A stretch of 47,423 nucleotides of DNA from assembly GCA_041694835.1 (NCBI GenBank), contig JBGFRZ010000052.1, forward strand, positions 1 through 47,423, written 5' to 3'. The position numbers were made by a program, and so were the translations under genes. Under the pieces are notes generated by a model that was not told the origin of the DNA, did no database searches, and saw only the letters and a list, made by a program, of their open reading frames with translations. Shown here one piece after another: positions 1 through 47,423 of the stretch (the stretch's first letter is position 1; every line of letters starts with the position of its first letter). The DNA comes from Ignavibacteria bacterium. Its GTDB lineage: Bacteria > Elusimicrobiota > Endomicrobiia > PHAN01.

Positions 1-132
1 CGGCATTTGTCTAAAGTCATTAAAACAAAAAACTTTCCAAAACTAATTTTTGAGTACGACCCGACGACAAAACGGGCAGCGCGGGTCTTTGAGATTTTCG
101 AGGAACTGGAGAAAGAGAAAAGCAGTATGTAG
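1..132 (+). CDS. rbfA: Ribosome-binding factor A, 3' end (partial)
   Basis: Frame 1 reads RHLSKVIKTKNFPKLIFEYDPTTKRAARVFEIFEELEKEKSSM*, which resembles the RbfA C-terminal P-x-L-x-F-x-x-D segment. It lies directly before nrnA, as in the conserved rbfA-nrnA order. Not in the ORF track. Confidence 0.8.
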   Translation, partial: RHLSKVIKTKNFPKLIFEYDPTTKRAARVFEIFEELEKEKSSM

Positions 133-206
133 TATATAGTAGGTAGTAGGCAGGGAAGACGGATTTTGCTTTATCCCCCCTTACATACTACATGCTACAT
201 ACTACT
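124..206. repeat. Heptamer inverted-repeat element (AGTATGT/AGTAGGT ... ACATACT)
   Basis: Left arm agtatgt agtatat agtaggt agtaggc; right arm tacatac tacatgc tacatac tact. It overlaps the rbfA stop codon. Confidence 0.85.
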
Positions 207-213
207 TAAAACT

Positions 214-1179
214 ATGTCACAAAAAATACTATCACAAATCATTTCCGAAATAGAAAAAGCGAAAACGATTTTTATCGCAGGGCACGCCCGTCCCGACGGT
301 GATACTGTCGGCTCGTCTCTCGCGCTAAAGCACGCCTTAAAGAAACTCGGGAAAAAAGTGGACGTATACTCAAAAGAAATTATACCCGATTATCTCAAGT
401 TTCTCCCCGGCTCGAAATCCATCAGAATTTCATCAGTTCCCGCCTCGAAAAAATACGACCTTGCCATAATTCTGGAGTGTTCGGATCTGGAAAGGATGGG
501 CAATATATTCAAAGCCGGGCAAGCGCAAAAAATAATAAACATAGACCACCATCTTATAAGCAATCCTTTCGGAGATATAAACTACATAGAACCGTTGTCG
601 AGTTCTACATGTTATCAGGTTTACCTGATGTTGAAGAATCTCGGTGTGGACATCTCAAAAGATATTGCCACCTGCCTCTACACGGGAACACTCACCGACA
701 CCGGGAAATTCCAGCAGAAAAACACAACGCCTGAAGCTTACAGCATGGCTTCGGAGCTCCTCAAAAAAGGCATAAATCTGGTAAAAATAAATGATTTTGT
801 CTATGGCAACAGAGCGACTGGGGCGTTCAAACTGCTCGGCGCCGCTCTCACTTCGCTTGAAATTTCGGGAAACGGAAAAGTCGCATTTATGACACTCACT
901 ATGAACGATTTCAAAAAAAATAAAGCCACCCAGTGGGACACTGAGGGGATTATCAACTATCCTCTGAGTATAAAGGGGGTCGGCATCTCGGTTCTTTTCA
1001 GAGAAATAAAAGGCGGCTTTACAAAGGTAAGCATGCGCTCTAAAGGAAACTTTGATTTGACAAAATTGGCCAAACGATTTAACGGGGGGGGGCATAAACA
1101 CGCCGCCGGTTTCACATTGAATAAAAGCATTGAAGACGCGAAAAAAACATTTCTAAAAAATAGAAATAAAATCTCTTGA
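214..1179 (+). CDS. nrnA: DHH/DHHA1 family oligoribonuclease/PAP phosphatase NrnA
   Basis: Motifs HARPDGD, IDHH, TDTG and GGGH. ATG at 214 is preferred because the longer ORF start is repeat-derived. Confidence 0.9.
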   Translation: MSQKILSQIISEIEKAKTIFIAGHARPDGDTVGSSLALKHALKKLGKKVDVYSKEIIPDYLKFLPGSKSIRISSVPASKKYDLAIILECSDLERMGNIFKAGQAQKIINIDHHLISNPFGDINYIEPLSSSTCYQVYLMLKNLGVDISKDIATCLYTGTLTDTGKFQQKNTTPEAYSMASELLKKGINLVKINDFVYGNRATGAFKLLGAALTSLEISGNGKVAFMTLTMNDFKKNKATQWDTEGIINYPLSIKGVGISVLFREIKGGFTKVSMRSKGNFDLTKLAKRFNGGGHKHAAGFTLNKSIEDAKKTFLKNRNKIS

Positions 1180-1204
1180 AATAATCGGATTTTTATGCTA
1201 AATT
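1176..1204 (+). promoter_or_regulatory. Candidate sigma70 promoter for the pilin cluster
   Basis: TTGAAA (1176-1181), 17-nt spacer, then TAAATT (1199-1204) preceded by TG-c (extended -10). Confidence 0.45.
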
Positions 1205-1216
1205 ATGAGAGTTATT

Positions 1217-1578
1217 AACCGCGGAGCGCACGGAGAACATCAAGAATAAAGTTTCAAAATCTTGGCTCTTCTCCAAATGTTGTTGTAACATTGGTTAAGG
1301 ATTTTGCAATATCGCTATGATGTGTGTGGGGTTAATTGTCTGACTATGTATTTTCGCTCATTCTCGTCCCGATAAATCGGGACTGCGAGGTAATCAAGTG
1401 TTCACACTTGATTAAACCCGCTCAAACACTTTGTTTTTATACGCACAACAAAAAATGGAAAAAACCCAAAATCCCTTAAATGTTCAAAAGTTTCAGGGTT
1501 TGAACTTGAAACTATGAACCATGCAACATGAAACTTTTTTAAGGGTTTAGTTCTCTGCGTGTTCTGCGTCCCCTGTGA
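1217..1578. repeat. Nested imperfect palindromic element upstream of the giant pilin
   Basis: Outer 9-mer arms ccgcggagcgcacggagaac and ctctgcgtgttctgcgtcccctgtg. Inner pairs aaagtttca/tgaaacttt and ttaaggattttg/caaaatcccttaa. Central hairpins gtcccga-taaa-tcgggac (1366-1383) and taatcaagtg-ttca-cacttgatta (1391-1414). Confidence 0.7.
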
Positions 1579-4058
1579 TGAAAAAAATGAACAAGAAAAA
1601 AAATGGTTTTTCACTGGCAGAGTTGATGATAGGCATAGCCATTATAGGCATTCTTTTTGCCGCTGTGGTCGGAACCTTTTACAGCATAGGTGGGGGCATC
1701 CTCGCTACTCGGACAAGAACCGTCGCCACAAATCTCACCGCAGAAAAATTGGAGGAGCTGAAAAATATTCCCTATAAACGTCTGGCTGTCACGAAACTCT
1801 CTGATCTGACGGAGGGAGGCGGTCCCAATTATGACAGAGTGTATTACGAGCCCGAGACCGGGGTTTTGGTGGGCGGAATAAACTACGAAAGGCGCGTTCT
1901 TATAAAAAAAGTTGTAGAATCCGGAACGACTCTTATGGAACTTCTTCCCACAGCGGACGACACTGGACTTAAAAAAATTACCGCAACTGTACTATGGACT
2001 GAAAATAATGAGCAACGGTCTATATCTCTGACAACCATGATAGACGACCCCGATAGAAGAAAACTCTCCGCGCAGATCCGCGGGCGCATAACGACATCGA
2101 CGGCAACAACGCTTGGGATACCTAACGCATCAGTCGTCGTGGCAGAAAATCCCAACTGGCGGACGACTACCGACACAAATGGATATTGGTCTATGCGCGT
2201 CTCAAGCGGGATGATGAGTGTAGTCGCTTCAAAAACCGGCTACTGGAACAGAATATCTACTGCTCATGTCATCGGTGAAGGAAACACAGTCGTTTTTTCC
2301 GACATACAGCTTGTTCCTAAAACCTACGGTAACATAAGCGGCTTTGTCTATATAAGGGACCATCTGGTTATATCCGAAATATGTCCCGGATACGACGGGA
2401 ACAGCACTCTGGAGTATGTTGAACTATACAACCCGACAACCTATCCAATCCGAATCGGAGACGGGTTTAATGCCCATATTTATGATTTAAAATATATTAC
2501 TAACGCCAATGTTGTTGAAAATTTTCCTCTGTGGACACACGCTGTAGCAGATCCTGTTATTCCATCAATGGGATACTTTTTAATAGCAAGTGTGACGTCG
2601 GTGGGCGGCGTTGCGGCAGACGGTTATTACACGGGCGGGGCGCAGGACTGCATAAAAGAACAAAGAAGAGGGGGCGTGGCTCTTCAAAGATACGGTGTTT
2701 ATATCGACTCGGTGGCATGGGGTAGCGCGGGAAGTTTTCCAAGCAATGGAATGGAAACAGAAGGCGTAATTGTAGCGGGTGGAGAAGAATTCGGAGGCGC
2801 TGGACAGGGGATAGGCAACAATAATGTTATTGAACGCTTATCCGCCAGCGGAGCAACCATGCCTAACGCTAATGGCAATGCTTTTGACTCCAACAACAAC
2901 AGGGCAGACTTTGCCTTGCACTCCAGCAGAAATCCGCAAAATTCTTTAAACTCCGAAACCCCCATGACCGGAACGCCCTTGGCGGGGGCGGTGGTATTTG
3001 CCTCCGACGATTTATCATCGCCAGTAACTACTTCAGCGACGGGGTATTTTACATTTAACATGACGGTGGCAACCGGAACATGGAATGTTTCAGCCATCGC
3101 CACAACCACAGCCGGTGGATTTTATGGAGCAACATCGACATTCACTCTGACGACAGGGCTCTCATTCAGCACTAATGTCATATTAAACATAGCGTCAAAC
3201 TATGGATACTTTCGAGGGGGCGTCAGGGTAAACGCTATACCTACCCAAGGCATAAAAGTCATAGCGGGAGACGGCCGGACACAAAGCGATGCGTCCGGCA
3301 GATTTGTGATTCCGGTCGTTTCGGGTGACAATTATGTCTACACGAATCCTAACAACGAAGACCCGAGATACACGTCAAGCTCCACCGGGCCGGTCAGTGT
3401 AATTGCAGGTGGGTTTACGGATGTGGGATGGCAGGATATCTATACGGGAGGCGGTGTGGTTGGCCGGATAACTATAAACGGGAGCGACGGATTAAGTGAT
3501 TTTCCCATAACGATATATGACAATAGCAACAACGAAGTCACTTCGGTTCTGACCGATGCGTTCGGCTATTTCAGTTTTTCCAACTTAAGAAGCGACTTAA
3601 ATAATTACAGACTCAGTCCGATTATCGAAACCGGAGAAACTTCAATACCAACTTCCCGGACCGTATCGGTTCAAAGCGGCGTTATCGAATCCTCTGACAC
3701 CTCCGGGAATTACAACTCTTTTGTGGTTTCAACTCTTTACGGCAAATTCAGGGGATACGTCAAAGATGGTGGGGCTTTTATAGAAACCGGGGTTTTGATT
3801 GTGGCGACTACTTCAACCATATCTGCCGAACCGATAAACATAACTCCGTCGGCAAGAGCATCGCTAAATCCAAATTATTATTCAACAGTCAGTCGTTCCG
3901 ACGGCAACTACACACTTGACGTCAGGGGTGGCTCAACTTATAATTTATACGGCTGGTATCCGAAAGTCACAGGTGGAACGGTGTCTTTCCCGAGAACCCA
4001 AAAATTAGGGTATGCGGCGGTGGCTGGAAGCACGACAATCGTAAACTTCGATTGGTAA
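1578..4058 (+). CDS. Giant type IV minor pilin-like protein: prepilin N-terminus, carboxypeptidase-regulatory-like beta repeats and lamin-tail-like domain
   Basis: Class III signal KNG|FSLAELMI. PilV-like YERRV...LKKITATVLW segment. Repeated G-x-I/V-x-G-x-V...TDxxGY motifs. LVISEI...EYVELYNPT lamin-tail signature. Start is at 1575, 1578 or 1587. Confidence 0.8.
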   Translation: MKKMNKKKNGFSLAELMIGIAIIGILFAAVVGTFYSIGGGILATRTRTVATNLTAEKLEELKNIPYKRLAVTKLSDLTEGGGPNYDRVYYEPETGVLVGGINYERRVLIKKVVESGTTLMELLPTADDTGLKKITATVLWTENNEQRSISLTTMIDDPDRRKLSAQIRGRITTSTATTLGIPNASVVVAENPNWRTTTDTNGYWSMRVSSGMMSVVASKTGYWNRISTAHVIGEGNTVVFSDIQLVPKTYGNISGFVYIRDHLVISEICPGYDGNSTLEYVELYNPTTYPIRIGDGFNAHIYDLKYITNANVVENFPLWTHAVADPVIPSMGYFLIASVTSVGGVAADGYYTGGAQDCIKEQRRGGVALQRYGVYIDSVAWGSAGSFPSNGMETEGVIVAGGEEFGGAGQGIGNNNVIERLSASGATMPNANGNAFDSNNNRADFALHSSRNPQNSLNSETPMTGTPLAGAVVFASDDLSSPVTTSATGYFTFNMTVATGTWNVSAIATTTAGGFYGATSTFTLTTGLSFSTNVILNIASNYGYFRGGVRVNAIPTQGIKVIAGDGRTQSDASGRFVIPVVSGDNYVYTNPNNEDPRYTSSSTGPVSVIAGGFTDVGWQDIYTGGGVVGRITINGSDGLSDFPITIYDNSNNEVTSVLTDAFGYFSFSNLRSDLNNYRLSPIIETGETSIPTSRTVSVQSGVIESSDTSGNYNSFVVSTLYGKFRGYVKDGGAFIETGVLIVATTSTISAEPINITPSARASLNPNYYSTVSRSDGNYTLDVRGGSTYNLYGWYPKVTGGTVSFPRTQKLGYAAVAGSTTIVNFDW

Positions 4059-4067
4059 TAGAAACCG

Positions 4068-4587
4068 TAATTAGGGTTCACTGACGCTTCGCTAAAATTC
4101 ACCACAGATTTATTTTTGGACGCAGCTCAATGCCGATTTTGACAAGATTGGCATATCTACCAAATCTGCGAAAGTCCGCGTTCTAAAAAATAATTGAACG
4201 CAGATAGACGCAGATGAAAAAAGATTTGAACCACGAAAGCGTGAAAACACGAAAATACTTGTAAAGAATTTTGTGATTTCTAATTTTCGTGATTTCGTGG
4301 TAAAGTTTTTAATCTGCGATAATCCTGTAAATCTGCGTCCTAAAAAATAATTGAACGCAGATGAACGCAGAAACAACTTTGATAAACGCAGATTAAAGCA
4401 ACTATAAACTCATCTGCAAAAATCTGCGTCCTATTTCTACTTCGTGGCAAGGTCTTTACATTAAGAATAGCAAAAAATCGTGCACTTTGAGCGTTGTTTT
4501 TATAGTTTCAGTTGTTTAATTCTCGTCGTAGTGCTTGAATTTTTAGCATTTTAGTCCCGCCTTGGCGGGATCAGCAGACCCTAATTA
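4068..4587. mobile_element. MITE-like element with terminal inverted repeats and nested hairpin repeats
   Basis: Perfect TIR TAATTAGGGT (4068-4077) / ACCCTAATTA (4578-4587), with further ctga and ctaaaat/attttag matches. Interior carries AACGCAGAT/ATCTGCG and CACGAAA/TTTCGTG repeat arms. No transposase ORF. Confidence 0.6.
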
Positions 4588-5099
4588 TGAACAATAAACG
4601 CGGGTTCACACTTATAGAGTTGATGATTGTCATCGCAATTGTCGGTGTGGTGTCCGTCATAACCACAAATTACATGGTCAATATAACGAGATTCTTCAGA
4701 ATAAGCCAGGCGAGGATTGAAATCCAGAGAGACGCGCGAAGGTGCATAGACCTTATAAACAGAAATGCTCGGCAATCATCCGCCTCTACGGTGATAGTTT
4801 CTAGATTCAACTCTTCACAGCCTCCATGGTCAATGATTGAATTTACAGACATCAAGGGAACCCAGTGGAAGTTTTATCAGAACGGTACAAATTTTTACAT
4901 GAGTGTGAAAAAAACCACAGACTTATCTTTCAATACGCAAAAGATTGCGGAAAATTTAAGAGCATTGATATTTGCTTATCCGAGGCTGGACGACGATACA
5001 ATAATCTCAATTTCAATCTGTTTTGAAAAGGCGACTTACGAGGGCCATGCCAAAGCGCTTCAGATGTCAGTTGAAAAAATAAGGATAATGAACATTTAA
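4587..5099 (+). CDS. Prepilin-type N-terminal cleavage/methylation protein (PilW/PulJ-like)
   Basis: KRG|FTLIELMIVIAIVGVV prepilin motif. Confidence 0.85.
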   Translation: MNNKRGFTLIELMIVIAIVGVVSVITTNYMVNITRFFRISQARIEIQRDARRCIDLINRNARQSSASTVIVSRFNSSQPPWSMIEFTDIKGTQWKFYQNGTNFYMSVKKTTDLSFNTQKIAENLRALIFAYPRLDDDTIISISICFEKATYEGHAKALQMSVEKIRIMNI

Positions 5100-5114
5100 A
5101 TACCGAGGGCTTTT

Positions 5115-6395
5115 ATGCTGAAAAACAACAAGGGTCAGTCGTTGGTTATTATTTTAGGGATTTCTCTTTTAATCGCTATTATGATACCGACTATGATTTT
5201 TCTGCTCCATCAGGAAGCCAAATGGACCGTTAAGCAGAAAAAAACCGTCACAGCTTTTCAAATCGCCGAGGCTGGGCTCGACAGGGCGGTATGGAAAATG
5301 AACGAAAACGCTACTAACTGGAGAAACGCCGCACAGGGAACTATCCCCCATGGCTCCGGCTTTGACGGCAATACAACATTCAGCGACGTGGCTGGTGGGG
5401 TGTACAGGATAAAAGTGGCGAGAGTATCGGACACAGAAATAGCGATAATGGCAGCGGGAAGAGATGACGACAATAGAGAGTTAAGAGGTCTATACTCTAT
5501 ATACGGCACCGACTTACTTGATACGAGCATAAGAACTGATGGCAATATATCTATGAGCGGAAACTTTGAAGTTCACTGGGGGCCTATAAAAACAAAAGGG
5601 AATATTAACCTTTCGGGGGCGGCAGAGAAAAGATTCTATCCTAAAAAATACGCGACAGGCAACGTAAATCCCAGAGACACCACGGGCTCTACGCCGCCCA
5701 ACAACTGCACCTGCAGCATTTGCCTCTCGGGAAGTTACAGTGGTCCGGAATGGACATCGCTTGCAACAATTCCAGATATTGAAATTGACCTTGACAGATA
5801 TAAAACACTCGCTCAAAACTACCGCCCGCCACCTGGTTCGCCTACGGGAACAAGCGGCTATAGGGAATCTAATGTTACCTTTAACAACTTCGAGGACAAC
5901 CAGACATCCACAGCGACTTACTATATAAAAGGCAATATGACACTTCAAAATTCATTTATAAGAGGTAGAATAATCGTTGAGGGGAATGCAGAATTTGGAG
6001 CGGCCGGGGGAAAAACAAAGGACAACTATCCCATCATCGTCCCTGCGGGTGCATCAAAACATTATCGCTGTAACAACTTCGGCTCGGTGGGTGGCGCAAC
6101 TGACCCATGGACATTCTGGACAGGACGGGGGTGGGTGGAAAATTCTTCTACAACTCTAAACAAAGTTGCCTTGCACGGATTTTTATTTGCCACGGGTAAT
6201 TTGACAGGGACTGCCAACTCAACAGTGATTGGTGGGGTGGCCATAAAAGGTAACGCTGAAGTTGCCGGGACGCCCGTAGTGTACTACTCACCAACAACCA
6301 TATCGCCGATAGAGTATAAAAATCTGTCATGGCAAAAAACCATATGGAGAGAGTTCCACCCACAAAATTTTACTTCACCAAACTGGCCATATTAG
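5115..6395 (+). CDS. PilX-like minor pilin
   Basis: NKG|QSLVIIL lacks Glu5. AFQIAEAGLDRA is a PilX N-terminal motif. The C-terminus is G/N-rich and beta-helix-like. Confidence 0.8.
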   Translation: MLKNNKGQSLVIILGISLLIAIMIPTMIFLLHQEAKWTVKQKKTVTAFQIAEAGLDRAVWKMNENATNWRNAAQGTIPHGSGFDGNTTFSDVAGGVYRIKVARVSDTEIAIMAAGRDDDNRELRGLYSIYGTDLLDTSIRTDGNISMSGNFEVHWGPIKTKGNINLSGAAEKRFYPKKYATGNVNPRDTTGSTPPNNCTCSICLSGSYSGPEWTSLATIPDIEIDLDRYKTLAQNYRPPPGSPTGTSGYRESNVTFNNFEDNQTSTATYYIKGNMTLQNSFIRGRIIVEGNAEFGAAGGKTKDNYPIIVPAGASKHYRCNNFGSVGGATDPWTFWTGRGWVENSSTTLNKVALHGFLFATGNLTGTANSTVIGGVAIKGNAEVAGTPVVYYSPTTISPIEYKNLSWQKTIWREFHPQNFTSPNWPY

Positions 6396-6575
6396 GACAG
6401 GGAACAGAGGTCAGAGAACAGAGAAGAGAGAAATATACGGGAAGCGGAGAACGCAAAGCGGAAAGCGTAAAGCGTGAAGGGTGAACGGCTTTTAACTCTT
6501 TCCGCTTTCCGCTTTACGGCATTTTATTCTCTCGCCCCTCATCTCTCTCCTCTATTCGCTATTTGCTATTCGCTA
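6394..6575. repeat. Nested heptamer inverted repeats (CAGAGGA/TCTCTC outer, AAAGCGG/TTTCCGC inner, TATTCGC tail)
   Basis: Three distinct 7-nt families are readable directly between the pilX-like stop and the kinase start. Confidence 0.85.
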
Positions 6576-6579
6576 ATTT

Positions 6580-8805
6580 ATGTTTAAAGTAAAACTATAT
6601 CCGAAACTCGCCGCTTTAATGATTATTACAGCATCAGCGCCGGCCATAATAGTCGGGATAAGAACCATCGGAATAAATAGGGTTGGTATGCAGGATGCGA
6701 TATTGGAACTCCACACGACTCTGGCAACTTCCATCTCAAAAAAAATATCGGATCACCTCAACGAGATAGATAGAGAAGTTACGATAGCTGCCAGAAGCCT
6801 GCAATTAAACATAGATTGGCAGGAAAGACACGGAATACTTCAGGCCTTGCTTGACACAAATCCGAGCTTCATATCAATTTCAATAGTCGATAAATCCGGC
6901 AGGGAACTCCTCAAGGCATATAACCCCGACCTTGAAGCGAGCCCCGTCCTTTTAAATCATTCCAAAAACGAACTTTTCAAAAAATTCGTCCGCTCGGGTA
7001 TTCCGTCGGCCGAAACTGAGATCGGTGGCGGTGAAACGATAGTAAAGAAATTCTTCCGACTCACGGCGACACACTCTCTTTTTGTGAAACTTTCCTTAAG
7101 CGTCTTAAACAGCGAGATAGCCGAAACGGAGTTCGCAAGAACCGGTATTGTTTTCGTCGTTAGCGGAGCCGGCGAGCTCATAATGCCAGACGGAGCGATA
7201 AGAAAAATTCTGCCCGAGAACGCAGAACTTAAGGAGCTTGACATCGTAAAAAAATCCCTTACAGCAGATGCTGTCGGCTCAGCGGAATACCTATCTCCTG
7301 TCGGGAAAATGGTCGTCGGGGCTTTTGCCTCGGTAAAAAACGTTGGTTGGGGGGTGGTCGTTCAACAGGATAAAGACGAAGCTTATATCTCTGTCAAAAG
7401 GATGACAAGAAATACAATCCTGTTGACTATAATCAGCGTGATTGCGGCGTCTTTGCTCTCATTTTTTCTGGCGAGGGGGCTGACACGTCCGATAGAGCGT
7501 CTGGATGCGGCGGCCAAAAACATATCCAAAAGAAATTTCGAAATATCAGGACAGCTCTCTAATATAAAATCCAAAGATGAAATAGAAGACCTGGCGAAGA
7601 CTTTCAGCTCGATGGCGGAAGAGCTTAAAAAATACGATGAGATGCAGCTCGACAAAATACTCGCCGAGAAAACGAAAACCGAAGCGGTAATATTTTCGAT
7701 TCTTGACGCGATAATCATGACGGACGCGGAAGGAAACATACAACTCTATAACGACCAGGCAAAAAAAACATTGAAATTGCCCGAGAAAGAAGTTATAAAT
7801 ATGCCGGTGTGGGAGTTTATAAAAGACGAAAACCTGAAAAACGCTTTTGATGATGTCGTCAAAAATCCAAAAAGCCAGGCGAAAGAGGTAATGGTGGTAG
7901 AGGGCGCCGTATCCAATTATTACAAAGCATCCTCAAACATCGTCGAACATCCTCAGAAAAAATCCCCCATAGGCGTTGTAACCGTACTTCGCGACATCAC
8001 CCTTGAAAAAGAAATCGACGAGATGAAAGAAACCTTTCTCCACTCAATCACACATGACCTTAGAAACCCGATGACTTCTATAAGAGGTTTCTTGAAATTT
8101 CTGAAAGACGGGGTTGGCGGACCTGTGACGGAACAACAGAAAAAGATGCTGGACACAATGGACCGTTCTTCTCAAAAACTACTTTCGATGATTAACGACA
8201 TACTTGACATAGCAAAACTCGAATCGGGCAAGATGGAACTAAACATTGCGCCAACGAACATAGTTCAAATCGCAAGAAACGCAGCGCAGATGCTGGAGGG
8301 AATGTTCGCAAAAAAATCAATACATTTCGACATAGATGCCTCCGATGACCTGGAGGCGCCTATAAAATTCGACGGCGCGCTCATGGAAAGGGTTTTCGCA
8401 AATCTTCTCTCAAACGCCATTAAATTTACACCGGAGGGTGGAAAAATAACGATAGAGCTCAGAGGACAGAGGACAGAGGACAGAGAACAGAGGGCAGAGG
8501 AAAACCTCTCATCTCTCACCGCTCACCGCTCACCTCTCACCTCTGACCTCTCACCTCTGTCCTCTGTCCTCTCTCCTCTCGCCTCTATAATAGTTTCCGT
8601 TATTGACACCGGCGAGGGCATTCCACCCGATTACGTGGACAAAATTTTTAATAAATTCCAGCAGGTCGACGGACGGAAAAGGGGCGGGACGGGACTTGGT
8701 CTGACTATATGCAAATACATTGTAGAAGCGCATGGCGGGAAAATCTGGGTTGAGTCAAAATTAGGCGAGGGCTCGAAGTTTTCATTTACACTACCGATTG
8801 TTTAG
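6580..8805 (+). CDS. Membrane sensor histidine kinase (Cache-HAMP-PAS-HisKA-HATPase) with a repeat-derived insertion
   Basis: Two TM segments, H-box [10 protein letters not shown]-box [15 protein letters not shown] and GTGLGL. Confidence 0.92.
8452..8588. repeat. In-frame heptamer hairpin element inside the kinase
   Basis: (AGAGGAC)n-AAAA-(CCTCTCA/CCTCTGT)n encodes [42 protein letters not shown]. Confidence 0.9.
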
Positions 8806-8812
8806 AATATAT

Positions 8813-10372
8813 ATGATAGAACAGCAGGGCAGTAGAGCAGTAGAGCAGCAGAAATCAGGGGTCAGAGCGCAGAAGTTTTTCTGCTATTTGCTATTCGCTC
8901 TTTACTATTCGCTGTCCCCTATCCCCTGCATTTCTGCAGCCGAGGTGCTGCAAGAGATAACCGTAAAGGAAGGCGACACGCTTTGGGGCGTTTCGAACCA
9001 CTATCTCAAAGATTCAAAAAGATGGTCGGATATCCTGAGACACAACCCGCAGCTTTCCAGCGATCCCAATGTTATTCTGCCCGGGATGAAAATAAAAGTG
9101 CCTATCCTTCTAATTAAAGAACACTTGAGGGCGGCGTATCTTGTCTATATTCTTGAAGACGTCAGATACAGAAGAAGAAAGGAGGCGGATTGGCGAAGGG
9201 CTTTGTTAAATATGGAACTTTATGAAGAAGACGGTATCAGAACGCTCGAAAAATCCCAGGCTAATGTAAAATTTCCGTCGGGAGAAATCTTAAAATTATA
9301 TGAAAACTCGCTTCTTATAGTAAGACCGGAAAAACCCAGGGAAGAAGCGGAACTTTTATCCGGTCAGGTCAGGGCGTCAAAAACAAAGATTCTCACCGCC
9401 GACACCGTCGTAAATCCGAAAATCATCGCAAAGACAGATGCCCCGGATTTCAAAACAAAAATTAAGGAAGACAAAACCACATTGGTTGAGGTCTATAAGG
9501 GAATCATAGACGTTACCGCTCAAGGAAAAACTGTAACGGTTAAAGAGGGGTTCGGAACGGAAGTTAAATTCAAAATGGCACCGGGCTCGCCCATCAAACT
9601 TCCGGAAATGCCCGATTTTGCCGTGGATTTGAAGGAAACGAGAGTTTTATCGGCGAAAGAAAGGAAGTTCGAGCTTGCCGTAGAGACGCCCGAGACCACG
9701 CCGAAAGCCCTGAAGAAAGACGCGGAAGCCCCTGCAAAAGAAAAACCGTCGACTAAAATCATCGGCGGGACGGTCAAAAAATACCGTCTTCAAATCTCCA
9801 CGACTGCGTCTTTCTCGAATATCGTCTTGGACGAGGTAAAAGATATAAAAGGGAGGGTTTCCATCGACTACGCAGATTTGAAACTCAACGACGGACTTTA
9901 TTTCTGGAGAATAGCGTATATGGACGAACTCGGCTTTGAGGGCAGATTTTCGCAACCGAGCAGTTTTGTTATAGACACGATTCCCCCGGAGATAAAACTA
10001 ATTTCGCCCGTAGATGGCGGGGAATACGACACGGATTTTATTTATGTCGAAGGAATTACAGAGCCAAACACAAACCTGCTTGTAAACGGCGTTCCGACAA
10101 ACATCGAAGATAACGGACAATTCTTGTATGCCATACTTGTAAAAGACAAAGATGGGGTTGTCAAGATAAAAGTAGAAGCAACGGATTCGGCCGGCAACCT
10201 GACCGTCGTCGAAAGGAGTGTTCTGAAAGTTAGAAAAGGGAAAGCGCGAAGAACAGACATTTCGGGGTCGCAAGAGAAGCCAAAAAAGCAACCCGCTTCA
10301 ACCACCATGGCCATCGCGGCCGCAACAATTTTTGTAATACTTGGCGTTATTTGGATTATAGCGGGATTATAA
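8813..10372 (+). CDS. LysM + FecR-like + Ig/Fn3-like exported protein with C-terminal membrane anchor
   Basis: LysM motif ITVKEGDTLW...ILPGMKIKVP. FecR-like EDGIRT...LYENS and VEVYKG..DV. DTIPP and ATDSAGN Ig-like motifs. Hydrophobic C-terminus. Confidence 0.8.
   Translation: MIEQQGSRAVEQQKSGVRAQKFFCYLLFALYYSLSPIPCISAAEVLQEITVKEGDTLWGVSNHYLKDSKRWSDILRHNPQLSSDPNVILPGMKIKVPILLIKEHLRAAYLVYILEDVRYRRRKEADWRRALLNMELYEEDGIRTLEKSQANVKFPSGEILKLYENSLLIVRPEKPREEAELLSGQVRASKTKILTADTVVNPKIIAKTDAPDFKTKIKEDKTTLVEVYKGIIDVTAQGKTVTVKEGFGTEVKFKMAPGSPIKLPEMPDFAVDLKETRVLSAKERKFELAVETPETTPKALKKDAEAPAKEKPSTKIIGGTVKKYRLQISTTASFSNIVLDEVKDIKGRVSIDYADLKLNDGLYFWRIAYMDELGFEGRFSQPSSFVIDTIPPEIKLISPVDGGEYDTDFIYVEGITEPNTNLLVNGVPTNIEDNGQFLYAILVKDKDGVVKIKVEATDSAGNLTVVERSVLKVRKGKARRTDISGSQEKPKKQPASTTMAIAAATIFVILGVIWIIAGL
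8822..8929. repeat. 8-mer (AGCAGTAG) and 7-mer (CTATTCG) repeats within the LysM gene 5' end
   Basis: cagcagggcagtagagcagtagagcagcaga ... ctatttg ctattcg ctcttta ctattcg ctgtccc ctatccc. Confidence 0.8.
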
Positions 10373-11290
10373 TTATTCGTACTTGGCGTGACTGCCCGAA
10401 AGTGTCTTGGCGGATTTTAAAAGTTCCTTCGCTTTTTCGACTATCTGAGAATAATGCTTGAATTTTGAAGGCTCCACGCTGACGCTACCGAAAGAGATGC
10501 TCATTAACGGGAACCTCGCCTGATTCCCAAAGCGATCCACCCCGCATATAAATCCCTGTTTTCTCGTCTCGTCGTCATATTGATTTGGAATGAGCGAATC
10601 AAAAGAAGCGATGATTTTATCAGTAATATCCTTTTGCTTTTCATGGGATGTGACAACCACAAAATCATCCCCACCGATGTGTCCCAGAAAATCGTCAGAA
10701 TTGCCCAGCTCTCCAACCGCTGAGCGAAAAATAGCCGAAACGAGTTTGATTATTGCATCTCCCCTGTCAAAGCCGTACTTGTCGTTGTAGGATTTAAAGT
10801 TGTCTAAATCAGAATAAATGACGCAGAATTTTTTTCCTTCAGAAAGCCTGTTTTTTATCTCCGTCTCAATAGAAACATTTCCGGGAAGCCCCGTCAGGGG
10901 ACTTGCGGCGAGCGATTCTTTGGCCCTTTTAAGCAGCCCTTCAACCCGGGCCATAAGTTCAAAGGTCTCGAACGGCTTCGTCAGATACTCGTCTGCACCG
11001 AGTTTAATGCCTGTTATTTTGTCTTTTGTCTTGACGAGAGAACTTAATATAATTATCGGAATCAAACATATGTCCGAGTTTTCCCTTATCTTCTGACAAA
11101 CCTCGAATCCGCTCATGCCTGGCATGTTGACATCAAGTATGACAAGATCGGGTTTTTCCGAAACTACCTTCTTGTAAGCGGTTTCGCCGTCCAATGCCGT
11201 TACAACATTATAATGCTCGGATTCAAGCGTAAAAACAAGAAGATCCAGAATTTCCGTGTCGTCGTCAGCAATCAATATCTTGTAATTCAT
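10373..11290 (-). CDS. Response regulator with diguanylate cyclase (REC-GGDEF) domain
   Basis: REC motifs ILIADDD, LDVNMP and TKPF. Cyclase motifs SPLTGLPG, DLDNFKSYND and GGDDF. Confidence 0.9.
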   Translation of the reverse strand: MNYKILIADDDTEILDLLVFTLESEHYNVVTALDGETAYKKVVSEKPDLVILDVNMPGMSGFEVCQKIRENSDICLIPIIILSSLVKTKDKITGIKLGADEYLTKPFETFELMARVEGLLKRAKESLAASPLTGLPGNVSIETEIKNRLSEGKKFCVIYSDLDNFKSYNDKYGFDRGDAIIKLVSAIFRSAVGELGNSDDFLGHIGGDDFVVVTSHEKQKDITDKIIASFDSLIPNQYDDETRKQGFICGVDRFGNQARFPLMSISFGSVSVEPSKFKHYSQIVEKAKELLKSAKTLSGSHAKYE

Positions 11291-11332
11291 AGTTGTCCTT
11301 GTAACTTGCCATCACTCATCTAATTATTCTTA

Positions 11333-12034
11333 TCAGCGGGCTTTGAGCAGTTTTTCGATCTTATTCAAAAGATCGTCGTTTGAAATCGGCTTTTGCATAT
11401 ATTCGTCCGCGCCAGCGCCGGCGCCGAGACGCAGATCGCTTTCTGCTCCCCTTACGGTAAGCATAAGGATTTTAACTTCCGATTCAAGATCTTCCCTGAT
11501 CATCTGACAGAGTCTGAAGCCGTTAATGTCGGGAAGATTCACATCAAGTACGACAACGTCCGGACGGTTTTTTCTTAAAACTTTCAACGCGGATAAGCCG
11601 TCATAAGTATAATAAAAATCGTAAAGTCCACCCAAAACATTTCCAATGACAGAAACAAAATCCCTGTCATCATCGACAAGGAGCACCTTTTTTTTCTGTG
11701 CGTTCCTGCTCAAAATCACTTTTTCTATCTCACCTTCGCCAATTTCACGTTTCAGGTTGCCTCTGAACAAGGGGTATTTAACCGAATGTTTTTCTCCGAC
11801 GCAAAAAGATGGGATGTTGATTTTTTCATCTTTAAGATAATCAAAAAAAACCTGCGCATTCACACAGGTGGTTTCGGTATCAACCACGACCAGATCCGGA
11901 TGACCGTGCTTTACTCTTAAAATTCCCTCGTCGGCCGCAACGGCGAAATCCACATTTATATTACTGTATTTTTCGGATGCATCCTGAAACTTTTTTCTGA
12001 AAACAGCGTCAGCGGTTATAACAAGTATTTTCAT
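11333..12034 (-). CDS. Tandem receiver-domain response regulator (N-terminal REC degenerate)
   Basis: The second domain is canonical (VLLVDDD, LDVNLP, KP). The first lacks the acidic pocket. Confidence 0.8.
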   Translation of the reverse strand: MKILVITADAVFRKKFQDASEKYSNINVDFAVAADEGILRVKHGHPDLVVVDTETTCVNAQVFFDYLKDEKINIPSFCVGEKHSVKYPLFRGNLKREIGEGEIEKVILSRNAQKKKVLLVDDDRDFVSVIGNVLGGLYDFYYTYDGLSALKVLRKNRPDVVVLDVNLPDINGFRLCQMIREDLESEVKILMLTVRGAESDLRLGAGAGADEYMQKPISNDDLLNKIEKLLKAR

Positions 12035-12113
12035 TTACTTTCGATTCTCTTGCTATTTATATTAAATTCCGCCAGAAAAATTATGAGAGGAATATAATCA
12101 ATGGAATTTATAA

Positions 12114-13640
12114 TCACTCTTCGTAATATGTTAGAAACATCGGACGGCCGGCACGAATTATATCCAACACAACGCCCTTTTTCAAATTTATTTTTTCCGA
12201 AATTTTTTTGAAATCGTCGATTGAGCTTATCTTCTGGTTGTTCACGACCTTTATTAAATCGCCCTCGGAAAGCCCGATGTCAGAAGCTTTTGAGCCGTAT
12301 TCAATATCGATTACGACGACACCATCATCCAAAGTGGATATACCGTATTCGCTCCGCATCTCATCCGTCAAATTTGCGACTTTTACTCCCAGCCACTCGT
12401 GGAACTTTGGCGGAGGCGATTCTCTTTCTTCGGTTCTATTTGATATCTTCACATCTTCCGGCATCTTACTGACCGTTAAAAAAAAATTTTGCTCCCTACT
12501 ATCTCTGAAAAGTTTTACAGCGACCTTTTTATTGGGCGGTGTGGCCGCTACAATATCCTGAAGAGAGACGGGGGTATCTATTTTTTTTCCGTCGAACTCG
12601 ACTATGACATCGCCCCTTTTTAGACCTGCTTTATCGGCAGGTGAATCTTCAAGAACATTGCTTACAAAAGCGCCGGCCGCGTTCGGAAGATTGAAATTTT
12701 TCTGAATAGCAACGTCGACGGGCCTTATTTCGACGCCAAGCCAGGATCGCGTTACCTTCCCTGTCTTTATCAGTTCGTCTATCACGGCTTTCGCCCTGTT
12801 TATCGGAACCGCAAAACCGACACCTGCAAAAACCCCCGTGGGAGCGTAAATAGCCGTGTTTATTCCGACAACCTCCCCTCTCAAGTTACAAAGTGGACCG
12901 CCTGAGTTGCCGCGATTGATGGCGGCGTCGGTCTGGATCAAATCCCTGTAAGTTTTTCCTTCTATTGATATCGCTTGTCTTTTCGCTGAAACGATGCCAG
13001 TTGTGACCGTTTGCTCAAGCCCGAAAGGCGAGCCAACCGCTATAACCCATTGTCCTACCCTCAGATTATTCGAATCGCCCATCCTGACATAGGGCAATTT
13101 GCGGCCTATTGATATTTTTATTACCGCTAGATCCGTCCTTGGATCCTTGCCGATAACTTCCCCTTTGTATTTTTTTTGAGAACCATCCGGGGAGTAAACG
13201 GTGACTTGAATCTCCTCAGCTCCTCTAATCACATGTTCGTTAGTGATTATATGCCCGGTGGCATCAATTATAAAACCAGAGCCCGTTCCTTCGTACCGCC
13301 TCATCTGGGGTTTTGCCTTCTTTCTGGGCACGGACGGCATGCCAAAAAACTCTTCAAAAAAATCTTCGAACGGAGAGCCGAAGAAAAATTCGTATTGTGG
13401 AGCCGTCACCCTTTCGAGGTAAACGGCGGATATGTTTACGACCGCGGGTTTAACAGCATCGCTCACTTGTATGAACGCTTCTTGAAGCGAAACAGCATCT
13501 TCTGAGATTTTAACCGTGGAGATTTCGGTTTTAGCAGAGTTCAAAATACCTTCGCTTAGTTTCTGCGGGCGGCTTCTTAAAAAAAACAATCCCGCAAAAA
13601 AAACCAAAAACAAAGTGAAAAATATCTTAGCCCATTTCAT
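12114..13640 (-). CDS. Do/DegQ family HtrA serine protease with two PDZ domains
   Basis: GSGF, TNEHV, DLAVIK and IQTDAAINRGNSGGP motifs plus two PDZ domains. ATG at 13640 has a GGAGG RBS. Confidence 0.93.
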   Translation of the reverse strand: MKWAKIFFTLFLVFFAGLFFLRSRPQKLSEGILNSAKTEISTVKISEDAVSLQEAFIQVSDAVKPAVVNISAVYLERVTAPQYEFFFGSPFEDFFEEFFGMPSVPRKKAKPQMRRYEGTGSGFIIDATGHIITNEHVIRGAEEIQVTVYSPDGSQKKYKGEVIGKDPRTDLAVIKISIGRKLPYVRMGDSNNLRVGQWVIAVGSPFGLEQTVTTGIVSAKRQAISIEGKTYRDLIQTDAAINRGNSGGPLCNLRGEVVGINTAIYAPTGVFAGVGFAVPINRAKAVIDELIKTGKVTRSWLGVEIRPVDVAIQKNFNLPNAAGAFVSNVLEDSPADKAGLKRGDVIVEFDGKKIDTPVSLQDIVAATPPNKKVAVKLFRDSREQNFFLTVSKMPEDVKISNRTEERESPPPKFHEWLGVKVANLTDEMRSEYGISTLDDGVVVIDIEYGSKASDIGLSEGDLIKVVNNQKISSIDDFKKISEKINLKKGVVLDIIRAGRPMFLTYYEE

Positions 13641-13658
13641 GGCGACCTCCTCTTTACT

Positions 13659-13701
13659 ATTATACATAAATTTGTCAATTATTGTAAAAATTTTATAAAA
13701 T
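13659..13701. promoter_or_regulatory. Candidate overlapping divergent promoters (htrA / Moco operon)
   Basis: Minus strand: TTTACA-18-TATAAT. Plus strand: TTGTCA followed 16-18 nt later by TATAAA/TAAAAT. The region is AT-rich. Confidence 0.35.
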
Positions 13702-13770
13702 TAAATAGGCGCGGAAAAATCCAAGTCTCATCTTGCGTTGTTGCATTGATTGGTGTCATGGACGAATAAT

Positions 13771-14733
13771 ATGGAAGGTATAATAATAAGCGTAAACCTC
13801 TGTGGAAAAAAGGGTGGCAAAAAAAAACCGCAAGACCACGGTTTTTTAGTCAAAAACAAGGGTGTTAAAAACGACGCCCACTTCTCTTCGAAAAGACAGG
13901 TGAGTTTTTTGGATTGGGGCGCAGCGAGAAAACTAATGAAAAAAAGCGACATAACCGTAAGTCCGGGAGATTTTGCGGAAAACATAACCACAGAGGGCAT
14001 TGACTGGAAAAAATCGGCGACTGGCGACATCATAAGAATAATAGCGTCTTCAAAACCCCGTCACTTGAAGCATCCGACGCTAAAAATAACGCAGATAGGC
14101 AAAGAATGTCACAGCGGCTGCATCATATACAAAACAGCGGGAGAGTGTGTCATGCCGGAAGAAGGGGTTTTTGCGCAAGTGCTGGTCGGAGGCAATATAA
14201 AGAACGGCGACAGAGTAATCGTTGAAAGCCCGCAGAAAATAAACATTGGAATACTGACATGCTCAGATAAAGCGAGCAAAAAAGAAAGGGCGGACACTTC
14301 CGGGCCAGCCATAGAAAGCGAGATGAGAAAACTGTCCTGCGGTAAAATTTCGGTTGATGTAAAAAAATATGCAATACTGCCCGATGAAAAAGACGCTATT
14401 TCAAAAACACTGAAAGATTGGTGCGATAAAAGCGATATAGACATAATTTTTACAACGGGTGGCACGGGATTTGGCCCAAGAGACTGGACACCGGAGGCCA
14501 CCAGGGAGGCGATGGAGCGGCTTTGTCCGGGGATACCCGAATTTATAAGGTGGGAATCATTTAAGAAAACTAAATTCGCCGCCATCTCACGCGCCACGGC
14601 GGGAATCAGAAAAAACACTTTGCTCATAAATCTTCCGGGCTCGGAAAAAGCCGCACGCGAAATAATAAAAATTCTCTTTCCCATTATTCCACACAGCATT
14701 GATATCCTCAGAGGAAAAACGGAACACAAATAA
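13771..14733 (+). CDS. MOSC domain fused to MogA/MoaB molybdopterin adenylyltransferase
   Basis: MOSC motifs RQVS, GDFAENITT and TQIGKECH..C. MogA motifs DTSGP, TTGGTGFGPRDWTPEA and NLPGS. Start MEGII preferred. Confidence 0.88.
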   Translation: MEGIIISVNLCGKKGGKKKPQDHGFLVKNKGVKNDAHFSSKRQVSFLDWGAARKLMKKSDITVSPGDFAENITTEGIDWKKSATGDIIRIIASSKPRHLKHPTLKITQIGKECHSGCIIYKTAGECVMPEEGVFAQVLVGGNIKNGDRVIVESPQKINIGILTCSDKASKKERADTSGPAIESEMRKLSCGKISVDVKKYAILPDEKDAISKTLKDWCDKSDIDIIFTTGGTGFGPRDWTPEATREAMERLCPGIPEFIRWESFKKTKFAAISRATAGIRKNTLLINLPGSEKAAREIIKILFPIIPHSIDILRGKTEHK

Positions 14734-15683
14734 TGCTCAAAGACAGATTCGGACGGAGTATAGAGTATTTAAGAATATCTGTTACGGATAGATGCAATCT
14801 GGAATGTAGCTATTGTTTTTCGGGTCAAAAAGAACTTCTTGATAAAGCCGGGATTTTGAGTTATGAAGAGATTTTGAAAGTTATAGACGTGGCGGCGGAC
14901 GAATTAGATATTAAAAACTATAGATTGACGGGCGGAGAACCTCTAACAAGAAAAAACCTCTCTCATCTTATATCCGAAATTATACGCAGAAACCTCTCCC
15001 TTGGACTAACTACGAACGGAATCCTTCTTGAAAAATACGCTGTCGAACTGCACGATGCCGGATTGAAACACATAAATATCAGTCTTGATACTCTCTCCCC
15101 ATCTATATTCAAAGCGAACACCGGTGGAAATATCAGCGCCGTCTTAAACGGTATAGAAAAATCGCACTCCCTGGGATTCTCGCCGATAAAAGTAAATATA
15201 GTCGTCGTGGAAAATATTGTGGACACCGCCGTCGAATTTATAAATTGGTCGAAAAAAATGGACATAACCCTGAAATTCATAGAAAAGATGCCTTTTGGAA
15301 GCGGGGCTAAAAGTGATTTTAACTTTATTGATTTTGAGCAAACGCTCATAAAGAAATTCGAACTCTTGCCAACCTTGATACCCGCTTTTGGACCCGGCAG
15401 ATACTATCAATCCAACAAAATAAAACTCGGTTTTGTCTCTTCGCTTTCCCATCCTTTTTGTCGCAACTGTAACAGACTGAGACTCACATGCGACGGGAAA
15501 CTCATACCGTGCCTTGGGCACAGCTTCCATGTCGACATAAAAGGAATACTCCGAACAACTCTGGATAAAGAGAGCAAAACTTCACTGATTAAAAAAGCGT
15601 TTAAGGAAGTGGTTTGGCGCAAGCCCGAGAATCATGACAACTTCGTAAATGCCTCAAAATCAATGGCTGCCATAGGAGGATAA
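14733..15683 (+). CDS. moaA: GTP 3',8-cyclase MoaA
   Basis: RISVTDRCNLECSYC, TGGEP and C-terminal CRNCNRLR...PC and IGG. Confidence 0.95.
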   Translation: MLKDRFGRSIEYLRISVTDRCNLECSYCFSGQKELLDKAGILSYEEILKVIDVAADELDIKNYRLTGGEPLTRKNLSHLISEIIRRNLSLGLTTNGILLEKYAVELHDAGLKHINISLDTLSPSIFKANTGGNISAVLNGIEKSHSLGFSPIKVNIVVVENIVDTAVEFINWSKKMDITLKFIEKMPFGSGAKSDFNFIDFEQTLIKKFELLPTLIPAFGPGRYYQSNKIKLGFVSSLSHPFCRNCNRLRLTCDGKLIPCLGHSFHVDIKGILRTTLDKESKTSLIKKAFKEVVWRKPENHDNFVNASKSMAAIGG

Positions 15684-15688
15684 ATCGG

Positions 15689-16171
15689 ATGAAACTTACC
15701 CACATCAAAGACAACGGCGATTTAACTATGGTTGACATAACAGACAAAAAAATTTCAAAGAGGACGGCGACAGCATCGGGCTTCATAAAGATCGAGCCTG
15801 CCTCACTAAGACTTATAGAGAGAAATCTCATCTCAAAAGGAAACGTCCTTACTTGCGCAAAAACCGCCGGGCTCCTCGCCTCAAAAAAAGTCGACGAACT
15901 GCTGCCTCTTACCCACAAAATTAACCTTACCTGTTGCGATATTAATTTCAGATATTCGAAAAAACCTTCGGGCGTTGAAATTACGGCCACAGCAAAAGCC
16001 AGGTATTCGACGGGTGTCGAGATGGAAGCCTTGACAGCGGTTGCGGTCGCCGCTCTTACGATTTATGATATGGTGAAATCAGCCGATAAGTCGATGACGA
16101 TAACCAACATAAAACTTTTAGAAAAAATTGGCGGAAAAGGTAGCAGGCAGGAAATAGTGAATAAGCGGTAA
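15689..16171 (+). CDS. moaC: Cyclic pyranopterin monophosphate synthase MoaC
   Basis: LTH...MVDI, TGVEMEAL and IYDMVK motifs. Confidence 0.95.
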   Translation: MKLTHIKDNGDLTMVDITDKKISKRTATASGFIKIEPASLRLIERNLISKGNVLTCAKTAGLLASKKVDELLPLTHKINLTCCDINFRYSKKPSGVEITATAKARYSTGVEMEALTAVAVAALTIYDMVKSADKSMTITNIKLLEKIGGKGSRQEIVNKR

Positions 16172-16289
16172 GTCGTAAGTGGTTAGTGGACACTAACACG
16201 GCGACTTATCAATTCAGCGACGTAGTTCACTATTTGCTATTCGCCACTACCTTCCCCCACATACTACATACTATCTACTATCTACTATC
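16138..16289. repeat. Nested heptamer inverted repeats between moaC and ribF
   Basis: Outer arms aggtagcaggcagg and catacta catacta tctacta tctacta. Inner arms aatagtg/ggtaagt cgtaagt and ttcacta tttgcta ttcgcca. Confidence 0.8.
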
Positions 16290-17147
16290 ATGCGTGTTAT
16301 TACTATCGGCAATTTCGACGGCATACATCCTGGTCATAAAAAACTGATCGGAGAAACCATAAATACGGCGGAAAAATACGGACTGGAAAGCTGTCTTCTC
16401 ACCTTCGAGCGAATTTTTTCAATCCCAGACGGTCAAATGCTTACCACCCTCGACGAAAAAATAGAATATCTTTCGAGCTTAAATCTCGGAAGAATCGTAA
16501 TTTTACCGAACAAGGTTTGGTTGTGGAACATGACGCCTGAAAAATTCATCAAGTCGGTGCTCCTTGATTTAAAGGCGCGCTTTATAGTCCTCGGGTACAA
16601 CTTTAAATTCGGAAAAAACGCCAGCGGCTCAGCTGGTCTTATGGAGGAAGAAATAAAAAGATACGGCGTCAAGGTAAAAATAATTCCACCGGTCATGCGC
16701 GATGAAAAAATAATCTCGTCATCCATTATCAGAAATCTTCTTTTGTCAGGCGAGATAGAGAAAGCAAATAATTTTTTAGGGCGGTTTTACTCGATAACAG
16801 GGAACGAAGTGCGAGGTAAACAAATCGCAAGAAAGCTTGGTTTTCCGACAATCAACCTGCGGGTAAACGAGGAGAAACTCCTGCCCGGGGGGATTTTTTA
16901 CGGAATAGCCTCGAACAAAAAAGACCACAAATGCCTTATTTATATCGGAACTTCGCCGACAACTACAATAAAAAAAGGGGGCGGTGTTGAAGTCGAATTC
17001 CATATTATCGACGGACAAAACTTCCCCGAGGCGGGTTTATGGAGACTTTATCTGATTAGTAAAATGAGAAGCGAAAAAAAATTCATGTCAAGAGCGGATT
17101 TGAAAAAACAGATAAAAAAAGATATCATAATGGCAAGAGCGTTATGA
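16290..17147 (+). CDS. ribF: Bifunctional riboflavin kinase/FAD synthetase
   Basis: IGNFDGIHPGH, ISSSIIR and GFPTIN motifs. Confidence 0.9.
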   Translation: MRVITIGNFDGIHPGHKKLIGETINTAEKYGLESCLLTFERIFSIPDGQMLTTLDEKIEYLSSLNLGRIVILPNKVWLWNMTPEKFIKSVLLDLKARFIVLGYNFKFGKNASGSAGLMEEEIKRYGVKVKIIPPVMRDEKIISSSIIRNLLLSGEIEKANNFLGRFYSITGNEVRGKQIARKLGFPTINLRVNEEKLLPGGIFYGIASNKKDHKCLIYIGTSPTTTIKKGGGVEVEFHIIDGQNFPEAGLWRLYLISKMRSEKKFMSRADLKKQIKKDIIMARAL

Positions 17148-17237
17148 GAGGACAGAGGTGAGAGGTGATGGGTGAGAGGTTTTTCCCTGTCCTCTGACCT
17201 CTGTCCTCTGTTCTCTATCCGCTATACGCTATTCTCT
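17145..17237. repeat. Heptamer hairpin (TGAGAGG ... CCTCTGT) plus CTATACG tail between ribF and the EF-G paralog
   Basis: Starts on the ribF TGA. The core ggtgagaggtttttccctg is shared exactly with 46894-46912. Confidence 0.88.
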
Positions 17238-17254
17238 AAACTTCGGAGGAATGC

Positions 17255-19270
17255 ATGAAAAACTACTCTAGTGGTCAAATCAGAAACATCTGTCTTGTTG
17301 GTCCACAGGGGGCGGGAAAAACATCATTAATAGAATCTATGTTTTTCTGCTTGGGCAAAATCACACGCAAAGGCGACATCGCCTCAGGCAATACAATATC
17401 CGATTTCACAGAAGAGGAAATTGAGAGAAAAATATCAATGCATCTTTCCGTATCACATTTCGAGCACAACGACCTGAAAATAAACATAATAGACACCCCC
17501 GGCTACTCCGACTTTTGGGGCGATGCGGCATCAGGCCTCTGGGTTGTAGAAAACGCTTTCTTTGTGATACCAGCCGACGGAGGTTTGGACATAAATGCTG
17601 AGGGTTTCTGGGCGGAGTTGACTTCTCAAAAAAAACCGACAGCCATAGTCGTCAGCAAACTTGACAGGGAGAACATAGACTTCGAAAAAATTTATTTACA
17701 ACTGATAGAAAAAATTGGTCAGCAGGTCGCCCCGCTTTACATCCCCGTCAGGACCGGCGCCGGGATGGATTCCATCTGCGACCTCATGAATATGAAACTG
17801 TTGAAAGGGAAAGAGACCGCGGATTTAACGGCTGAAACAAAAAAATACGCCGAGCCGTTCAGGGAAAAACTCATAGAGGCCGTGGCATCAAGTGACGACG
17901 CTCTTATGGAAAGATATTTGAATGGAGACGAAATAAAAACCGAAGAACTTGTGAAATTTGTAAAAAAAGCTTTTTCGGAACGAAACATATTCCCGCTGCT
18001 CTCGACATCCTCAAACAAAATGGCGGGAATCGAATCACTTATTAAATTCATCGCCGAAGAAACCCAAAGCCCAGTCGCTGACGAAAATAGCCCATTCTCG
18101 GGAGTGGTTTTTAAAACGTCGAGCGAGCCGGGGATGGGGCATTTGAACTTCCTGAAAATATGTTCCGGTAAAATAACGTCCGGCAAAGATGTAATGAACT
18201 TCACAAGAAACAAACCCGAAAGAATAGGACAGATCGCGACTTGCGTTGGCAAAAAACGAACGGAGAACACAATCGCTATGGCTGGCGACATCGTAACTCT
18301 TGCCAAGCTTAAAGAAACAAAAACAAACGACATAATCGCGGAGAATAAACATAAACCAGACATAGCTCCAATTCCCTTCCCGGAACCTCTTTATGAAAGA
18401 GCGATATTTTCCAAAAATAAAGGGGATGAGGAAAAAATCGGCCAAGCCCTCTCAAACGTCCTGCTCGAACATCCCACCGTGAAACAATTTTACAGGACCG
18501 AAACAAGGGAGATGGTGCTGGCGGGGCTCGGAAATTTACAACTTGAGGTAATAACGAAAAAAGCAAAATCCGCCTATCATGTCGATATGGAATTAAATAA
18601 ACCGCGAATACCATACAAAGAGACTGCGCTCGGAAGTTCACATGTTCAGGGAAAATATAAAAGGCAATCCGGCGGACGAGGCCAGTACGGCGACTGCTGG
18701 TTGAAAATCGAGCACAAGCCCATAGGAAGCGGCTACGAGTTTATCGATAAGATAGTCGGTGGCGCCATACCGAAAAACTACATCCCGTCAATAGAAAAAG
18801 GCGTAAAAGAAGCTATGGAACAAGGCGTCATCGCAGGATATCCGGTAGTAGACATAAAGGTCACCGTCGATGACGGCTCTTTTCACGAAGTGGACTCGTC
18901 GGACATGGCATTTAAAATTGCCGGGGCGATGGCGCTGAGAAAGGGCGTTCTTGAGGCGAGGCCTTGCCTGCTTGAGCCAATTTTGAATGTGGAAGTTATG
19001 GTTCCCGAAGAGTTTATGGGTTCGATAATGGGGGATTTAAACTCAAGAAGAGGAAAAGTGTCGGGCATGGACAGAGTCAGCGGGAAACAACTCGTAAAGG
19101 CTCAGGTGCCATGGGGAGAGATGTTTGAGTATCTTATAGATTTAAAATCGCTCACAAGGGGTTCCGGAAAATTTAAGTATTCGTTTTCTCATTATGAAAT
19201 AGCGCCGCCGCAGGTCACTCATCCGCTGATAGATACTTTCAATAAATCAAAGGCAAAAGAAGATGAATAG
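17255..19270 (+). CDS. Elongation factor G paralog (EF-G2-like)
   Basis: GPQGAGKTS, DTPGY (Tyr in place of the catalytic His), SKLD, KRQSGGRGQYG and HEVDSSDMAF. Confidence 0.88.
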   Translation: MKNYSSGQIRNICLVGPQGAGKTSLIESMFFCLGKITRKGDIASGNTISDFTEEEIERKISMHLSVSHFEHNDLKINIIDTPGYSDFWGDAASGLWVVENAFFVIPADGGLDINAEGFWAELTSQKKPTAIVVSKLDRENIDFEKIYLQLIEKIGQQVAPLYIPVRTGAGMDSICDLMNMKLLKGKETADLTAETKKYAEPFREKLIEAVASSDDALMERYLNGDEIKTEELVKFVKKAFSERNIFPLLSTSSNKMAGIESLIKFIAEETQSPVADENSPFSGVVFKTSSEPGMGHLNFLKICSGKITSGKDVMNFTRNKPERIGQIATCVGKKRTENTIAMAGDIVTLAKLKETKTNDIIAENKHKPDIAPIPFPEPLYERAIFSKNKGDEEKIGQALSNVLLEHPTVKQFYRTETREMVLAGLGNLQLEVITKKAKSAYHVDMELNKPRIPYKETALGSSHVQGKYKRQSGGRGQYGDCWLKIEHKPIGSGYEFIDKIVGGAIPKNYIPSIEKGVKEAMEQGVIAGYPVVDIKVTVDDGSFHEVDSSDMAFKIAGAMALRKGVLEARPCLLEPILNVEVMVPEEFMGSIMGDLNSRRGKVSGMDRVSGKQLVKAQVPWGEMFEYLIDLKSLTRGSGKFKYSFSHYEIAPPQVTHPLIDTFNKSKAKEDE

Positions 19271-19318
19271 AGGATAGGCCCGTGACTTGTGCACTTGCGC
19301 TCTTATCCCTTGCGCACT
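19266..19318. repeat. Short repeat remnant (CTTGTGCA 8-mer family)
   Basis: aatagaggatagg then cttgtgca cttgcgct cttatcc cttgcgca. Confidence 0.65.
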
Positions 19319-19328
19319 ATTTGAGATT

Positions 19329-20486
19329 ATGAACATAGGATTCTTTACCGACGTATATAGACCCGGTATCGACGGGATAGTCACAGCGGTGGATATGTTT
19401 CTCATAGAGTCGGAAAAACTTGGGCATAACACTTACATCATCACCCCGAGATATCCAAACTACATCGATTCCCAAAAAAACATAATAAGGGTTCCGTCAA
19501 TACCTTTTCTTTTTTACCCCCCGTACCGAATAGGGCTTCCGGGTTTCAGTAAAAAAACTTACGATAAAATAAGCGACTTAAATCTTGATGTAATACACAC
19601 CCACTCTCCTTTTCCCCTCGGACTTTACGGTGTAAACCTTTCAAGGAAATGGAATCTTCCTCTGCTATACACATATCACACACTTTATCCAAAATATGTG
19701 CATTACCTGCTCAAAGGAAAAATTATCACGCCGAAAACCGCGGAAAAAATCGTCAGGAACTACTCCAATAAATGCGATTGCGTAATCGCTCCGTCGCCAC
19801 AGATGAAAGACGAGCTCATTGGCTACGGCGTAAAAACATGGGTGGAAATTCTCCCAACCGGCGTAAATAAAAATGACTTTGAGGCGAAGGATTTGTTTTC
19901 GGTCAGGAAAAAACACGGTCTTTCGCAAGAAACAAAGATACTTCTTTACGCAGGAAGGCTCGGGAAGGAAAAAAATCTCGGGCTTCTTTTGGAGTCATTC
20001 AAAAAAGTCGTTGGAGACTACAGCGATGTTCATCTTTTTCTCGCCGGAGACGGCGTTCTGAAAAACGAACTTAAAGTCGTTTCAAAAAATCTCGGTATTG
20101 ATTCAAAGATGACTTTTCTTAATTTCCTCGATAGACAGACGCTTTCTCAATACTACAAGGAGTCGGACATATTTGTGTTCCCCTCCGTGACCGAAACACA
20201 GGGCCTTGTGCTCATTGAGGTTCTTTTAAACAACACCGCCGTAATTACTATGAATCAGGGCGGGGTCTTGAGTATAATCCGGCACGACCAAAACGGTATA
20301 CTTTCAAACAACACCGTGGATGAATTTGCAGGATGGATTCTGAAACTTCTTAAAGACGAAAATCACAGGCAACGACTTTTAAAACAAGGATACGAGGATG
20401 CCCTGAAAATGACCTCTGAAAAATCCACTGAAAGACACATTGAAATATACAAAGAATTGATTGCCGCAAAAAAAGTGAGCCGATAA
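19329..20486 (+). CDS. Glycosyltransferase family 4 (diacylglycerol glucosyltransferase-like)
   Basis: MNIGFFTD, HTHSPF, YTYHT, GRLGKEKN and ETQGLVLIE. The upstream extension is repeat-derived. Confidence 0.9.
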   Translation: MNIGFFTDVYRPGIDGIVTAVDMFLIESEKLGHNTYIITPRYPNYIDSQKNIIRVPSIPFLFYPPYRIGLPGFSKKTYDKISDLNLDVIHTHSPFPLGLYGVNLSRKWNLPLLYTYHTLYPKYVHYLLKGKIITPKTAEKIVRNYSNKCDCVIAPSPQMKDELIGYGVKTWVEILPTGVNKNDFEAKDLFSVRKKHGLSQETKILLYAGRLGKEKNLGLLLESFKKVVGDYSDVHLFLAGDGVLKNELKVVSKNLGIDSKMTFLNFLDRQTLSQYYKESDIFVFPSVTETQGLVLIEVLLNNTAVITMNQGGVLSIIRHDQNGILSNNTVDEFAGWILKLLKDENHRQRLLKQGYEDALKMTSEKSTERHIEIYKELIAAKKVSR

Positions 20487-20499
20487 ACGGCCGCGTCTC

Positions 20500-21309
20500 T
20501 CACCATGTTTTTGATGGCCCCAGTATGTAAACCGTCACCGGCCTGTGCATCCACGGTTTTTCTTCTTCGACATTCGTAACCCCGAGGTCTATTCTGTCGC
20601 CTTTAATAAGATTGCCCGTGTCGGCGGCGTAGCCGTAACCGTAGCCCGGCACATAAAGTCTTGTCCTCAACGGTATAACCTTCGGATCGACGGCAATCAT
20701 TCCTCTTTGCATTTTGAGTCCCAGAAACGTAATTGTTCCATCGCGCCATGCGAGAGGATCGCCTGGGTAGTACGCGGTCGCTATCATCTTTTTTTTAGGG
20801 GATTTAGAAAGGTTGTATATCTTTATCGGATATCTGCTTTTTTTGTCAAGCAGGGTAAGAAGCTCTTCTATCTTTGTTTCTTTTTTTGTCTCGACAACTT
20901 CTCTTTTCACCTCGCTTCCGTCGTGGGTTACGACTTTGATTTTGCTTATGTTCTTTACACTTTTAAGCTTTTCGTATTTTACGGGCCTGAGATTTGCCGA
21001 AGATTTCCAACTATATATTATTTTTGGCTTTGTATTTTCCACTTTTTCCTCAATTTTTTCTTCCACCCTTATTATTTTTATTATCTTAGGATACTTTAAT
21101 TCCGCCTGAAGTGGGGGCTCCGCTATATCGTTGTCGTCAACTTTTATTTTTGCCTTGAAAAGTATATCGTTTACCATCTTGACATCTGTGTAAAAAATCC
21201 TTCTTTTACCGTCGGCTATAATGATTATCCTTCTGCTCAAAACATGGTAGACCTCGGCCGCCGCCGCAAGGGCAAAAATAAGAAAAATCATCTTTTTACC
21301 TATTTTCAT
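20500..21309 (-). CDS. DUF348/G5-like + 3D domain cell-wall protein (YabE-like)
   Basis: ATAY, IAVDPKVIPL and AADTGNLIKGDRIDL motifs, with an N-terminal hydrophobic anchor. Start uncertain. Confidence 0.8.
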   Translation of the reverse strand: MKIGKKMIFLIFALAAAAEVYHVLSRRIIIIADGKRRIFYTDVKMVNDILFKAKIKVDDNDIAEPPLQAELKYPKIIKIIRVEEKIEEKVENTKPKIIYSWKSSANLRPVKYEKLKSVKNISKIKVVTHDGSEVKREVVETKKETKIEELLTLLDKKSRYPIKIYNLSKSPKKKMIATAYYPGDPLAWRDGTITFLGLKMQRGMIAVDPKVIPLRTRLYVPGYGYGYAADTGNLIKGDRIDLGVTNVEEEKPWMHRPVTVYILGPSKTW

Positions 21310-21904
21310 AGTCGTTAAGATAGGGCCTTGCGCGAAATTGAACCCCGAGAGAGTCGGCGAGCGCTTTAAGGTCGCCAATGTCAAGACCAGGGAGCCCCAC
21401 CGCGGTTAAGACAATCTCCGGTATATGTTTTTTCGCTTCTCTTACAAAATCCAACACCGCTTCAAAAGATTTTTTTCCATAAACGCTCCTGTTTATTTTC
21501 TGATATTCAGAACTGTTTGAGGCATTCAGACTGACCGATATAGCGTCCACAACGCCTTCAAGCTCTGGAAGAACATCTCTCCCGTTTATCAGATTCCCGA
21601 GCCCTGTCGTATTTATCCTTACCTTTTTTCCACATGTTCTAACCGATACTGCGACCGCTTTCATAACGTCGAATCTCATGAAGGGCTCACCGTATCCGCA
21701 AAAAACAACTTCTTGTGCGTCGCCAAGGTTTTTTTTTATCTCATCTATAATTTCATGCGCTTCCGGCTCTCTCTTAAGTTTCAAATCGTGCCCTCTGAAT
21801 TTCCAACGCCATTTATACTTTATACAGTAAACACATCTTGAGGGACATCTGTTCGTGATATTTACATACAGAGAGTTTTTATAACGGTAAATAATGCTGT
21901 TCAT
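21296..21904 (-). CDS. TatD family-associated radical SAM protein
   Basis: YVNITNRCPSRCVYC and VFCGYGEP motifs; adjacent to tatD. Confidence 0.9.
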   Translation of the reverse strand: MNSIIYRYKNSLYVNITNRCPSRCVYCIKYKWRWKFRGHDLKLKREPEAHEIIDEIKKNLGDAQEVVFCGYGEPFMRFDVMKAVAVSVRTCGKKVRINTTGLGNLINGRDVLPELEGVVDAISVSLNASNSSEYQKINRSVYGKKSFEAVLDFVREAKKHIPEIVLTAVGLPGLDIGDLKALADSLGVQFRARPYLNDYENR

Positions 21905-21921
21905 ATTGTTTGTCCTATTTT

Positions 21922-22692
21922 TTATCCGTCACAACGAATCCCAAATAGTTTCTTCGCGTTATCAGCCGTTATGCGCGAAATCTCCCCGAAAGACATTCCT
22001 TTTATCTCGGCGATTTTTGCGATAACATGTTTTACATAAAGCGGTTCGTTTCTTTCTCCTCTTATATTTTGAGGCGGAAGATACGGGGAATCTGTCTCTA
22101 CCAGCATCCTTTTTATATCCAAACTTTTAACCGCATCGGTCAATTGTTTTGCGGAAGGATACGTTATGGGTCCGTCGATGCCTATATGGAATCCAAGCTC
22201 AACAAAATCTTCCAAATCAATGATAGTTCCGGAAAAACAATGAATCACGCCTTTGTAACTTTTCGAGATTCCTTTTAAGGTGGCAAGGCAGTCGCTGTAT
22301 GCTTCCCGACAATGTATAATGAGTGGCTTTTGAATCAGCATCGCAACTTCTATCTCTTTTCTGAAAACATCTTCCTGCCTGGAGGCGGGGCTGTTCTTAT
22401 GGTAATAATCGAGACCCGTTTCCCCCACCGCCACAACATTTTCCCGCAAGCAAAATTCTTTAAGTTTCATTATGTCGTCGTCGGAAACATCCTTGGCGTC
22501 ATGTGGATGGAAGCCCGCCGACAAGAAAAAATTTTTATGCTCTTTTGAAAGTTTCAGAGCCGATTCCCAGTCGCAATGCGAAAGCGCCACCTCGATTACG
22601 CAGAGACCTTCGGCCAAACATCGACGTATAACATCATCCCTGTCTGAGTCGAAAAACTTATCCAAAAGATGGGTGTGGGTGTCTACTATCAT
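21922..22692 (-). CDS. tatD: TatD family nuclease
   Basis: DTHTH, GFHPH, GETGLDY, IHCR, HCFSG and ETDSPYL motifs. Confidence 0.93.
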   Translation of the reverse strand: MIVDTHTHLLDKFFDSDRDDVIRRCLAEGLCVIEVALSHCDWESALKLSKEHKNFFLSAGFHPHDAKDVSDDDIMKLKEFCLRENVVAVGETGLDYYHKNSPASRQEDVFRKEIEVAMLIQKPLIIHCREAYSDCLATLKGISKSYKGVIHCFSGTIIDLEDFVELGFHIGIDGPITYPSAKQLTDAVKSLDIKRMLVETDSPYLPPQNIRGERNEPLYVKHVIAKIAEIKGMSFGEISRITADNAKKLFGIRCDG

Positions 22693-24134
22693 TCCATTAT
22701 TATCTGATATTCGTCATATTCCAGAGAGGAATCCTTTACTATATTGACATCGGCGCAAAGACGCTTCTTTTTCTCGATAAAATAATCAGCGACCTCGGGA
22801 TTCAATTTCAATCTAAGATTGAAACCGCTATGCCTCTGAGCTATCCCCATTTTCGGAACGAATTTCTGAAGTTCCGAATTTACTTTCACGAAAACGGAGT
22901 GTTTTGACAAAACCATGCCGCCTCCTTTGCAGCAGGGGCAGGTTTCGCCCATCATCGCACGCAAAGAAGGAGACTTTCTCGAACGGCTCATTTCAATAAG
23001 ACCGAGATTAGTCACAGGGAAAATTTTGACCCTGGCCTTATCACTTTTTACAGCTTCGGACAATGTATCAAGAACCTTTCTTTGGGACGTTCTGTTTTTC
23101 ATATCTATGAAATCGGTTACGATTATTCCGCCGATGTTTCTTAAACGAAGATGCCTGGCTATCTCATGCGCCGCCGCTATGTTTGTCTGGGTGACAGTTT
23201 CTTCAAGACTGCCGCCGACATATTTCCCCGAGTTAACATCTATGGCGCAGAGCGATTCCGCTTCCTGTATGATTATATATCCTCCTGTCGCTAGTTTCAC
23301 CCTCGGTAAAAGCAGATTTTCTATCTCTTTTTCTATATTGAAAGCCACAAAGAGCGGCGTTTTATTTTTGTAAAGTTTTATCCTGTCCTTCAGCTCGGGA
23401 GCGACATCGGAAACATACTCAAGAGCGGAATCAAATATCTCTTGCGAATCGGTGAGAAGCGTTTTCACCTCGTCGATAAAATAATCGCGAATAATGGATT
23501 GGGTAACATCCAAGTCGCTGTAAATTGTGCGCGGCGATTTAACCTGATTAAATTTGTTCAAAAGCATCTTAAAGACCCTGTCCAAATATCTTATTTCGTC
23601 TTTGAGCTCTTCGTCTGTGGCATCCTCCGACTCGCTGCGGAATATCCCCCCGTATGAGAGATTTTTCTCCTTTAAATATCTGATTGCAAACTCTTTCAGA
23701 TGTGCTCTTCTAGACTTATCCGTTATGTTCTTTGAAACACCAAGTTTGTTTGAAAACGGCATAAGAACAAAAAACCTTCCCGTAAGCGAAAGATTCATCG
23801 TAATCTTCGGGCCTTTTGTTCCTATACTTTCTTTCGTCACCTGGACCATTATGTCCGAATTCGCTTTCAAGGCGCTTTGGAGCTTTTTTGTGTGCGGAAC
23901 GACATCGTCTATCTGAAGATATGCATTTTTTCCAAATCCTATATCAACAAACGCGCTGTTAAGTCCCGGTAGAATATTTTTAATCCTGCCCTTGTAGATG
24001 TTGCCGACTATTTTTTGCTTGTCGGGCATGTCCGTGAAAAAATCCGTAAGCCTGGGATGACCACCATGAACTTTCTCAAGTATCGCCACCCTGGTTTCGA
24101 GATGAGTGGCCGATATTAAAATCTCTTTTTCCAT
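22689..24134 (-). CDS. rng: Rne/Rng family ribonuclease (RNase G-like)
   Basis: GNIYKG, AFVDIG, IDVNSG, LRNIGGII.DFIDM and CPCC Zn link. Confidence 0.9.
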   Translation of the reverse strand: MEKEILISATHLETRVAILEKVHGGHPRLTDFFTDMPDKQKIVGNIYKGRIKNILPGLNSAFVDIGFGKNAYLQIDDVVPHTKKLQSALKANSDIMVQVTKESIGTKGPKITMNLSLTGRFFVLMPFSNKLGVSKNITDKSRRAHLKEFAIRYLKEKNLSYGGIFRSESEDATDEELKDEIRYLDRVFKMLLNKFNQVKSPRTIYSDLDVTQSIIRDYFIDEVKTLLTDSQEIFDSALEYVSDVAPELKDRIKLYKNKTPLFVAFNIEKEIENLLLPRVKLATGGYIIIQEAESLCAIDVNSGKYVGGSLEETVTQTNIAAAHEIARHLRLRNIGGIIVTDFIDMKNRTSQRKVLDTLSEAVKSDKARVKIFPVTNLGLIEMSRSRKSPSLRAMMGETCPCCKGGGMVLSKHSVFVKVNSELQKFVPKMGIAQRHSGFNLRLKLNPEVADYFIEKKKRLCADVNIVKDSSLEYDEYQIIME

Positions 24135-24170
24135 AAATAAAACTCCTTTCCGATATGCCCCCTGTCGGGC

Positions 24171-26612
24171 TTACAATTCCGCAAATGAGCCGTCCTTCCT
24201 TATCGTATAAAAATTTTTTCTCCTAACGAACATACTTCTTTCATCGACATTCAAAATGAAAGATAGTATCTTTTCCGGTTTAAGATTCTTTCCGGGAGAT
24301 ATGGTTTCTGAAAGAAAAACTGTCTTTTCATCCGAAAGGTAAATCTCCCTGATTATAGTTTTCAAGTCGTATCTTATGCTCTTACTCCCTGAAACCTTAT
24401 CGTAAGCGACGCTTCCGGCGGCGTGGAACTTTTCTATTTTAGCGAACGCATCGGTTTTTTCATGAAGGATAACGGTGTAAGCCACAACGTTAGAGAGCGA
24501 TTCCACAGAAGGAAACACCGACGGAACCTGTCTGGCGCTTACAAGCTTGAAGTTCTCGGGCAGCTTGAGCGAAAATTTCTCTTTTATATCGTCGGGATTG
24601 ATGAATCTTGAAAATTCTGCTTCAAAATATTCCGCTTCGCTTTCATAACCTACTGAAATAGCCGGGCCGAACGAAATTTTCGGCTGAGGGCTGAAACCGA
24701 AGGTGTATTTTATAGGAAAGCCTGCCCTTCGCATGGCCATTCTGAAGATATTGATCTGGTCGTTGTGAGAAATAAATCGAGCCAAACCATAACGCGCAAC
24801 CCGGAAGCGATATCTGAAAGAATGTTTTTTAGCAAACCCCGTTAGAGAGTCGCGGATAGACAGTGGCTCTGTAATGAAAACATTGTTCTTGCGAGGGGGA
24901 CGAGTGGTATTCTCTAATGGGATAAATGTTTCAGAACTTCTCATTAAAATGTGAGACCATGGCAGTTTCAAAACCGCGCTGGACTGTGCGGCATATTCAT
25001 GCGGATTAATGCCAACTTTTTCAAATGCGTCAAGCCATTTTTCAAAATCAAATTTTTCCTGCCACTGGTCGAACCTCGAGCCTCCGAGATATGCTTGATT
25101 TATAACTCCCGACAACCGCCTGTCGCCGCGAGCGATGATGCCTTCTATGAAATTCATTTTGATATTGTGCGACTTTACGGACACACCAAGATGCCTGAGA
25201 TTTTTCCTGAGGTGCAATTCTTTTTGCCCAAGGATTTCGATATCGTTCTGTTTTTCCCTCTCGAAAGCCGTCTGGGGTTTGGGAACAAACGGAGAGAGCG
25301 TGGTTTTCAAGCCGAGAGATCTAAAACGTTTTTTGATTTCCCCTACAAGACTACAAATCGCCGCCAGATCGTTTTCGGTTTCGCCGGGAAGGCCGTACAT
25401 AAAATAGAGCTTCAACTGCTTCCATCCGGCGGCGACAGCATTGCTTATAGCGCCGAAAACAGCGTCGTCTTTTAAGTTCTTACCTATCGAAAATCTCAAT
25501 CTTTCCGAACCGGCCTCCGGGGCGAAGGTCAAAGAGGGACGGGAAGCGGAAGACGAAAGGGAACGCGATATATCTTTGGTGAATCTTTCACAGTGTAAAG
25601 AAGGAAGTGAAACGGAAAACGGAAATTGATTATTTTCAACTAACACATCCGAAACAAGTTTTTCTATATCCGGATAATCGCCGCTTGAGAGCGATAAGAA
25701 AGCCACAGCGTCGTAACCCGTGTTTTTTATCCCCTCCCGAACCACAGATTTAATAACCTCAACTGGACGGACCCTCCACGGCCAGTAGTAATTTCTTGCC
25801 TGGCAGAACAAACATCCGTGGGGACAACCCCTGGCTATTTCCACATTCAGTCTAGAATGGACACTTTCGACATTCGGCAAAGTTGGTTTTGTCTCTAAAG
25901 ATGTCTCCCTTCTGTTTATATCGTAAATCCTTTTGCTTATAGTTTCAGGGGCTGATGCTTCGGTTTTAACCATTCCAGAAAAAACGCCGCTTTCATAACG
26001 AGGGGTATAAAAAGACGGAACATACACCCCGCTTATTTTCGAAATTTCTTTCAAAACACCTCGTCTCTCCGGGCGGCGCCCAAGCGATGAAAGTGCAGTT
26101 AAAACTTCTATTATGACATCCTCTCCATCACCAACAATAACAGCGTCAAAAAAATCCGCAAATGGCTCGGGGTTGACTGTTAAGGGACCGCCGGCGACTA
26201 CGAGTGGGTCGCTCACCTTGCGGTCCTTCGAGAAAACGCTCACCCCCCCGGAATCAAGCATGGCGAGAACATTTGTAAGGGATAGCTCGTACTGAAGACT
26301 GAAGCCAAGAACATCAAAATCCCTGAGAGGCGTTTTTGTCTCAAGAGAATACAGAAAGAGTCCTTTTTCTTTCAAAATGCTTTCGAAATCCGAATCCGGC
26401 GAGAAACATCTCTCGGCCGAAAAATCTTCGCGAGAATTTACAATCTTGTAAAGCATCTCCAATCCGAGTGATGAGGTCCCGAGTTCGTACAAATCCGGGA
26501 AACAAAAGCAGAGCCTTGTTTTCTTCCCGTTTTCGACACGAATGGCATTCCATTCGCCGCCGATGTATCGGGCGGGCCTCTGCACATACGGTAAAATTTT
26601 ATTTAAATCCAT
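24171..26612 (-). CDS. B12-binding radical SAM protein fused to a radical-SAM-linked (DUF2344-like) domain
   Basis: RPARYIGGE, RGCPHGCLFC and FAPEAGS motifs; C-terminal FISH...GFSPQPKISFGPA. Confidence 0.88.
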   Translation of the reverse strand: MDLNKILPYVQRPARYIGGEWNAIRVENGKKTRLCFCFPDLYELGTSSLGLEMLYKIVNSREDFSAERCFSPDSDFESILKEKGLFLYSLETKTPLRDFDVLGFSLQYELSLTNVLAMLDSGGVSVFSKDRKVSDPLVVAGGPLTVNPEPFADFFDAVIVGDGEDVIIEVLTALSSLGRRPERRGVLKEISKISGVYVPSFYTPRYESGVFSGMVKTEASAPETISKRIYDINRRETSLETKPTLPNVESVHSRLNVEIARGCPHGCLFCQARNYYWPWRVRPVEVIKSVVREGIKNTGYDAVAFLSLSSGDYPDIEKLVSDVLVENNQFPFSVSLPSLHCERFTKDISRSLSSSASRPSLTFAPEAGSERLRFSIGKNLKDDAVFGAISNAVAAGWKQLKLYFMYGLPGETENDLAAICSLVGEIKKRFRSLGLKTTLSPFVPKPQTAFEREKQNDIEILGQKELHLRKNLRHLGVSVKSHNIKMNFIEGIIARGDRRLSGVINQAYLGGSRFDQWQEKFDFEKWLDAFEKVGINPHEYAAQSSAVLKLPWSHILMRSSETFIPLENTTRPPRKNNVFITEPLSIRDSLTGFAKKHSFRYRFRVARYGLARFISHNDQINIFRMAMRRAGFPIKYTFGFSPQPKISFGPAISVGYESEAEYFEAEFSRFINPDDIKEKFSLKLPENFKLVSARQVPSVFPSVESLSNVVAYTVILHEKTDAFAKIEKFHAAGSVAYDKVSGSKSIRYDLKTIIREIYLSDEKTVFLSETISPGKNLKPEKILSFILNVDERSMFVRRKNFYTIRKDGSFAEL

Positions 26613-26616
26613 AAAG

Positions 26617-26858
26617 AAAGGACAGAGGACAGAGATGAGAGGTCAGAGGACAGGGGACGGAGTTCAGAACCGATACAGGATGCAGGAGCACAAGGGCACA
26701 AGAACACAAGTCAGGGCAGCAGAGCAGCGGTGGCTCGTGGCTCGTTTCCTCCAGTCACCAGCCACCATCCACTATTCGCTATTTGCTATTCACTATACGC
26801 TATTCTCTCACCCCTCACCTCTCATCTCTCACCTCTATCCACTATTCGTACCATCTAT
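26617..26858. repeat. Multi-family nested repeat element between rodA and the radical SAM gene
   Basis: Left arms AGAGGAC, GCACAAG, GCAGCAGA and GTGGCTC. Right arms CAGCCAC, CTATTCG and CTCTCAC. 26686-26822 is nearly identical to 40892-41028. Confidence 0.9.
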
Positions 26859-26860
26859 TA

Positions 26861-28204
26861 TCAATATGTGAATCTTCTTGAGTAAATACTTTCAAGTATA
26901 CCAACGGCAACCCATGCCGAAACAATGGCGGAACCACCGTAACTTAAAAACGGAAGTGGCAACCCGGTTACAGGTGCTAAACCCAAAGTCATTCCGACAT
27001 TTATAAGCAGATAAAAGACGAACATAACGGCGATACCGATTGCGACCAGAGAGCCCCCTCTATCCTTTGAGTCTTTTACTATAACGAGAATTCTCCATAT
27101 GAACAAAAAGTAAATCGCAAGAATAAAACTGCTTCCAACAAAGCCTACTTCCTCCCCTATGGATGAAAAAATAAAATCCGTGTGCTGTTCTGGTAAAAAA
27201 CCAAGCCCGACCTGAGAGCCGGAAAAAAGTCCCTTTCCGAAAAATTTTCCCGAACCTATTGCCACTTTTGACTGATCTATGTTGTATCCGGCGCCCAGAG
27301 GGTCTATCTCCGGGGCGACGAATACGATAAATCTTTTTCTTTGATATTCTTTTAAAGATCTTGAAACGACAAATGATGAAAATGACCCGGCAAACAAAAC
27401 AAGAATGATACCGACGATAAACACCAAAGGCAGTTTGATTTTCAGTTTATGAATGAACCACCAGATTAAGAGCAATAAAACCGATATCGAAAAAAGTATT
27501 ATCAGCGCAGTGTTTATATCATAACTGCCTCTATAGAAAAATCCACCGACACTAGTCCTGATAAAAGCGGGATGTTTTATTTTAATGTATGTGGATAGAA
27601 GCGGAATTCCGGCGGAAATCACACCGAACAAAACTATGTGGAGTGTGTGCCAAACATTCGCGCCGGCAAAATAAATCATAAGGATAAAAATCGGAAAATA
27701 AACGATGGCCGAAGAAAAATCGGGCTGGAGCAAAATCAGACCGACATTAAAAAACAAAAGGGCCATCGGAAAAAAAAGTCTGTTTAATCTGAAGATATTT
27801 TTCCAGTTAGACGAAAGGTATGTTGAGAGCGCTATTATAAATATAAGCTTTGTAATTTCGACGGGTTGGAAGTAAAAAAATCCGAGATTAAACCATGCCC
27901 GAGTTCCCCTGATCTGTGTTCCGAAAAAAAGAAGGGAAACCAAAAGAAGTATTCCGATGCCGTAAATATAATAGGAAAGCCCGAGCAATAGTTGATAATT
28001 TACCATTATTATCAAAATGCAAAAAATCAATCCTATAGCCAGAGCCAACATCTGCCTGAAGACGAAAGTCGCCGGCTCACCCGTATGGAGTGTCGTAGAG
28101 TAAACCGCTATCAACCCAACCAGAGACAAAACGAACGCACATCCTATGAGCGCCCAGTCGATATTTGAGATTATAGATTCGTATTTCTTTTCATCCGTTC
28201 TCAT
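26861..28204 (-). CDS. rodA: Rod shape-determining protein RodA
   Basis: Polytopic SEDS protein with QPD, GYNIDQS, FLPEQHTDF and LPFLSYGGS. Confidence 0.95.
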   Translation of the reverse strand: MRTDEKKYESIISNIDWALIGCAFVLSLVGLIAVYSTTLHTGEPATFVFRQMLALAIGLIFCILIIMVNYQLLLGLSYYIYGIGILLLVSLLFFGTQIRGTRAWFNLGFFYFQPVEITKLIFIIALSTYLSSNWKNIFRLNRLFFPMALLFFNVGLILLQPDFSSAIVYFPIFILMIYFAGANVWHTLHIVLFGVISAGIPLLSTYIKIKHPAFIRTSVGGFFYRGSYDINTALIILFSISVLLLLIWWFIHKLKIKLPLVFIVGIILVLFAGSFSSFVVSRSLKEYQRKRFIVFVAPEIDPLGAGYNIDQSKVAIGSGKFFGKGLFSGSQVGLGFLPEQHTDFIFSSIGEEVGFVGSSFILAIYFLFIWRILVIVKDSKDRGGSLVAIGIAVMFVFYLLINVGMTLGLAPVTGLPLPFLSYGGSAIVSAWVAVGILESIYSRRFTY

Positions 28205-28207
28205 AAT

Positions 28208-30007
28208 TTAATTGCCGAAATCCCTTGAAGTCGCCTTTGTGTCCGTCGGCGTCACCTCCAGATACCGGGAAAGAATCTTTTTGGCGACGGGAGCGGCAAC
28301 GGCGCCTCCAGAACCTCCGTTTTCAATCAATACGGCAAGGGCTATCCTCGGTTCTTGTTCTGGCGCGAAACAAACAAACAATGCATGGTCATCTCCGTGA
28401 GGATTCTGCGCCGTGCCTGTTTTTCCGGCAACAGGCACTCCCTCTATATAACAAGCCCGACCCGTGCCGGAGTCTACGACTCCTCTCATATATTTTATCA
28501 GTTTATCCCACAGCGAGGACTCCAATGTTATCTCGCCGACCTGAAGAGGGCTATTCGACACTATCGTCTCGTTATCGTAGGAAAAAACCTTGTCCATGAT
28601 GAAAGGCTTCATAATCTTTCCCCTATTTGCTATTATTGAAGCAAAATGTGCCAACTGAAAAGGTGTCGTCAATAGAGGACCCTGTCCTATCGCCAGATTT
28701 ATGCTTTCGCCACCGAAATCTTGTGTTAATTTCGACGGAATATTGCCGCTTTTCTCCTGAGGATAATCGACTGAAGTTTTTTTGTCCAGATTGAAAATTT
28801 TAGCATGCCTTAAAAGATTTTCAGAGCCGATTTTAAGGCCCAACTGGTAGAAATATACATTGCAAGAGTTTTCAAAAGCGCCCCGCAAATCCATCCGCCT
28901 GTGGCCTTCCTTTTTCCAGCACTTGAAAGTTCTGTCTCCAAAATTAAATTTTCCATCACAAAAAAACTTAGTGTCTTCGGCAACCAGACCTTCCTTTAAT
29001 GCCGCTATCAATGTTATAATCTTAAAAATAGAACCTGGCGGATAAAGACCGGCAACAGCTCTGTTCAAAAGAGGCTTTTTCGGATCGCCGCACACATCCC
29101 TCCAGAAACCCGCCGACTCTTCGTCCTGCTGGAATGCCAGATTTGATTCGAAACCCGGGGCAGAGACGAACAAAAGCACCCTGCCCGATGAAGCTTCAAT
29201 GGCGACAGCCGCACCGGGATGTCCTGTTTGGCTTATCGCATCATAAGCGGTTTTCTGTAGTTCCCAATCTATGCTCAGCTTAACATTATTCCCCTTTTGC
29301 GGATTCAGATAATTGTAAAATCTTTTATGTTTTCCAAGGACATCCACCTCTATCTGCCATCCCCCGTCGGCGCCTTTTAAATGCAAATCATACTGATTTT
29401 CAACGCCCGATTTTCCTATCACATCACCGAGCTTATAGCCCAGATGAGCGTAGTGTCTGAGAAATGATTGATCCGCCTCGCCAAGATAACCAATCAAATG
29501 TGAATTTTGGAGAGCGCCGTAATAATTTCTTTTCGAAATCCCGCTTATTGAGATTCCGTGCAACGAATTCTGATGCTCCTTAATGGCGAAAAGTTGTTCT
29601 CGCGTAAGTCTTTTCGCTATCTGAACGACTTTTCCGCTTTTTATCGACTCGGACATAAAGCCGGATATCTTGCTTTTTGGCTGTTTTAATATCCCGGAGA
29701 TTCTTTCGGAAGTTTCTTTTATTGAAGAGTTTGATTTTGAAAATGGATAAAATAAAACGCTGTGCGAAAGCGAGCTTTCGGCGATAACCCTGTCCATCGA
29801 GTCGAATATCGTGCCGCGAGGCGATTTCTCGACAATCACATACAACCTGTTTTTTTCAGAACGTTTCCAGTAATAATCACCTTTTATTATCTGAATGAAA
29901 AAAAGGTAAAAAATCAGAAAAAACAGCGCTGCAAAAAAAAAGTACGTCCACTTTTCCACCTTTTTTATAAAATCCTGGTAGTATATCAGCGAATCTTTCT
30001 GCCACAT
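28208..30007 (-). CDS. mrdA: Penicillin-binding protein 2
   Basis: SIFK, SCN and KTG transpeptidase motifs; lies in the mre operon. Confidence 0.93.
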   Translation of the reverse strand: MWQKDSLIYYQDFIKKVEKWTYFFFAALFFLIFYLFFIQIIKGDYYWKRSEKNRLYVIVEKSPRGTIFDSMDRVIAESSLSHSVLFYPFSKSNSSIKETSERISGILKQPKSKISGFMSESIKSGKVVQIAKRLTREQLFAIKEHQNSLHGISISGISKRNYYGALQNSHLIGYLGEADQSFLRHYAHLGYKLGDVIGKSGVENQYDLHLKGADGGWQIEVDVLGKHKRFYNYLNPQKGNNVKLSIDWELQKTAYDAISQTGHPGAAVAIEASSGRVLLFVSAPGFESNLAFQQDEESAGFWRDVCGDPKKPLLNRAVAGLYPPGSIFKIITLIAALKEGLVAEDTKFFCDGKFNFGDRTFKCWKKEGHRRMDLRGAFENSCNVYFYQLGLKIGSENLLRHAKIFNLDKKTSVDYPQEKSGNIPSKLTQDFGGESINLAIGQGPLLTTPFQLAHFASIIANRGKIMKPFIMDKVFSYDNETIVSNSPLQVGEITLESSLWDKLIKYMRGVVDSGTGRACYIEGVPVAGKTGTAQNPHGDDHALFVCFAPEQEPRIALAVLIENGGSGGAVAAPVAKKILSRYLEVTPTDTKATSRDFGN

Positions 30008-30085
30008 AGTTTTGGCGCGGCGGAAACAATCATCAGTCCAATTTTGCCGAAAAATTCCCGTTAACGACGGAATCAGCTTCTGAAT

Positions 30086-30592
30086 TCAAACCTTCTTCGT
30101 TTCCCTCATTTTAAGGTCTATTTTTTCCGCTATAAAAAAAACGGGCGCTGTTATTATAAGATTGTAAAACAAAGTGAGGGCGAGCCAGCTTAAAGACAGG
30201 GCGTATTTGACGCCGAAAATTTCTCCTAAAAAATAATTCGAAATCCAGCGCAACAAAGAGACGGCGATTACCAGAAAAATTTGGCTCTGAAAAAAATTTG
30301 TATACAGTTTTTTGCTTAAAAGTCCCGCCGAGTATCCGAGTGTCGTAAATATCAGGCTCTGGCTGCCGACGAGAAAGAGCGACGCAAAGTCCAGAAAAAG
30401 CCCTGAAAAAAAACCGAAAACGACACCGAAGACGGCTCCCCTGTGGATGGAAAATGCCACCAGAAACAACAGGAAAAACTCCGGGGATGCTTTCAAGAAT
30501 CTCAAATGCCTTGCAAAAATGCCGGTTATTAAAACAAGAATGAGGTAAATTGCAAAATATGTGGCGAATCTGTTTCTAATTTTTTCTTTCAA
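30086..30592 (-). CDS. mreD: Rod shape-determining protein MreD
   Basis: Hydrophobic protein with GFFSGLFLD, located between mreC and mrdA. Confidence 0.85.
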   Translation of the reverse strand: MKEKIRNRFATYFAIYLILVLITGIFARHLRFLKASPEFFLLFLVAFSIHRGAVFGVVFGFFSGLFLDFASLFLVGSQSLIFTTLGYSAGLLSKKLYTNFFQSQIFLVIAVSLLRWISNYFLGEIFGVKYALSLSWLALTLFYNLIITAPVFFIAEKIDLKMRETKKV

Positions 30593-31373
30593 TGATAATC
30601 ACCTGATTCAACGGAAGTTTTAAAAACTCCGGTGATATAACAATCCTGTTTCTATTGTCGATTATCTTTCCAAGAAGGAGACCCGAAGGGAATATCTTGC
30701 TTAAAGGTCCCACGACAACATCGGCTCCAAGGGGAGCGCTTTTCAAAGAAGGATAATTCAAAACCATGTTATTGCCTGAAAGATGCTCGAGAAGTCCGTC
30801 GCATCCTGTATCCGGGATTAGCGCCCAGACAGAAAACATTGGGTTTGTCAAGAGCATCACCTCGGATGAGTTATTAAAAACTTCAATTATCTTCCCGACT
30901 AAAACAAATCTTCCATCTTTCAGAGAAACTACGGCGGAATCTTTTTTTATGCCCATATCGGTCCCGCCTGACACCATAAGCGACAAGCTCCACGAGTTTG
31001 GGTCCATCAAAACCACTTCCGAGATTATATATCTATACGTCAGTTTTTGAGACAGCCCCAGCGCCTTTCTCAAAAATTCATTTTCACTTGCAAGCTCTCG
31101 GTTCTGCATCACTTCTCCTTCATATTCAATTAACTTCATTTTCAAAAATTCATTTTCACTTCTCGCTTTTATAACATCTTTAATGTTTCCGGGTAGATCG
31201 AAATTTTCCTTGATAAAATGTTCCGCCGACCACATGAAGGGGGAAAGCACATATAGGAAAAAATCTCTCCAAGCCCTGTATTTCTGAGGAGTAATTTTTA
31301 GGCTGGTCAAAAGAAGGGAAAAGCTTACTGTAAAGAAAAGAATGTATAAAAAAAAGGCTCGCGGAAGTCGCAT
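30576..31373 (-). CDS. mreC: Rod shape-determining protein MreC
   Basis: TM segment plus coiled coil (ENEFLRKAL), LVGKI and IFPSG. Confidence 0.88.
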   Translation of the reverse strand: MRLPRAFFLYILFFTVSFSLLLTSLKITPQKYRAWRDFFLYVLSPFMWSAEHFIKENFDLPGNIKDVIKARSENEFLKMKLIEYEGEVMQNRELASENEFLRKALGLSQKLTYRYIISEVVLMDPNSWSLSLMVSGGTDMGIKKDSAVVSLKDGRFVLVGKIIEVFNNSSEVMLLTNPMFSVWALIPDTGCDGLLEHLSGNNMVLNYPSLKSAPLGADVVVGPLSKIFPSGLLLGKIIDNRNRIVISPEFLKLPLNQVIIIERKN

Positions 31374-31422
31374 CTAACACCCTCCCACTCTAGGCGGGGG
31401 GAAAATTTTAACCACGAATTAA

Positions 31423-31631
31423 ATCAGAGCCCAGAAGAGAACGTATAGAGGTGAGAGAAGATAGGCAAGGGGAGAGAGATGAGAGAATAGCGTATAGAGA
31501 ATAGAGGATAGGGGAGAAGGAATTGAATAAAAATTTCCATTCCCTAACCTCTCGTCTCTCGCCTCTGTCCCCTGATTTCTGCTCTTGTGCCTTGTGCACT
31601 TGTGCTCTATTCTCTGTCTTCTATTCTCTAT
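31423..31631. repeat. Nested repeat element between mreB and mreC
   Basis: Purine arm gagagat gagagaa tagcgta tagagaa tagagga. Pyrimidine arm cctctcg tctctcg cctctgt, then cttgtgc and ctattct units. Confidence 0.8.
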
Positions 31632-31684
31632 ATGAAATTTAGTTATTTTGCTACAACCACGGGATGATTATATCTCAATTTTGT

Positions 31685-32713
31685 TTAAATTATCGAACGT
31701 TTGGCACTTAAAATATTTTCTATCTCTTCAAGATATTTCCCGGTTCCACGAACGACGCAGGTCATCGGCTCGTCAGCGATCTTTACCGGGAGTTCGGTCT
31801 CTTGAGAGAGGATATCCGCAAAGCCTCTTATGTGAGAACCGCCGCCGGCAAGATAAATACCCCTGTCAACAAGATCAGCCGCAAGTTCTGCCGGCGTTTC
31901 CTCGAGGGTGTCTTTTATAACTTCTATAATGGATTTTGTGGGCTCAAGCATAGCCTGTCGAATCTCTTCGGAGCCGATACTCACGGTTTTGGGAAGACCC
32001 GTCACCTGGTCCCTGCCTTTCACTTCCATCCTTGTTTCTTCTGAAAGCGGAAAAACAGAACCTATTTTTATCTTTACTTCTTCCGCGGTGTTGTCGCCAA
32101 TCAAAAGATTATACTTTCTCCTGAAATACTGGACGATCGCCTCGTCCATCTCGTCGCCTGCTATATCGAGGGATTTTGAAACAACCATTCCACCAAGCGA
32201 AATTACAGCCACCTCCGTGGTTCCGCCTCCTATGTCGACTATCATGCTACCCACGGATTCGTTTATGGGAAGCCCGGCACCTATTGCGGCCGCCATCGGC
32301 TCTTCTATCAGATAAACTTCACGGGCGCCGGCTTGTTCCGCCGACTCCCTGACTGCTCTTCTTTCAACCTCGGTTATACCGGAAGGAATCCCGATAACTA
32401 TCCTGGGATGAAGAAGAGAGCGTCTATTGTGAACCTTTTTGATGAAATATCTTATCATCTGCTCGGTTATTTCAAAATCGGCTATGACGCCGTTTCTTAA
32501 AGGGCGCACGGCCACTATATTCGACGGGGTTTTGCCTATCATTCTCTTCGCCTCAGTGCCTATAGCCACAACCCTTTTTGTTTCGCTCTCGATAGCAACT
32601 ACAGAAGGCTCCCTGAGAACAATCCCCTGTCCTTTTACATATACGAGGACAGACGAGGTTCCGAGATCTATCCCCATGTCGTTGGAAAATAAACCGAATA
32701 ACAGATTAAACAT
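31685..32713 (-). CDS. mreB: Rod shape-determining protein MreB
   Basis: GIDLGT, EEPMAAA and DIGGGT motifs. Confidence 0.97.
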
Positions 32714-32716
32714 AAT

Positions 32717-33070
32717 TTACTGCGACAATGAAACAATCGCTATTTCAGCGCCGTCAGATTTCCTTATTTTGAGACGATGAATTTTCGTCCACCCGCTGGA
32801 TTTATTTTCATAGCGTTGAACTATCACTTCATATATTTTTTTTCTTACATCCTTGTCGGCGAGCTCGGAATAAAGGCGTCTTTTCGAAGCAAGGTCGCCT
32901 CTCCTGGCCAAAGATATGAGTTTTTCAGAAAACCACGACACTTCTTTAGCTTTTGAATACGTAGTTTTTATCCTCTCATGTTTGAAAAGCGAAGTCGCGA
33001 GATTTCTTAAAAGCGCCCGTCTGTGCGACGACGGCCTCGACAGCTTTCTCCTGTTTAAATTTTTAATCAT
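32717..33070 (-). CDS. rplQ: 50S ribosomal protein L17
   Basis: RKLSR..HRRALLRNL and IKTT..KAK motifs. Confidence 0.95.
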   Translation of the reverse strand: MIKNLNRRKLSRPSSHRRALLRNLATSLFKHERIKTTYSKAKEVSWFSEKLISLARRGDLASKRRLYSELADKDVRKKIYEVIVQRYENKSSGWTKIHRLKIRKSDGAEIAIVSLSQ

Positions 33071-33087
33071 AATTCACTCCCAGACAA

Positions 33088-34065
33088 TCATCTTTCCTTA
33101 GGGATTGAGAAAGAGAGTCCTATCTCTAACAGTTTTTTTCTTATCTCTTCGGCAGAACCCTTTCCCATGTTCTCTATATTCAGAATTTCATCCTTCGTCA
33201 TCTTCACTAAATCCTTTATCTTTTTTATGTCGGCGACCGCGAGGCAGTTTTTCGGTCTCGTGCTTAATCCCAGTATGTCAACCGACTGATCCATGAGCTC
33301 TTTCCTCTTTTCATCGACCAGCTCATCGAGCGCTTCAGGCTCTTTCGCATCTTCGGCTACGGAAGTTTCTTTTTCCTCACCTATAAAAACATTTAGCATA
33401 TCTTTAAGTGTTTTTGCGGAGTATGCTACGGCGTCTGTGGGCAGAACGGTTCCGTCAGTCCATATATCAAATACAATTTTCTCGTAGTCAGTATACTGCT
33501 CGACCCTTGTGTTTTCGATTTCGTAATTAACTTTTATTATCGGAGAAAACAGAGAGTCCACAAAAATAGTGCCCGAAGGCTTATTCGGTCTTTTGTTTTC
33601 ATCGCTCGTGGCATAACCATAACCTTTGCCAACCTCCATCTCAATATCAAGGGAAGCGCCCGGGTTAAGGGTAGCGATGTGAGATTCTGGATTAACAATC
33701 TCGACATTGGGATTACCGACGATATCGCCGGCTTTCGCCTCGCCTTTCGATTTGACGCTGAGTCTCAAAAACTCCGGCCCGTCTGTAAACATCTTTACCC
33801 TTATCTTTTTAATATTCAGCAGTATGTTCATAACGTCTTCTTTTACGCCTTCTATGGTCGAGTATTCGTGCATTATGCCTTTTATTTTCACACTCGTGAT
33901 GGCGGAGCCCTCTATTGAAGAAAGCAGCACCCGCCTTATGGCGTTTCCTATCGTATGGCCGTAACCTCTTTCGAAAGGCTCTATCGTAATTCTTGTATAA
34001 GAGTTTGTCTGAGAACTTTCGTCGACGGCCAATTTTCTTAATGGCGCCAAATCAATAATATTCAT
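33088..34065 (-). CDS. rpoA: RNA polymerase subunit alpha
   Basis: EPFERGYGHTIGNAIRR and alpha-CTD. Start MNIID follows a GGAGG RBS. Confidence 0.96.
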   Translation of the reverse strand: MNIIDLAPLRKLAVDESSQTNSYTRITIEPFERGYGHTIGNAIRRVLLSSIEGSAITSVKIKGIMHEYSTIEGVKEDVMNILLNIKKIRVKMFTDGPEFLRLSVKSKGEAKAGDIVGNPNVEIVNPESHIATLNPGASLDIEMEVGKGYGYATSDENKRPNKPSGTIFVDSLFSPIIKVNYEIENTRVEQYTDYEKIVFDIWTDGTVLPTDAVAYSAKTLKDMLNVFIGEEKETSVAEDAKEPEALDELVDEKRKELMDQSVDILGLSTRPKNCLAVADIKKIKDLVKMTKDEILNIENMGKGSAEEIRKKLLEIGLSFSIPKER

Positions 34066-34084
34066 CGATTCTCTTCCTCCGTGT

Positions 34085-34696
34085 TTATTTGGAATATAGC
34101 TCAACTATGTACTGCTCGTTAATATTCGCATAAGACGACTCTTCTTTTAATGGCAGAGCGAGCATCGTCCCGGTTTTTGTATTGTTGTCATAACTTAACC
34201 ATGTCGGAACGTTTGGGGCGATATCTCCAATGTTTGAAAGGATTTTTTCGGCAACCGTTATCTTGTCTCCGACATCCACTCTATATCCCGGGACATCCAC
34301 CTTCTTCCCGTTTATCTTTATGTGGCCATGCACTACGAACTGTCGGGCAGATTTTCTGCTTGAAGCCAATCCAAGCAAATAGAGCACATTGTCCAATCTT
34401 CTCGCCAAAAGCTGTATAAGATTGCTTCCCGAAAGGCCCTTCATCGAAGATGCCATTTCAAAGTAGTGATAGAACTGAGATTCGTTCAATCCGGCTATGC
34501 GTTTCGCTTTTTGCTTCTCTCTTAGCCTTATAGCGTACTCGGATGTTTTCGAGCGGCCGGCGGAGGGACCGTGCTGACCGGGTTTTTTTGCTTTTTTGTC
34601 GATAGGGCATCTCGTCTGGCAGCGCGCTCCTTTCAAAATAAGCTTCTCACCCTCGCGCCTGCAAAGTTTACATACGGAACCCAAATATCTAGCCAT
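34085..34696 (-). CDS. rpsD: 30S ribosomal protein S4
   Basis: MARY, PGQHG, RLDN and VELYSK motifs. Confidence 0.97.
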   Translation of the reverse strand: MARYLGSVCKLCRREGEKLILKGARCQTRCPIDKKAKKPGQHGPSAGRSKTSEYAIRLREKQKAKRIAGLNESQFYHYFEMASSMKGLSGSNLIQLLARRLDNVLYLLGLASSRKSARQFVVHGHIKINGKKVDVPGYRVDVGDKITVAEKILSNIGDIAPNVPTWLSYDNNTKTGTMLALPLKEESSYANINEQYIVELYSK

Positions 34697-34712
34697 AAAA
34701 TTCTCCTGATGT

Positions 34713-34776
34713 CAGTGCACAAGTCATTCGTCATTCGTCATTCACTATCTACCATCTACCAGCCACTATCCGCTAA
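34713..34776. repeat. Heptamer run between rpsK and rpsD
   Basis: gtcattc gtcattc gtcattc actatct accatct accagcc actatcc. Confidence 0.75.
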
Positions 34777-34783
34777 TTTTCAG

Positions 34784-35173
34784 TTATACTCTTCTTGGTT
34801 TAGGCCCCCTGCATCCGTTGTGCGGAATCGGAGTTATGTCTTTTATGAGAACTATGAACAACCCCGAAGACTGGAGCGCTCTTATAGCCGTCTCTCTCCC
34901 AGGACCAGGCCCCTGCACAAAAACCTGTATCTGCTTTACCCCTCTTTCTTTCGCTTTTTTTGCCACACTTGAGGCCGTCATCTGGGCGGCGAAAGGCGTT
35001 CCTTTTTTGGTGCCCTTAAAACCATTCGCTCCAGCGGAACTCCACGCAACTACGTTTCCGTTCTGATCCGTTATTGAAACAATAGTATTGTTGAATGACG
35101 CTCGCACAAACGCCTTGGCCACGCCTGAAACCGTCAATTTCTTTTTCGGTTTTTGAATTTTTTGATCCGACAT
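34784..35173 (-). CDS. rpsK: 30S ribosomal protein S11
   Basis: SFNNT, GPGPGRE and PHNGCR motifs. Confidence 0.97.
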
Positions 35174-35193
35174 GTTCTCTCCTATTCGCTGCG

Positions 35194-35583
35194 CTATGCT
35201 TTTGCTTCCGCAGCTGCGCGGGAAGCTCCGACAGTCTTTCTCCTGCCGCGACGTATTCTTGCGTTAGTTCTTGTCCTTTGCCCCCTGCAGGGAAGATTTC
35301 TTCTGTGCCTCAAACCCCTATATGACGAAATCTCGATAAGACGCTTTATGTTCTGCTGCACCTCCCTTCGGAGGTCCCCTTCGACCGAATAACCAGCCTG
35401 CGAAATTATTGAATTTAATTTATTGACCTCAGCTTCGTTAAGTTCCTTCACCCTTTTCGAAGTATCAATTCCAGATTCCTTAAGTATTTCATTGGCCAGG
35501 TATGGCCCAACGCCATAGACATATCTTAGCGCTATATTCAATTTTTTGTTTTTTGGTAAATCAATTCCAGCTATCCTCGCCAT
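35194..35583 (-). CDS. rpsM: 30S ribosomal protein S13
   Basis: MARIAG and [10 protein letters not shown] motifs. Confidence 0.97.
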
Positions 35584-35623
35584 ATTGTCTCCTATGAAGT
35601 TAGACGGAAAACGGTAAACAGTT

Positions 35624-35666
35624 CTTCTACCTTCTACCTTTTACCTTCTACCTTCTGCCTTTTACT
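35624..35666. repeat. Heptamer run (CTTCTAC)x6 between rpmJ and rpsM
   Basis: cttctac cttctac cttttac cttctac cttctgc cttttac. Confidence 0.85.
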
Positions 35667-35780
35667 TTATCCTTGCCTTTGTTTGTGTCTCGGGTCCGAA
35701 CATATAATCCTGACTACACCTTTTCTTCTGATAACTTTACATTTTTTGCATATCGGCTTCGCAGCTGCATGTACTTTCAT
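35667..35780 (-). CDS. rpmJ: 50S ribosomal protein L36
   Basis: Manual translation [37 protein letters not shown]. Below the ORF-track size cutoff. Confidence 0.95.
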
Positions 35781-35806
35781 CTGAACTCCATTTGCATTTT
35801 ACATTA

Positions 35807-35848
35807 AACTCCGCAACTCTCAACTCTAATCCTTCACCTCTCAACTTT
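35807..35848. repeat. Heptamer run (CAACTCT) between infA and rpmJ
   Basis: caactct caactct aatcctt cacctct caacttt. Confidence 0.65.
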
Positions 35849-35855
35849 GTCTTCT

Positions 35856-36125
35856 TTATTTGCTTCTATATATTATCCTTCCCCTTGTAAGGTCGTAAGG
35901 CGAAAGTTCGACCCTGACTTTGTCCCCCTGGAGAATCTTTATATAGTGCATCCTCATTTTTCCGCAGATGTGCGCCAGTATGATGCGCCTTTGGGGGTTT
36001 TTAGGCTCACCCGCGACCATAGACTCGCAGGTGGCCCTGGGGCTTTCGAGCTCAACCTTGAACATTGCATTCGGAAGCGTTTCCAAAACTATACCTTCCG
36101 CTATTATTTTTTCTTCCTTTACCAT
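35856..36125 (-). CDS. infA: Translation initiation factor IF-1 with internal insertion
   Basis: [10 protein letters not shown]...LAHICGKMR and [18 protein letters not shown]; 89 aa. Confidence 0.95.
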
Positions 36126-36132
36126 AATAAAT

Positions 36133-36891
36133 TCACCAATGCGTTAGTATTTGTGGTTTTTCGTCGACAACAATCATATGCTCGAAGTGGGAGCATAATT
36201 TACCGTCTTTTGTTCTCACCGTCCAGTTATCCGAATCAAGCGTTAGTTCCCATGAACCCTCGCAAAGCATAGGCTCGACGGCGAGAACCATTCCGGCTTT
36301 CAACCTTGGTCCTGATCCGGGCGACCCAAAATTCGGAACCGGCGGCGCCTCGTGAAGTTCGCGGCCAATGCCGTGTCCCTCATAATCGCGCACAACCGAA
36401 AAGCCTCTTTTTTTTATATAGCTGTCAATGGCATGAGATATATCGCCCAGTCGTTTTTCGGGAGTGCTGTTTTCCAAAATCACTTCAAATACGCCCGAAC
36501 CAACCGCAAGCAGCTTTTCAGCGACGGCGCTAACAGAACCGACGGGACAAGTCGCAGCTACATCGCCTATGAATCCCCTGTGCCTGATTCCTATATCTAT
36601 GCTTACTATGTCGCCATTTTTTATTTTCTTCGTTTTTTTCGGGATTCCGTGCACCAATTCATCATTTATGGAAACGCACAACACCGACGGATATCCCCGA
36701 TAACCCATAAAAGCAGAGTCAACGCCATATCCCGACATCTCCTTTCTCGCCTCGGTTTCCAAATCAAACGTTGATATCCCGCTTTGAAGCATCGCATTTA
36801 AATGCTCCAATATATCCGAGGCAATTTTAGCGCATTCCTTCAATATCTCTATCTCTTTCGGAGTTTTTATCTCAATTATTTTTTCTTTCAA
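36133..36891 (-). CDS. map: Methionine aminopeptidase type I
   Basis: HGIP, GHGIG..LHE, EPM and HFEH motifs. Confidence 0.95.
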
Positions 36892-37553
36892 CTATTCTGT
36901 TTGCTTCGCTCTAAATTTTCTTTTACGTTCAAAAAAACATCATCTATGCTTTTCGCTCCGTCGATTTCCACAAAACCAACCGGCATATTTCTTTTATAAT
37001 ACCCGATAAGAGGAGCGGTGCTTTTTCTGTATACCATCAAACGTTCTTTAATTACAGATTCGGAGTCGTCTTTGCGAATCATCAGAGAGCTGGCGCAATC
37101 GTCGCAGACTCCCTCTTTTTTCGGAAAAGGGCCCGTGAGTGTGTTGTAATTCTTTCCGCATGACGGACACGTCCTGCGGGAAGTAAGGCGACGTATAACT
37201 TCGGTGTCGTCTATATCAATATATATAACAAAATCTATTTTTTCCCCGATAACTTCCAAAAGTTTTAATAGTCCTTCGGCCTGCGCCACAGTGCGCGGAA
37301 AACCATCAAAAAGATATCCCGAATCAGCTCTTCTTTCGAACACACCTTTTATCGTCTCAAGGACGATATCGTCCGCAACGAGGCTGCCACTATCAAGCAA
37401 TCCTTTTATTTTGTTCCCGAGCGGGGTGGCTTTTCTAATCTCATCTCTGAAAATATCACCCGTCGAGATATGAACCAAACCAAACTCTTCTATAAGACGC
37501 TCCGCCTGTGTGCCCTTTCCGGCGCCTGGAGCACCCAAAAGAATTATGTTCAT
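36888..37553 (-). CDS. adk: Adenylate kinase
   Basis: GAPGAGKGTQ, DGFPRT and a Zn-binding LID (CPSC...CDDC). Confidence 0.96.
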   Translation of the reverse strand: MNIILLGAPGAGKGTQAERLIEEFGLVHISTGDIFRDEIRKATPLGNKIKGLLDSGSLVADDIVLETIKGVFERRADSGYLFDGFPRTVAQAEGLLKLLEVIGEKIDFVIYIDIDDTEVIRRLTSRRTCPSCGKNYNTLTGPFPKKEGVCDDCASSLMIRKDDSESVIKERLMVYRKSTAPLIGYYKRNMPVGFVEIDGAKSIDDVFLNVKENLERSKQNS

Positions 37554-38878
37554 CTTGCGTTGAACCATCTGCCCTTTATTCTTCCTTGTTTCATAAAGCC
37601 TTCGTAATGTCTCATAATAAGACGCGACTCTATCTGACTAATGGTATCAAGCGCAACACCGACGACTATAAGCAGCGATGTGCCTCCGAAGAAGAACGGA
37701 GCGTTGAATATCTTCCTCATATAATCGGGAAGTATCGCGATCGCCACAACCCCAATCGCTCCGCCGAGCGTTATTCTTTCGAGAATCCTTTGAATATATT
37801 GGGCGGTGTGATCGCCAGGGCGAATGCCGGGGATAAAGCCACCGCTTTTCTTCATGTTTTCGGCAAGGTCGTTAGGATTGAATGCGACCGAGTTGTAAAA
37901 ATAGCAGAAAAATATTATGAAGCCCGCAAAAATCCCCTCATAAAGCAGCCCGCCGCGGTTCCATATATCTGTAAATCTCTGTGCCCATACAGCATTTGGA
38001 AAAAATTGCGTAAGCGTCATTGGCAGGGAAAGAAGCGAAACGGCGAAGATAACGGCTATAACTCCCGACTGCTCGACTTTTAGAGGAAGAAATGTGCTCG
38101 CCCCTCCATACATCTTTCTGCCGATTATCCTTTTTGCGTACTGAACCGGTATTTTTCTCTGAGCCGTCTCAAGCCAGACCACCAATCCCACAACCACGAC
38201 TACAACCGCTAACATAATTATCACGGTAATAATTGATATTTCTTCTATTCTCAAAAGGCGTATAACGTCTTTAACTGCCGCCGGGAACTTGTCGATAATC
38301 CCTGCAAAAATTATCAGCGATATGCCGTTCCCTATGCCGAATTCGGTTATCTGTTCTCCAAGCCACATCACAAATATCGTCCCGACAACAAGGGTAATCA
38401 CCGCCATTATCGTCCAGCCGACGGATGGATCCAGAACGATGCTTCCACCTCCGGGAACGGGCATTTTCGTTATGGCAATGCTGAGCCCGAAAGCCTGAAC
38501 GACCGCAAGCAAAACGGTGAAGTATCTCGTAAGTTGGTTGATTTTTTTTCTTCCGGATTCGCCCTCTTTTGAAAGCCTGTCAAGATAAGGAAGGATATGT
38601 GCCCCCTGAAGAAGAGACATTATTATGGAAGCGTTGATATACGGCATTATTCCGAGCGAAAAAATCGAAAGCTGGCTCAATGCTCCGCCGGAAAACATGT
38701 CCATAAACCCCATAAGACTTCTTGAGTGCGCCTGAAAGAGATTTTTCAGCGCCTCGGCGTTAACGGCCGGAAGGGGGATTATGGCGCCGAGCCTGTAGGC
38801 GGCTATCACTCCCAAAGTAACAAATATCCTGTTCTTAAGCTCTGGTATCTTGAAAATATCGCCGAAAGATTTTATCAT
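37550..38878 (-). CDS. secY: Preprotein translocase SecY
   Basis: LGIMPYINASII, GIGNGISL, IPGIRPG and GGTSLLI motifs. Confidence 0.98.
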   Translation of the reverse strand: MIKSFGDIFKIPELKNRIFVTLGVIAAYRLGAIIPLPAVNAEALKNLFQAHSRSLMGFMDMFSGGALSQLSIFSLGIMPYINASIIMSLLQGAHILPYLDRLSKEGESGRKKINQLTRYFTVLLAVVQAFGLSIAITKMPVPGGGSIVLDPSVGWTIMAVITLVVGTIFVMWLGEQITEFGIGNGISLIIFAGIIDKFPAAVKDVIRLLRIEEISIITVIIMLAVVVVVVGLVVWLETAQRKIPVQYAKRIIGRKMYGGASTFLPLKVEQSGVIAVIFAVSLLSLPMTLTQFFPNAVWAQRFTDIWNRGGLLYEGIFAGFIIFFCYFYNSVAFNPNDLAENMKKSGGFIPGIRPGDHTAQYIQRILERITLGGAIGVVAIAILPDYMRKIFNAPFFFGGTSLLIVVGVALDTISQIESRLIMRHYEGFMKQGRIKGRWFNAR

Positions 38879-38880
38879 AA

Positions 38881-39318
38881 TTAGATCTCTTCGACGTTTC
38901 CGCCGGCGGATTTAATTTTACGAGCGGCTTCTTTTGAAAATTTTTCCGCTCTGACATCGAACTTCTTTGTTAGATTTCCGCCGCCCAAAACTTTGAGAGG
39001 GAGACCATTTCTGATGACGCCTTTCTGAACCAGTGCCCCTCTGTCTATTTTTGCTCCGTTTTCAAAAAGAGCCTCCAACGTGCCCACATTGACGAGCGAA
39101 TAATCTTTTGTGAATATGTTGACAAAGCCCCGTTTCGGTATAAGACGCACAAGAGGGGTTTGACCGCCCTCAAAACCGTTCATTGAAGCGTCGCCGCTCC
39201 TTGCGGTCTGACCTTTCCCGCCCCTTGTCGAGGATCTCCCGTGAACCCCGCCTCGGCCGACGACCTTTCTTTTATGTTTCGAACCATTAGCGGGCTTCAA
39301 CTGACTTAGCAAACTCAT
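38881..39318 (-). CDS. rplO: 50S ribosomal protein L15
   Basis: GRGG, FEGGQTP and PKRGF motifs. Confidence 0.96.
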   Translation of the reverse strand: MSLLSQLKPANGSKHKRKVVGRGGVHGRSSTRGGKGQTARSGDASMNGFEGGQTPLVRLIPKRGFVNIFTKDYSLVNVGTLEALFENGAKIDRGALVQKGVIRNGLPLKVLGGGNLTKKFDVRAEKFSKEAARKIKSAGGNVEEI

Positions 39319-39336
39319 TTTACTCTCCGTTATTCC

Positions 39337-39813
39337 TTAAGTTTTTGTTCTTATCTTTTCAATCTCCGACTGCGTCCTGAGCTGCTTCAACGCTTCTATC
39401 GTGGCATAGACGACATTGAACGCACTGGCGGAGCCGAGAGATTTTGTTAGTATATCTTTTATTCCGACCGCTTCCAGAACCGCTCTAACGCCAGGGCCGG
39501 CTATAACGCCGGTGCCTGGCGACGCCGGCATCAATAAAACTTTTCCCGCGCCATTTGAACCTGTGACCTCGTGGGGTATGGTCGTTCCTTTGAGAGATAC
39601 TTTTACCATCGATTTCTTTGCCTTAGAGGCGGCCTTGGAAATAGCGGACGGCACCTCCTTCGCCTTTCCAAGAGAGCATCCTACAGAGCCCTTCCCGTCG
39701 CCCACGACGACAAGTGCGTTGAACGAAAACCTCTTGCCGCCCTTGACGACTTTAGCGACGCGATTTATCACAACCGTTGTCTCTTTTAGCGCCTGTGTTT
39801 CCTGATTTTCCAT
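39337..39813 (-). CDS. rpsE: 30S ribosomal protein S5
   Basis: RVAKVVKGG and GTGVIAG motifs. Confidence 0.97.
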
Positions 39814-39828
39814 TTATTCTTCCTTAAT

Positions 39829-40197
39829 TTAGAATTCCACGCCCGCCGAGCGAACTGCGTCGGCAAATGTTTTTACAACCCCGTGATATTTGTATCCCCT
39901 TGTGTCGAAAACAACTTTTTTTATCCCGAGAGCGACAAGTTTCTTCCCGACCGCCGCTCCAAATTTGACAGCAGCGTCTTTGCTTTTTTTTGACTTTAAC
40001 TCCTTAAAGTCATCTTTTTGTAAATTCGGCCTTGTCGATAAAAAAGCGAGCGTTTTCAAGGATGTATCGTCGATAACCTGGGCATAAAGATGCTTCAGGC
40101 TCTTTTTAAGGCAAAGCCTCGGCACTTCATTTGTGCCCGATATATGTATCCTAACGCGATTGGCCCTTCTTTGAAATTTTTCTTTTGCTGTAAGCAT
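39829..40197 (-). CDS. rplR: 50S ribosomal protein L18
   Basis: PRL, YAQVIDD, VVFD and YHG motifs. Confidence 0.95.
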   Translation of the reverse strand: MLTAKEKFQRRANRVRIHISGTNEVPRLCLKKSLKHLYAQVIDDTSLKTLAFLSTRPNLQKDDFKELKSKKSKDAAVKFGAAVGKKLVALGIKKVVFDTRGYKYHGVVKTFADAVRSAGVEF

Positions 40198-40210
40198 TTT
40201 TTAATCCTTC

Positions 40211-40804
40211 TTATTTGGTTCCGCCGGCGGCGGCGCCTGCGGCCGCTTTTCCGGCTTTCTTTATTATTCTTTCGCCTTTATATCTTATGCCTGTGCCCTT
40301 GTAAGGCTCGGGTGGCTTTATGCTTCTTATGTCCGCGGCGAATTGACCCACTTTGTATTTATCTATTCCGGATATGGTCAAAAGCGTCTGCTTGGGATCG
40401 ACGACAACTTTTAAACCATCCGGTATCTCGAGCTTTACGGGATGTGTAAACCCGACGGAAAAATTTATCTTTTTACCTTCCAAAATGGCATTAAAACCGA
40501 TGCCATGTATCTCGAGTTCCTTGCTAAAACCCTCGACAACACCCTTAATGGCGTTTTTCACAAGAGCCGCGAAAAGTCCGTGAAGAGATTTAGACGACTT
40601 TGAATTGTTAAGTCTTTTAAGTTGTATTTGCTTGCCGTCAGACCGACCGTCGGAGGGTTTTGACTCCATTATTTCAAGCTTAATAGATGGATTGAGCGTT
40701 TGCTTTATAGAACCGAGCGGCCCCTTCACCTCAAGTGCGTCGTTGCTTAAATTCACCGTAACTTTTTCGGGCACCTTTATTGGTTTTTTTGCTAATCTGC
40801 TCAT
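40211..40804 (-). CDS. rplF: 50S ribosomal protein L6
   Basis: MSRLAKKP, KGPLG and PEPYKGTG. Start at 40804, since the longer ORF start is repeat-derived. Confidence 0.96.
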   Translation of the reverse strand: MSRLAKKPIKVPEKVTVNLSNDALEVKGPLGSIKQTLNPSIKLEIMESKPSDGRSDGKQIQLKRLNNSKSSKSLHGLFAALVKNAIKGVVEGFSKELEIHGIGFNAILEGKKINFSVGFTHPVKLEIPDGLKVVVDPKQTLLTISGIDKYKVGQFAADIRSIKPPEPYKGTGIRYKGERIIKKAGKAAAGAAAGGTK

Positions 40805-40883
40805 ATATTTATTCACTCCACTAACATAGATACGAGAAACAAGAGTGATAGAAGAATAAGAAAGACATGGCACTAACTCCATA

Positions 40884-41030
40884 GTGCACAAGAGCGCAAG
40901 GGCACAAGAACACAAGTCAGGGCAGCAGAGCAGCGGTGGCTCGTGGTTCGTTTCATCCAGTCACCAGCCACCATCCACTATTCGCTATTTGCTATTCACT
41001 ATACGCTATTCTCTCACCTCTCACCTCTAT
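40884..41030. repeat. Dispersed repeat element between rpsH and rplF
   Basis: 40892-41028 matches 26686-26822 with 4 mismatches over 137 nt (manual alignment). Confidence 0.92.
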
Positions 41031-41429
41031 CTACCAAACATAACCTATCACTTCGCCACCGAGTTTATTTGTTCTCGCGTTTGCGTCCGTCATAATGCCT
41101 TGCGGGGTTGATATTAAAACTACGGCCATTCCTCTTTTTATAGCGGGAAGTTCTCCGCTTCTTCTATAGACCCTTTTGCCGGATTTGCTTATTCTGTGTA
41201 TTTCTTTGAGAACCGGTTCCTTATCCTGGGTATATTTAAGATATACCCTAAGAATTCCCTGCTTATAATCGTCGATTACCTTGTAATTGCTTATGAATCC
41301 CTCCTCTTTCAGTATTTTTGAAAGTGCTATTTTAACTTTAGACGCAGGGACGTCAACCTTCTCCTTTAATTTTCTGTTCGCATTTCTTATCGCTGTAAAA
41401 AAATCCGCTATCGGGTCTGTTATAGGCAT
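41031..41429 (-). CDS. rpsH: 30S ribosomal protein S8
   Basis: DPIAD, ILKEEGFI, STPQG and GGEV motifs. Confidence 0.97.
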   Translation of the reverse strand: MPITDPIADFFTAIRNANRKLKEKVDVPASKVKIALSKILKEEGFISNYKVIDDYKQGILRVYLKYTQDKEPVLKEIHRISKSGKRVYRRSGELPAIKRGMAVVLISTPQGIMTDANARTNKLGGEVIGYVW

Positions 41430-41478
41430 ATTATTCGCTCCACTCATATAGAGGCGAGATTACGGAAATCAGAGCACA

Positions 41479-41558
41479 AGGCACAAGGGCACAAGTGCAT
41501 AGTAGTTTATAGTAGTTCGCTATTTGCTATTCACTATTTGCTATTCGCTATCCTCTAT
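41479..41558. repeat. Repeat element between rpsN and rpsH
   Basis: gcacaag gcacaagg gcacaag followed by ttcgcta tttgcta ttcacta tttgcta ttcgcta tcctcta. Confidence 0.85.
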
Positions 41559-41559
41559 T

Positions 41560-41745
41560 TTACCAACTTGATTTTCTTACGCCCGGGATATCTCCACGCG
41601 ACGCAAGATTTCTGAAGCATATCCTGCAAATACCGAAATCCCTCAAAAATCCTCGCGGACGGCCGCAGAGGCTACATCTGTTCCTGTGCCGCACAGAAAA
41701 TTTCTTTTGTTTTTTTGATTTCGCTATCCAAGCTATTGTTGCCAT
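41560..41745 (-). CDS. rpsZ: 30S ribosomal protein S14, type Z
   Basis: RCSLCGRPR...CRICFR...PGVRKSSW. 61 aa from the ATG that has an AGGAG RBS. Confidence 0.96.
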
Positions 41746-41760
41746 TGAAACTCCTGATTT

Positions 41761-41818
41761 CGTGGCTTGTGGCTCGTTACTCGTGACTCGTTTTTCCCAG
41801 TCACCAGCCACTAATCAC
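41761..41818. repeat. GTGGCTC/CAGCCAC heptamer hairpin between rplE and rpsZ
   Basis: gtggctt gtggctc gttactc gtgactc gtttttcc cagtcac cagccac taatcac. The core is shared with 26730-26766 and 40936-40972. Confidence 0.85.
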
Positions 41819-41824
41819 TTTTAT

Positions 41825-42388
41825 CTATCCTCTTTTCTTAAACGGCATTCCGAAAAACTTCAAAAGTTCGAGGGCGTGTTCATCGGTTTTTGCCGAAGTG
41901 CAAATGGTTATGTTCATCCCTCTTGCATGATCGGATTTTTCAACATTTATCTCGGGGAAAATGTACTGCTCCGTCAAACCGAGGTTGTAATTGCCGCCAC
42001 CGTCGAAACTTTTCGGTTCGACTCCTTTGAAATCCCTTATTCGGGGCATGGCGATGTTTATCAGCCTGTCAAAAAACTCGTACATCCTGTCCCGACGCAA
42101 AGTAACTTTCAGCCCTATTGGCATACCCTCTCTGATTTTGAAGTTCGATATCGATTCCTTCGCCCTTCGCACATGGGGTTTCTGCCCCGCGATACAAGAG
42201 AGCTCTGATGCGGCGATGTCCATCACCTTTATGTTTTCTTTTGCTTCGCCAACACCTATGTTTATCACTATTTTTTTGAGCCGAGGAACTTCGTACACAT
42301 TTGAATAACCGAATTTATCTATCATCGCCGGTATGATTTTGTCTTTATATATTTGTTTCAATCTCGGTGTATAATCGGTCCTTTTCAT
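41825..42388 (-). CDS. rplE: 50S ribosomal protein L5
   Basis: [17 protein letters not shown] and FPEI motifs. Confidence 0.97.
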
Positions 42389-42402
42389 TTATCTTACCTC
42401 TA

Positions 42403-42714
42403 TCAAAGTATTACTTCTGCGCAATTCTTGCAAATCCTGACTTTTTTCCCGTCTGAAAGTTTATCGAACTTTATGCGAGACGGACGGCTGCACTTCGGAC
42501 ATACAACTACCAACTTTGATAATTGAATGGGCCTTTCAAGGTCGACGATTCCACCCGGTTCTTTCTGCGTTGGTTTTTTGTGTTTTTTCGCTATATTTAT
42601 TTTGGAAACAATGGCAGTCAGTTTATCGGGAAACACTTTTAAAACTTCGCCGGTTTTTCCCTTGTCGTCACCGGATATGACGAACACCTTGTCTTTTTTC
42701 TTTAATGTCAGCAT
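42403..42714 (-). CDS. rplX: 50S ribosomal protein L24
   Basis: KOW motif DKVFVISGDDKGKTG and KKHKKP. Confidence 0.96.
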   Translation of the reverse strand: MLTLKKKDKVFVISGDDKGKTGEVLKVFPDKLTAIVSKINIAKKHKKPTQKEPGGIVDLERPIQLSKLVVVCPKCSRPSRIKFDKLSDGKKVRICKNCAEVIL

Positions 42715-43709
42715 CTATTCGCTCCACGATTTCTGTTTGAAAGATATTCCCTTCTTTCTTCCAAAAATGTTAATTGTGATGACAATAGGTCATATTCAAT
42801 TTTACCAGATTTTTTGTCGACATCTTGTAATGTTATGAGATTATTATATGTTTTAAGTTTTTCAATAGATTTGTTGACAAAATATTTATTTATATCGCAG
42901 CCGATAAATTTTCTATTGTAGGCAATAGACAATTCAAGCATTGTTCCCGAACCGAGAAATGGTTCAAAGACGGTATCTCCATCATCGGTTACAGCCAACA
43001 ACAATCTTTTTACTATTTTGCTCGGGAAAGTTGCTGTATGACCGGATTTTGGTTCAGGAGATGCGAGCCAAACCTGATTATCTAATCTCAATTTACCACT
43101 TTGACCAATTACCATAAATGCCCTTGAATTAAATTTATATTTCCCTTTCTTTGTGAAATGCAGTATGTACTCGGCACTTTGTCTGACTCTATCTTTAACA
43201 TTTTCTGGCATTGGATTTGGTTTCTCCCATATTATCTGCTGTCTCCAAATATATCCTTTATCCACCAATCCAATTGCAATCCTGTACGGTATGCCACATA
43301 GCGATTTATTTTTAATTATATCGTGCCGCGCTGTTACCGAACTTGTATTTCCCTGCCCCCTTGAATCCAGCCCGTGTCGACGATATGATACATCTTTATT
43401 GTGTTCCCAATGATTATGATGTGCCCTTGAAACACCGCTCCCCATATAACTGTCTTGAATGACGACGAAAAGTGAACCGTCATCTTTCATAATTTCCAAA
43501 AGTTTTGCAAATAACTTTACATTTTTATTGATGTAATCTTCTAAACTCTCAACACCAAATTCTCTTCCGTCGTCGGTAAAACTCCGTTTGCCCCAATAAG
43601 TGGGACTCGTAATAACTGCTTGAATTATATTTTGGGGCAACTCTTGAATGCACTCAAAAACATCCGAACAATACAACTTTATTTTTTTATCAGAATATAT
43701 CAAAGACAT
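42708..43709 (-). CDS. Site-specific DNA methyltransferase, N4-C/N6-A, beta-class order
   Basis: Catalytic motif IV variant TSPTY near the N-terminus. IIWEKPNPMP and HTATFP. SAM-binding EPFLGSGT near the C-terminus. AT-rich relative to the flanks. Confidence 0.92.
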   Translation of the reverse strand: MSLIYSDKKIKLYCSDVFECIQELPQNIIQAVITSPTYWGKRSFTDDGREFGVESLEDYINKNVKLFAKLLEIMKDDGSLFVVIQDSYMGSGVSRAHHNHWEHNKDVSYRRHGLDSRGQGNTSSVTARHDIIKNKSLCGIPYRIAIGLVDKGYIWRQQIIWEKPNPMPENVKDRVRQSAEYILHFTKKGKYKFNSRAFMVIGQSGKLRLDNQVWLASPEPKSGHTATFPSKIVKRLLLAVTDDGDTVFEPFLGSGTMLELSIAYNRKFIGCDINKYFVNKSIEKLKTYNNLITLQDVDKKSGKIEYDLLSSQLTFLEERREYLSNRNRGANRC

Positions 43710-44428
43710 TTTCCCACCATTAAATTACCGATGTCCTGATTGTTTGCTTGTATAACGGTATGTTTCTCGGGATATGCTAAAGCGCACTTAATACAATCGC
43801 TTTTATTACAAACATTGCATATTTTATTTTTCTCTGCATTGATATATACAGATAAAACCTGCCAATTATCCAAATCATCTTTTCCACCTTTTGAGATAGG
43901 AACCCGGTGGTCATATGTTGGAATCACTAATGACTTGCAAAAATAATGAACATCTTTTAATCCGCGATTTAAGACAATGCTCGTAATGTTACATCTCCCT
44001 TTAAAATTGTTAAATATTTGAACTTGTTGTTTGGCGGTTAAACCTCTGCGATATTCAGGTATTGATAAAGCAATAAATCGAGAAGTGTCTATATGACCGT
44101 AATACTTAAAAAGTTTTTCAATGTCCAATTTCAAATTCATTACCCTTTTTTCGTCTCTTTTCTCAAGTAAAAAATTTCCAAAGCCATTACCGAGCCTCAA
44201 ATCAGAATGTGCCCTATTAGGGTCATTTAGAATCCCGTCTAATCGATGAATATTGATAAAATTTGGATACGCTTTTAAAAGTTCTTTCAGCACAGTAAAA
44301 GCTCTCTTTATTTTCAACTGAAACTTTAATACCTTGTGGTTATACTCTATTTCAATCTGCTTTTTCTTTTTGCTCAGTATTTTATAACTATAATTCTTCA
44401 TAATAACTTTGGTCATAGCACGTACCAT
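43700..44428 (-). CDS. HNH endonuclease, probable cognate restriction enzyme
   Basis: DHRVPISKGG..DNWQVL...N..KN HNH core followed by CNVC...CIKCALAYPE. Overlaps the MTase start. Start codon uncertain (44401-44431). Confidence 0.8.
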   Translation of the reverse strand: MVRAMTKVIMKNYSYKILSKKKKQIEIEYNHKVLKFQLKIKRAFTVLKELLKAYPNFINIHRLDGILNDPNRAHSDLRLGNGFGNFLLEKRDEKRVMNLKLDIEKLFKYYGHIDTSRFIALSIPEYRRGLTAKQQVQIFNNFKGRCNITSIVLNRGLKDVHYFCKSLVIPTYDHRVPISKGGKDDLDNWQVLSVYINAEKNKICNVCNKSDCIKCALAYPEKHTVIQANNQDIGNLMVGKCL

Positions 44429-44451
44429 CAATTAACAAAGCATCAAACACT

Positions 44452-44820
44452 TCACACAACTTCAGGGGCGAGGGATATTATTTTTAAATAATTTTTCTCT
44501 CTAAGCTCTCTTGCCACCGGGCCGAATATTCTTGTTCCCTTAGGTTCGCCGTTGTTATCGATGACGACAGCAGCGTTGTCGTCGAATTTCACATATGTGC
44601 CGTCGGCTCTTCTTTTTTCCTTCTTTGTCCTGACAATAACCGCTTTTACGACCTCACCTTTTTTTATGGCCGCGAAAGGGGTGGCTATCTGGACTGAAGC
44701 GACTATGATATCCCCAAGAGAGGCGTATCTTTTTTTAGAGCCGCCAAGCACTCTAAAACATCTGATTATTCTGGCCCCCGAGTTATCCGCGACTTTCAGC
44801 AAACTTCTTTCCTGTATCAT
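44452..44820 (-). CDS. rplN: 50S ribosomal protein L14
   Basis: VADNSGA, FDDNAAV and GTRIFGPV motifs. Confidence 0.98.
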
Positions 44821-44860
44821 ATTTTCTCCGGCGAAATCCTACCGGCGGTACTCTGTATCA

Positions 44861-45118
44861 TCACGTTTTGGATTGCAACGTATTTTTCACTTCGACAATA
44901 TTCCACCTCTTTAATTTCGAAAGTGGGCGCGTTTCCTCGATTTTCACAGAATCTCCGACTTTACTCCGGTTTTTTTCGTCGTGGGCGTATAATTTAGTTT
45001 TTCTCCTCAAAACCTTTTCATATTTAGGGTGAGAAAAAACTCGTTCGATCTCTATAACCCTTGTCTTATTCATTTTGTCGCCGACAACTTTTCCGAGCAT
45101 ACTCTTCTTTTTTATCAT
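44861..45118 (-). CDS. rpsQ: 30S ribosomal protein S17
   Basis: GKVV.DKM, HPKY and ETRPLSK motifs. Confidence 0.96.
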   Translation of the reverse strand: MIKKKSMLGKVVGDKMNKTRVIEIERVFSHPKYEKVLRRKTKLYAHDEKNRSKVGDSVKIEETRPLSKLKRWNIVEVKNTLQSKT

Positions 45119-45136
45119 CATCCGCCTCGCAAAATT

Positions 45137-45331
45137 TTACGCTTTTTGTTTCAAAATGGTGTTTACCCTCGCTATCATCCTTCTTGTCGCTCTTATCTCA
45201 AGCGGATTTTTTACCTTGGTATAAGAATTTCTATACTTGAGATCGAAAAGATTTTTTTTAAGTGAATCAAGCTTTGACAACAGCTCTTCTTTCGTATAAT
45301 TCTTCAACTGACTCCATTCTTTTGACTTCAT
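45137..45331 (-). CDS. rpmC: 50S ribosomal protein L29
   Basis: 64 aa with LFDLK and IARVNT, between rplP and rpsQ. Confidence 0.93.
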   Translation of the reverse strand: MKSKEWSQLKNYTKEELLSKLDSLKKNLFDLKYRNSYTKVKNPLEIRATRRMIARVNTILKQKA

Positions 45332-45347
45332 CGCCGATTGCCTCTTT

Positions 45348-45752
45348 TTATCTTGTTACAAACTTCGACTTGACGGGCAGTTTGTGGCCGACCTGTCTGA
45401 AAGCTTCCTTGGCTTCCTCAAGAGGGAGGCCTTCCATCTCAAACATAACCTTCCCAGGCTTCACATTTGCCACCCAGTACTCCGGATTTCCTTTCCCTTT
45501 TCCCATCCTTGTTTCGGCAGGTTTCTTGGTAATAGGCTTGTCGGGAAAAATTCTTATCCAGACTTTGCCTCCCTTTTTTGTAAATCTGGTAAGGGTCAGT
45601 CTGCATGATTCTATGTGGCGGCTTGTAATGCGTCCCCTTTCAAGTGTCATTAAACCGTACTGACCGAAAGAAACGGTCGTACCTCTCTTCGCTTTCCCCC
45701 TTATCACACCTTTCTGCGACTTCCTGTATTTTACTCTTTTAGGCATTAACAT
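45348..45752 (-). CDS. rplP: 50S ribosomal protein L16
   Basis: MLMPKR and RMGKGKG motifs. Confidence 0.98.
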
Positions 45753-45787
45753 TTTTTTATCCTTATGTCCTACATAACCAGCTGGCG

Positions 45788-46522
45788 CTATTCTTCTATT
45801 ATACCCTCAACGGGAGGTTTTGAAGCATCTGTCTCAGAAAGTTTTTCTTTATCAACGGGAGCGACATCGGCCATCAAATCAGCATCGGTCTTTTTGAAAT
45901 GCTCCTTCCTAAAAATCCACACTTTTACTCCTATGTTGCCGAGTTTGGTTCGGGATTCGGCGAATCCATAATCTATATCCGCCCTGAACGTGGCCAGTGG
46001 AAGCCTCCCTTCCTGAAGCCACTCTGACCTGGCTATCTCGGCGCCGGCAAGACGCCCGGATACCTTTATTTTTATTCCTTCGGCTCCCGAGGCAAGAGCC
46101 TTTTCAATCGCTTTCTTCATCGCTCTTCTGTACGCTACCTGTTTTTCAATAGCGAAAGCAACGGATTCGGCAACAAGCTGAGCATCTATCTCCGGCTTTT
46201 TTATCTCAAGGACGTTTATTTCAACATTTTGATTTGTCAGTTCCTGAATATCTGTCTTTAAACGTTCTATTTCAAGGCCCTGCCTTCCTATGACAACACC
46301 GGGTCGCGATGTAAGAATTATTATCTTAAGATATTTCCCGGCGCCCATCCTCTCAATGATTACTTTGGATATCCCTGCGCCATAAAGTTTATTTTTTATG
46401 AATTGTCTTATTTTAAAGTCCTCTTCTATCCAGAGCGGAGCGTTTTTCAGATCAAACCACTTCGAGTCCCAATCTCTTATATAGCCAAGCCTTAACGATT
46501 TAGGATGAACTTTTTGTCCCAT
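45788..46522 (-). CDS. rpsC: 30S ribosomal protein S3
   Basis: MGQKVHP, RPGVVIG and [10 protein letters not shown] motifs. Confidence 0.98.
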
Positions 46523-46542
46523 AAAAACTCCAAGTGTTTGCG

Positions 46543-46875
46543 TTAATTTATTTTATCACTTAAAATTATTGTAAGATGGCACGTCTTCCTTCTATAAGGC
46601 ATGCCTCGGCCCATAGGTCCGGCTCTAAACCTTTTCAAGAAAACGCCTTTCCCCACCGAAGCTTCTTTGATGAAAATATTCTTGGGGTCGGCGTTCTTGC
46701 CGATGTTGGCAAATGCGCTCTTGAGCGTTTTTTCGACTACTTCCGACGACACTTTCAACGTAACTGAAAGTGTTGTAAACGCATCTTGTACGGATTTATT
46801 CCTTATAAGCCCAAGAATCTGATTGACTTTTCTCGGACTGTATCTGACAAATCTGGCAATTGCTTTTGATTCCAT
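46543..46875 (-). CDS. rplV: 50S ribosomal protein L22
   Basis: RYSPRKV, KSAFAN and CHLTI motifs. Confidence 0.96.
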
Positions 46876-46883
46876 ACTGTTTT

Positions 46884-46943
46884 AGAGATGAGAGGTGAGA
46901 GGTTTTTCCCTGACCTCTGTCCTCTGTTCTCTGTCCTCTGCTT
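46884..46943. repeat. Heptamer hairpin between rpsS and rplV
   Basis: gagatgagaggtgagaggtttttccctgacctctgtcctctgttctctgtcctctg. Sister of 17171-17216 and, reversed, of 8467-8523. Confidence 0.88.
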
Positions 46944-47231
46944 CTATGTCAACTCTGTCGCTTCTTTCGTATGAGCGGCGCCGTGGCCCTTAAAGAACCT
47001 TGTGGGTGCAAACTCGCCGAGTTTATGCCCCACCATCTGTTCGGTCACATAAACTTTGATGAATTTTTTTCCGTTGTGAACCTCAAAGGTATGCCCCACG
47101 AAGTTGGGCGTTATCGTGCAAGCGCGTGACCATGTTTTGAGCGGCCTCTTCTGCCCGTCCTGAATCATCTTTTCGACTTTTCTATTAAGTTTTTCGTCCA
47201 CATAAGGACCTTTCCATACTGAACGACTCAT
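46944..47231 (-). CDS. rpsS: 30S ribosomal protein S19
   Basis: [14 protein letters not shown] and GHKLGEF. Start at 47231 with a GGAG RBS. Confidence 0.97.
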
Positions 47232-47354
47232 AATTATTCGCTCCTCTTCGCTTCGCTCACATAGAGAATAGAGCACAGAGATTAAAGATTAGTAGATGAA
47301 AATTTTGGTAATAGCCAAAGAAAACGGACTAAAATTATGCTAAAATAAGACATT

Positions 47355-47423
47355 GTGAAACGACAATGTCCCCAATGTTCTCACTGTTGGGCATGGAGGC
47401 TTAAAGACGGTAGATACAAGTGC
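47355..47423 (+). CDS. Probable IS1595-family transposase, N-terminal zinc ribbon (partial)
   Basis: A GTG start after an in-frame stop reads (M)KRQCPQCSHCWAWRLKDGRYKC up to the window edge. CPxC...GRYKC is a zinc-ribbon pattern. It lies opposite to the ribosomal genes, where rplB would be expected. Confidence 0.55.
   Translation, partial: MKRQCPQCSHCWAWRLKDGRYKC

Follow-up and report, generated by a model that had tools for sequence, protein, structure and literature searches.

What are the short tandem runs that occupy gene junctions of core operons in an Elusimicrobiota genome deposited as Ignavibacteria bacterium? In the 47,423-nt window, i.e., the whole stretch of DNA analysed, they had been read in an earlier note as empty members of a mobile hairpin system, and this reading is partly supported. 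On balance, the junction repeats are probably gene-less (non-autonomous or decayed) members of a family of small polar hairpin cassettes. A full cassette consists of the host stop codon, a purine arm of tandem 7-10-nt words, a promoterless small gene, a complementary pyrimidine arm and the next host gene. Profile matches predict that the small gene encodes a four-helix-bundle protein similar to Avd (PF05635/TIGR02436) or a PD-(D/E)XK protein of the GxxExxY type. Purine-first polarity, a word for each protein lineage, cargo in the sense orientation, lineage-specific presence and changes of unit number between copies are established.

Period-7 repeats make up 40 of the 68 TRF rows in the window; shuffling within 200-nt blocks (30 shuffles) gave a mean of 0.93 such rows (maximum 3) and a mean of 7.1 rows of all periods. 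Assembly or binning errors, or chance low-complexity sequence, could be suspected, since the genome is a draft of 89 contigs and repeats often break assemblies. The period-7 excess (40 versus 0.9) argues against this origin, as do the position of arrays within long contigs, with intact conserved genes on both sides, the ORFs that stay open through in-frame arrays, and the presence of the cassette design in five other genomes; an artefact is extremely improbable. Arrays were found at 16 of the approximately 17 junctions for which they had been claimed, 14 being clear in TRF and two recognized by eye. The nrnA junction has the weakest array of all 17, an AACATGA run 3' of the nrnA-like gene (1503-1534; TRF 4.4 copies, 73% matches, score 34).

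Gene calls were made with a greedy ORF heuristic (at least 100 aa), and start-side distances are therefore rough. Profiles agreed with the names given to the nrnA-like DHH/DHHA1 protein, the N_methyl pilin, the kinase, MoaC, RibF, EF-G, RodA, MreB, S19, S14-Z, L6, IF-1 and S11, while the name pilX (5115-6395) found no Pfam match. The gene rbfA is truncated by the window edge. The best matches of SecY are Endomicrobiales/Elusimicrobia MAGs, at 61-72%.

RNA folding of 11 of the 13 window elements was more stable than that of dinucleotide shuffles (z -1.6 to -7.5). The first element is composed of an AGTATGT/AGTAGGT purine arm (124-148) and an ACATACT pyrimidine arm (182-205) and lies 5' of the nrnA-like gene (124-205; -31.0 kcal/mol, z -4.26). 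The nrnA-like ORF was called from 166, but its DHH domain begins only at residue 34, and the ACATACT arm is therefore probably 5' of the true start. At 4195-4340, a 143-nt nested hairpin with outer AACGCAGAT/ATCTGCG and inner CACGAAA/TTTCGTG arms (-41.4 kcal/mol, z -5.49) is adjoined by a second AACGCAGAT/ATCTGCG module (4341-4445), which in most of the aligned copies likewise lies after the 143-nt core. A composite 3' of a 426-aa gene (6394-6575) begins on the TAG stop of this gene and carries AGGACAG and AAAGCGG purine runs followed by CTTTCCG, CTCTC and CTATTCG pyrimidine runs; its part 6396-6530 folds at z -2.99 with an inner AAAGCGG/CTTTCCG stem. Nesting of families, proposed for the whole window, is clear in the elements 4195-4340 and 6396-6530 and is no general rule.

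Further downstream, a TAAGTGG run on the moaC stop is followed by CTATTTG, ACATACT and TACTATC runs that extend to the ribF start (16162-16289; z -1.96). A GAGAGGT/CTGTCCT hairpin with a TTTTT loop and an unpaired CTATNCG tail lies 3' of ribF (17145-17240; -41.9 kcal/mol, z -4.88). The short AGGATAGG and CTTGTGC x3 element between EF-G and a glycosyltransferase gene (19271-19329) was missed by TRF and found by eye; the glycosyltransferase profile begins at residue 15. The rodA/radical-SAM junction is filled by a 248-nt composite (26613-26860; z -2.71) of the words AGGACAG, GAGCACAA, GTGGCTC, CCAGCCA, CTATTCG and CTCTCAC. A composite 3' of mreB (31440-31631; z -3.87) contains AGAGAAT/AGAGGAT, then CCTCTCG, CTTGTGC and CTCTATT.

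Three arrays on the minus strand of the ribosomal-protein region have a single arm: the run between rpsK and rpsD (34723-34761; plus-strand GTCATTC x3 and ATCTACC x2, purine-rich in the mRNA), for which no folding beyond dinucleotide shuffles was detected over 34697-34783 (z +0.78); CTTCTAC x6 directly 3' of the rpmJ stop (35624-35665; GTAGAAG in the mRNA, z -2.41); and a CAACTCT run 3' of the infA stop (35814-35846; TRF; AGAGTTG in the mRNA). Between rpsH and rplF, an element reads GCACAAG_n - TCAGGGCAGCAGAGCAGCG - GTGGCTC_n - loop - AGTCACC_n - CTATTCG_n - CTCTCAC (40883-41030; z -2.52), and it is 96% identical to 26683-26827 of the rodA composite. The rpsZ to rpsH junction contains GCACAAG x3 and then TTCGCTA x6 (41474-41559; TRF; weak fold, z -1.63), and the rplE to rpsZ junction contains a GTGGCTC/CCAGCCAC core hairpin recognized by eye (41746-41824); the S14-Z profile begins at residue 23 of the called rpsZ ORF. 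Between rpsS and rplV, an AGAGGTG/CTGTCCT hairpin with a TTTTT loop (46884-46943; z -2.87) has a centre identical to that of 17145-17225 in the opposite orientation to transcription.

Two arrays described as junctional are translated. On the plus strand, CAGAGGA x6/ACCTCTC x12 (8460-8586; -65.0 kcal/mol, z -7.52) is inserted in frame into the HATPase_c domain of the histidine kinase; the ORF remains open, and the Pfam match is split into two stretches, resuming at residue 669 with profile position 37. The TAGAGCAG/TGCTATT array (8817-8913, plus strand) forms, in translation, the in-frame N-terminus of the next gene product, a LysM/FecR protein, which reads from ATG 8813 as a polar stretch, FFCYLLFALYYSLSPIPCISA and then LysM; judged by eye, this N-terminus may be a signal peptide.

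Genome-wide, 898 array clusters were found, covering 2.8% of 1.9 Mb and built of about 20 to a few dozen words. As expected for heptanucleotide SSRs, 7-nt tandem units are enriched in non-coding DNA: 52% of array bases are intergenic, compared with 15% of the genome. The word families named for the window recur across the genome, with 50 arrays of ACAGAGG, 42 of AATAGCG, 41 of ACGAGCC, 47 of AAGAGCAC and 36 of AACGCAGATG. The claimed start at the upstream stop codon was also found, array clusters beginning -12 to +5 nt from the stop in 94 of 1503 ORFs; among 256 co-directional array-bearing junctions, 29% begin within 5 nt of the stop. The stop is TAG in 34 of the 76 genes whose stop abuts an array, versus 289 of 1503 overall. 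No stop in any frame occurs in 69% of pyrimidine arrays (n = 325), and 38% of purine arrays (n = 311) close all three frames. The placement at transcribed junctions, taken previously as targeting, may reflect either targeting or the survival of harmless insertions.

Among clusters of at least 40 bp (n = 335), purine-first order was seen in 155, pyrimidine-first order in 5 and an ambiguous order in 175; a 340-kb sample of genome G053 contained 15, 0 and 10, respectively. Polarity, rather than complementarity, is the general rule of these arrays. The inverted-repeat pairing described in the earlier note is weaker than claimed: the arms of gene-less arrays are not partner-specific, own arms sharing 3.51 exact 7-mers and swapped arms 3.64. 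Arm pairing exceeds that of arm-wise shuffles, but arms from other loci pair almost as well: the folding energy is -47.1 kcal/mol for native and -44.0 kcal/mol for arm-swapped elements, a modest gain, with the native value lower in 87 of 131. The excess of partner matching is confined to the innermost arm pair, and gene-less arrays are mosaics, in which the two arms often come from different words. Arms that are not partner-matched would be expected of STRR-like microsatellites growing in place by slippage, without copying between loci and sharing words with the cassettes by coincidence. The dominance of period 7 (800 of 2216 TRF rows genome-wide), as reported for many bacteria (PMC4679880, PMC4692102), and differences in unit number between otherwise identical copies also fit slippage; the polarity of 155:5 is unexpected from it.

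Two gene-less elements, the 143-nt hairpin and the composite module, have spread by duplication, as judged from their alignments. The genome contains 24 copies of the hairpin that are at least 135 nt long, with 89-100% identity and sharp ends, and a 30-mer of its right arm has 33 matches in the genome under study (G000), 19 of them exact, and none in 30 relatives. At least 14 near-full-length copies of the GCACAAG-GTGGCTC-CTATTCG module were aligned (68-97% identity, varying unit counts). Non-repetitive cores and idiosyncratic, degenerate unit orders that are 89-100% identical across unrelated loci speak against slippage. The hairpin has the characters of a MITE, being short and non-coding, with TIRs and many near-identical copies; the composite module has them in part. 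The ends of the hairpin align with the arms of a PDDEXK_3 cassette (score 35 versus 16.5 +/- 2.8, reached in 0 of 500 shuffles), which identifies these sequences as homologous. The element with these related ends encodes a PDDEXK_3 protein and no known transposase; PDDEXK_3 is listed as a protein of unknown function in one source (PMC3424549). Reuse of earlier insertions as landing sites is seen where copies of the AACGCAGAT element abut, whereas no signal came from a second-shell test of heptamer arrays (n = 22).

No transposase, reverse transcriptase or target-site duplication linked to the arrays was found in this genome; aligned flanks contain no consistent duplication, with T/A at four GAGCACAA cassettes only. 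A Y1_Tnp gene, present in a sole copy on contig C41, was rejected as the mobilizer of the arrays: it is flanked by a different inverted repeat, GGGGACGGTCCTC, with 3+2 genomic copies.

The absence of TIGR02436 and TIGR04256 genes was correct for the window and incorrect for the genome, whose other contigs contain 14 TIGR02436 matches and one TIGR04256 match. These are cargo-filled copies with the arm words of the window, as had been anticipated. Arms of the TIGR02436 genes include GAGCACAA/CTTGTGC, GAATAGC/CTATTCG, GTGGCTNG/CACGAGCC and AGTAGAT/ATCTACT, and the single TIGR04256 (GxxExxY, PD-(D/E)XK) gene has AAACACAGAT/ATCTGTGT arms. In the four-helix-bundle cassettes inspected (n = 12), the purine arm is upstream in all and the pyrimidine arm downstream in 11, the twelfth being cut by a contig end. 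Word-matched brackets with a gap of 180-1500 nt enclose a four-helix-bundle gene in 8 of 15 cases, and all 27 ORFs next to cargo genes point the same way as the cargo. Four four-helix-bundle proteins, 89-100% identical, have GAGCACAA arms in common, and each of the other eight (28-52% identical) has its own distinct word. In relatives, 9 of 10 cassettes have the identical design, and the proteins associated with AGTGG words in G212, G001 and G286 are reciprocal best matches with 54-65% identity; words that follow protein lineages across genomes are a further point against slippage. The cargo protein matches PF05635 with 121 bits and bAvd weakly (PF22296, 35.7 bits, below the 40-bit cut-off; NF033474, 35 bits). 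Neither AAAGCGG nor the commonest word, AGAGGAC, was found with a cargo gene.

Presence/absence variation among relatives was borne out: orthologous junctions are mostly empty, and no fixed spacers were seen. In 12 relatives, most ribosomal-protein junctions lack arrays, and G001 and G002, which belong to one genus, have arrays at different junctions. Of 301 Elusimicrobiota genomes, 4 contain the AGAGGAC x3 pattern, none of them in the same class. At one site, G002 contains a 496-nt cassette with sharp borders where G001 has a 4-nt spacer and a native signal peptide; the pyrimidine arm of the cassette re-codes the signal peptide in G002. With this occupied/empty pair and its sharp borders also against it, slippage in place is a very unlikely account of the arrays.

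Alternatively, the arrays may serve the host as RNA or DNA elements between cistrons (mRNA stabilizers, processing sites or translation insulators), copying being incidental and the four-helix-bundle paralogues acting as word-specific regulators, so that a word would define a regulon. Their occurrence in essential operons close to stop codons is consistent with this, as are the sense-strand bias at co-directional junctions (333 purine versus 174 pyrimidine arrays, 126 mixed ones being set aside), the folding of most elements and the conservation of words with proteins at 50-65% identity. Against such a role stand the corresponding junctions, which are mostly empty in 12 relatives, the patchy distribution of AGAGGAC (4 of 301 genomes), the arrays within coding regions and the element present in both orientations to transcription (17145-17225 versus 46884-46943); terminator-like sites are not enriched (21 versus 18.1 +/- 3.3). 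A host-serving function is unlikely.

The cassette reading was compared with known systems. Intervening sequences of 23S rRNA in Leptospira and Coxiella contain an S23p/PF05635 ORF, and their stem is an RNase III substrate. Here, too, a PF05635-family gene lies between two complementary terminal arms within a transcribed unit, but the cassettes occupy mRNA operon junctions, the arms are purine-first tandem 7-10-nt words, and most members are gene-less. No Rfam family was matched in the window at the gathering score or at 13 cargo loci, where the flanking genes are protein-coding. The window elements themselves were rejected as 23S intervening sequences with an S23p ORF, there being no Rfam match and no PF05635/TIGR02436 ORF in the window. 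Diversity-generating retroelements combine Avd with a reverse transcriptase; the weak bAvd match of the cargo protein recalls them, but no reverse transcriptase (no RVT_1 match, at a genome completeness of 97%) and no template/variable repeat pair were found. Rickettsia palindromic elements are reportedly inserted in frame within genes (Ogata et al. 2000), and the kinase HATPase_c insert is a similarly tolerated hairpin repeat; it has no sequence relation to them and is built of 7-nt words, and signal peptides are re-coded here as well.

Correia elements are MITE-type hairpin repeats cut by RNase III. REP/BIME with RAYT and REPINs are short, hairpin-forming, dispersed non-coding repeats after operon stop codons (PMC3116915). 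The present elements are likewise short, non-coding and dispersed in near-identical copies that adjoin earlier copies. Unlike for REP/RAYT, no transposase partner was found for them, the candidates being the PD-(D/E)XK and four-helix-bundle proteins, and unlike MITE-type repeats, their arms are word arrays that change length, with no target duplication seen. Cyanobacterial STRR are heptanucleotide tandem repeats, and the words of this Elusimicrobiota host presumably differ from those of heterocystous cyanobacteria. Intergenic period-7 enrichment, variable unit numbers, differences between close relatives and a scattered distribution among phyla are shared with other bacterial heptamer arrays, such as GGGNATC in Xanthomonas/Nostoc (PMC4692102) and TAACTGA in Beggiatoaceae (PMC4679880). 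These, in the passages that describe them, are one-word direct repeats, with no mention of a polarity rule, a second arm or a link to a gene family, whereas about 20 words coexist here, with purine-first order and cargo genes. No published description of the cassette design was found in a literature search.

If the junction repeats are members of the cassette family, their persistence would depend on doing little damage at any site of insertion. The purine arm would often provide the stop codon (TAG), and the pyrimidine arm, open in all frames, could be translated as a loop or signal peptide. The arms may pair in the operon transcript and could then be cut by RNase III, as occurs at rRNA intervening sequences; the RNase III gene rnc is present in the genome. 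Copying would be a DNA process, a conversion between junctions that is started by a nuclease or driven by recombination, with help in trans from cassette proteins, the four-helix-bundle protein binding its own word. It is doubtful, though conceivable, that the four-helix-bundle proteins are word-specific nucleic-acid binders driving the seeding, growth or copying of arrays, and that the GxxExxY nuclease does so for hairpins of 10-nt words.

The excess of heptamer repeats in bacteria has been noted for decades and, to our knowledge, has no accepted cause; likewise, we know of no function for the widespread small families PF05635 and PF13366 outside diversity-generating retroelements. According to a statement in one paper, no detailed literature on heptamer repeats existed as of 2015 (PMC4692102). 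This genome links the three, as common words build both cassette arms and gene-less operon-junction arrays, and the cassette family could help to explain the abundance of 7-base repeats in some bacteria. If the proteins recognize their own words, a testable mechanism for the heptamer excess would follow. If true, this would be protein-programmed repeat propagation without a transposase or reverse transcriptase, remodelling operon junctions, protein loops and signal peptides, and the elements would be selfish ones of a new kind, living in operons and harmless by design.

The window is a complete contig (C56, 47,423 bp) of a 1.9 Mb draft genome of 89 contigs and 97% completeness. The nearest relatives of its SecY are found in Endomicrobiales/Elusimicrobia MAGs (61–72% identity), and a metagenome scan with Adk revealed no close kin, the best match being 49% identical. 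TRF analysis of the window showed the presence of 68 rows, 40 of which have period 7, against a mean of 0.93 and a maximum of 3 period-7 rows in 30 shuffles within 200-nt blocks; all window spacers of at least 50 nt were also inspected by reading. The earlier note had placed repeats at 17 named junctions, and clear arrays, i.e., tandem runs of 7–10-nt units (words), were detected by TRF in 14 of them. Two further junctions were recognized by eye only (CTTGTGC x3 at 19271–19329 and a GTGGCTC/CCAGCCAC hairpin at 41746–41824), and the array after the nrnA-like gene is present but weak. Most of the gene names checked hold, with the exception of ‘pilX’, for which no Pfam match was found.

In the whole genome, TRF yielded 2216 rows, including 800 of period 7, 403 of period 8 and 198 of period 10, which represent a few dozen words. 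After removal of near-homopolymer units and joining of arrays no more than 80 nt apart, 898 clusters were obtained, occupying 54,019 bp, or 2.8% of the genome. Relative to 1503 ORFs of our own calling (greedy, at least 100 aa), intergenic DNA contains 52% of array bases and makes up 15% of the genome. Arrays occur in 256 of 1258 co-directional junctions; in 29% of these 256 the array begins at most 5 nt from the stop codon, and in 14% its end is at most 5 nt from the following called start. Arrays abutting start codons show no peak at 0–6 nt relative to a local null, no enrichment of terminators or promoters was detected in the scan, and Rfam matches are absent from the window and from the cargo loci described below.

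The arrays are represented by purine-rich and pyrimidine-rich arms in a fixed order. When the 563 clusters below 40 bp are left out, the purine-rich half comes first in 155 of the remaining 335 and second in 5, and 175, many of them one-armed, are ambiguous; since the order is identical when read from either strand, this polarity reflects a genuine asymmetry. In G053, a distant genome of the same phylum, a sample of 340 kb contains 15 purine-first, 0 reverse and 10 ambiguous clusters. On the sense strand of co-directional junctions, 333 purine arrays were counted versus 174 pyrimidine arrays (182 + 151 versus 106 + 68), with 126 mixed arrays left aside. Purine-first order may stem from the way the arms form, or from which arrangements do no harm.

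Purine-first polarity is the rule, and complementarity between the arms is weaker. In 133 clusters of 40–300 bp with a clear switch point, the mean native RNA folding energy is −47.1 kcal/mol versus −36.1 kcal/mol after arm-wise shuffling (median z −2.7; z below −2 in 62%). With a pyrimidine arm swapped in from another locus, it is −44.0 kcal/mol, the native value being lower in 87 of 131 cases. Own arms are no richer in common exact 7-mers than swapped arms (3.51 versus 3.64), so that there is no excess of partner-specific pairing by this measure, and the strict inverted repeat was dropped as a defining feature. The pairing excess is limited to the innermost purine/pyrimidine pair, in which 6-mer overlap is 0.184 versus 0.064 and reaches at least 0.3 in 18.5% versus 7.4% (n = 146), with no excess in second-shell nesting (n = 22). 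Within the window, 11 of 13 elements fold better than their dinucleotide shuffles. Accordingly, the pairing tests indicate that arrays without a gene are mosaics of words and not precise inverted repeats.

As the earlier note had stated, genes of the TIGR02436 (four-helix-bundle) and TIGR04256 (GxxExxY) families are absent from the window; the genome has 14 and 1 profile matches, respectively, to these families, whose genes the note had placed beside similar repeats in other bacteria. All 12 four-helix-bundle loci inspected start with the end of a host gene, often a TAG stop whose AG is part of the first unit, followed by a purine arm and, about 25–35 nt beyond it, a small ORF. A pyrimidine arm of the complementary word, beginning 0–30 nt past the ORF stop, completes the cassette in 11 loci; in the twelfth, C7_23403, the pyrimidine side is cut off by the contig end. 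Four four-helix-bundle proteins, 89–100% identical, share the arms GAGCACAA/CTTGTGC, and the other eight, 28–52% identical, have one word each of their own: GAATAGC, GTGGCTNG, AGTAGAT, GAGAGTAA, GGTAAAG, GGGTTGGA, TTAGCGAC and GGGTGTAG. The GxxExxY gene, bracketed by the words AAACACAGAT and ATCTGTGT, two of each, encodes a Pfam PDDEXK_3 protein of the PD-(D/E)XK nuclease superfamily, whose function is given as unknown in PMC3424549. All 27 ORFs neighbouring 14 cargo genes are co-oriented with the cargo. Four of the eight words are families listed for the window in the earlier note, and 8 of 15 word-matched brackets enclosing 180–1500 nt hold a four-helix-bundle gene or its remnant. The commonest word, AGAGGAC, has no cargo partner found: the bracket search of this genome revealed no cargo gene with AGAGGAC arms, and a cassette in the relative G212 adjoins an AGAGGAC array and has its own arms of other words.

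On contig C6, two four-helix-bundle genes with AATAGCG arms (3802–4122 and 5831–6083) are decaying, one with an in-frame TGA and the other broken into two frames; thus, cassettes erode in place. Region 36800–48300 of contig C52 contains several cassettes of different words after paralogous secreted-protein genes ending in ...IVVAR*, and the downstream genes start with arm-encoded signal peptides ending in ...CLYA; this region could be a hot spot for cassette exchange between paralogous junctions.

In five Elusimicrobiota relatives (G001, G002, G053, G212 and G286), 9 of 10 cassettes inspected have the purine arm first and words that match. Proteins with AGTGG-words from three genomes are mutual best matches at 54–65% identity, and a word that stays with its protein over such divergence is probably not neutral DNA. 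Four-helix-bundle copies across 16 genomes number 14 in this genome, then 9, 6, 4, 3, 2 and down to 0; the 12 genomes compared for array load (G053, G212 and G286 left out), which are few and related, weakly suggest that copy number approximately tracks the array load of ribosomal-protein operons. In 12 relatives, the spacers of the corresponding operons are short where junctions are occupied here, and these operons contain none of the words of the window. G001 and G002, members of one genus, carry heptamer arrays at differing junctions (rplX–rpsZ in G001; rplO–rpsE and rpsH–rpsZ in G002), and G025 has an octamer family of its own. Of 301 Elusimicrobiota genomes sampled, 4 contain tandem AGAGGAC x3 (130, 19, 17 and 3 matches), none of them of the same class.

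A clean pair of occupied and empty sites is represented by a 496-nt four-helix-bundle cassette of G002 and the 4 nt separating the same two genes in G001. Beyond the site, the alignment is restored only from the mature portion of the protein onwards; the downstream gene encodes MKRMFSATIAVTAALGIIFSAAAPSRA before AFKENIW in G001 and MKILKKILLLLFLLLPIAYPLYPA before FKENIW in G002, where the hydrophobic stretch is encoded by the pyrimidine arm and the downstream ATG overlaps the cargo stop. For flanks of G001 cassettes, no empty site was obtained in the highly fragmented G002.

Copying of arrays is seen in the nested hairpin at 4195–4340, with outer AACGCAGAT/ATCTGCG and inner CACGAAA/TTTCGTG words. 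The genome contains 24 copies that reach 135 nt or more and are 89–100% identical; their ends are sharp, their outer flanks are unrelated, and they often adjoin more modules of the same kind. For a 30-mer of the right arm, 33 occurrences were counted here, 19 of them exact, and none in 30 relatives. In alignments of the hairpin with the arms of the PDDEXK_3 cassette, its left end scores 35 with the upstream arm versus 16.5 ± 2.8 (0 of 500 shuffles), and its right end 22 with the downstream arm versus 13.8 ± 2.4 (5 of 500), so the two look like a non-autonomous/parent pair. The 148-nt rpsH/rplF block has a second copy at 26683–26827 (96% identical) and is found in at least 12 further places; the copies have a common non-repetitive core and an idiosyncratic order of degenerate units with varying counts, which indicates that copying and slippage are both at work. 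Array synthesis by a reverse transcriptase, telomerase-like or DGR-like, was rejected, as the genome has no RVT_1 match, and RAYT mobilisation was rejected because the sole Y1_Tnp gene has its own repeat unrelated to the arrays. This HUH transposase-like gene (L128, contig C41, 8757–9467; 236 aa) is flanked by the inverted repeat GGGGACGGTCCTCAATT, present in 3 + 2 copies in the genome. No enzyme for movement was identified among the RVT_1 and Y1_Tnp candidates in the genome.

How the host tolerates the arrays we infer from the following features. No stop is present in any frame in 69% of pyrimidine arrays (n = 325), while 38% of purine arrays (n = 311) close all three frames and 33% lack any stop. 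TAG terminates 34 of 76 genes with an array-abutting stop versus 289 of 1503 overall, an excess indicating that arrays often supply the stop. Words of the AGAGGAC type, stop-free on both strands, can lie in frame within proteins; in the kinase, a 42-residue array insert divides the HATPase_c match. Clusters wholly within ORF interiors number 43 of 335, some being true protein repeats. An arm-encoded downstream N-terminus of the kind seen in G002 follows three cassettes in this genome, and the array after the kinase (8817–8913) encodes an in-frame polar stretch, then a hydrophobic N-terminus before a LysM domain; read by eye, such arm-encoded N-termini appear to be working signal peptides.

Other features were noted in the window and in relatives. 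Between rplN and rplX, at 42708–44431 (−), lies an insert of lower G+C (0.37–0.39) with two genes, one for an N6_N4 DNA methyltransferase (PF01555, 137 bits) and the other for a protein of 243 aa that matches HNH weakly. None of the 12 relatives examined has this insert in the operon, and it resembles a restriction-modification cassette placed within a ribosomal-protein operon. In the two closest relatives (L026 on contig C12 of G001; L027 on contig C294 of G002), rplE has moved from rplX/rpsZ to rplO/secY, and the vacated site in G001 contains a heptamer hairpin, AGTGGAT/ACTATCC. In other relatives (L029/L030 of G028 and G030; L034 of G005), the ribosomal-protein operon contains multi-kb insertions, of 3.9–5.8 kb between secY and adk and of about 2 kb between rpsE and rplR. 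The infA product (35856–36125, −) has 89 aa, about 17 extra residues, not heptamer-built, dividing the IF-1 profile match; it is also long in G001 (95 aa), most relatives having 72 aa. RodA (26861–28204, −; 447 aa) has no TRF array and matches FTSW_RODA_SPOVE in two stretches, which suggests a protein insert.

Heptamer excess and single-word arrays in bacteria (PMC4679880, PMC4692102), the Avd-like nature of PF05635 (PMC10053308) and REPINs (PMC3116915) are reported in the sources cited. No description of the cassette design, or of a link of polar word arrays to the PF05635/PF13366 gene families, was found in the literature searched. Small dispersed repeats were treated by Elhai et al. in 2008, a work that reportedly may cover related heptamer contexts in Nostoc.

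Taken together, the observation of the earlier note is confirmed, and its interpretation as a mobile hairpin system is supported in part. In an operon transcript, the two arms could pair, and RNase III is encoded in the genome; hence, the arms may be processed in the manner of rRNA intervening sequences. The window repeats most plausibly represent members, devoid of a gene, of a family of polar word-repeat cassettes, which would make them a variant of hairpin mobile elements and of cassettes resembling rRNA intervening sequences.

Follow-up and report, generated by a model that had tools for sequence, protein, structure and literature searches.

A MITE-like foldback repeat with length alleles in its terminal repeat between two pilin genes of an uncultured bacterium

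Introduction

In the window analysed here (the whole stretch of DNA, 47,423 nucleotides), two co-oriented pilin-like genes are separated by a gap of 528 bp, of which 510 bp is a non-coding element with inverted ends. The left end (4068–4098) reads TAATTAGGGT-TCA-CTGA-CGCTTCG-CTAAAAT, and the reverse complement of 4548–4587 reads TAATTAGGGT-CTG-CTGA-TCCCGCCAAGGCGGGA-CTAAAAT. The position between CTGA and CTAAAAT, which we refer to as the “slot”, is therefore occupied by a heptamer at one end and by a perfect palindrome at the other. How did the two ends of one element come to carry such different inserts, and does their presence call for a process that exchanges small hairpins at a defined site? 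An original prediction, made from the letters of the sequence alone, had answered the second part in the affirmative: the region of 520 bp was regarded as a non-autonomous, MITE-like element in which interchangeable mini-hairpins are swapped by targeted replacement. The strings and coordinates quoted in that prediction are all present in the window. The reading that we favour, with a probability of about 0.6, is that the segment 4073–4582 is one copy of a MITE-like family and that the palindrome is an allele of its terminal repeat, which was spread by transposition and by recombination between copies. On this best reading of the data, a dedicated hairpin-swapping process is not needed.

Results

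Structure of the pilin locus

The features of the locus are summarized in Table 1. In a repeat search, the inverted arms at 4068–4084 and 4571–4587 were aligned over 17 nt with 82% complementarity, and the two end types of the element (A and B) are identical at 21 of 26 aligned positions. The outer TAATT/AATTA of the arms is composed of the AATT duplication plus one flank base on each side. The A of the downstream ATG, which had been assigned to the right terminal repeat, is therefore host sequence. The palindrome and the adjacent AG (4553–4554) together make up 18 nt, where other copies of the element have 9 or 0 nt. The sole ORF within the element is a low-complexity frame of 88 aa on the minus strand.

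Table 1 Features of the pilin locus in window coordinates.
Feature	Position	Strand	Description
Upstream gene, pilin-like, 827 aa	1575..4058	+	N-terminal methylation motif (N_methyl) and CarboxypepD_reg domains; stop codon 4056–4058
Left target-site duplication AATT, 4 bp	4069..4072		
Non-coding element, AGGGT...ACCCT, 510 bp	4073..4582	+	composite foldback repeat
Type A left end	4073..4108	+	outer AGGGTTCACTGA; slot CGCTTCGCT 4085–4093; then AAAATTCACCACAGA; conserved box TGACGCTTCGCTAAAA 4082–4097
Interior of repeat modules	4109..4446	+	modules also at ~50 loci without AGGGT ends
Interior, CGCAGAT/ATCTGCG word hairpins			
Interior, direct repeat with 157-bp period	4172–4214 and 4329–4371		
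Interior, CACGAAA/TTTCGTG hairpin	4229–4301		
“B-long” tail	4447..4554	−	long inner arm of right end; common to 8 other loci
Perfect palindrome, 16 nt, TCCCGCCTTGGCGGGA	4555..4570		in right-end slot
Type B right end, outer 12 nt	4571..4582	−	AGGGTCTGCTGA on minus strand
Right target-site duplication AATT	4583..4586		immediately 5' of ATG
Downstream gene, pilin-like, 170 aa	4587..5099	+	N_methyl motif, residues 1–25; intact; conserved in relatives; ATG 4587–4589

A repeat family with the same ends

The genome to which the window belongs is a 97% complete assembly of 1.9 Mb in 89 contigs that breaks at repeats. A search of this genome with the spacer gave 109 matches, and the 233 HSPs obtained with the spacer by blastn were clustered into 100 loci. 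The matches are modular, with pieces of the spacer found alone or in another order. Repeated sequence accounts for ~5% of the genome, and no long multi-copy insertion sequence is present. Simpler members of the family are near-perfect foldbacks, the arms of which are arrays of 7-base words. The copies C67, C68, and C57 have both arms in common with the pilin-locus copy (C56), and their differences are confined to internal blocks bounded by AAATCTGCG repeats, at which the copy number of the modules also differs among sister copies.

Members of the family end in AGGGT...CTGACGCT. A fuzzy end search yielded 39 matches, 33 of which were judged to be real, and a profile constructed from these 33 gave 78 matches at E values up to 10. 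Strict end typing began with 51 rows, and 39 ends were retained after 12 rows with two outer mismatches and no family tail had been dropped; the ends seen at the pilin locus are thus far from unique in the genome. A search with TGACGCTTYGCTAAAA, a 16-nt box that extends across the left slot, found 46 genomic sites at one mismatch or fewer, compared with a single site for the backwards control, and one site in the window (0.08 expected). The 9-mer CGCTTCGCT by itself occurs at 67 sites in the genome, 20 of which are in perfect boxes. Its recurrence near 47249, cited in the original prediction, is real but constitutes weak evidence, as the rest of the box is missing there. The same holds for the palindrome TCCCGATAAATCGGGA at 1367–1382, which is present but is a member of another family, one of 34 copies. 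Every one of the 14 paired copies has an intergenic position, and both orientations occur. Their sizes range from 151 to 632 bp, and none is spanned by an ORF of at least 90 aa.

A search of 30 relatives (none of the same genus) did not detect the family and gave only two weak low-complexity matches, both in G026. Searches with the box gave 0–2 matches in each of 60 relatives except G003, whose six matches were rejected as family members: they are identical copies of another MITE of ~235–240 bp with 8-bp duplications. The end pattern produced only chance matches in unrelated settings in genome_contigs (two) and metagenome_contigs (four). A full-text literature search on Elusimicrobia and MITEs led to a general survey of insertion sequences, and to our knowledge no description of an AGGGT-ended family of this kind has been published. 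These results support the assignment of the pilin-locus element as a copy of an undescribed, lineage-restricted family of non-autonomous, foldback, MITE-like elements.

Evidence for insertion

Perfect target duplications of 4–5 bp flank six of the 11 paired elements (ACAT, AATT, AAAT, ACTT, AAGTT, and ATATT). Two further pairs have a duplication with one mismatch, and three of the 11 have none. In a control with mismatched pairing, duplications were observed in 5 of 110 cases (binomial 3e-6). The length of the duplication is irregular (4 bp in four copies and 5 bp in two), and the boundary is uncertain by one base, with a T before and an A after nearly every copy. Moreover, two empty paralogous sites were identified. 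C49:14994 is uninterrupted where C49:31881–32324 is filled with a 400-bp element and a second ACAT, and this empty and filled pair represents copies of an unrelated 34-copy repeat. C71:17703 is also uninterrupted, and its counterpart from C77:29529 onward contains a 358-bp element and a second AAGTT.

Deletion of 4073–4586 at the pilin locus leaves a gap of 14 nt. Homologues of the small pilin were detected in 15 of the 30 relatives searched. In each of the 10 loci examined in relatives, the big pilin gene is the neighbour of the small one, and the next gene keeps the same order in nine. In this comparison, which was made at 30–54% protein identity and not at the level of bases, the tblastn HSP ends of the pilin pair are 8–146 nt apart, or ~1–45 nt after the addition of unaligned residues, compared with 528 bp here. 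The two genes thus nearly abut in all ten loci, and the long spacer is not a conserved one. These data show that the conserved pilin operon owes its long spacer to an insertion rather than to a regulatory innovation. The part of the original prediction that concerned a non-autonomous MITE-like element is borne out by the multiple copies, the inverted ends, the target duplications, the paralogous empty sites, and the short spacer in relatives. Among the features by which MITEs are generally recognized, which also include a small size and the lack of coding capacity, the only one that was not found is an autonomous partner bearing these ends.

The predicted RNA fold of the element is strong (−143.3 kcal/mol, z = −5.5 relative to shuffles), and the element ends 4 nt 5' of the start codon, as might be expected if the 520 bp were immobile DNA specific to this locus that serves the downstream pilin gene as a regulatory leader or small RNA. 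The same modules, however, are present at ~100 loci beside unrelated genes in both orientations, and the spacer is absent from all ten syntenic loci of the relatives. Rfam 15 gave no match at the gathering score in the whole window, and at E values up to 1 the region 1100–5000 gave just a chance microRNA match (23.5 bits against a threshold of 130). A promoter and terminator consensus scan of 1100–5200 placed no site within the element, and its totals were those of shuffled sequences. A leader function is thus largely refuted, and we consider it extremely unlikely. A reading of the box as −35 and −10 hexamers with the slot as the spacer was rejected by eye, the hexamers being poor at each spacing tried.

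A different concern is that a repeat was collapsed or mis-joined in this metagenome-assembled genome, since many family copies are located at contig ends and repeats of the family do break the assembly. The element is nevertheless bordered on both sides by unique coding sequence in the same order as in the relatives and is enclosed by an exact 4-bp duplication, and the probability of an assembly artefact is almost negligible.

Search for a transposase

The same genome, in which an absence is not proof because the assembly breaks at repeats, was searched for nine Pfam families of transposases. No matches were obtained for DDE_Tnp_Tn3, DDE_3, DDE_Tnp_1_2, DDE_Tnp_4, DDE_5, and the TnpB zinc ribbon. 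A DDE_Tnp_1 remnant of 51 aa (C46) was rejected as a partner; it lies 141 bp outside an element of the family, and the sequence between them is unrelated. A truncated rve ORF of 169 aa (C42) was also rejected, as a peptidase gene stands between it and the nearest end. The Y1_Tnp family detected one RAYT-like gene (236 aa, C41:8757–9467), which is located between its own perfect 21-bp inverted repeats; this 21-bp repeat recurs at ~8 sites in the genome. The gene was not retained as a driver of the palindromes because its flanking repeats have another sequence.

The first bases of the type-B end presumably resemble those of Tn3-family ends. A link to Tn3 was abandoned, as PF01526 (DDE_Tnp_Tn3) was found in 0 of 61 genomes. 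Classification as an IS630/Tc1-type MITE was discarded likewise: PF13358 (DDE_3) is absent from this genome, and the flanks are direct repeats. In C49, C87, C77, C84, and C46, the flanking TA is separated from AGGGT by 2–3 bases that are repeated directly and not in inverted form. We infer that the family is moved by a DDE-type transposase supplied in trans.

Slot alleles and end types

The slot, with CTGA at one border and AAAA at the other, is truly polymorphic within the family. It has four states: nothing, CGCTTCGCT, CGCTAC(G/A)CT, and TCCCGCCAAGGCGGGACT, corresponding to 0, 9, 9, and 18 nt. Only the last filling, the palindrome plus CT, is a hairpin. CGCTTCG forms neither a palindrome nor a hairpin and is 1–2 point changes away from the other heptamer state (CGCTACG or CGCTACA). 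The genome-wide tabulation of slot contents thus revealed alternative fillings, as had been anticipated, but no swap of one hairpin for another. Three outer types were distinguished among the 39 ends, namely A (AGGGTTCACTGA), B (AGGGTCTGCTGA), and D (AGGGCTTACTGA), and their combinations with slots and tails are given in Table 2. The palindrome is present in 5 of the 39 strict ends, and all five have outer type B; it is found in none of the 26 ends with outer type A or D. The slot is empty in all six ends of outer type D. Three more palindrome ends lie outside the strict set. The outer part is altered in C46:129 and lost in C57:2707 and C27:2283, and the slot of C27:2283 holds a second, different palindrome, TCCCGCAAAGCGGGA.

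Table 2 Combinations of outer type, slot, and inner tail among the typed ends.
Outer type	Slot	Tail	Ends
A	heptamer	A	16
A	heptamer	other	1
A	heptamer	B	1
A	empty	C	2
B	CGCTTCG	A	1
B	CGCTACG	B	3
B	CGCTACA	B	4
B	palindrome	B	4
B	palindrome	A	1
D	empty	B	3
D	empty	other	3

A tree was constructed from 125 nt of the inner tail (nine rows, with C87 on a long branch). The five palindrome copies did not form one clade in this tree (four state changes; AU p = 3.6e-5). Slot states are mixed within each tail sub-lineage, which fits recurrent change as well as recombination. The interior of C38 is ~96% the same as that of C56, but C38 has a slot-less D end. Chimeric ends were observed at C77:29551, C87:16426, and C44:8358. 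At C52:10148 and C84:121933, which have paralogous flanks, an element occupies an identical base in opposite orientations. Since the palindrome is attached to interiors from different lineages, the family as a whole is mosaic. Perfect target duplications are kept in three of five palindrome-bearing copies (C56, C87, and C46), and therefore the palindrome-bearing end is or was competent for transposition.

These data bear directly on a dedicated process that would recognize the slot of the terminal repeat and swap one mini-hairpin for another. Such a process would agree with the sharp, constant borders around alternative contents in otherwise similar ends, with the steps of 0, 9, and 18 nt in allele length, and with the second palindrome variant in C27. 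It is difficult to reconcile, however, with a left filling that is no hairpin and lies 1–2 point changes from the type-B heptamer, and with the restriction of the palindrome to one outer type. The borders themselves are the sole stretches conserved between the end types, where homologous exchange between diverged copies would resolve, and no candidate enzyme was found. We consider a slot-specific swap very unlikely.

Mini-palindromes elsewhere in the genome

The exact 16-mer palindrome occurs at 11 sites in the genome. Five are in the slot; the other six lie outside it, with five or more distinct sets of flanks and no flanking motif or duplication in common. It is present in one and absent from the other of the paralogues C44:4322 and C44:5197–5108, and related hairpins show the same difference between paralogues in two similar cases (C39/C26 and C9/C46). 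In all three cases the hairpin replaces neighbouring bases, and no clean insertion is seen. The wider pattern TCCCG(2–10)CGGGA was found at 107 sites, compared with 11 in a shuffle. The class comprises 61 distinct sequences, of which 35 have a stem of at least 6 compared with ~15 expected from chance extension, and its hairpins are 13–20 nt long without a conserved flanking tetranucleotide. Half of the hairpins with a stem of at least 6 (18 of 36) lie outside ORFs, and non-ORF sequence makes up 13% of the genome. One module carries different hairpins of the class at a single position before CAAGTT. Among 348 sites at which paralogous repeats differ by an indel, a scan that is blind to replacements detected a perfect stem of at least 6 at seven, none of them of this class. 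Other mini-hairpin words also recur in the genome, with TCCCCC...GGGGGA at 33 sites and CCCCGTTAGA...TCTAACGGGG at 8 sites.

One explanation of these observations is that the 16-nt palindrome is a tiny REP-like copy-and-paste unit of the TCCCG...CGGGA class, which was moved or converted between unrelated modules, entered the type-B end in one event, and was inherited thereafter. The variety of settings of the non-slot copies and the presence and absence of hairpins between paralogues are in line with this explanation, but those copies share no motif or duplication, and the paralogues differ by replacement. The enrichment of the class, its position outside ORFs, its diversity of sequence and stem, and the differing hairpins before CAAGTT also speak for a mobile unit. 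On the other hand, no hairpin of the class was seen among the indels, the only Y1/RAYT-like gene has a different flanking inverted repeat with its own ~8 sites, and general shuffling of modules in the genome explains the same data. We regard a unit of this kind as unlikely, though worth keeping in mind. It is distinctly doubtful that the TCCCG...CGGGA mini-palindromes are independently propagating cassettes that a new process writes into set positions of other repeats. In that case a few bases would be replaced without target duplication, the terminal repeat of the MITE would be one landing site among others, and the steps of 0, 9, and 18 nt would stem from limits on spacing inside the transposon end; these details are equally doubtful.

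Taken together, the targeted hairpin replacement of the original prediction is not sustained: the palindrome always accompanies one outer type, the family is a recombinant mosaic, and indels with a hairpin stem are few. What survives of the interchangeable mini-hairpins is the slot itself, a true polymorphic site at which only one of the four states is a hairpin.

Discussion

We return to the preferred reading, in which transposition and recombination between copies of a MITE-like family account for the palindrome. The element was inserted with a staggered-cut duplication of 4 bp (AATT) into the former 14-nt gap between the co-oriented pilin genes, and the putative trans-supplied transposase would produce AT-rich duplications of 4–5 bp at T|A(N2–3)T|A sites. 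The copy at this locus is a composite of a type-A end, hairpin modules of word repeats, and a long type-B arm, and its interior modules expand and contract at short direct repeats. The palindrome most likely arose once, on the outer end of type B. Transposition may then have taken it to new sites, and recombination among copies may have linked it to other interiors; this recombination would include events between the two inverted ends of a single element, by exchange or by inversion. Crossovers would lie in the conserved CTGA and CTAAAAT and hence at the borders of the slot, because these borders are the only stretches conserved between the end types. As for a possible effect on the operon, a highly structured spacer of 510 nt now lies between two genes that were probably once coupled in translation.

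The element is thus of an ordinary kind and belongs to an undescribed family. Its unusual detail is a terminal repeat with alleles of 0, 9, and 18 nt, the longest of which contains a perfect palindrome. The family adds an undescribed, transposase-orphan repeat in ~100 gene gaps of the 1.9-Mb genome of an uncultured bacterium. The 0, 9, or 18 extra bases represent a natural series of one transposon end and offer a test case for the spacing that a terminal repeat tolerates. Should the mini-palindromes prove to move by themselves, they would constitute a novel type of mobile unit of very small size. The family also matters for annotation, as its repeats break the assembly and can supply stop codons to the genes beside them or adjoin their start codons.

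In the way it works, the element resembles the modular foldback MITEs of other bacteria. Its palindrome recalls the REP, BIME, and REPIN units associated with RAYT transposases, which are short GC-rich intergenic palindromes that occur in many copies, form mosaics with other motifs, and make no target duplication. The likeness concerns the TCCCG...CGGGA hairpin class and not the whole element. In contrast to REP and REPIN systems, the 21-bp inverted repeat on either side of the RAYT-like gene is a different one here, and the hairpins are just 13–20 nt long and lack a conserved flanking tetranucleotide.

Correia elements of Neisseria make a TA duplication and have 26-bp ends. As described for these repeat-enclosed elements (CREE/NEMIS), they share with the present family a high copy number, a location between genes or ahead of them, RNA pairing of the inverted ends, end subtypes, and, in the account given there, a host without a known transposase (PMC10969869). 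In-situ inversion has been reported for them, which is the route proposed here for the chimeric ends (PMC10969869). Unlike the present family, Correia elements are shorter and more uniform, and promoters, IHF sites, and RNase III cutting have been shown for them (PMC10969869), whereas no promoter-like site was found here.

TIMEs, the MITEs derived from Tn3, are described as having 38-bp Tn3-type ends, as being usually single-copy, and as co-occurring with Tn3-family transposases (PMC4133298). They resemble the present elements in their short AT-rich duplications (5 or 6 bp in TIMEs), in their stable predicted RNA folds, and in ends that act as portable units and mobilize whatever lies between them, which gives rise to mosaic non-autonomous elements (PMC4133298). 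They differ in that at least 39 ends are present here, the duplications are 4–5 bp, and DDE_Tnp_Tn3 is absent from the 61 genomes searched.

A further parallel is with BOX, a repeat of Streptococcus pneumoniae and S. suis that has the arrangement boxA-(boxB)n-boxC (PMC3049150). The family described here departs from BOX in the 0/9/18-nt length alleles of an end, one of which is a perfect palindrome, in duplications of 4–5 bp, and in having no candidate IS with matching ends; no relation in sequence is expected. According to the published account, both are small, non-coding, MITE-like foldback repeats of modular build, in which two different end modules enclose variable tandem inner modules, with similar size ranges (67–637 bp for BOX and 151–632 bp here) (PMC3049150). 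In S. suis, alternative pairs of end modules surround the same inner modules, and BOX elements, like the family at the pilin locus, cluster with other repeats and insert into them (PMC3049150).

End variation in the foldback element

The slot in the terminal repeat of the foldback element changes length in 9-nt steps (0, 9, or 18 nt), and the whole 9-nt word CGCTTCGCT is cleanly absent from three distinct settings among the ends (types A, B, D, and C) of the genome that contains the window (G000; contigs with the prefix C). In other modules, CGCTTCGCT or its complement AGCGAAGC also adjoins TCCCCC...GGGGGA hairpins. The type-C ends are approximately 20 additional G000 ends that bear the conserved 16-nt box spanning the slot and begin with (T)ATAATGAGACC, not with AGGGT. 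A perfect TATAAT, preceded by TGn in some cases, is directed into the element at several of them, which suggests that these foldback modules could be transcribed from their own end.

Table. Positions of repeat-related features.
Feature	Genome	Position
TCCCG...CGGGA hairpin in 34-copy family	G000	window 1367-1382
TCCCG...CGGGA hairpin in foldback element	G000	window 4555-4570
Ends of types A, B, D, and C (examples)	G000	C80:30724, C38:12185, window 4085-4093
Type-C ends (examples)	G000	C39:741, C54:40027, C52:50477
Contig ends inside family repeats	G000	C81:1-171, C54:1-181, C84:126515-126657, C52:50489-50546, C28:92-145, C13:123-217
MITE copies	G003	C25:12240, C34:3844, C68:24163, C81:29504, C84:24073, C85:3819
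Y1 (IS200-like/RAYT-like) gene, 236 aa, single	G000	C41:8757-9467 (locus L041 1958-2668)

Insertion sites and assembly

The elements at C52:10148 and C84:121933 lie at exactly the same base of paralogous 60-nt flanks in opposite orientations, and their interiors differ (372 and 270 bp). Two origins would account for this pair: a strong insertion hot spot, or a duplication followed by in-situ inversion. At C87:16426 and C57:2112, the reading frame of the upstream gene stops 2 nt inside the element at a TAG composed of the flanking T and the AG of AGGGT; insertions can therefore provide the stop codon of a neighboring gene. Many G000 contigs terminate within repeats of this family. The repeats thus set a limit on assembly, and any autonomous element present in multiple copies may be missing from the assembled contigs.

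Other hairpins and repeat families

Short GC-rich hairpins with a fixed TCCCG...CGGGA base and a variable upper stem and loop form a genome-wide class of 61 distinct sequences (stems of 6–8 bp in 35) that is enriched outside ORFs; TCCCGAT(G/A)-loop-(C/T)ATCGGGA is the biggest subclass. One window hairpin belongs to a second repeat family (window 1290–1480; core TTTCGCTCATTCTCG-TCCCGATAAATCGGGA-CTGCGAGG), which is unrelated to the foldback element, has 34 copies in the genome, and gave no match in Rfam. This copy is located directly 5′ of the big pilin gene, and a copy on C41 is similarly 5′ of a secreted-protein ORF. The copies are distinguished by block deletions at short direct repeats, forming nested series, and in one copy another, longer hairpin occupies the hairpin position.

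A relative of the same class (G003) has six identical, evidently recent copies of a different MITE (roughly 235–240 bp) with GGGTCT...AGACCC ends and perfect 8-bp target duplications. In G000, the Y1 gene is flanked on both sides by perfect 21-bp inverted repeats, AATTGGGGACGGTCCTCAATT, with approximately six more solo copies elsewhere; the gene and its repeats are a small REP-RAYT-like system, separate from the foldback element.
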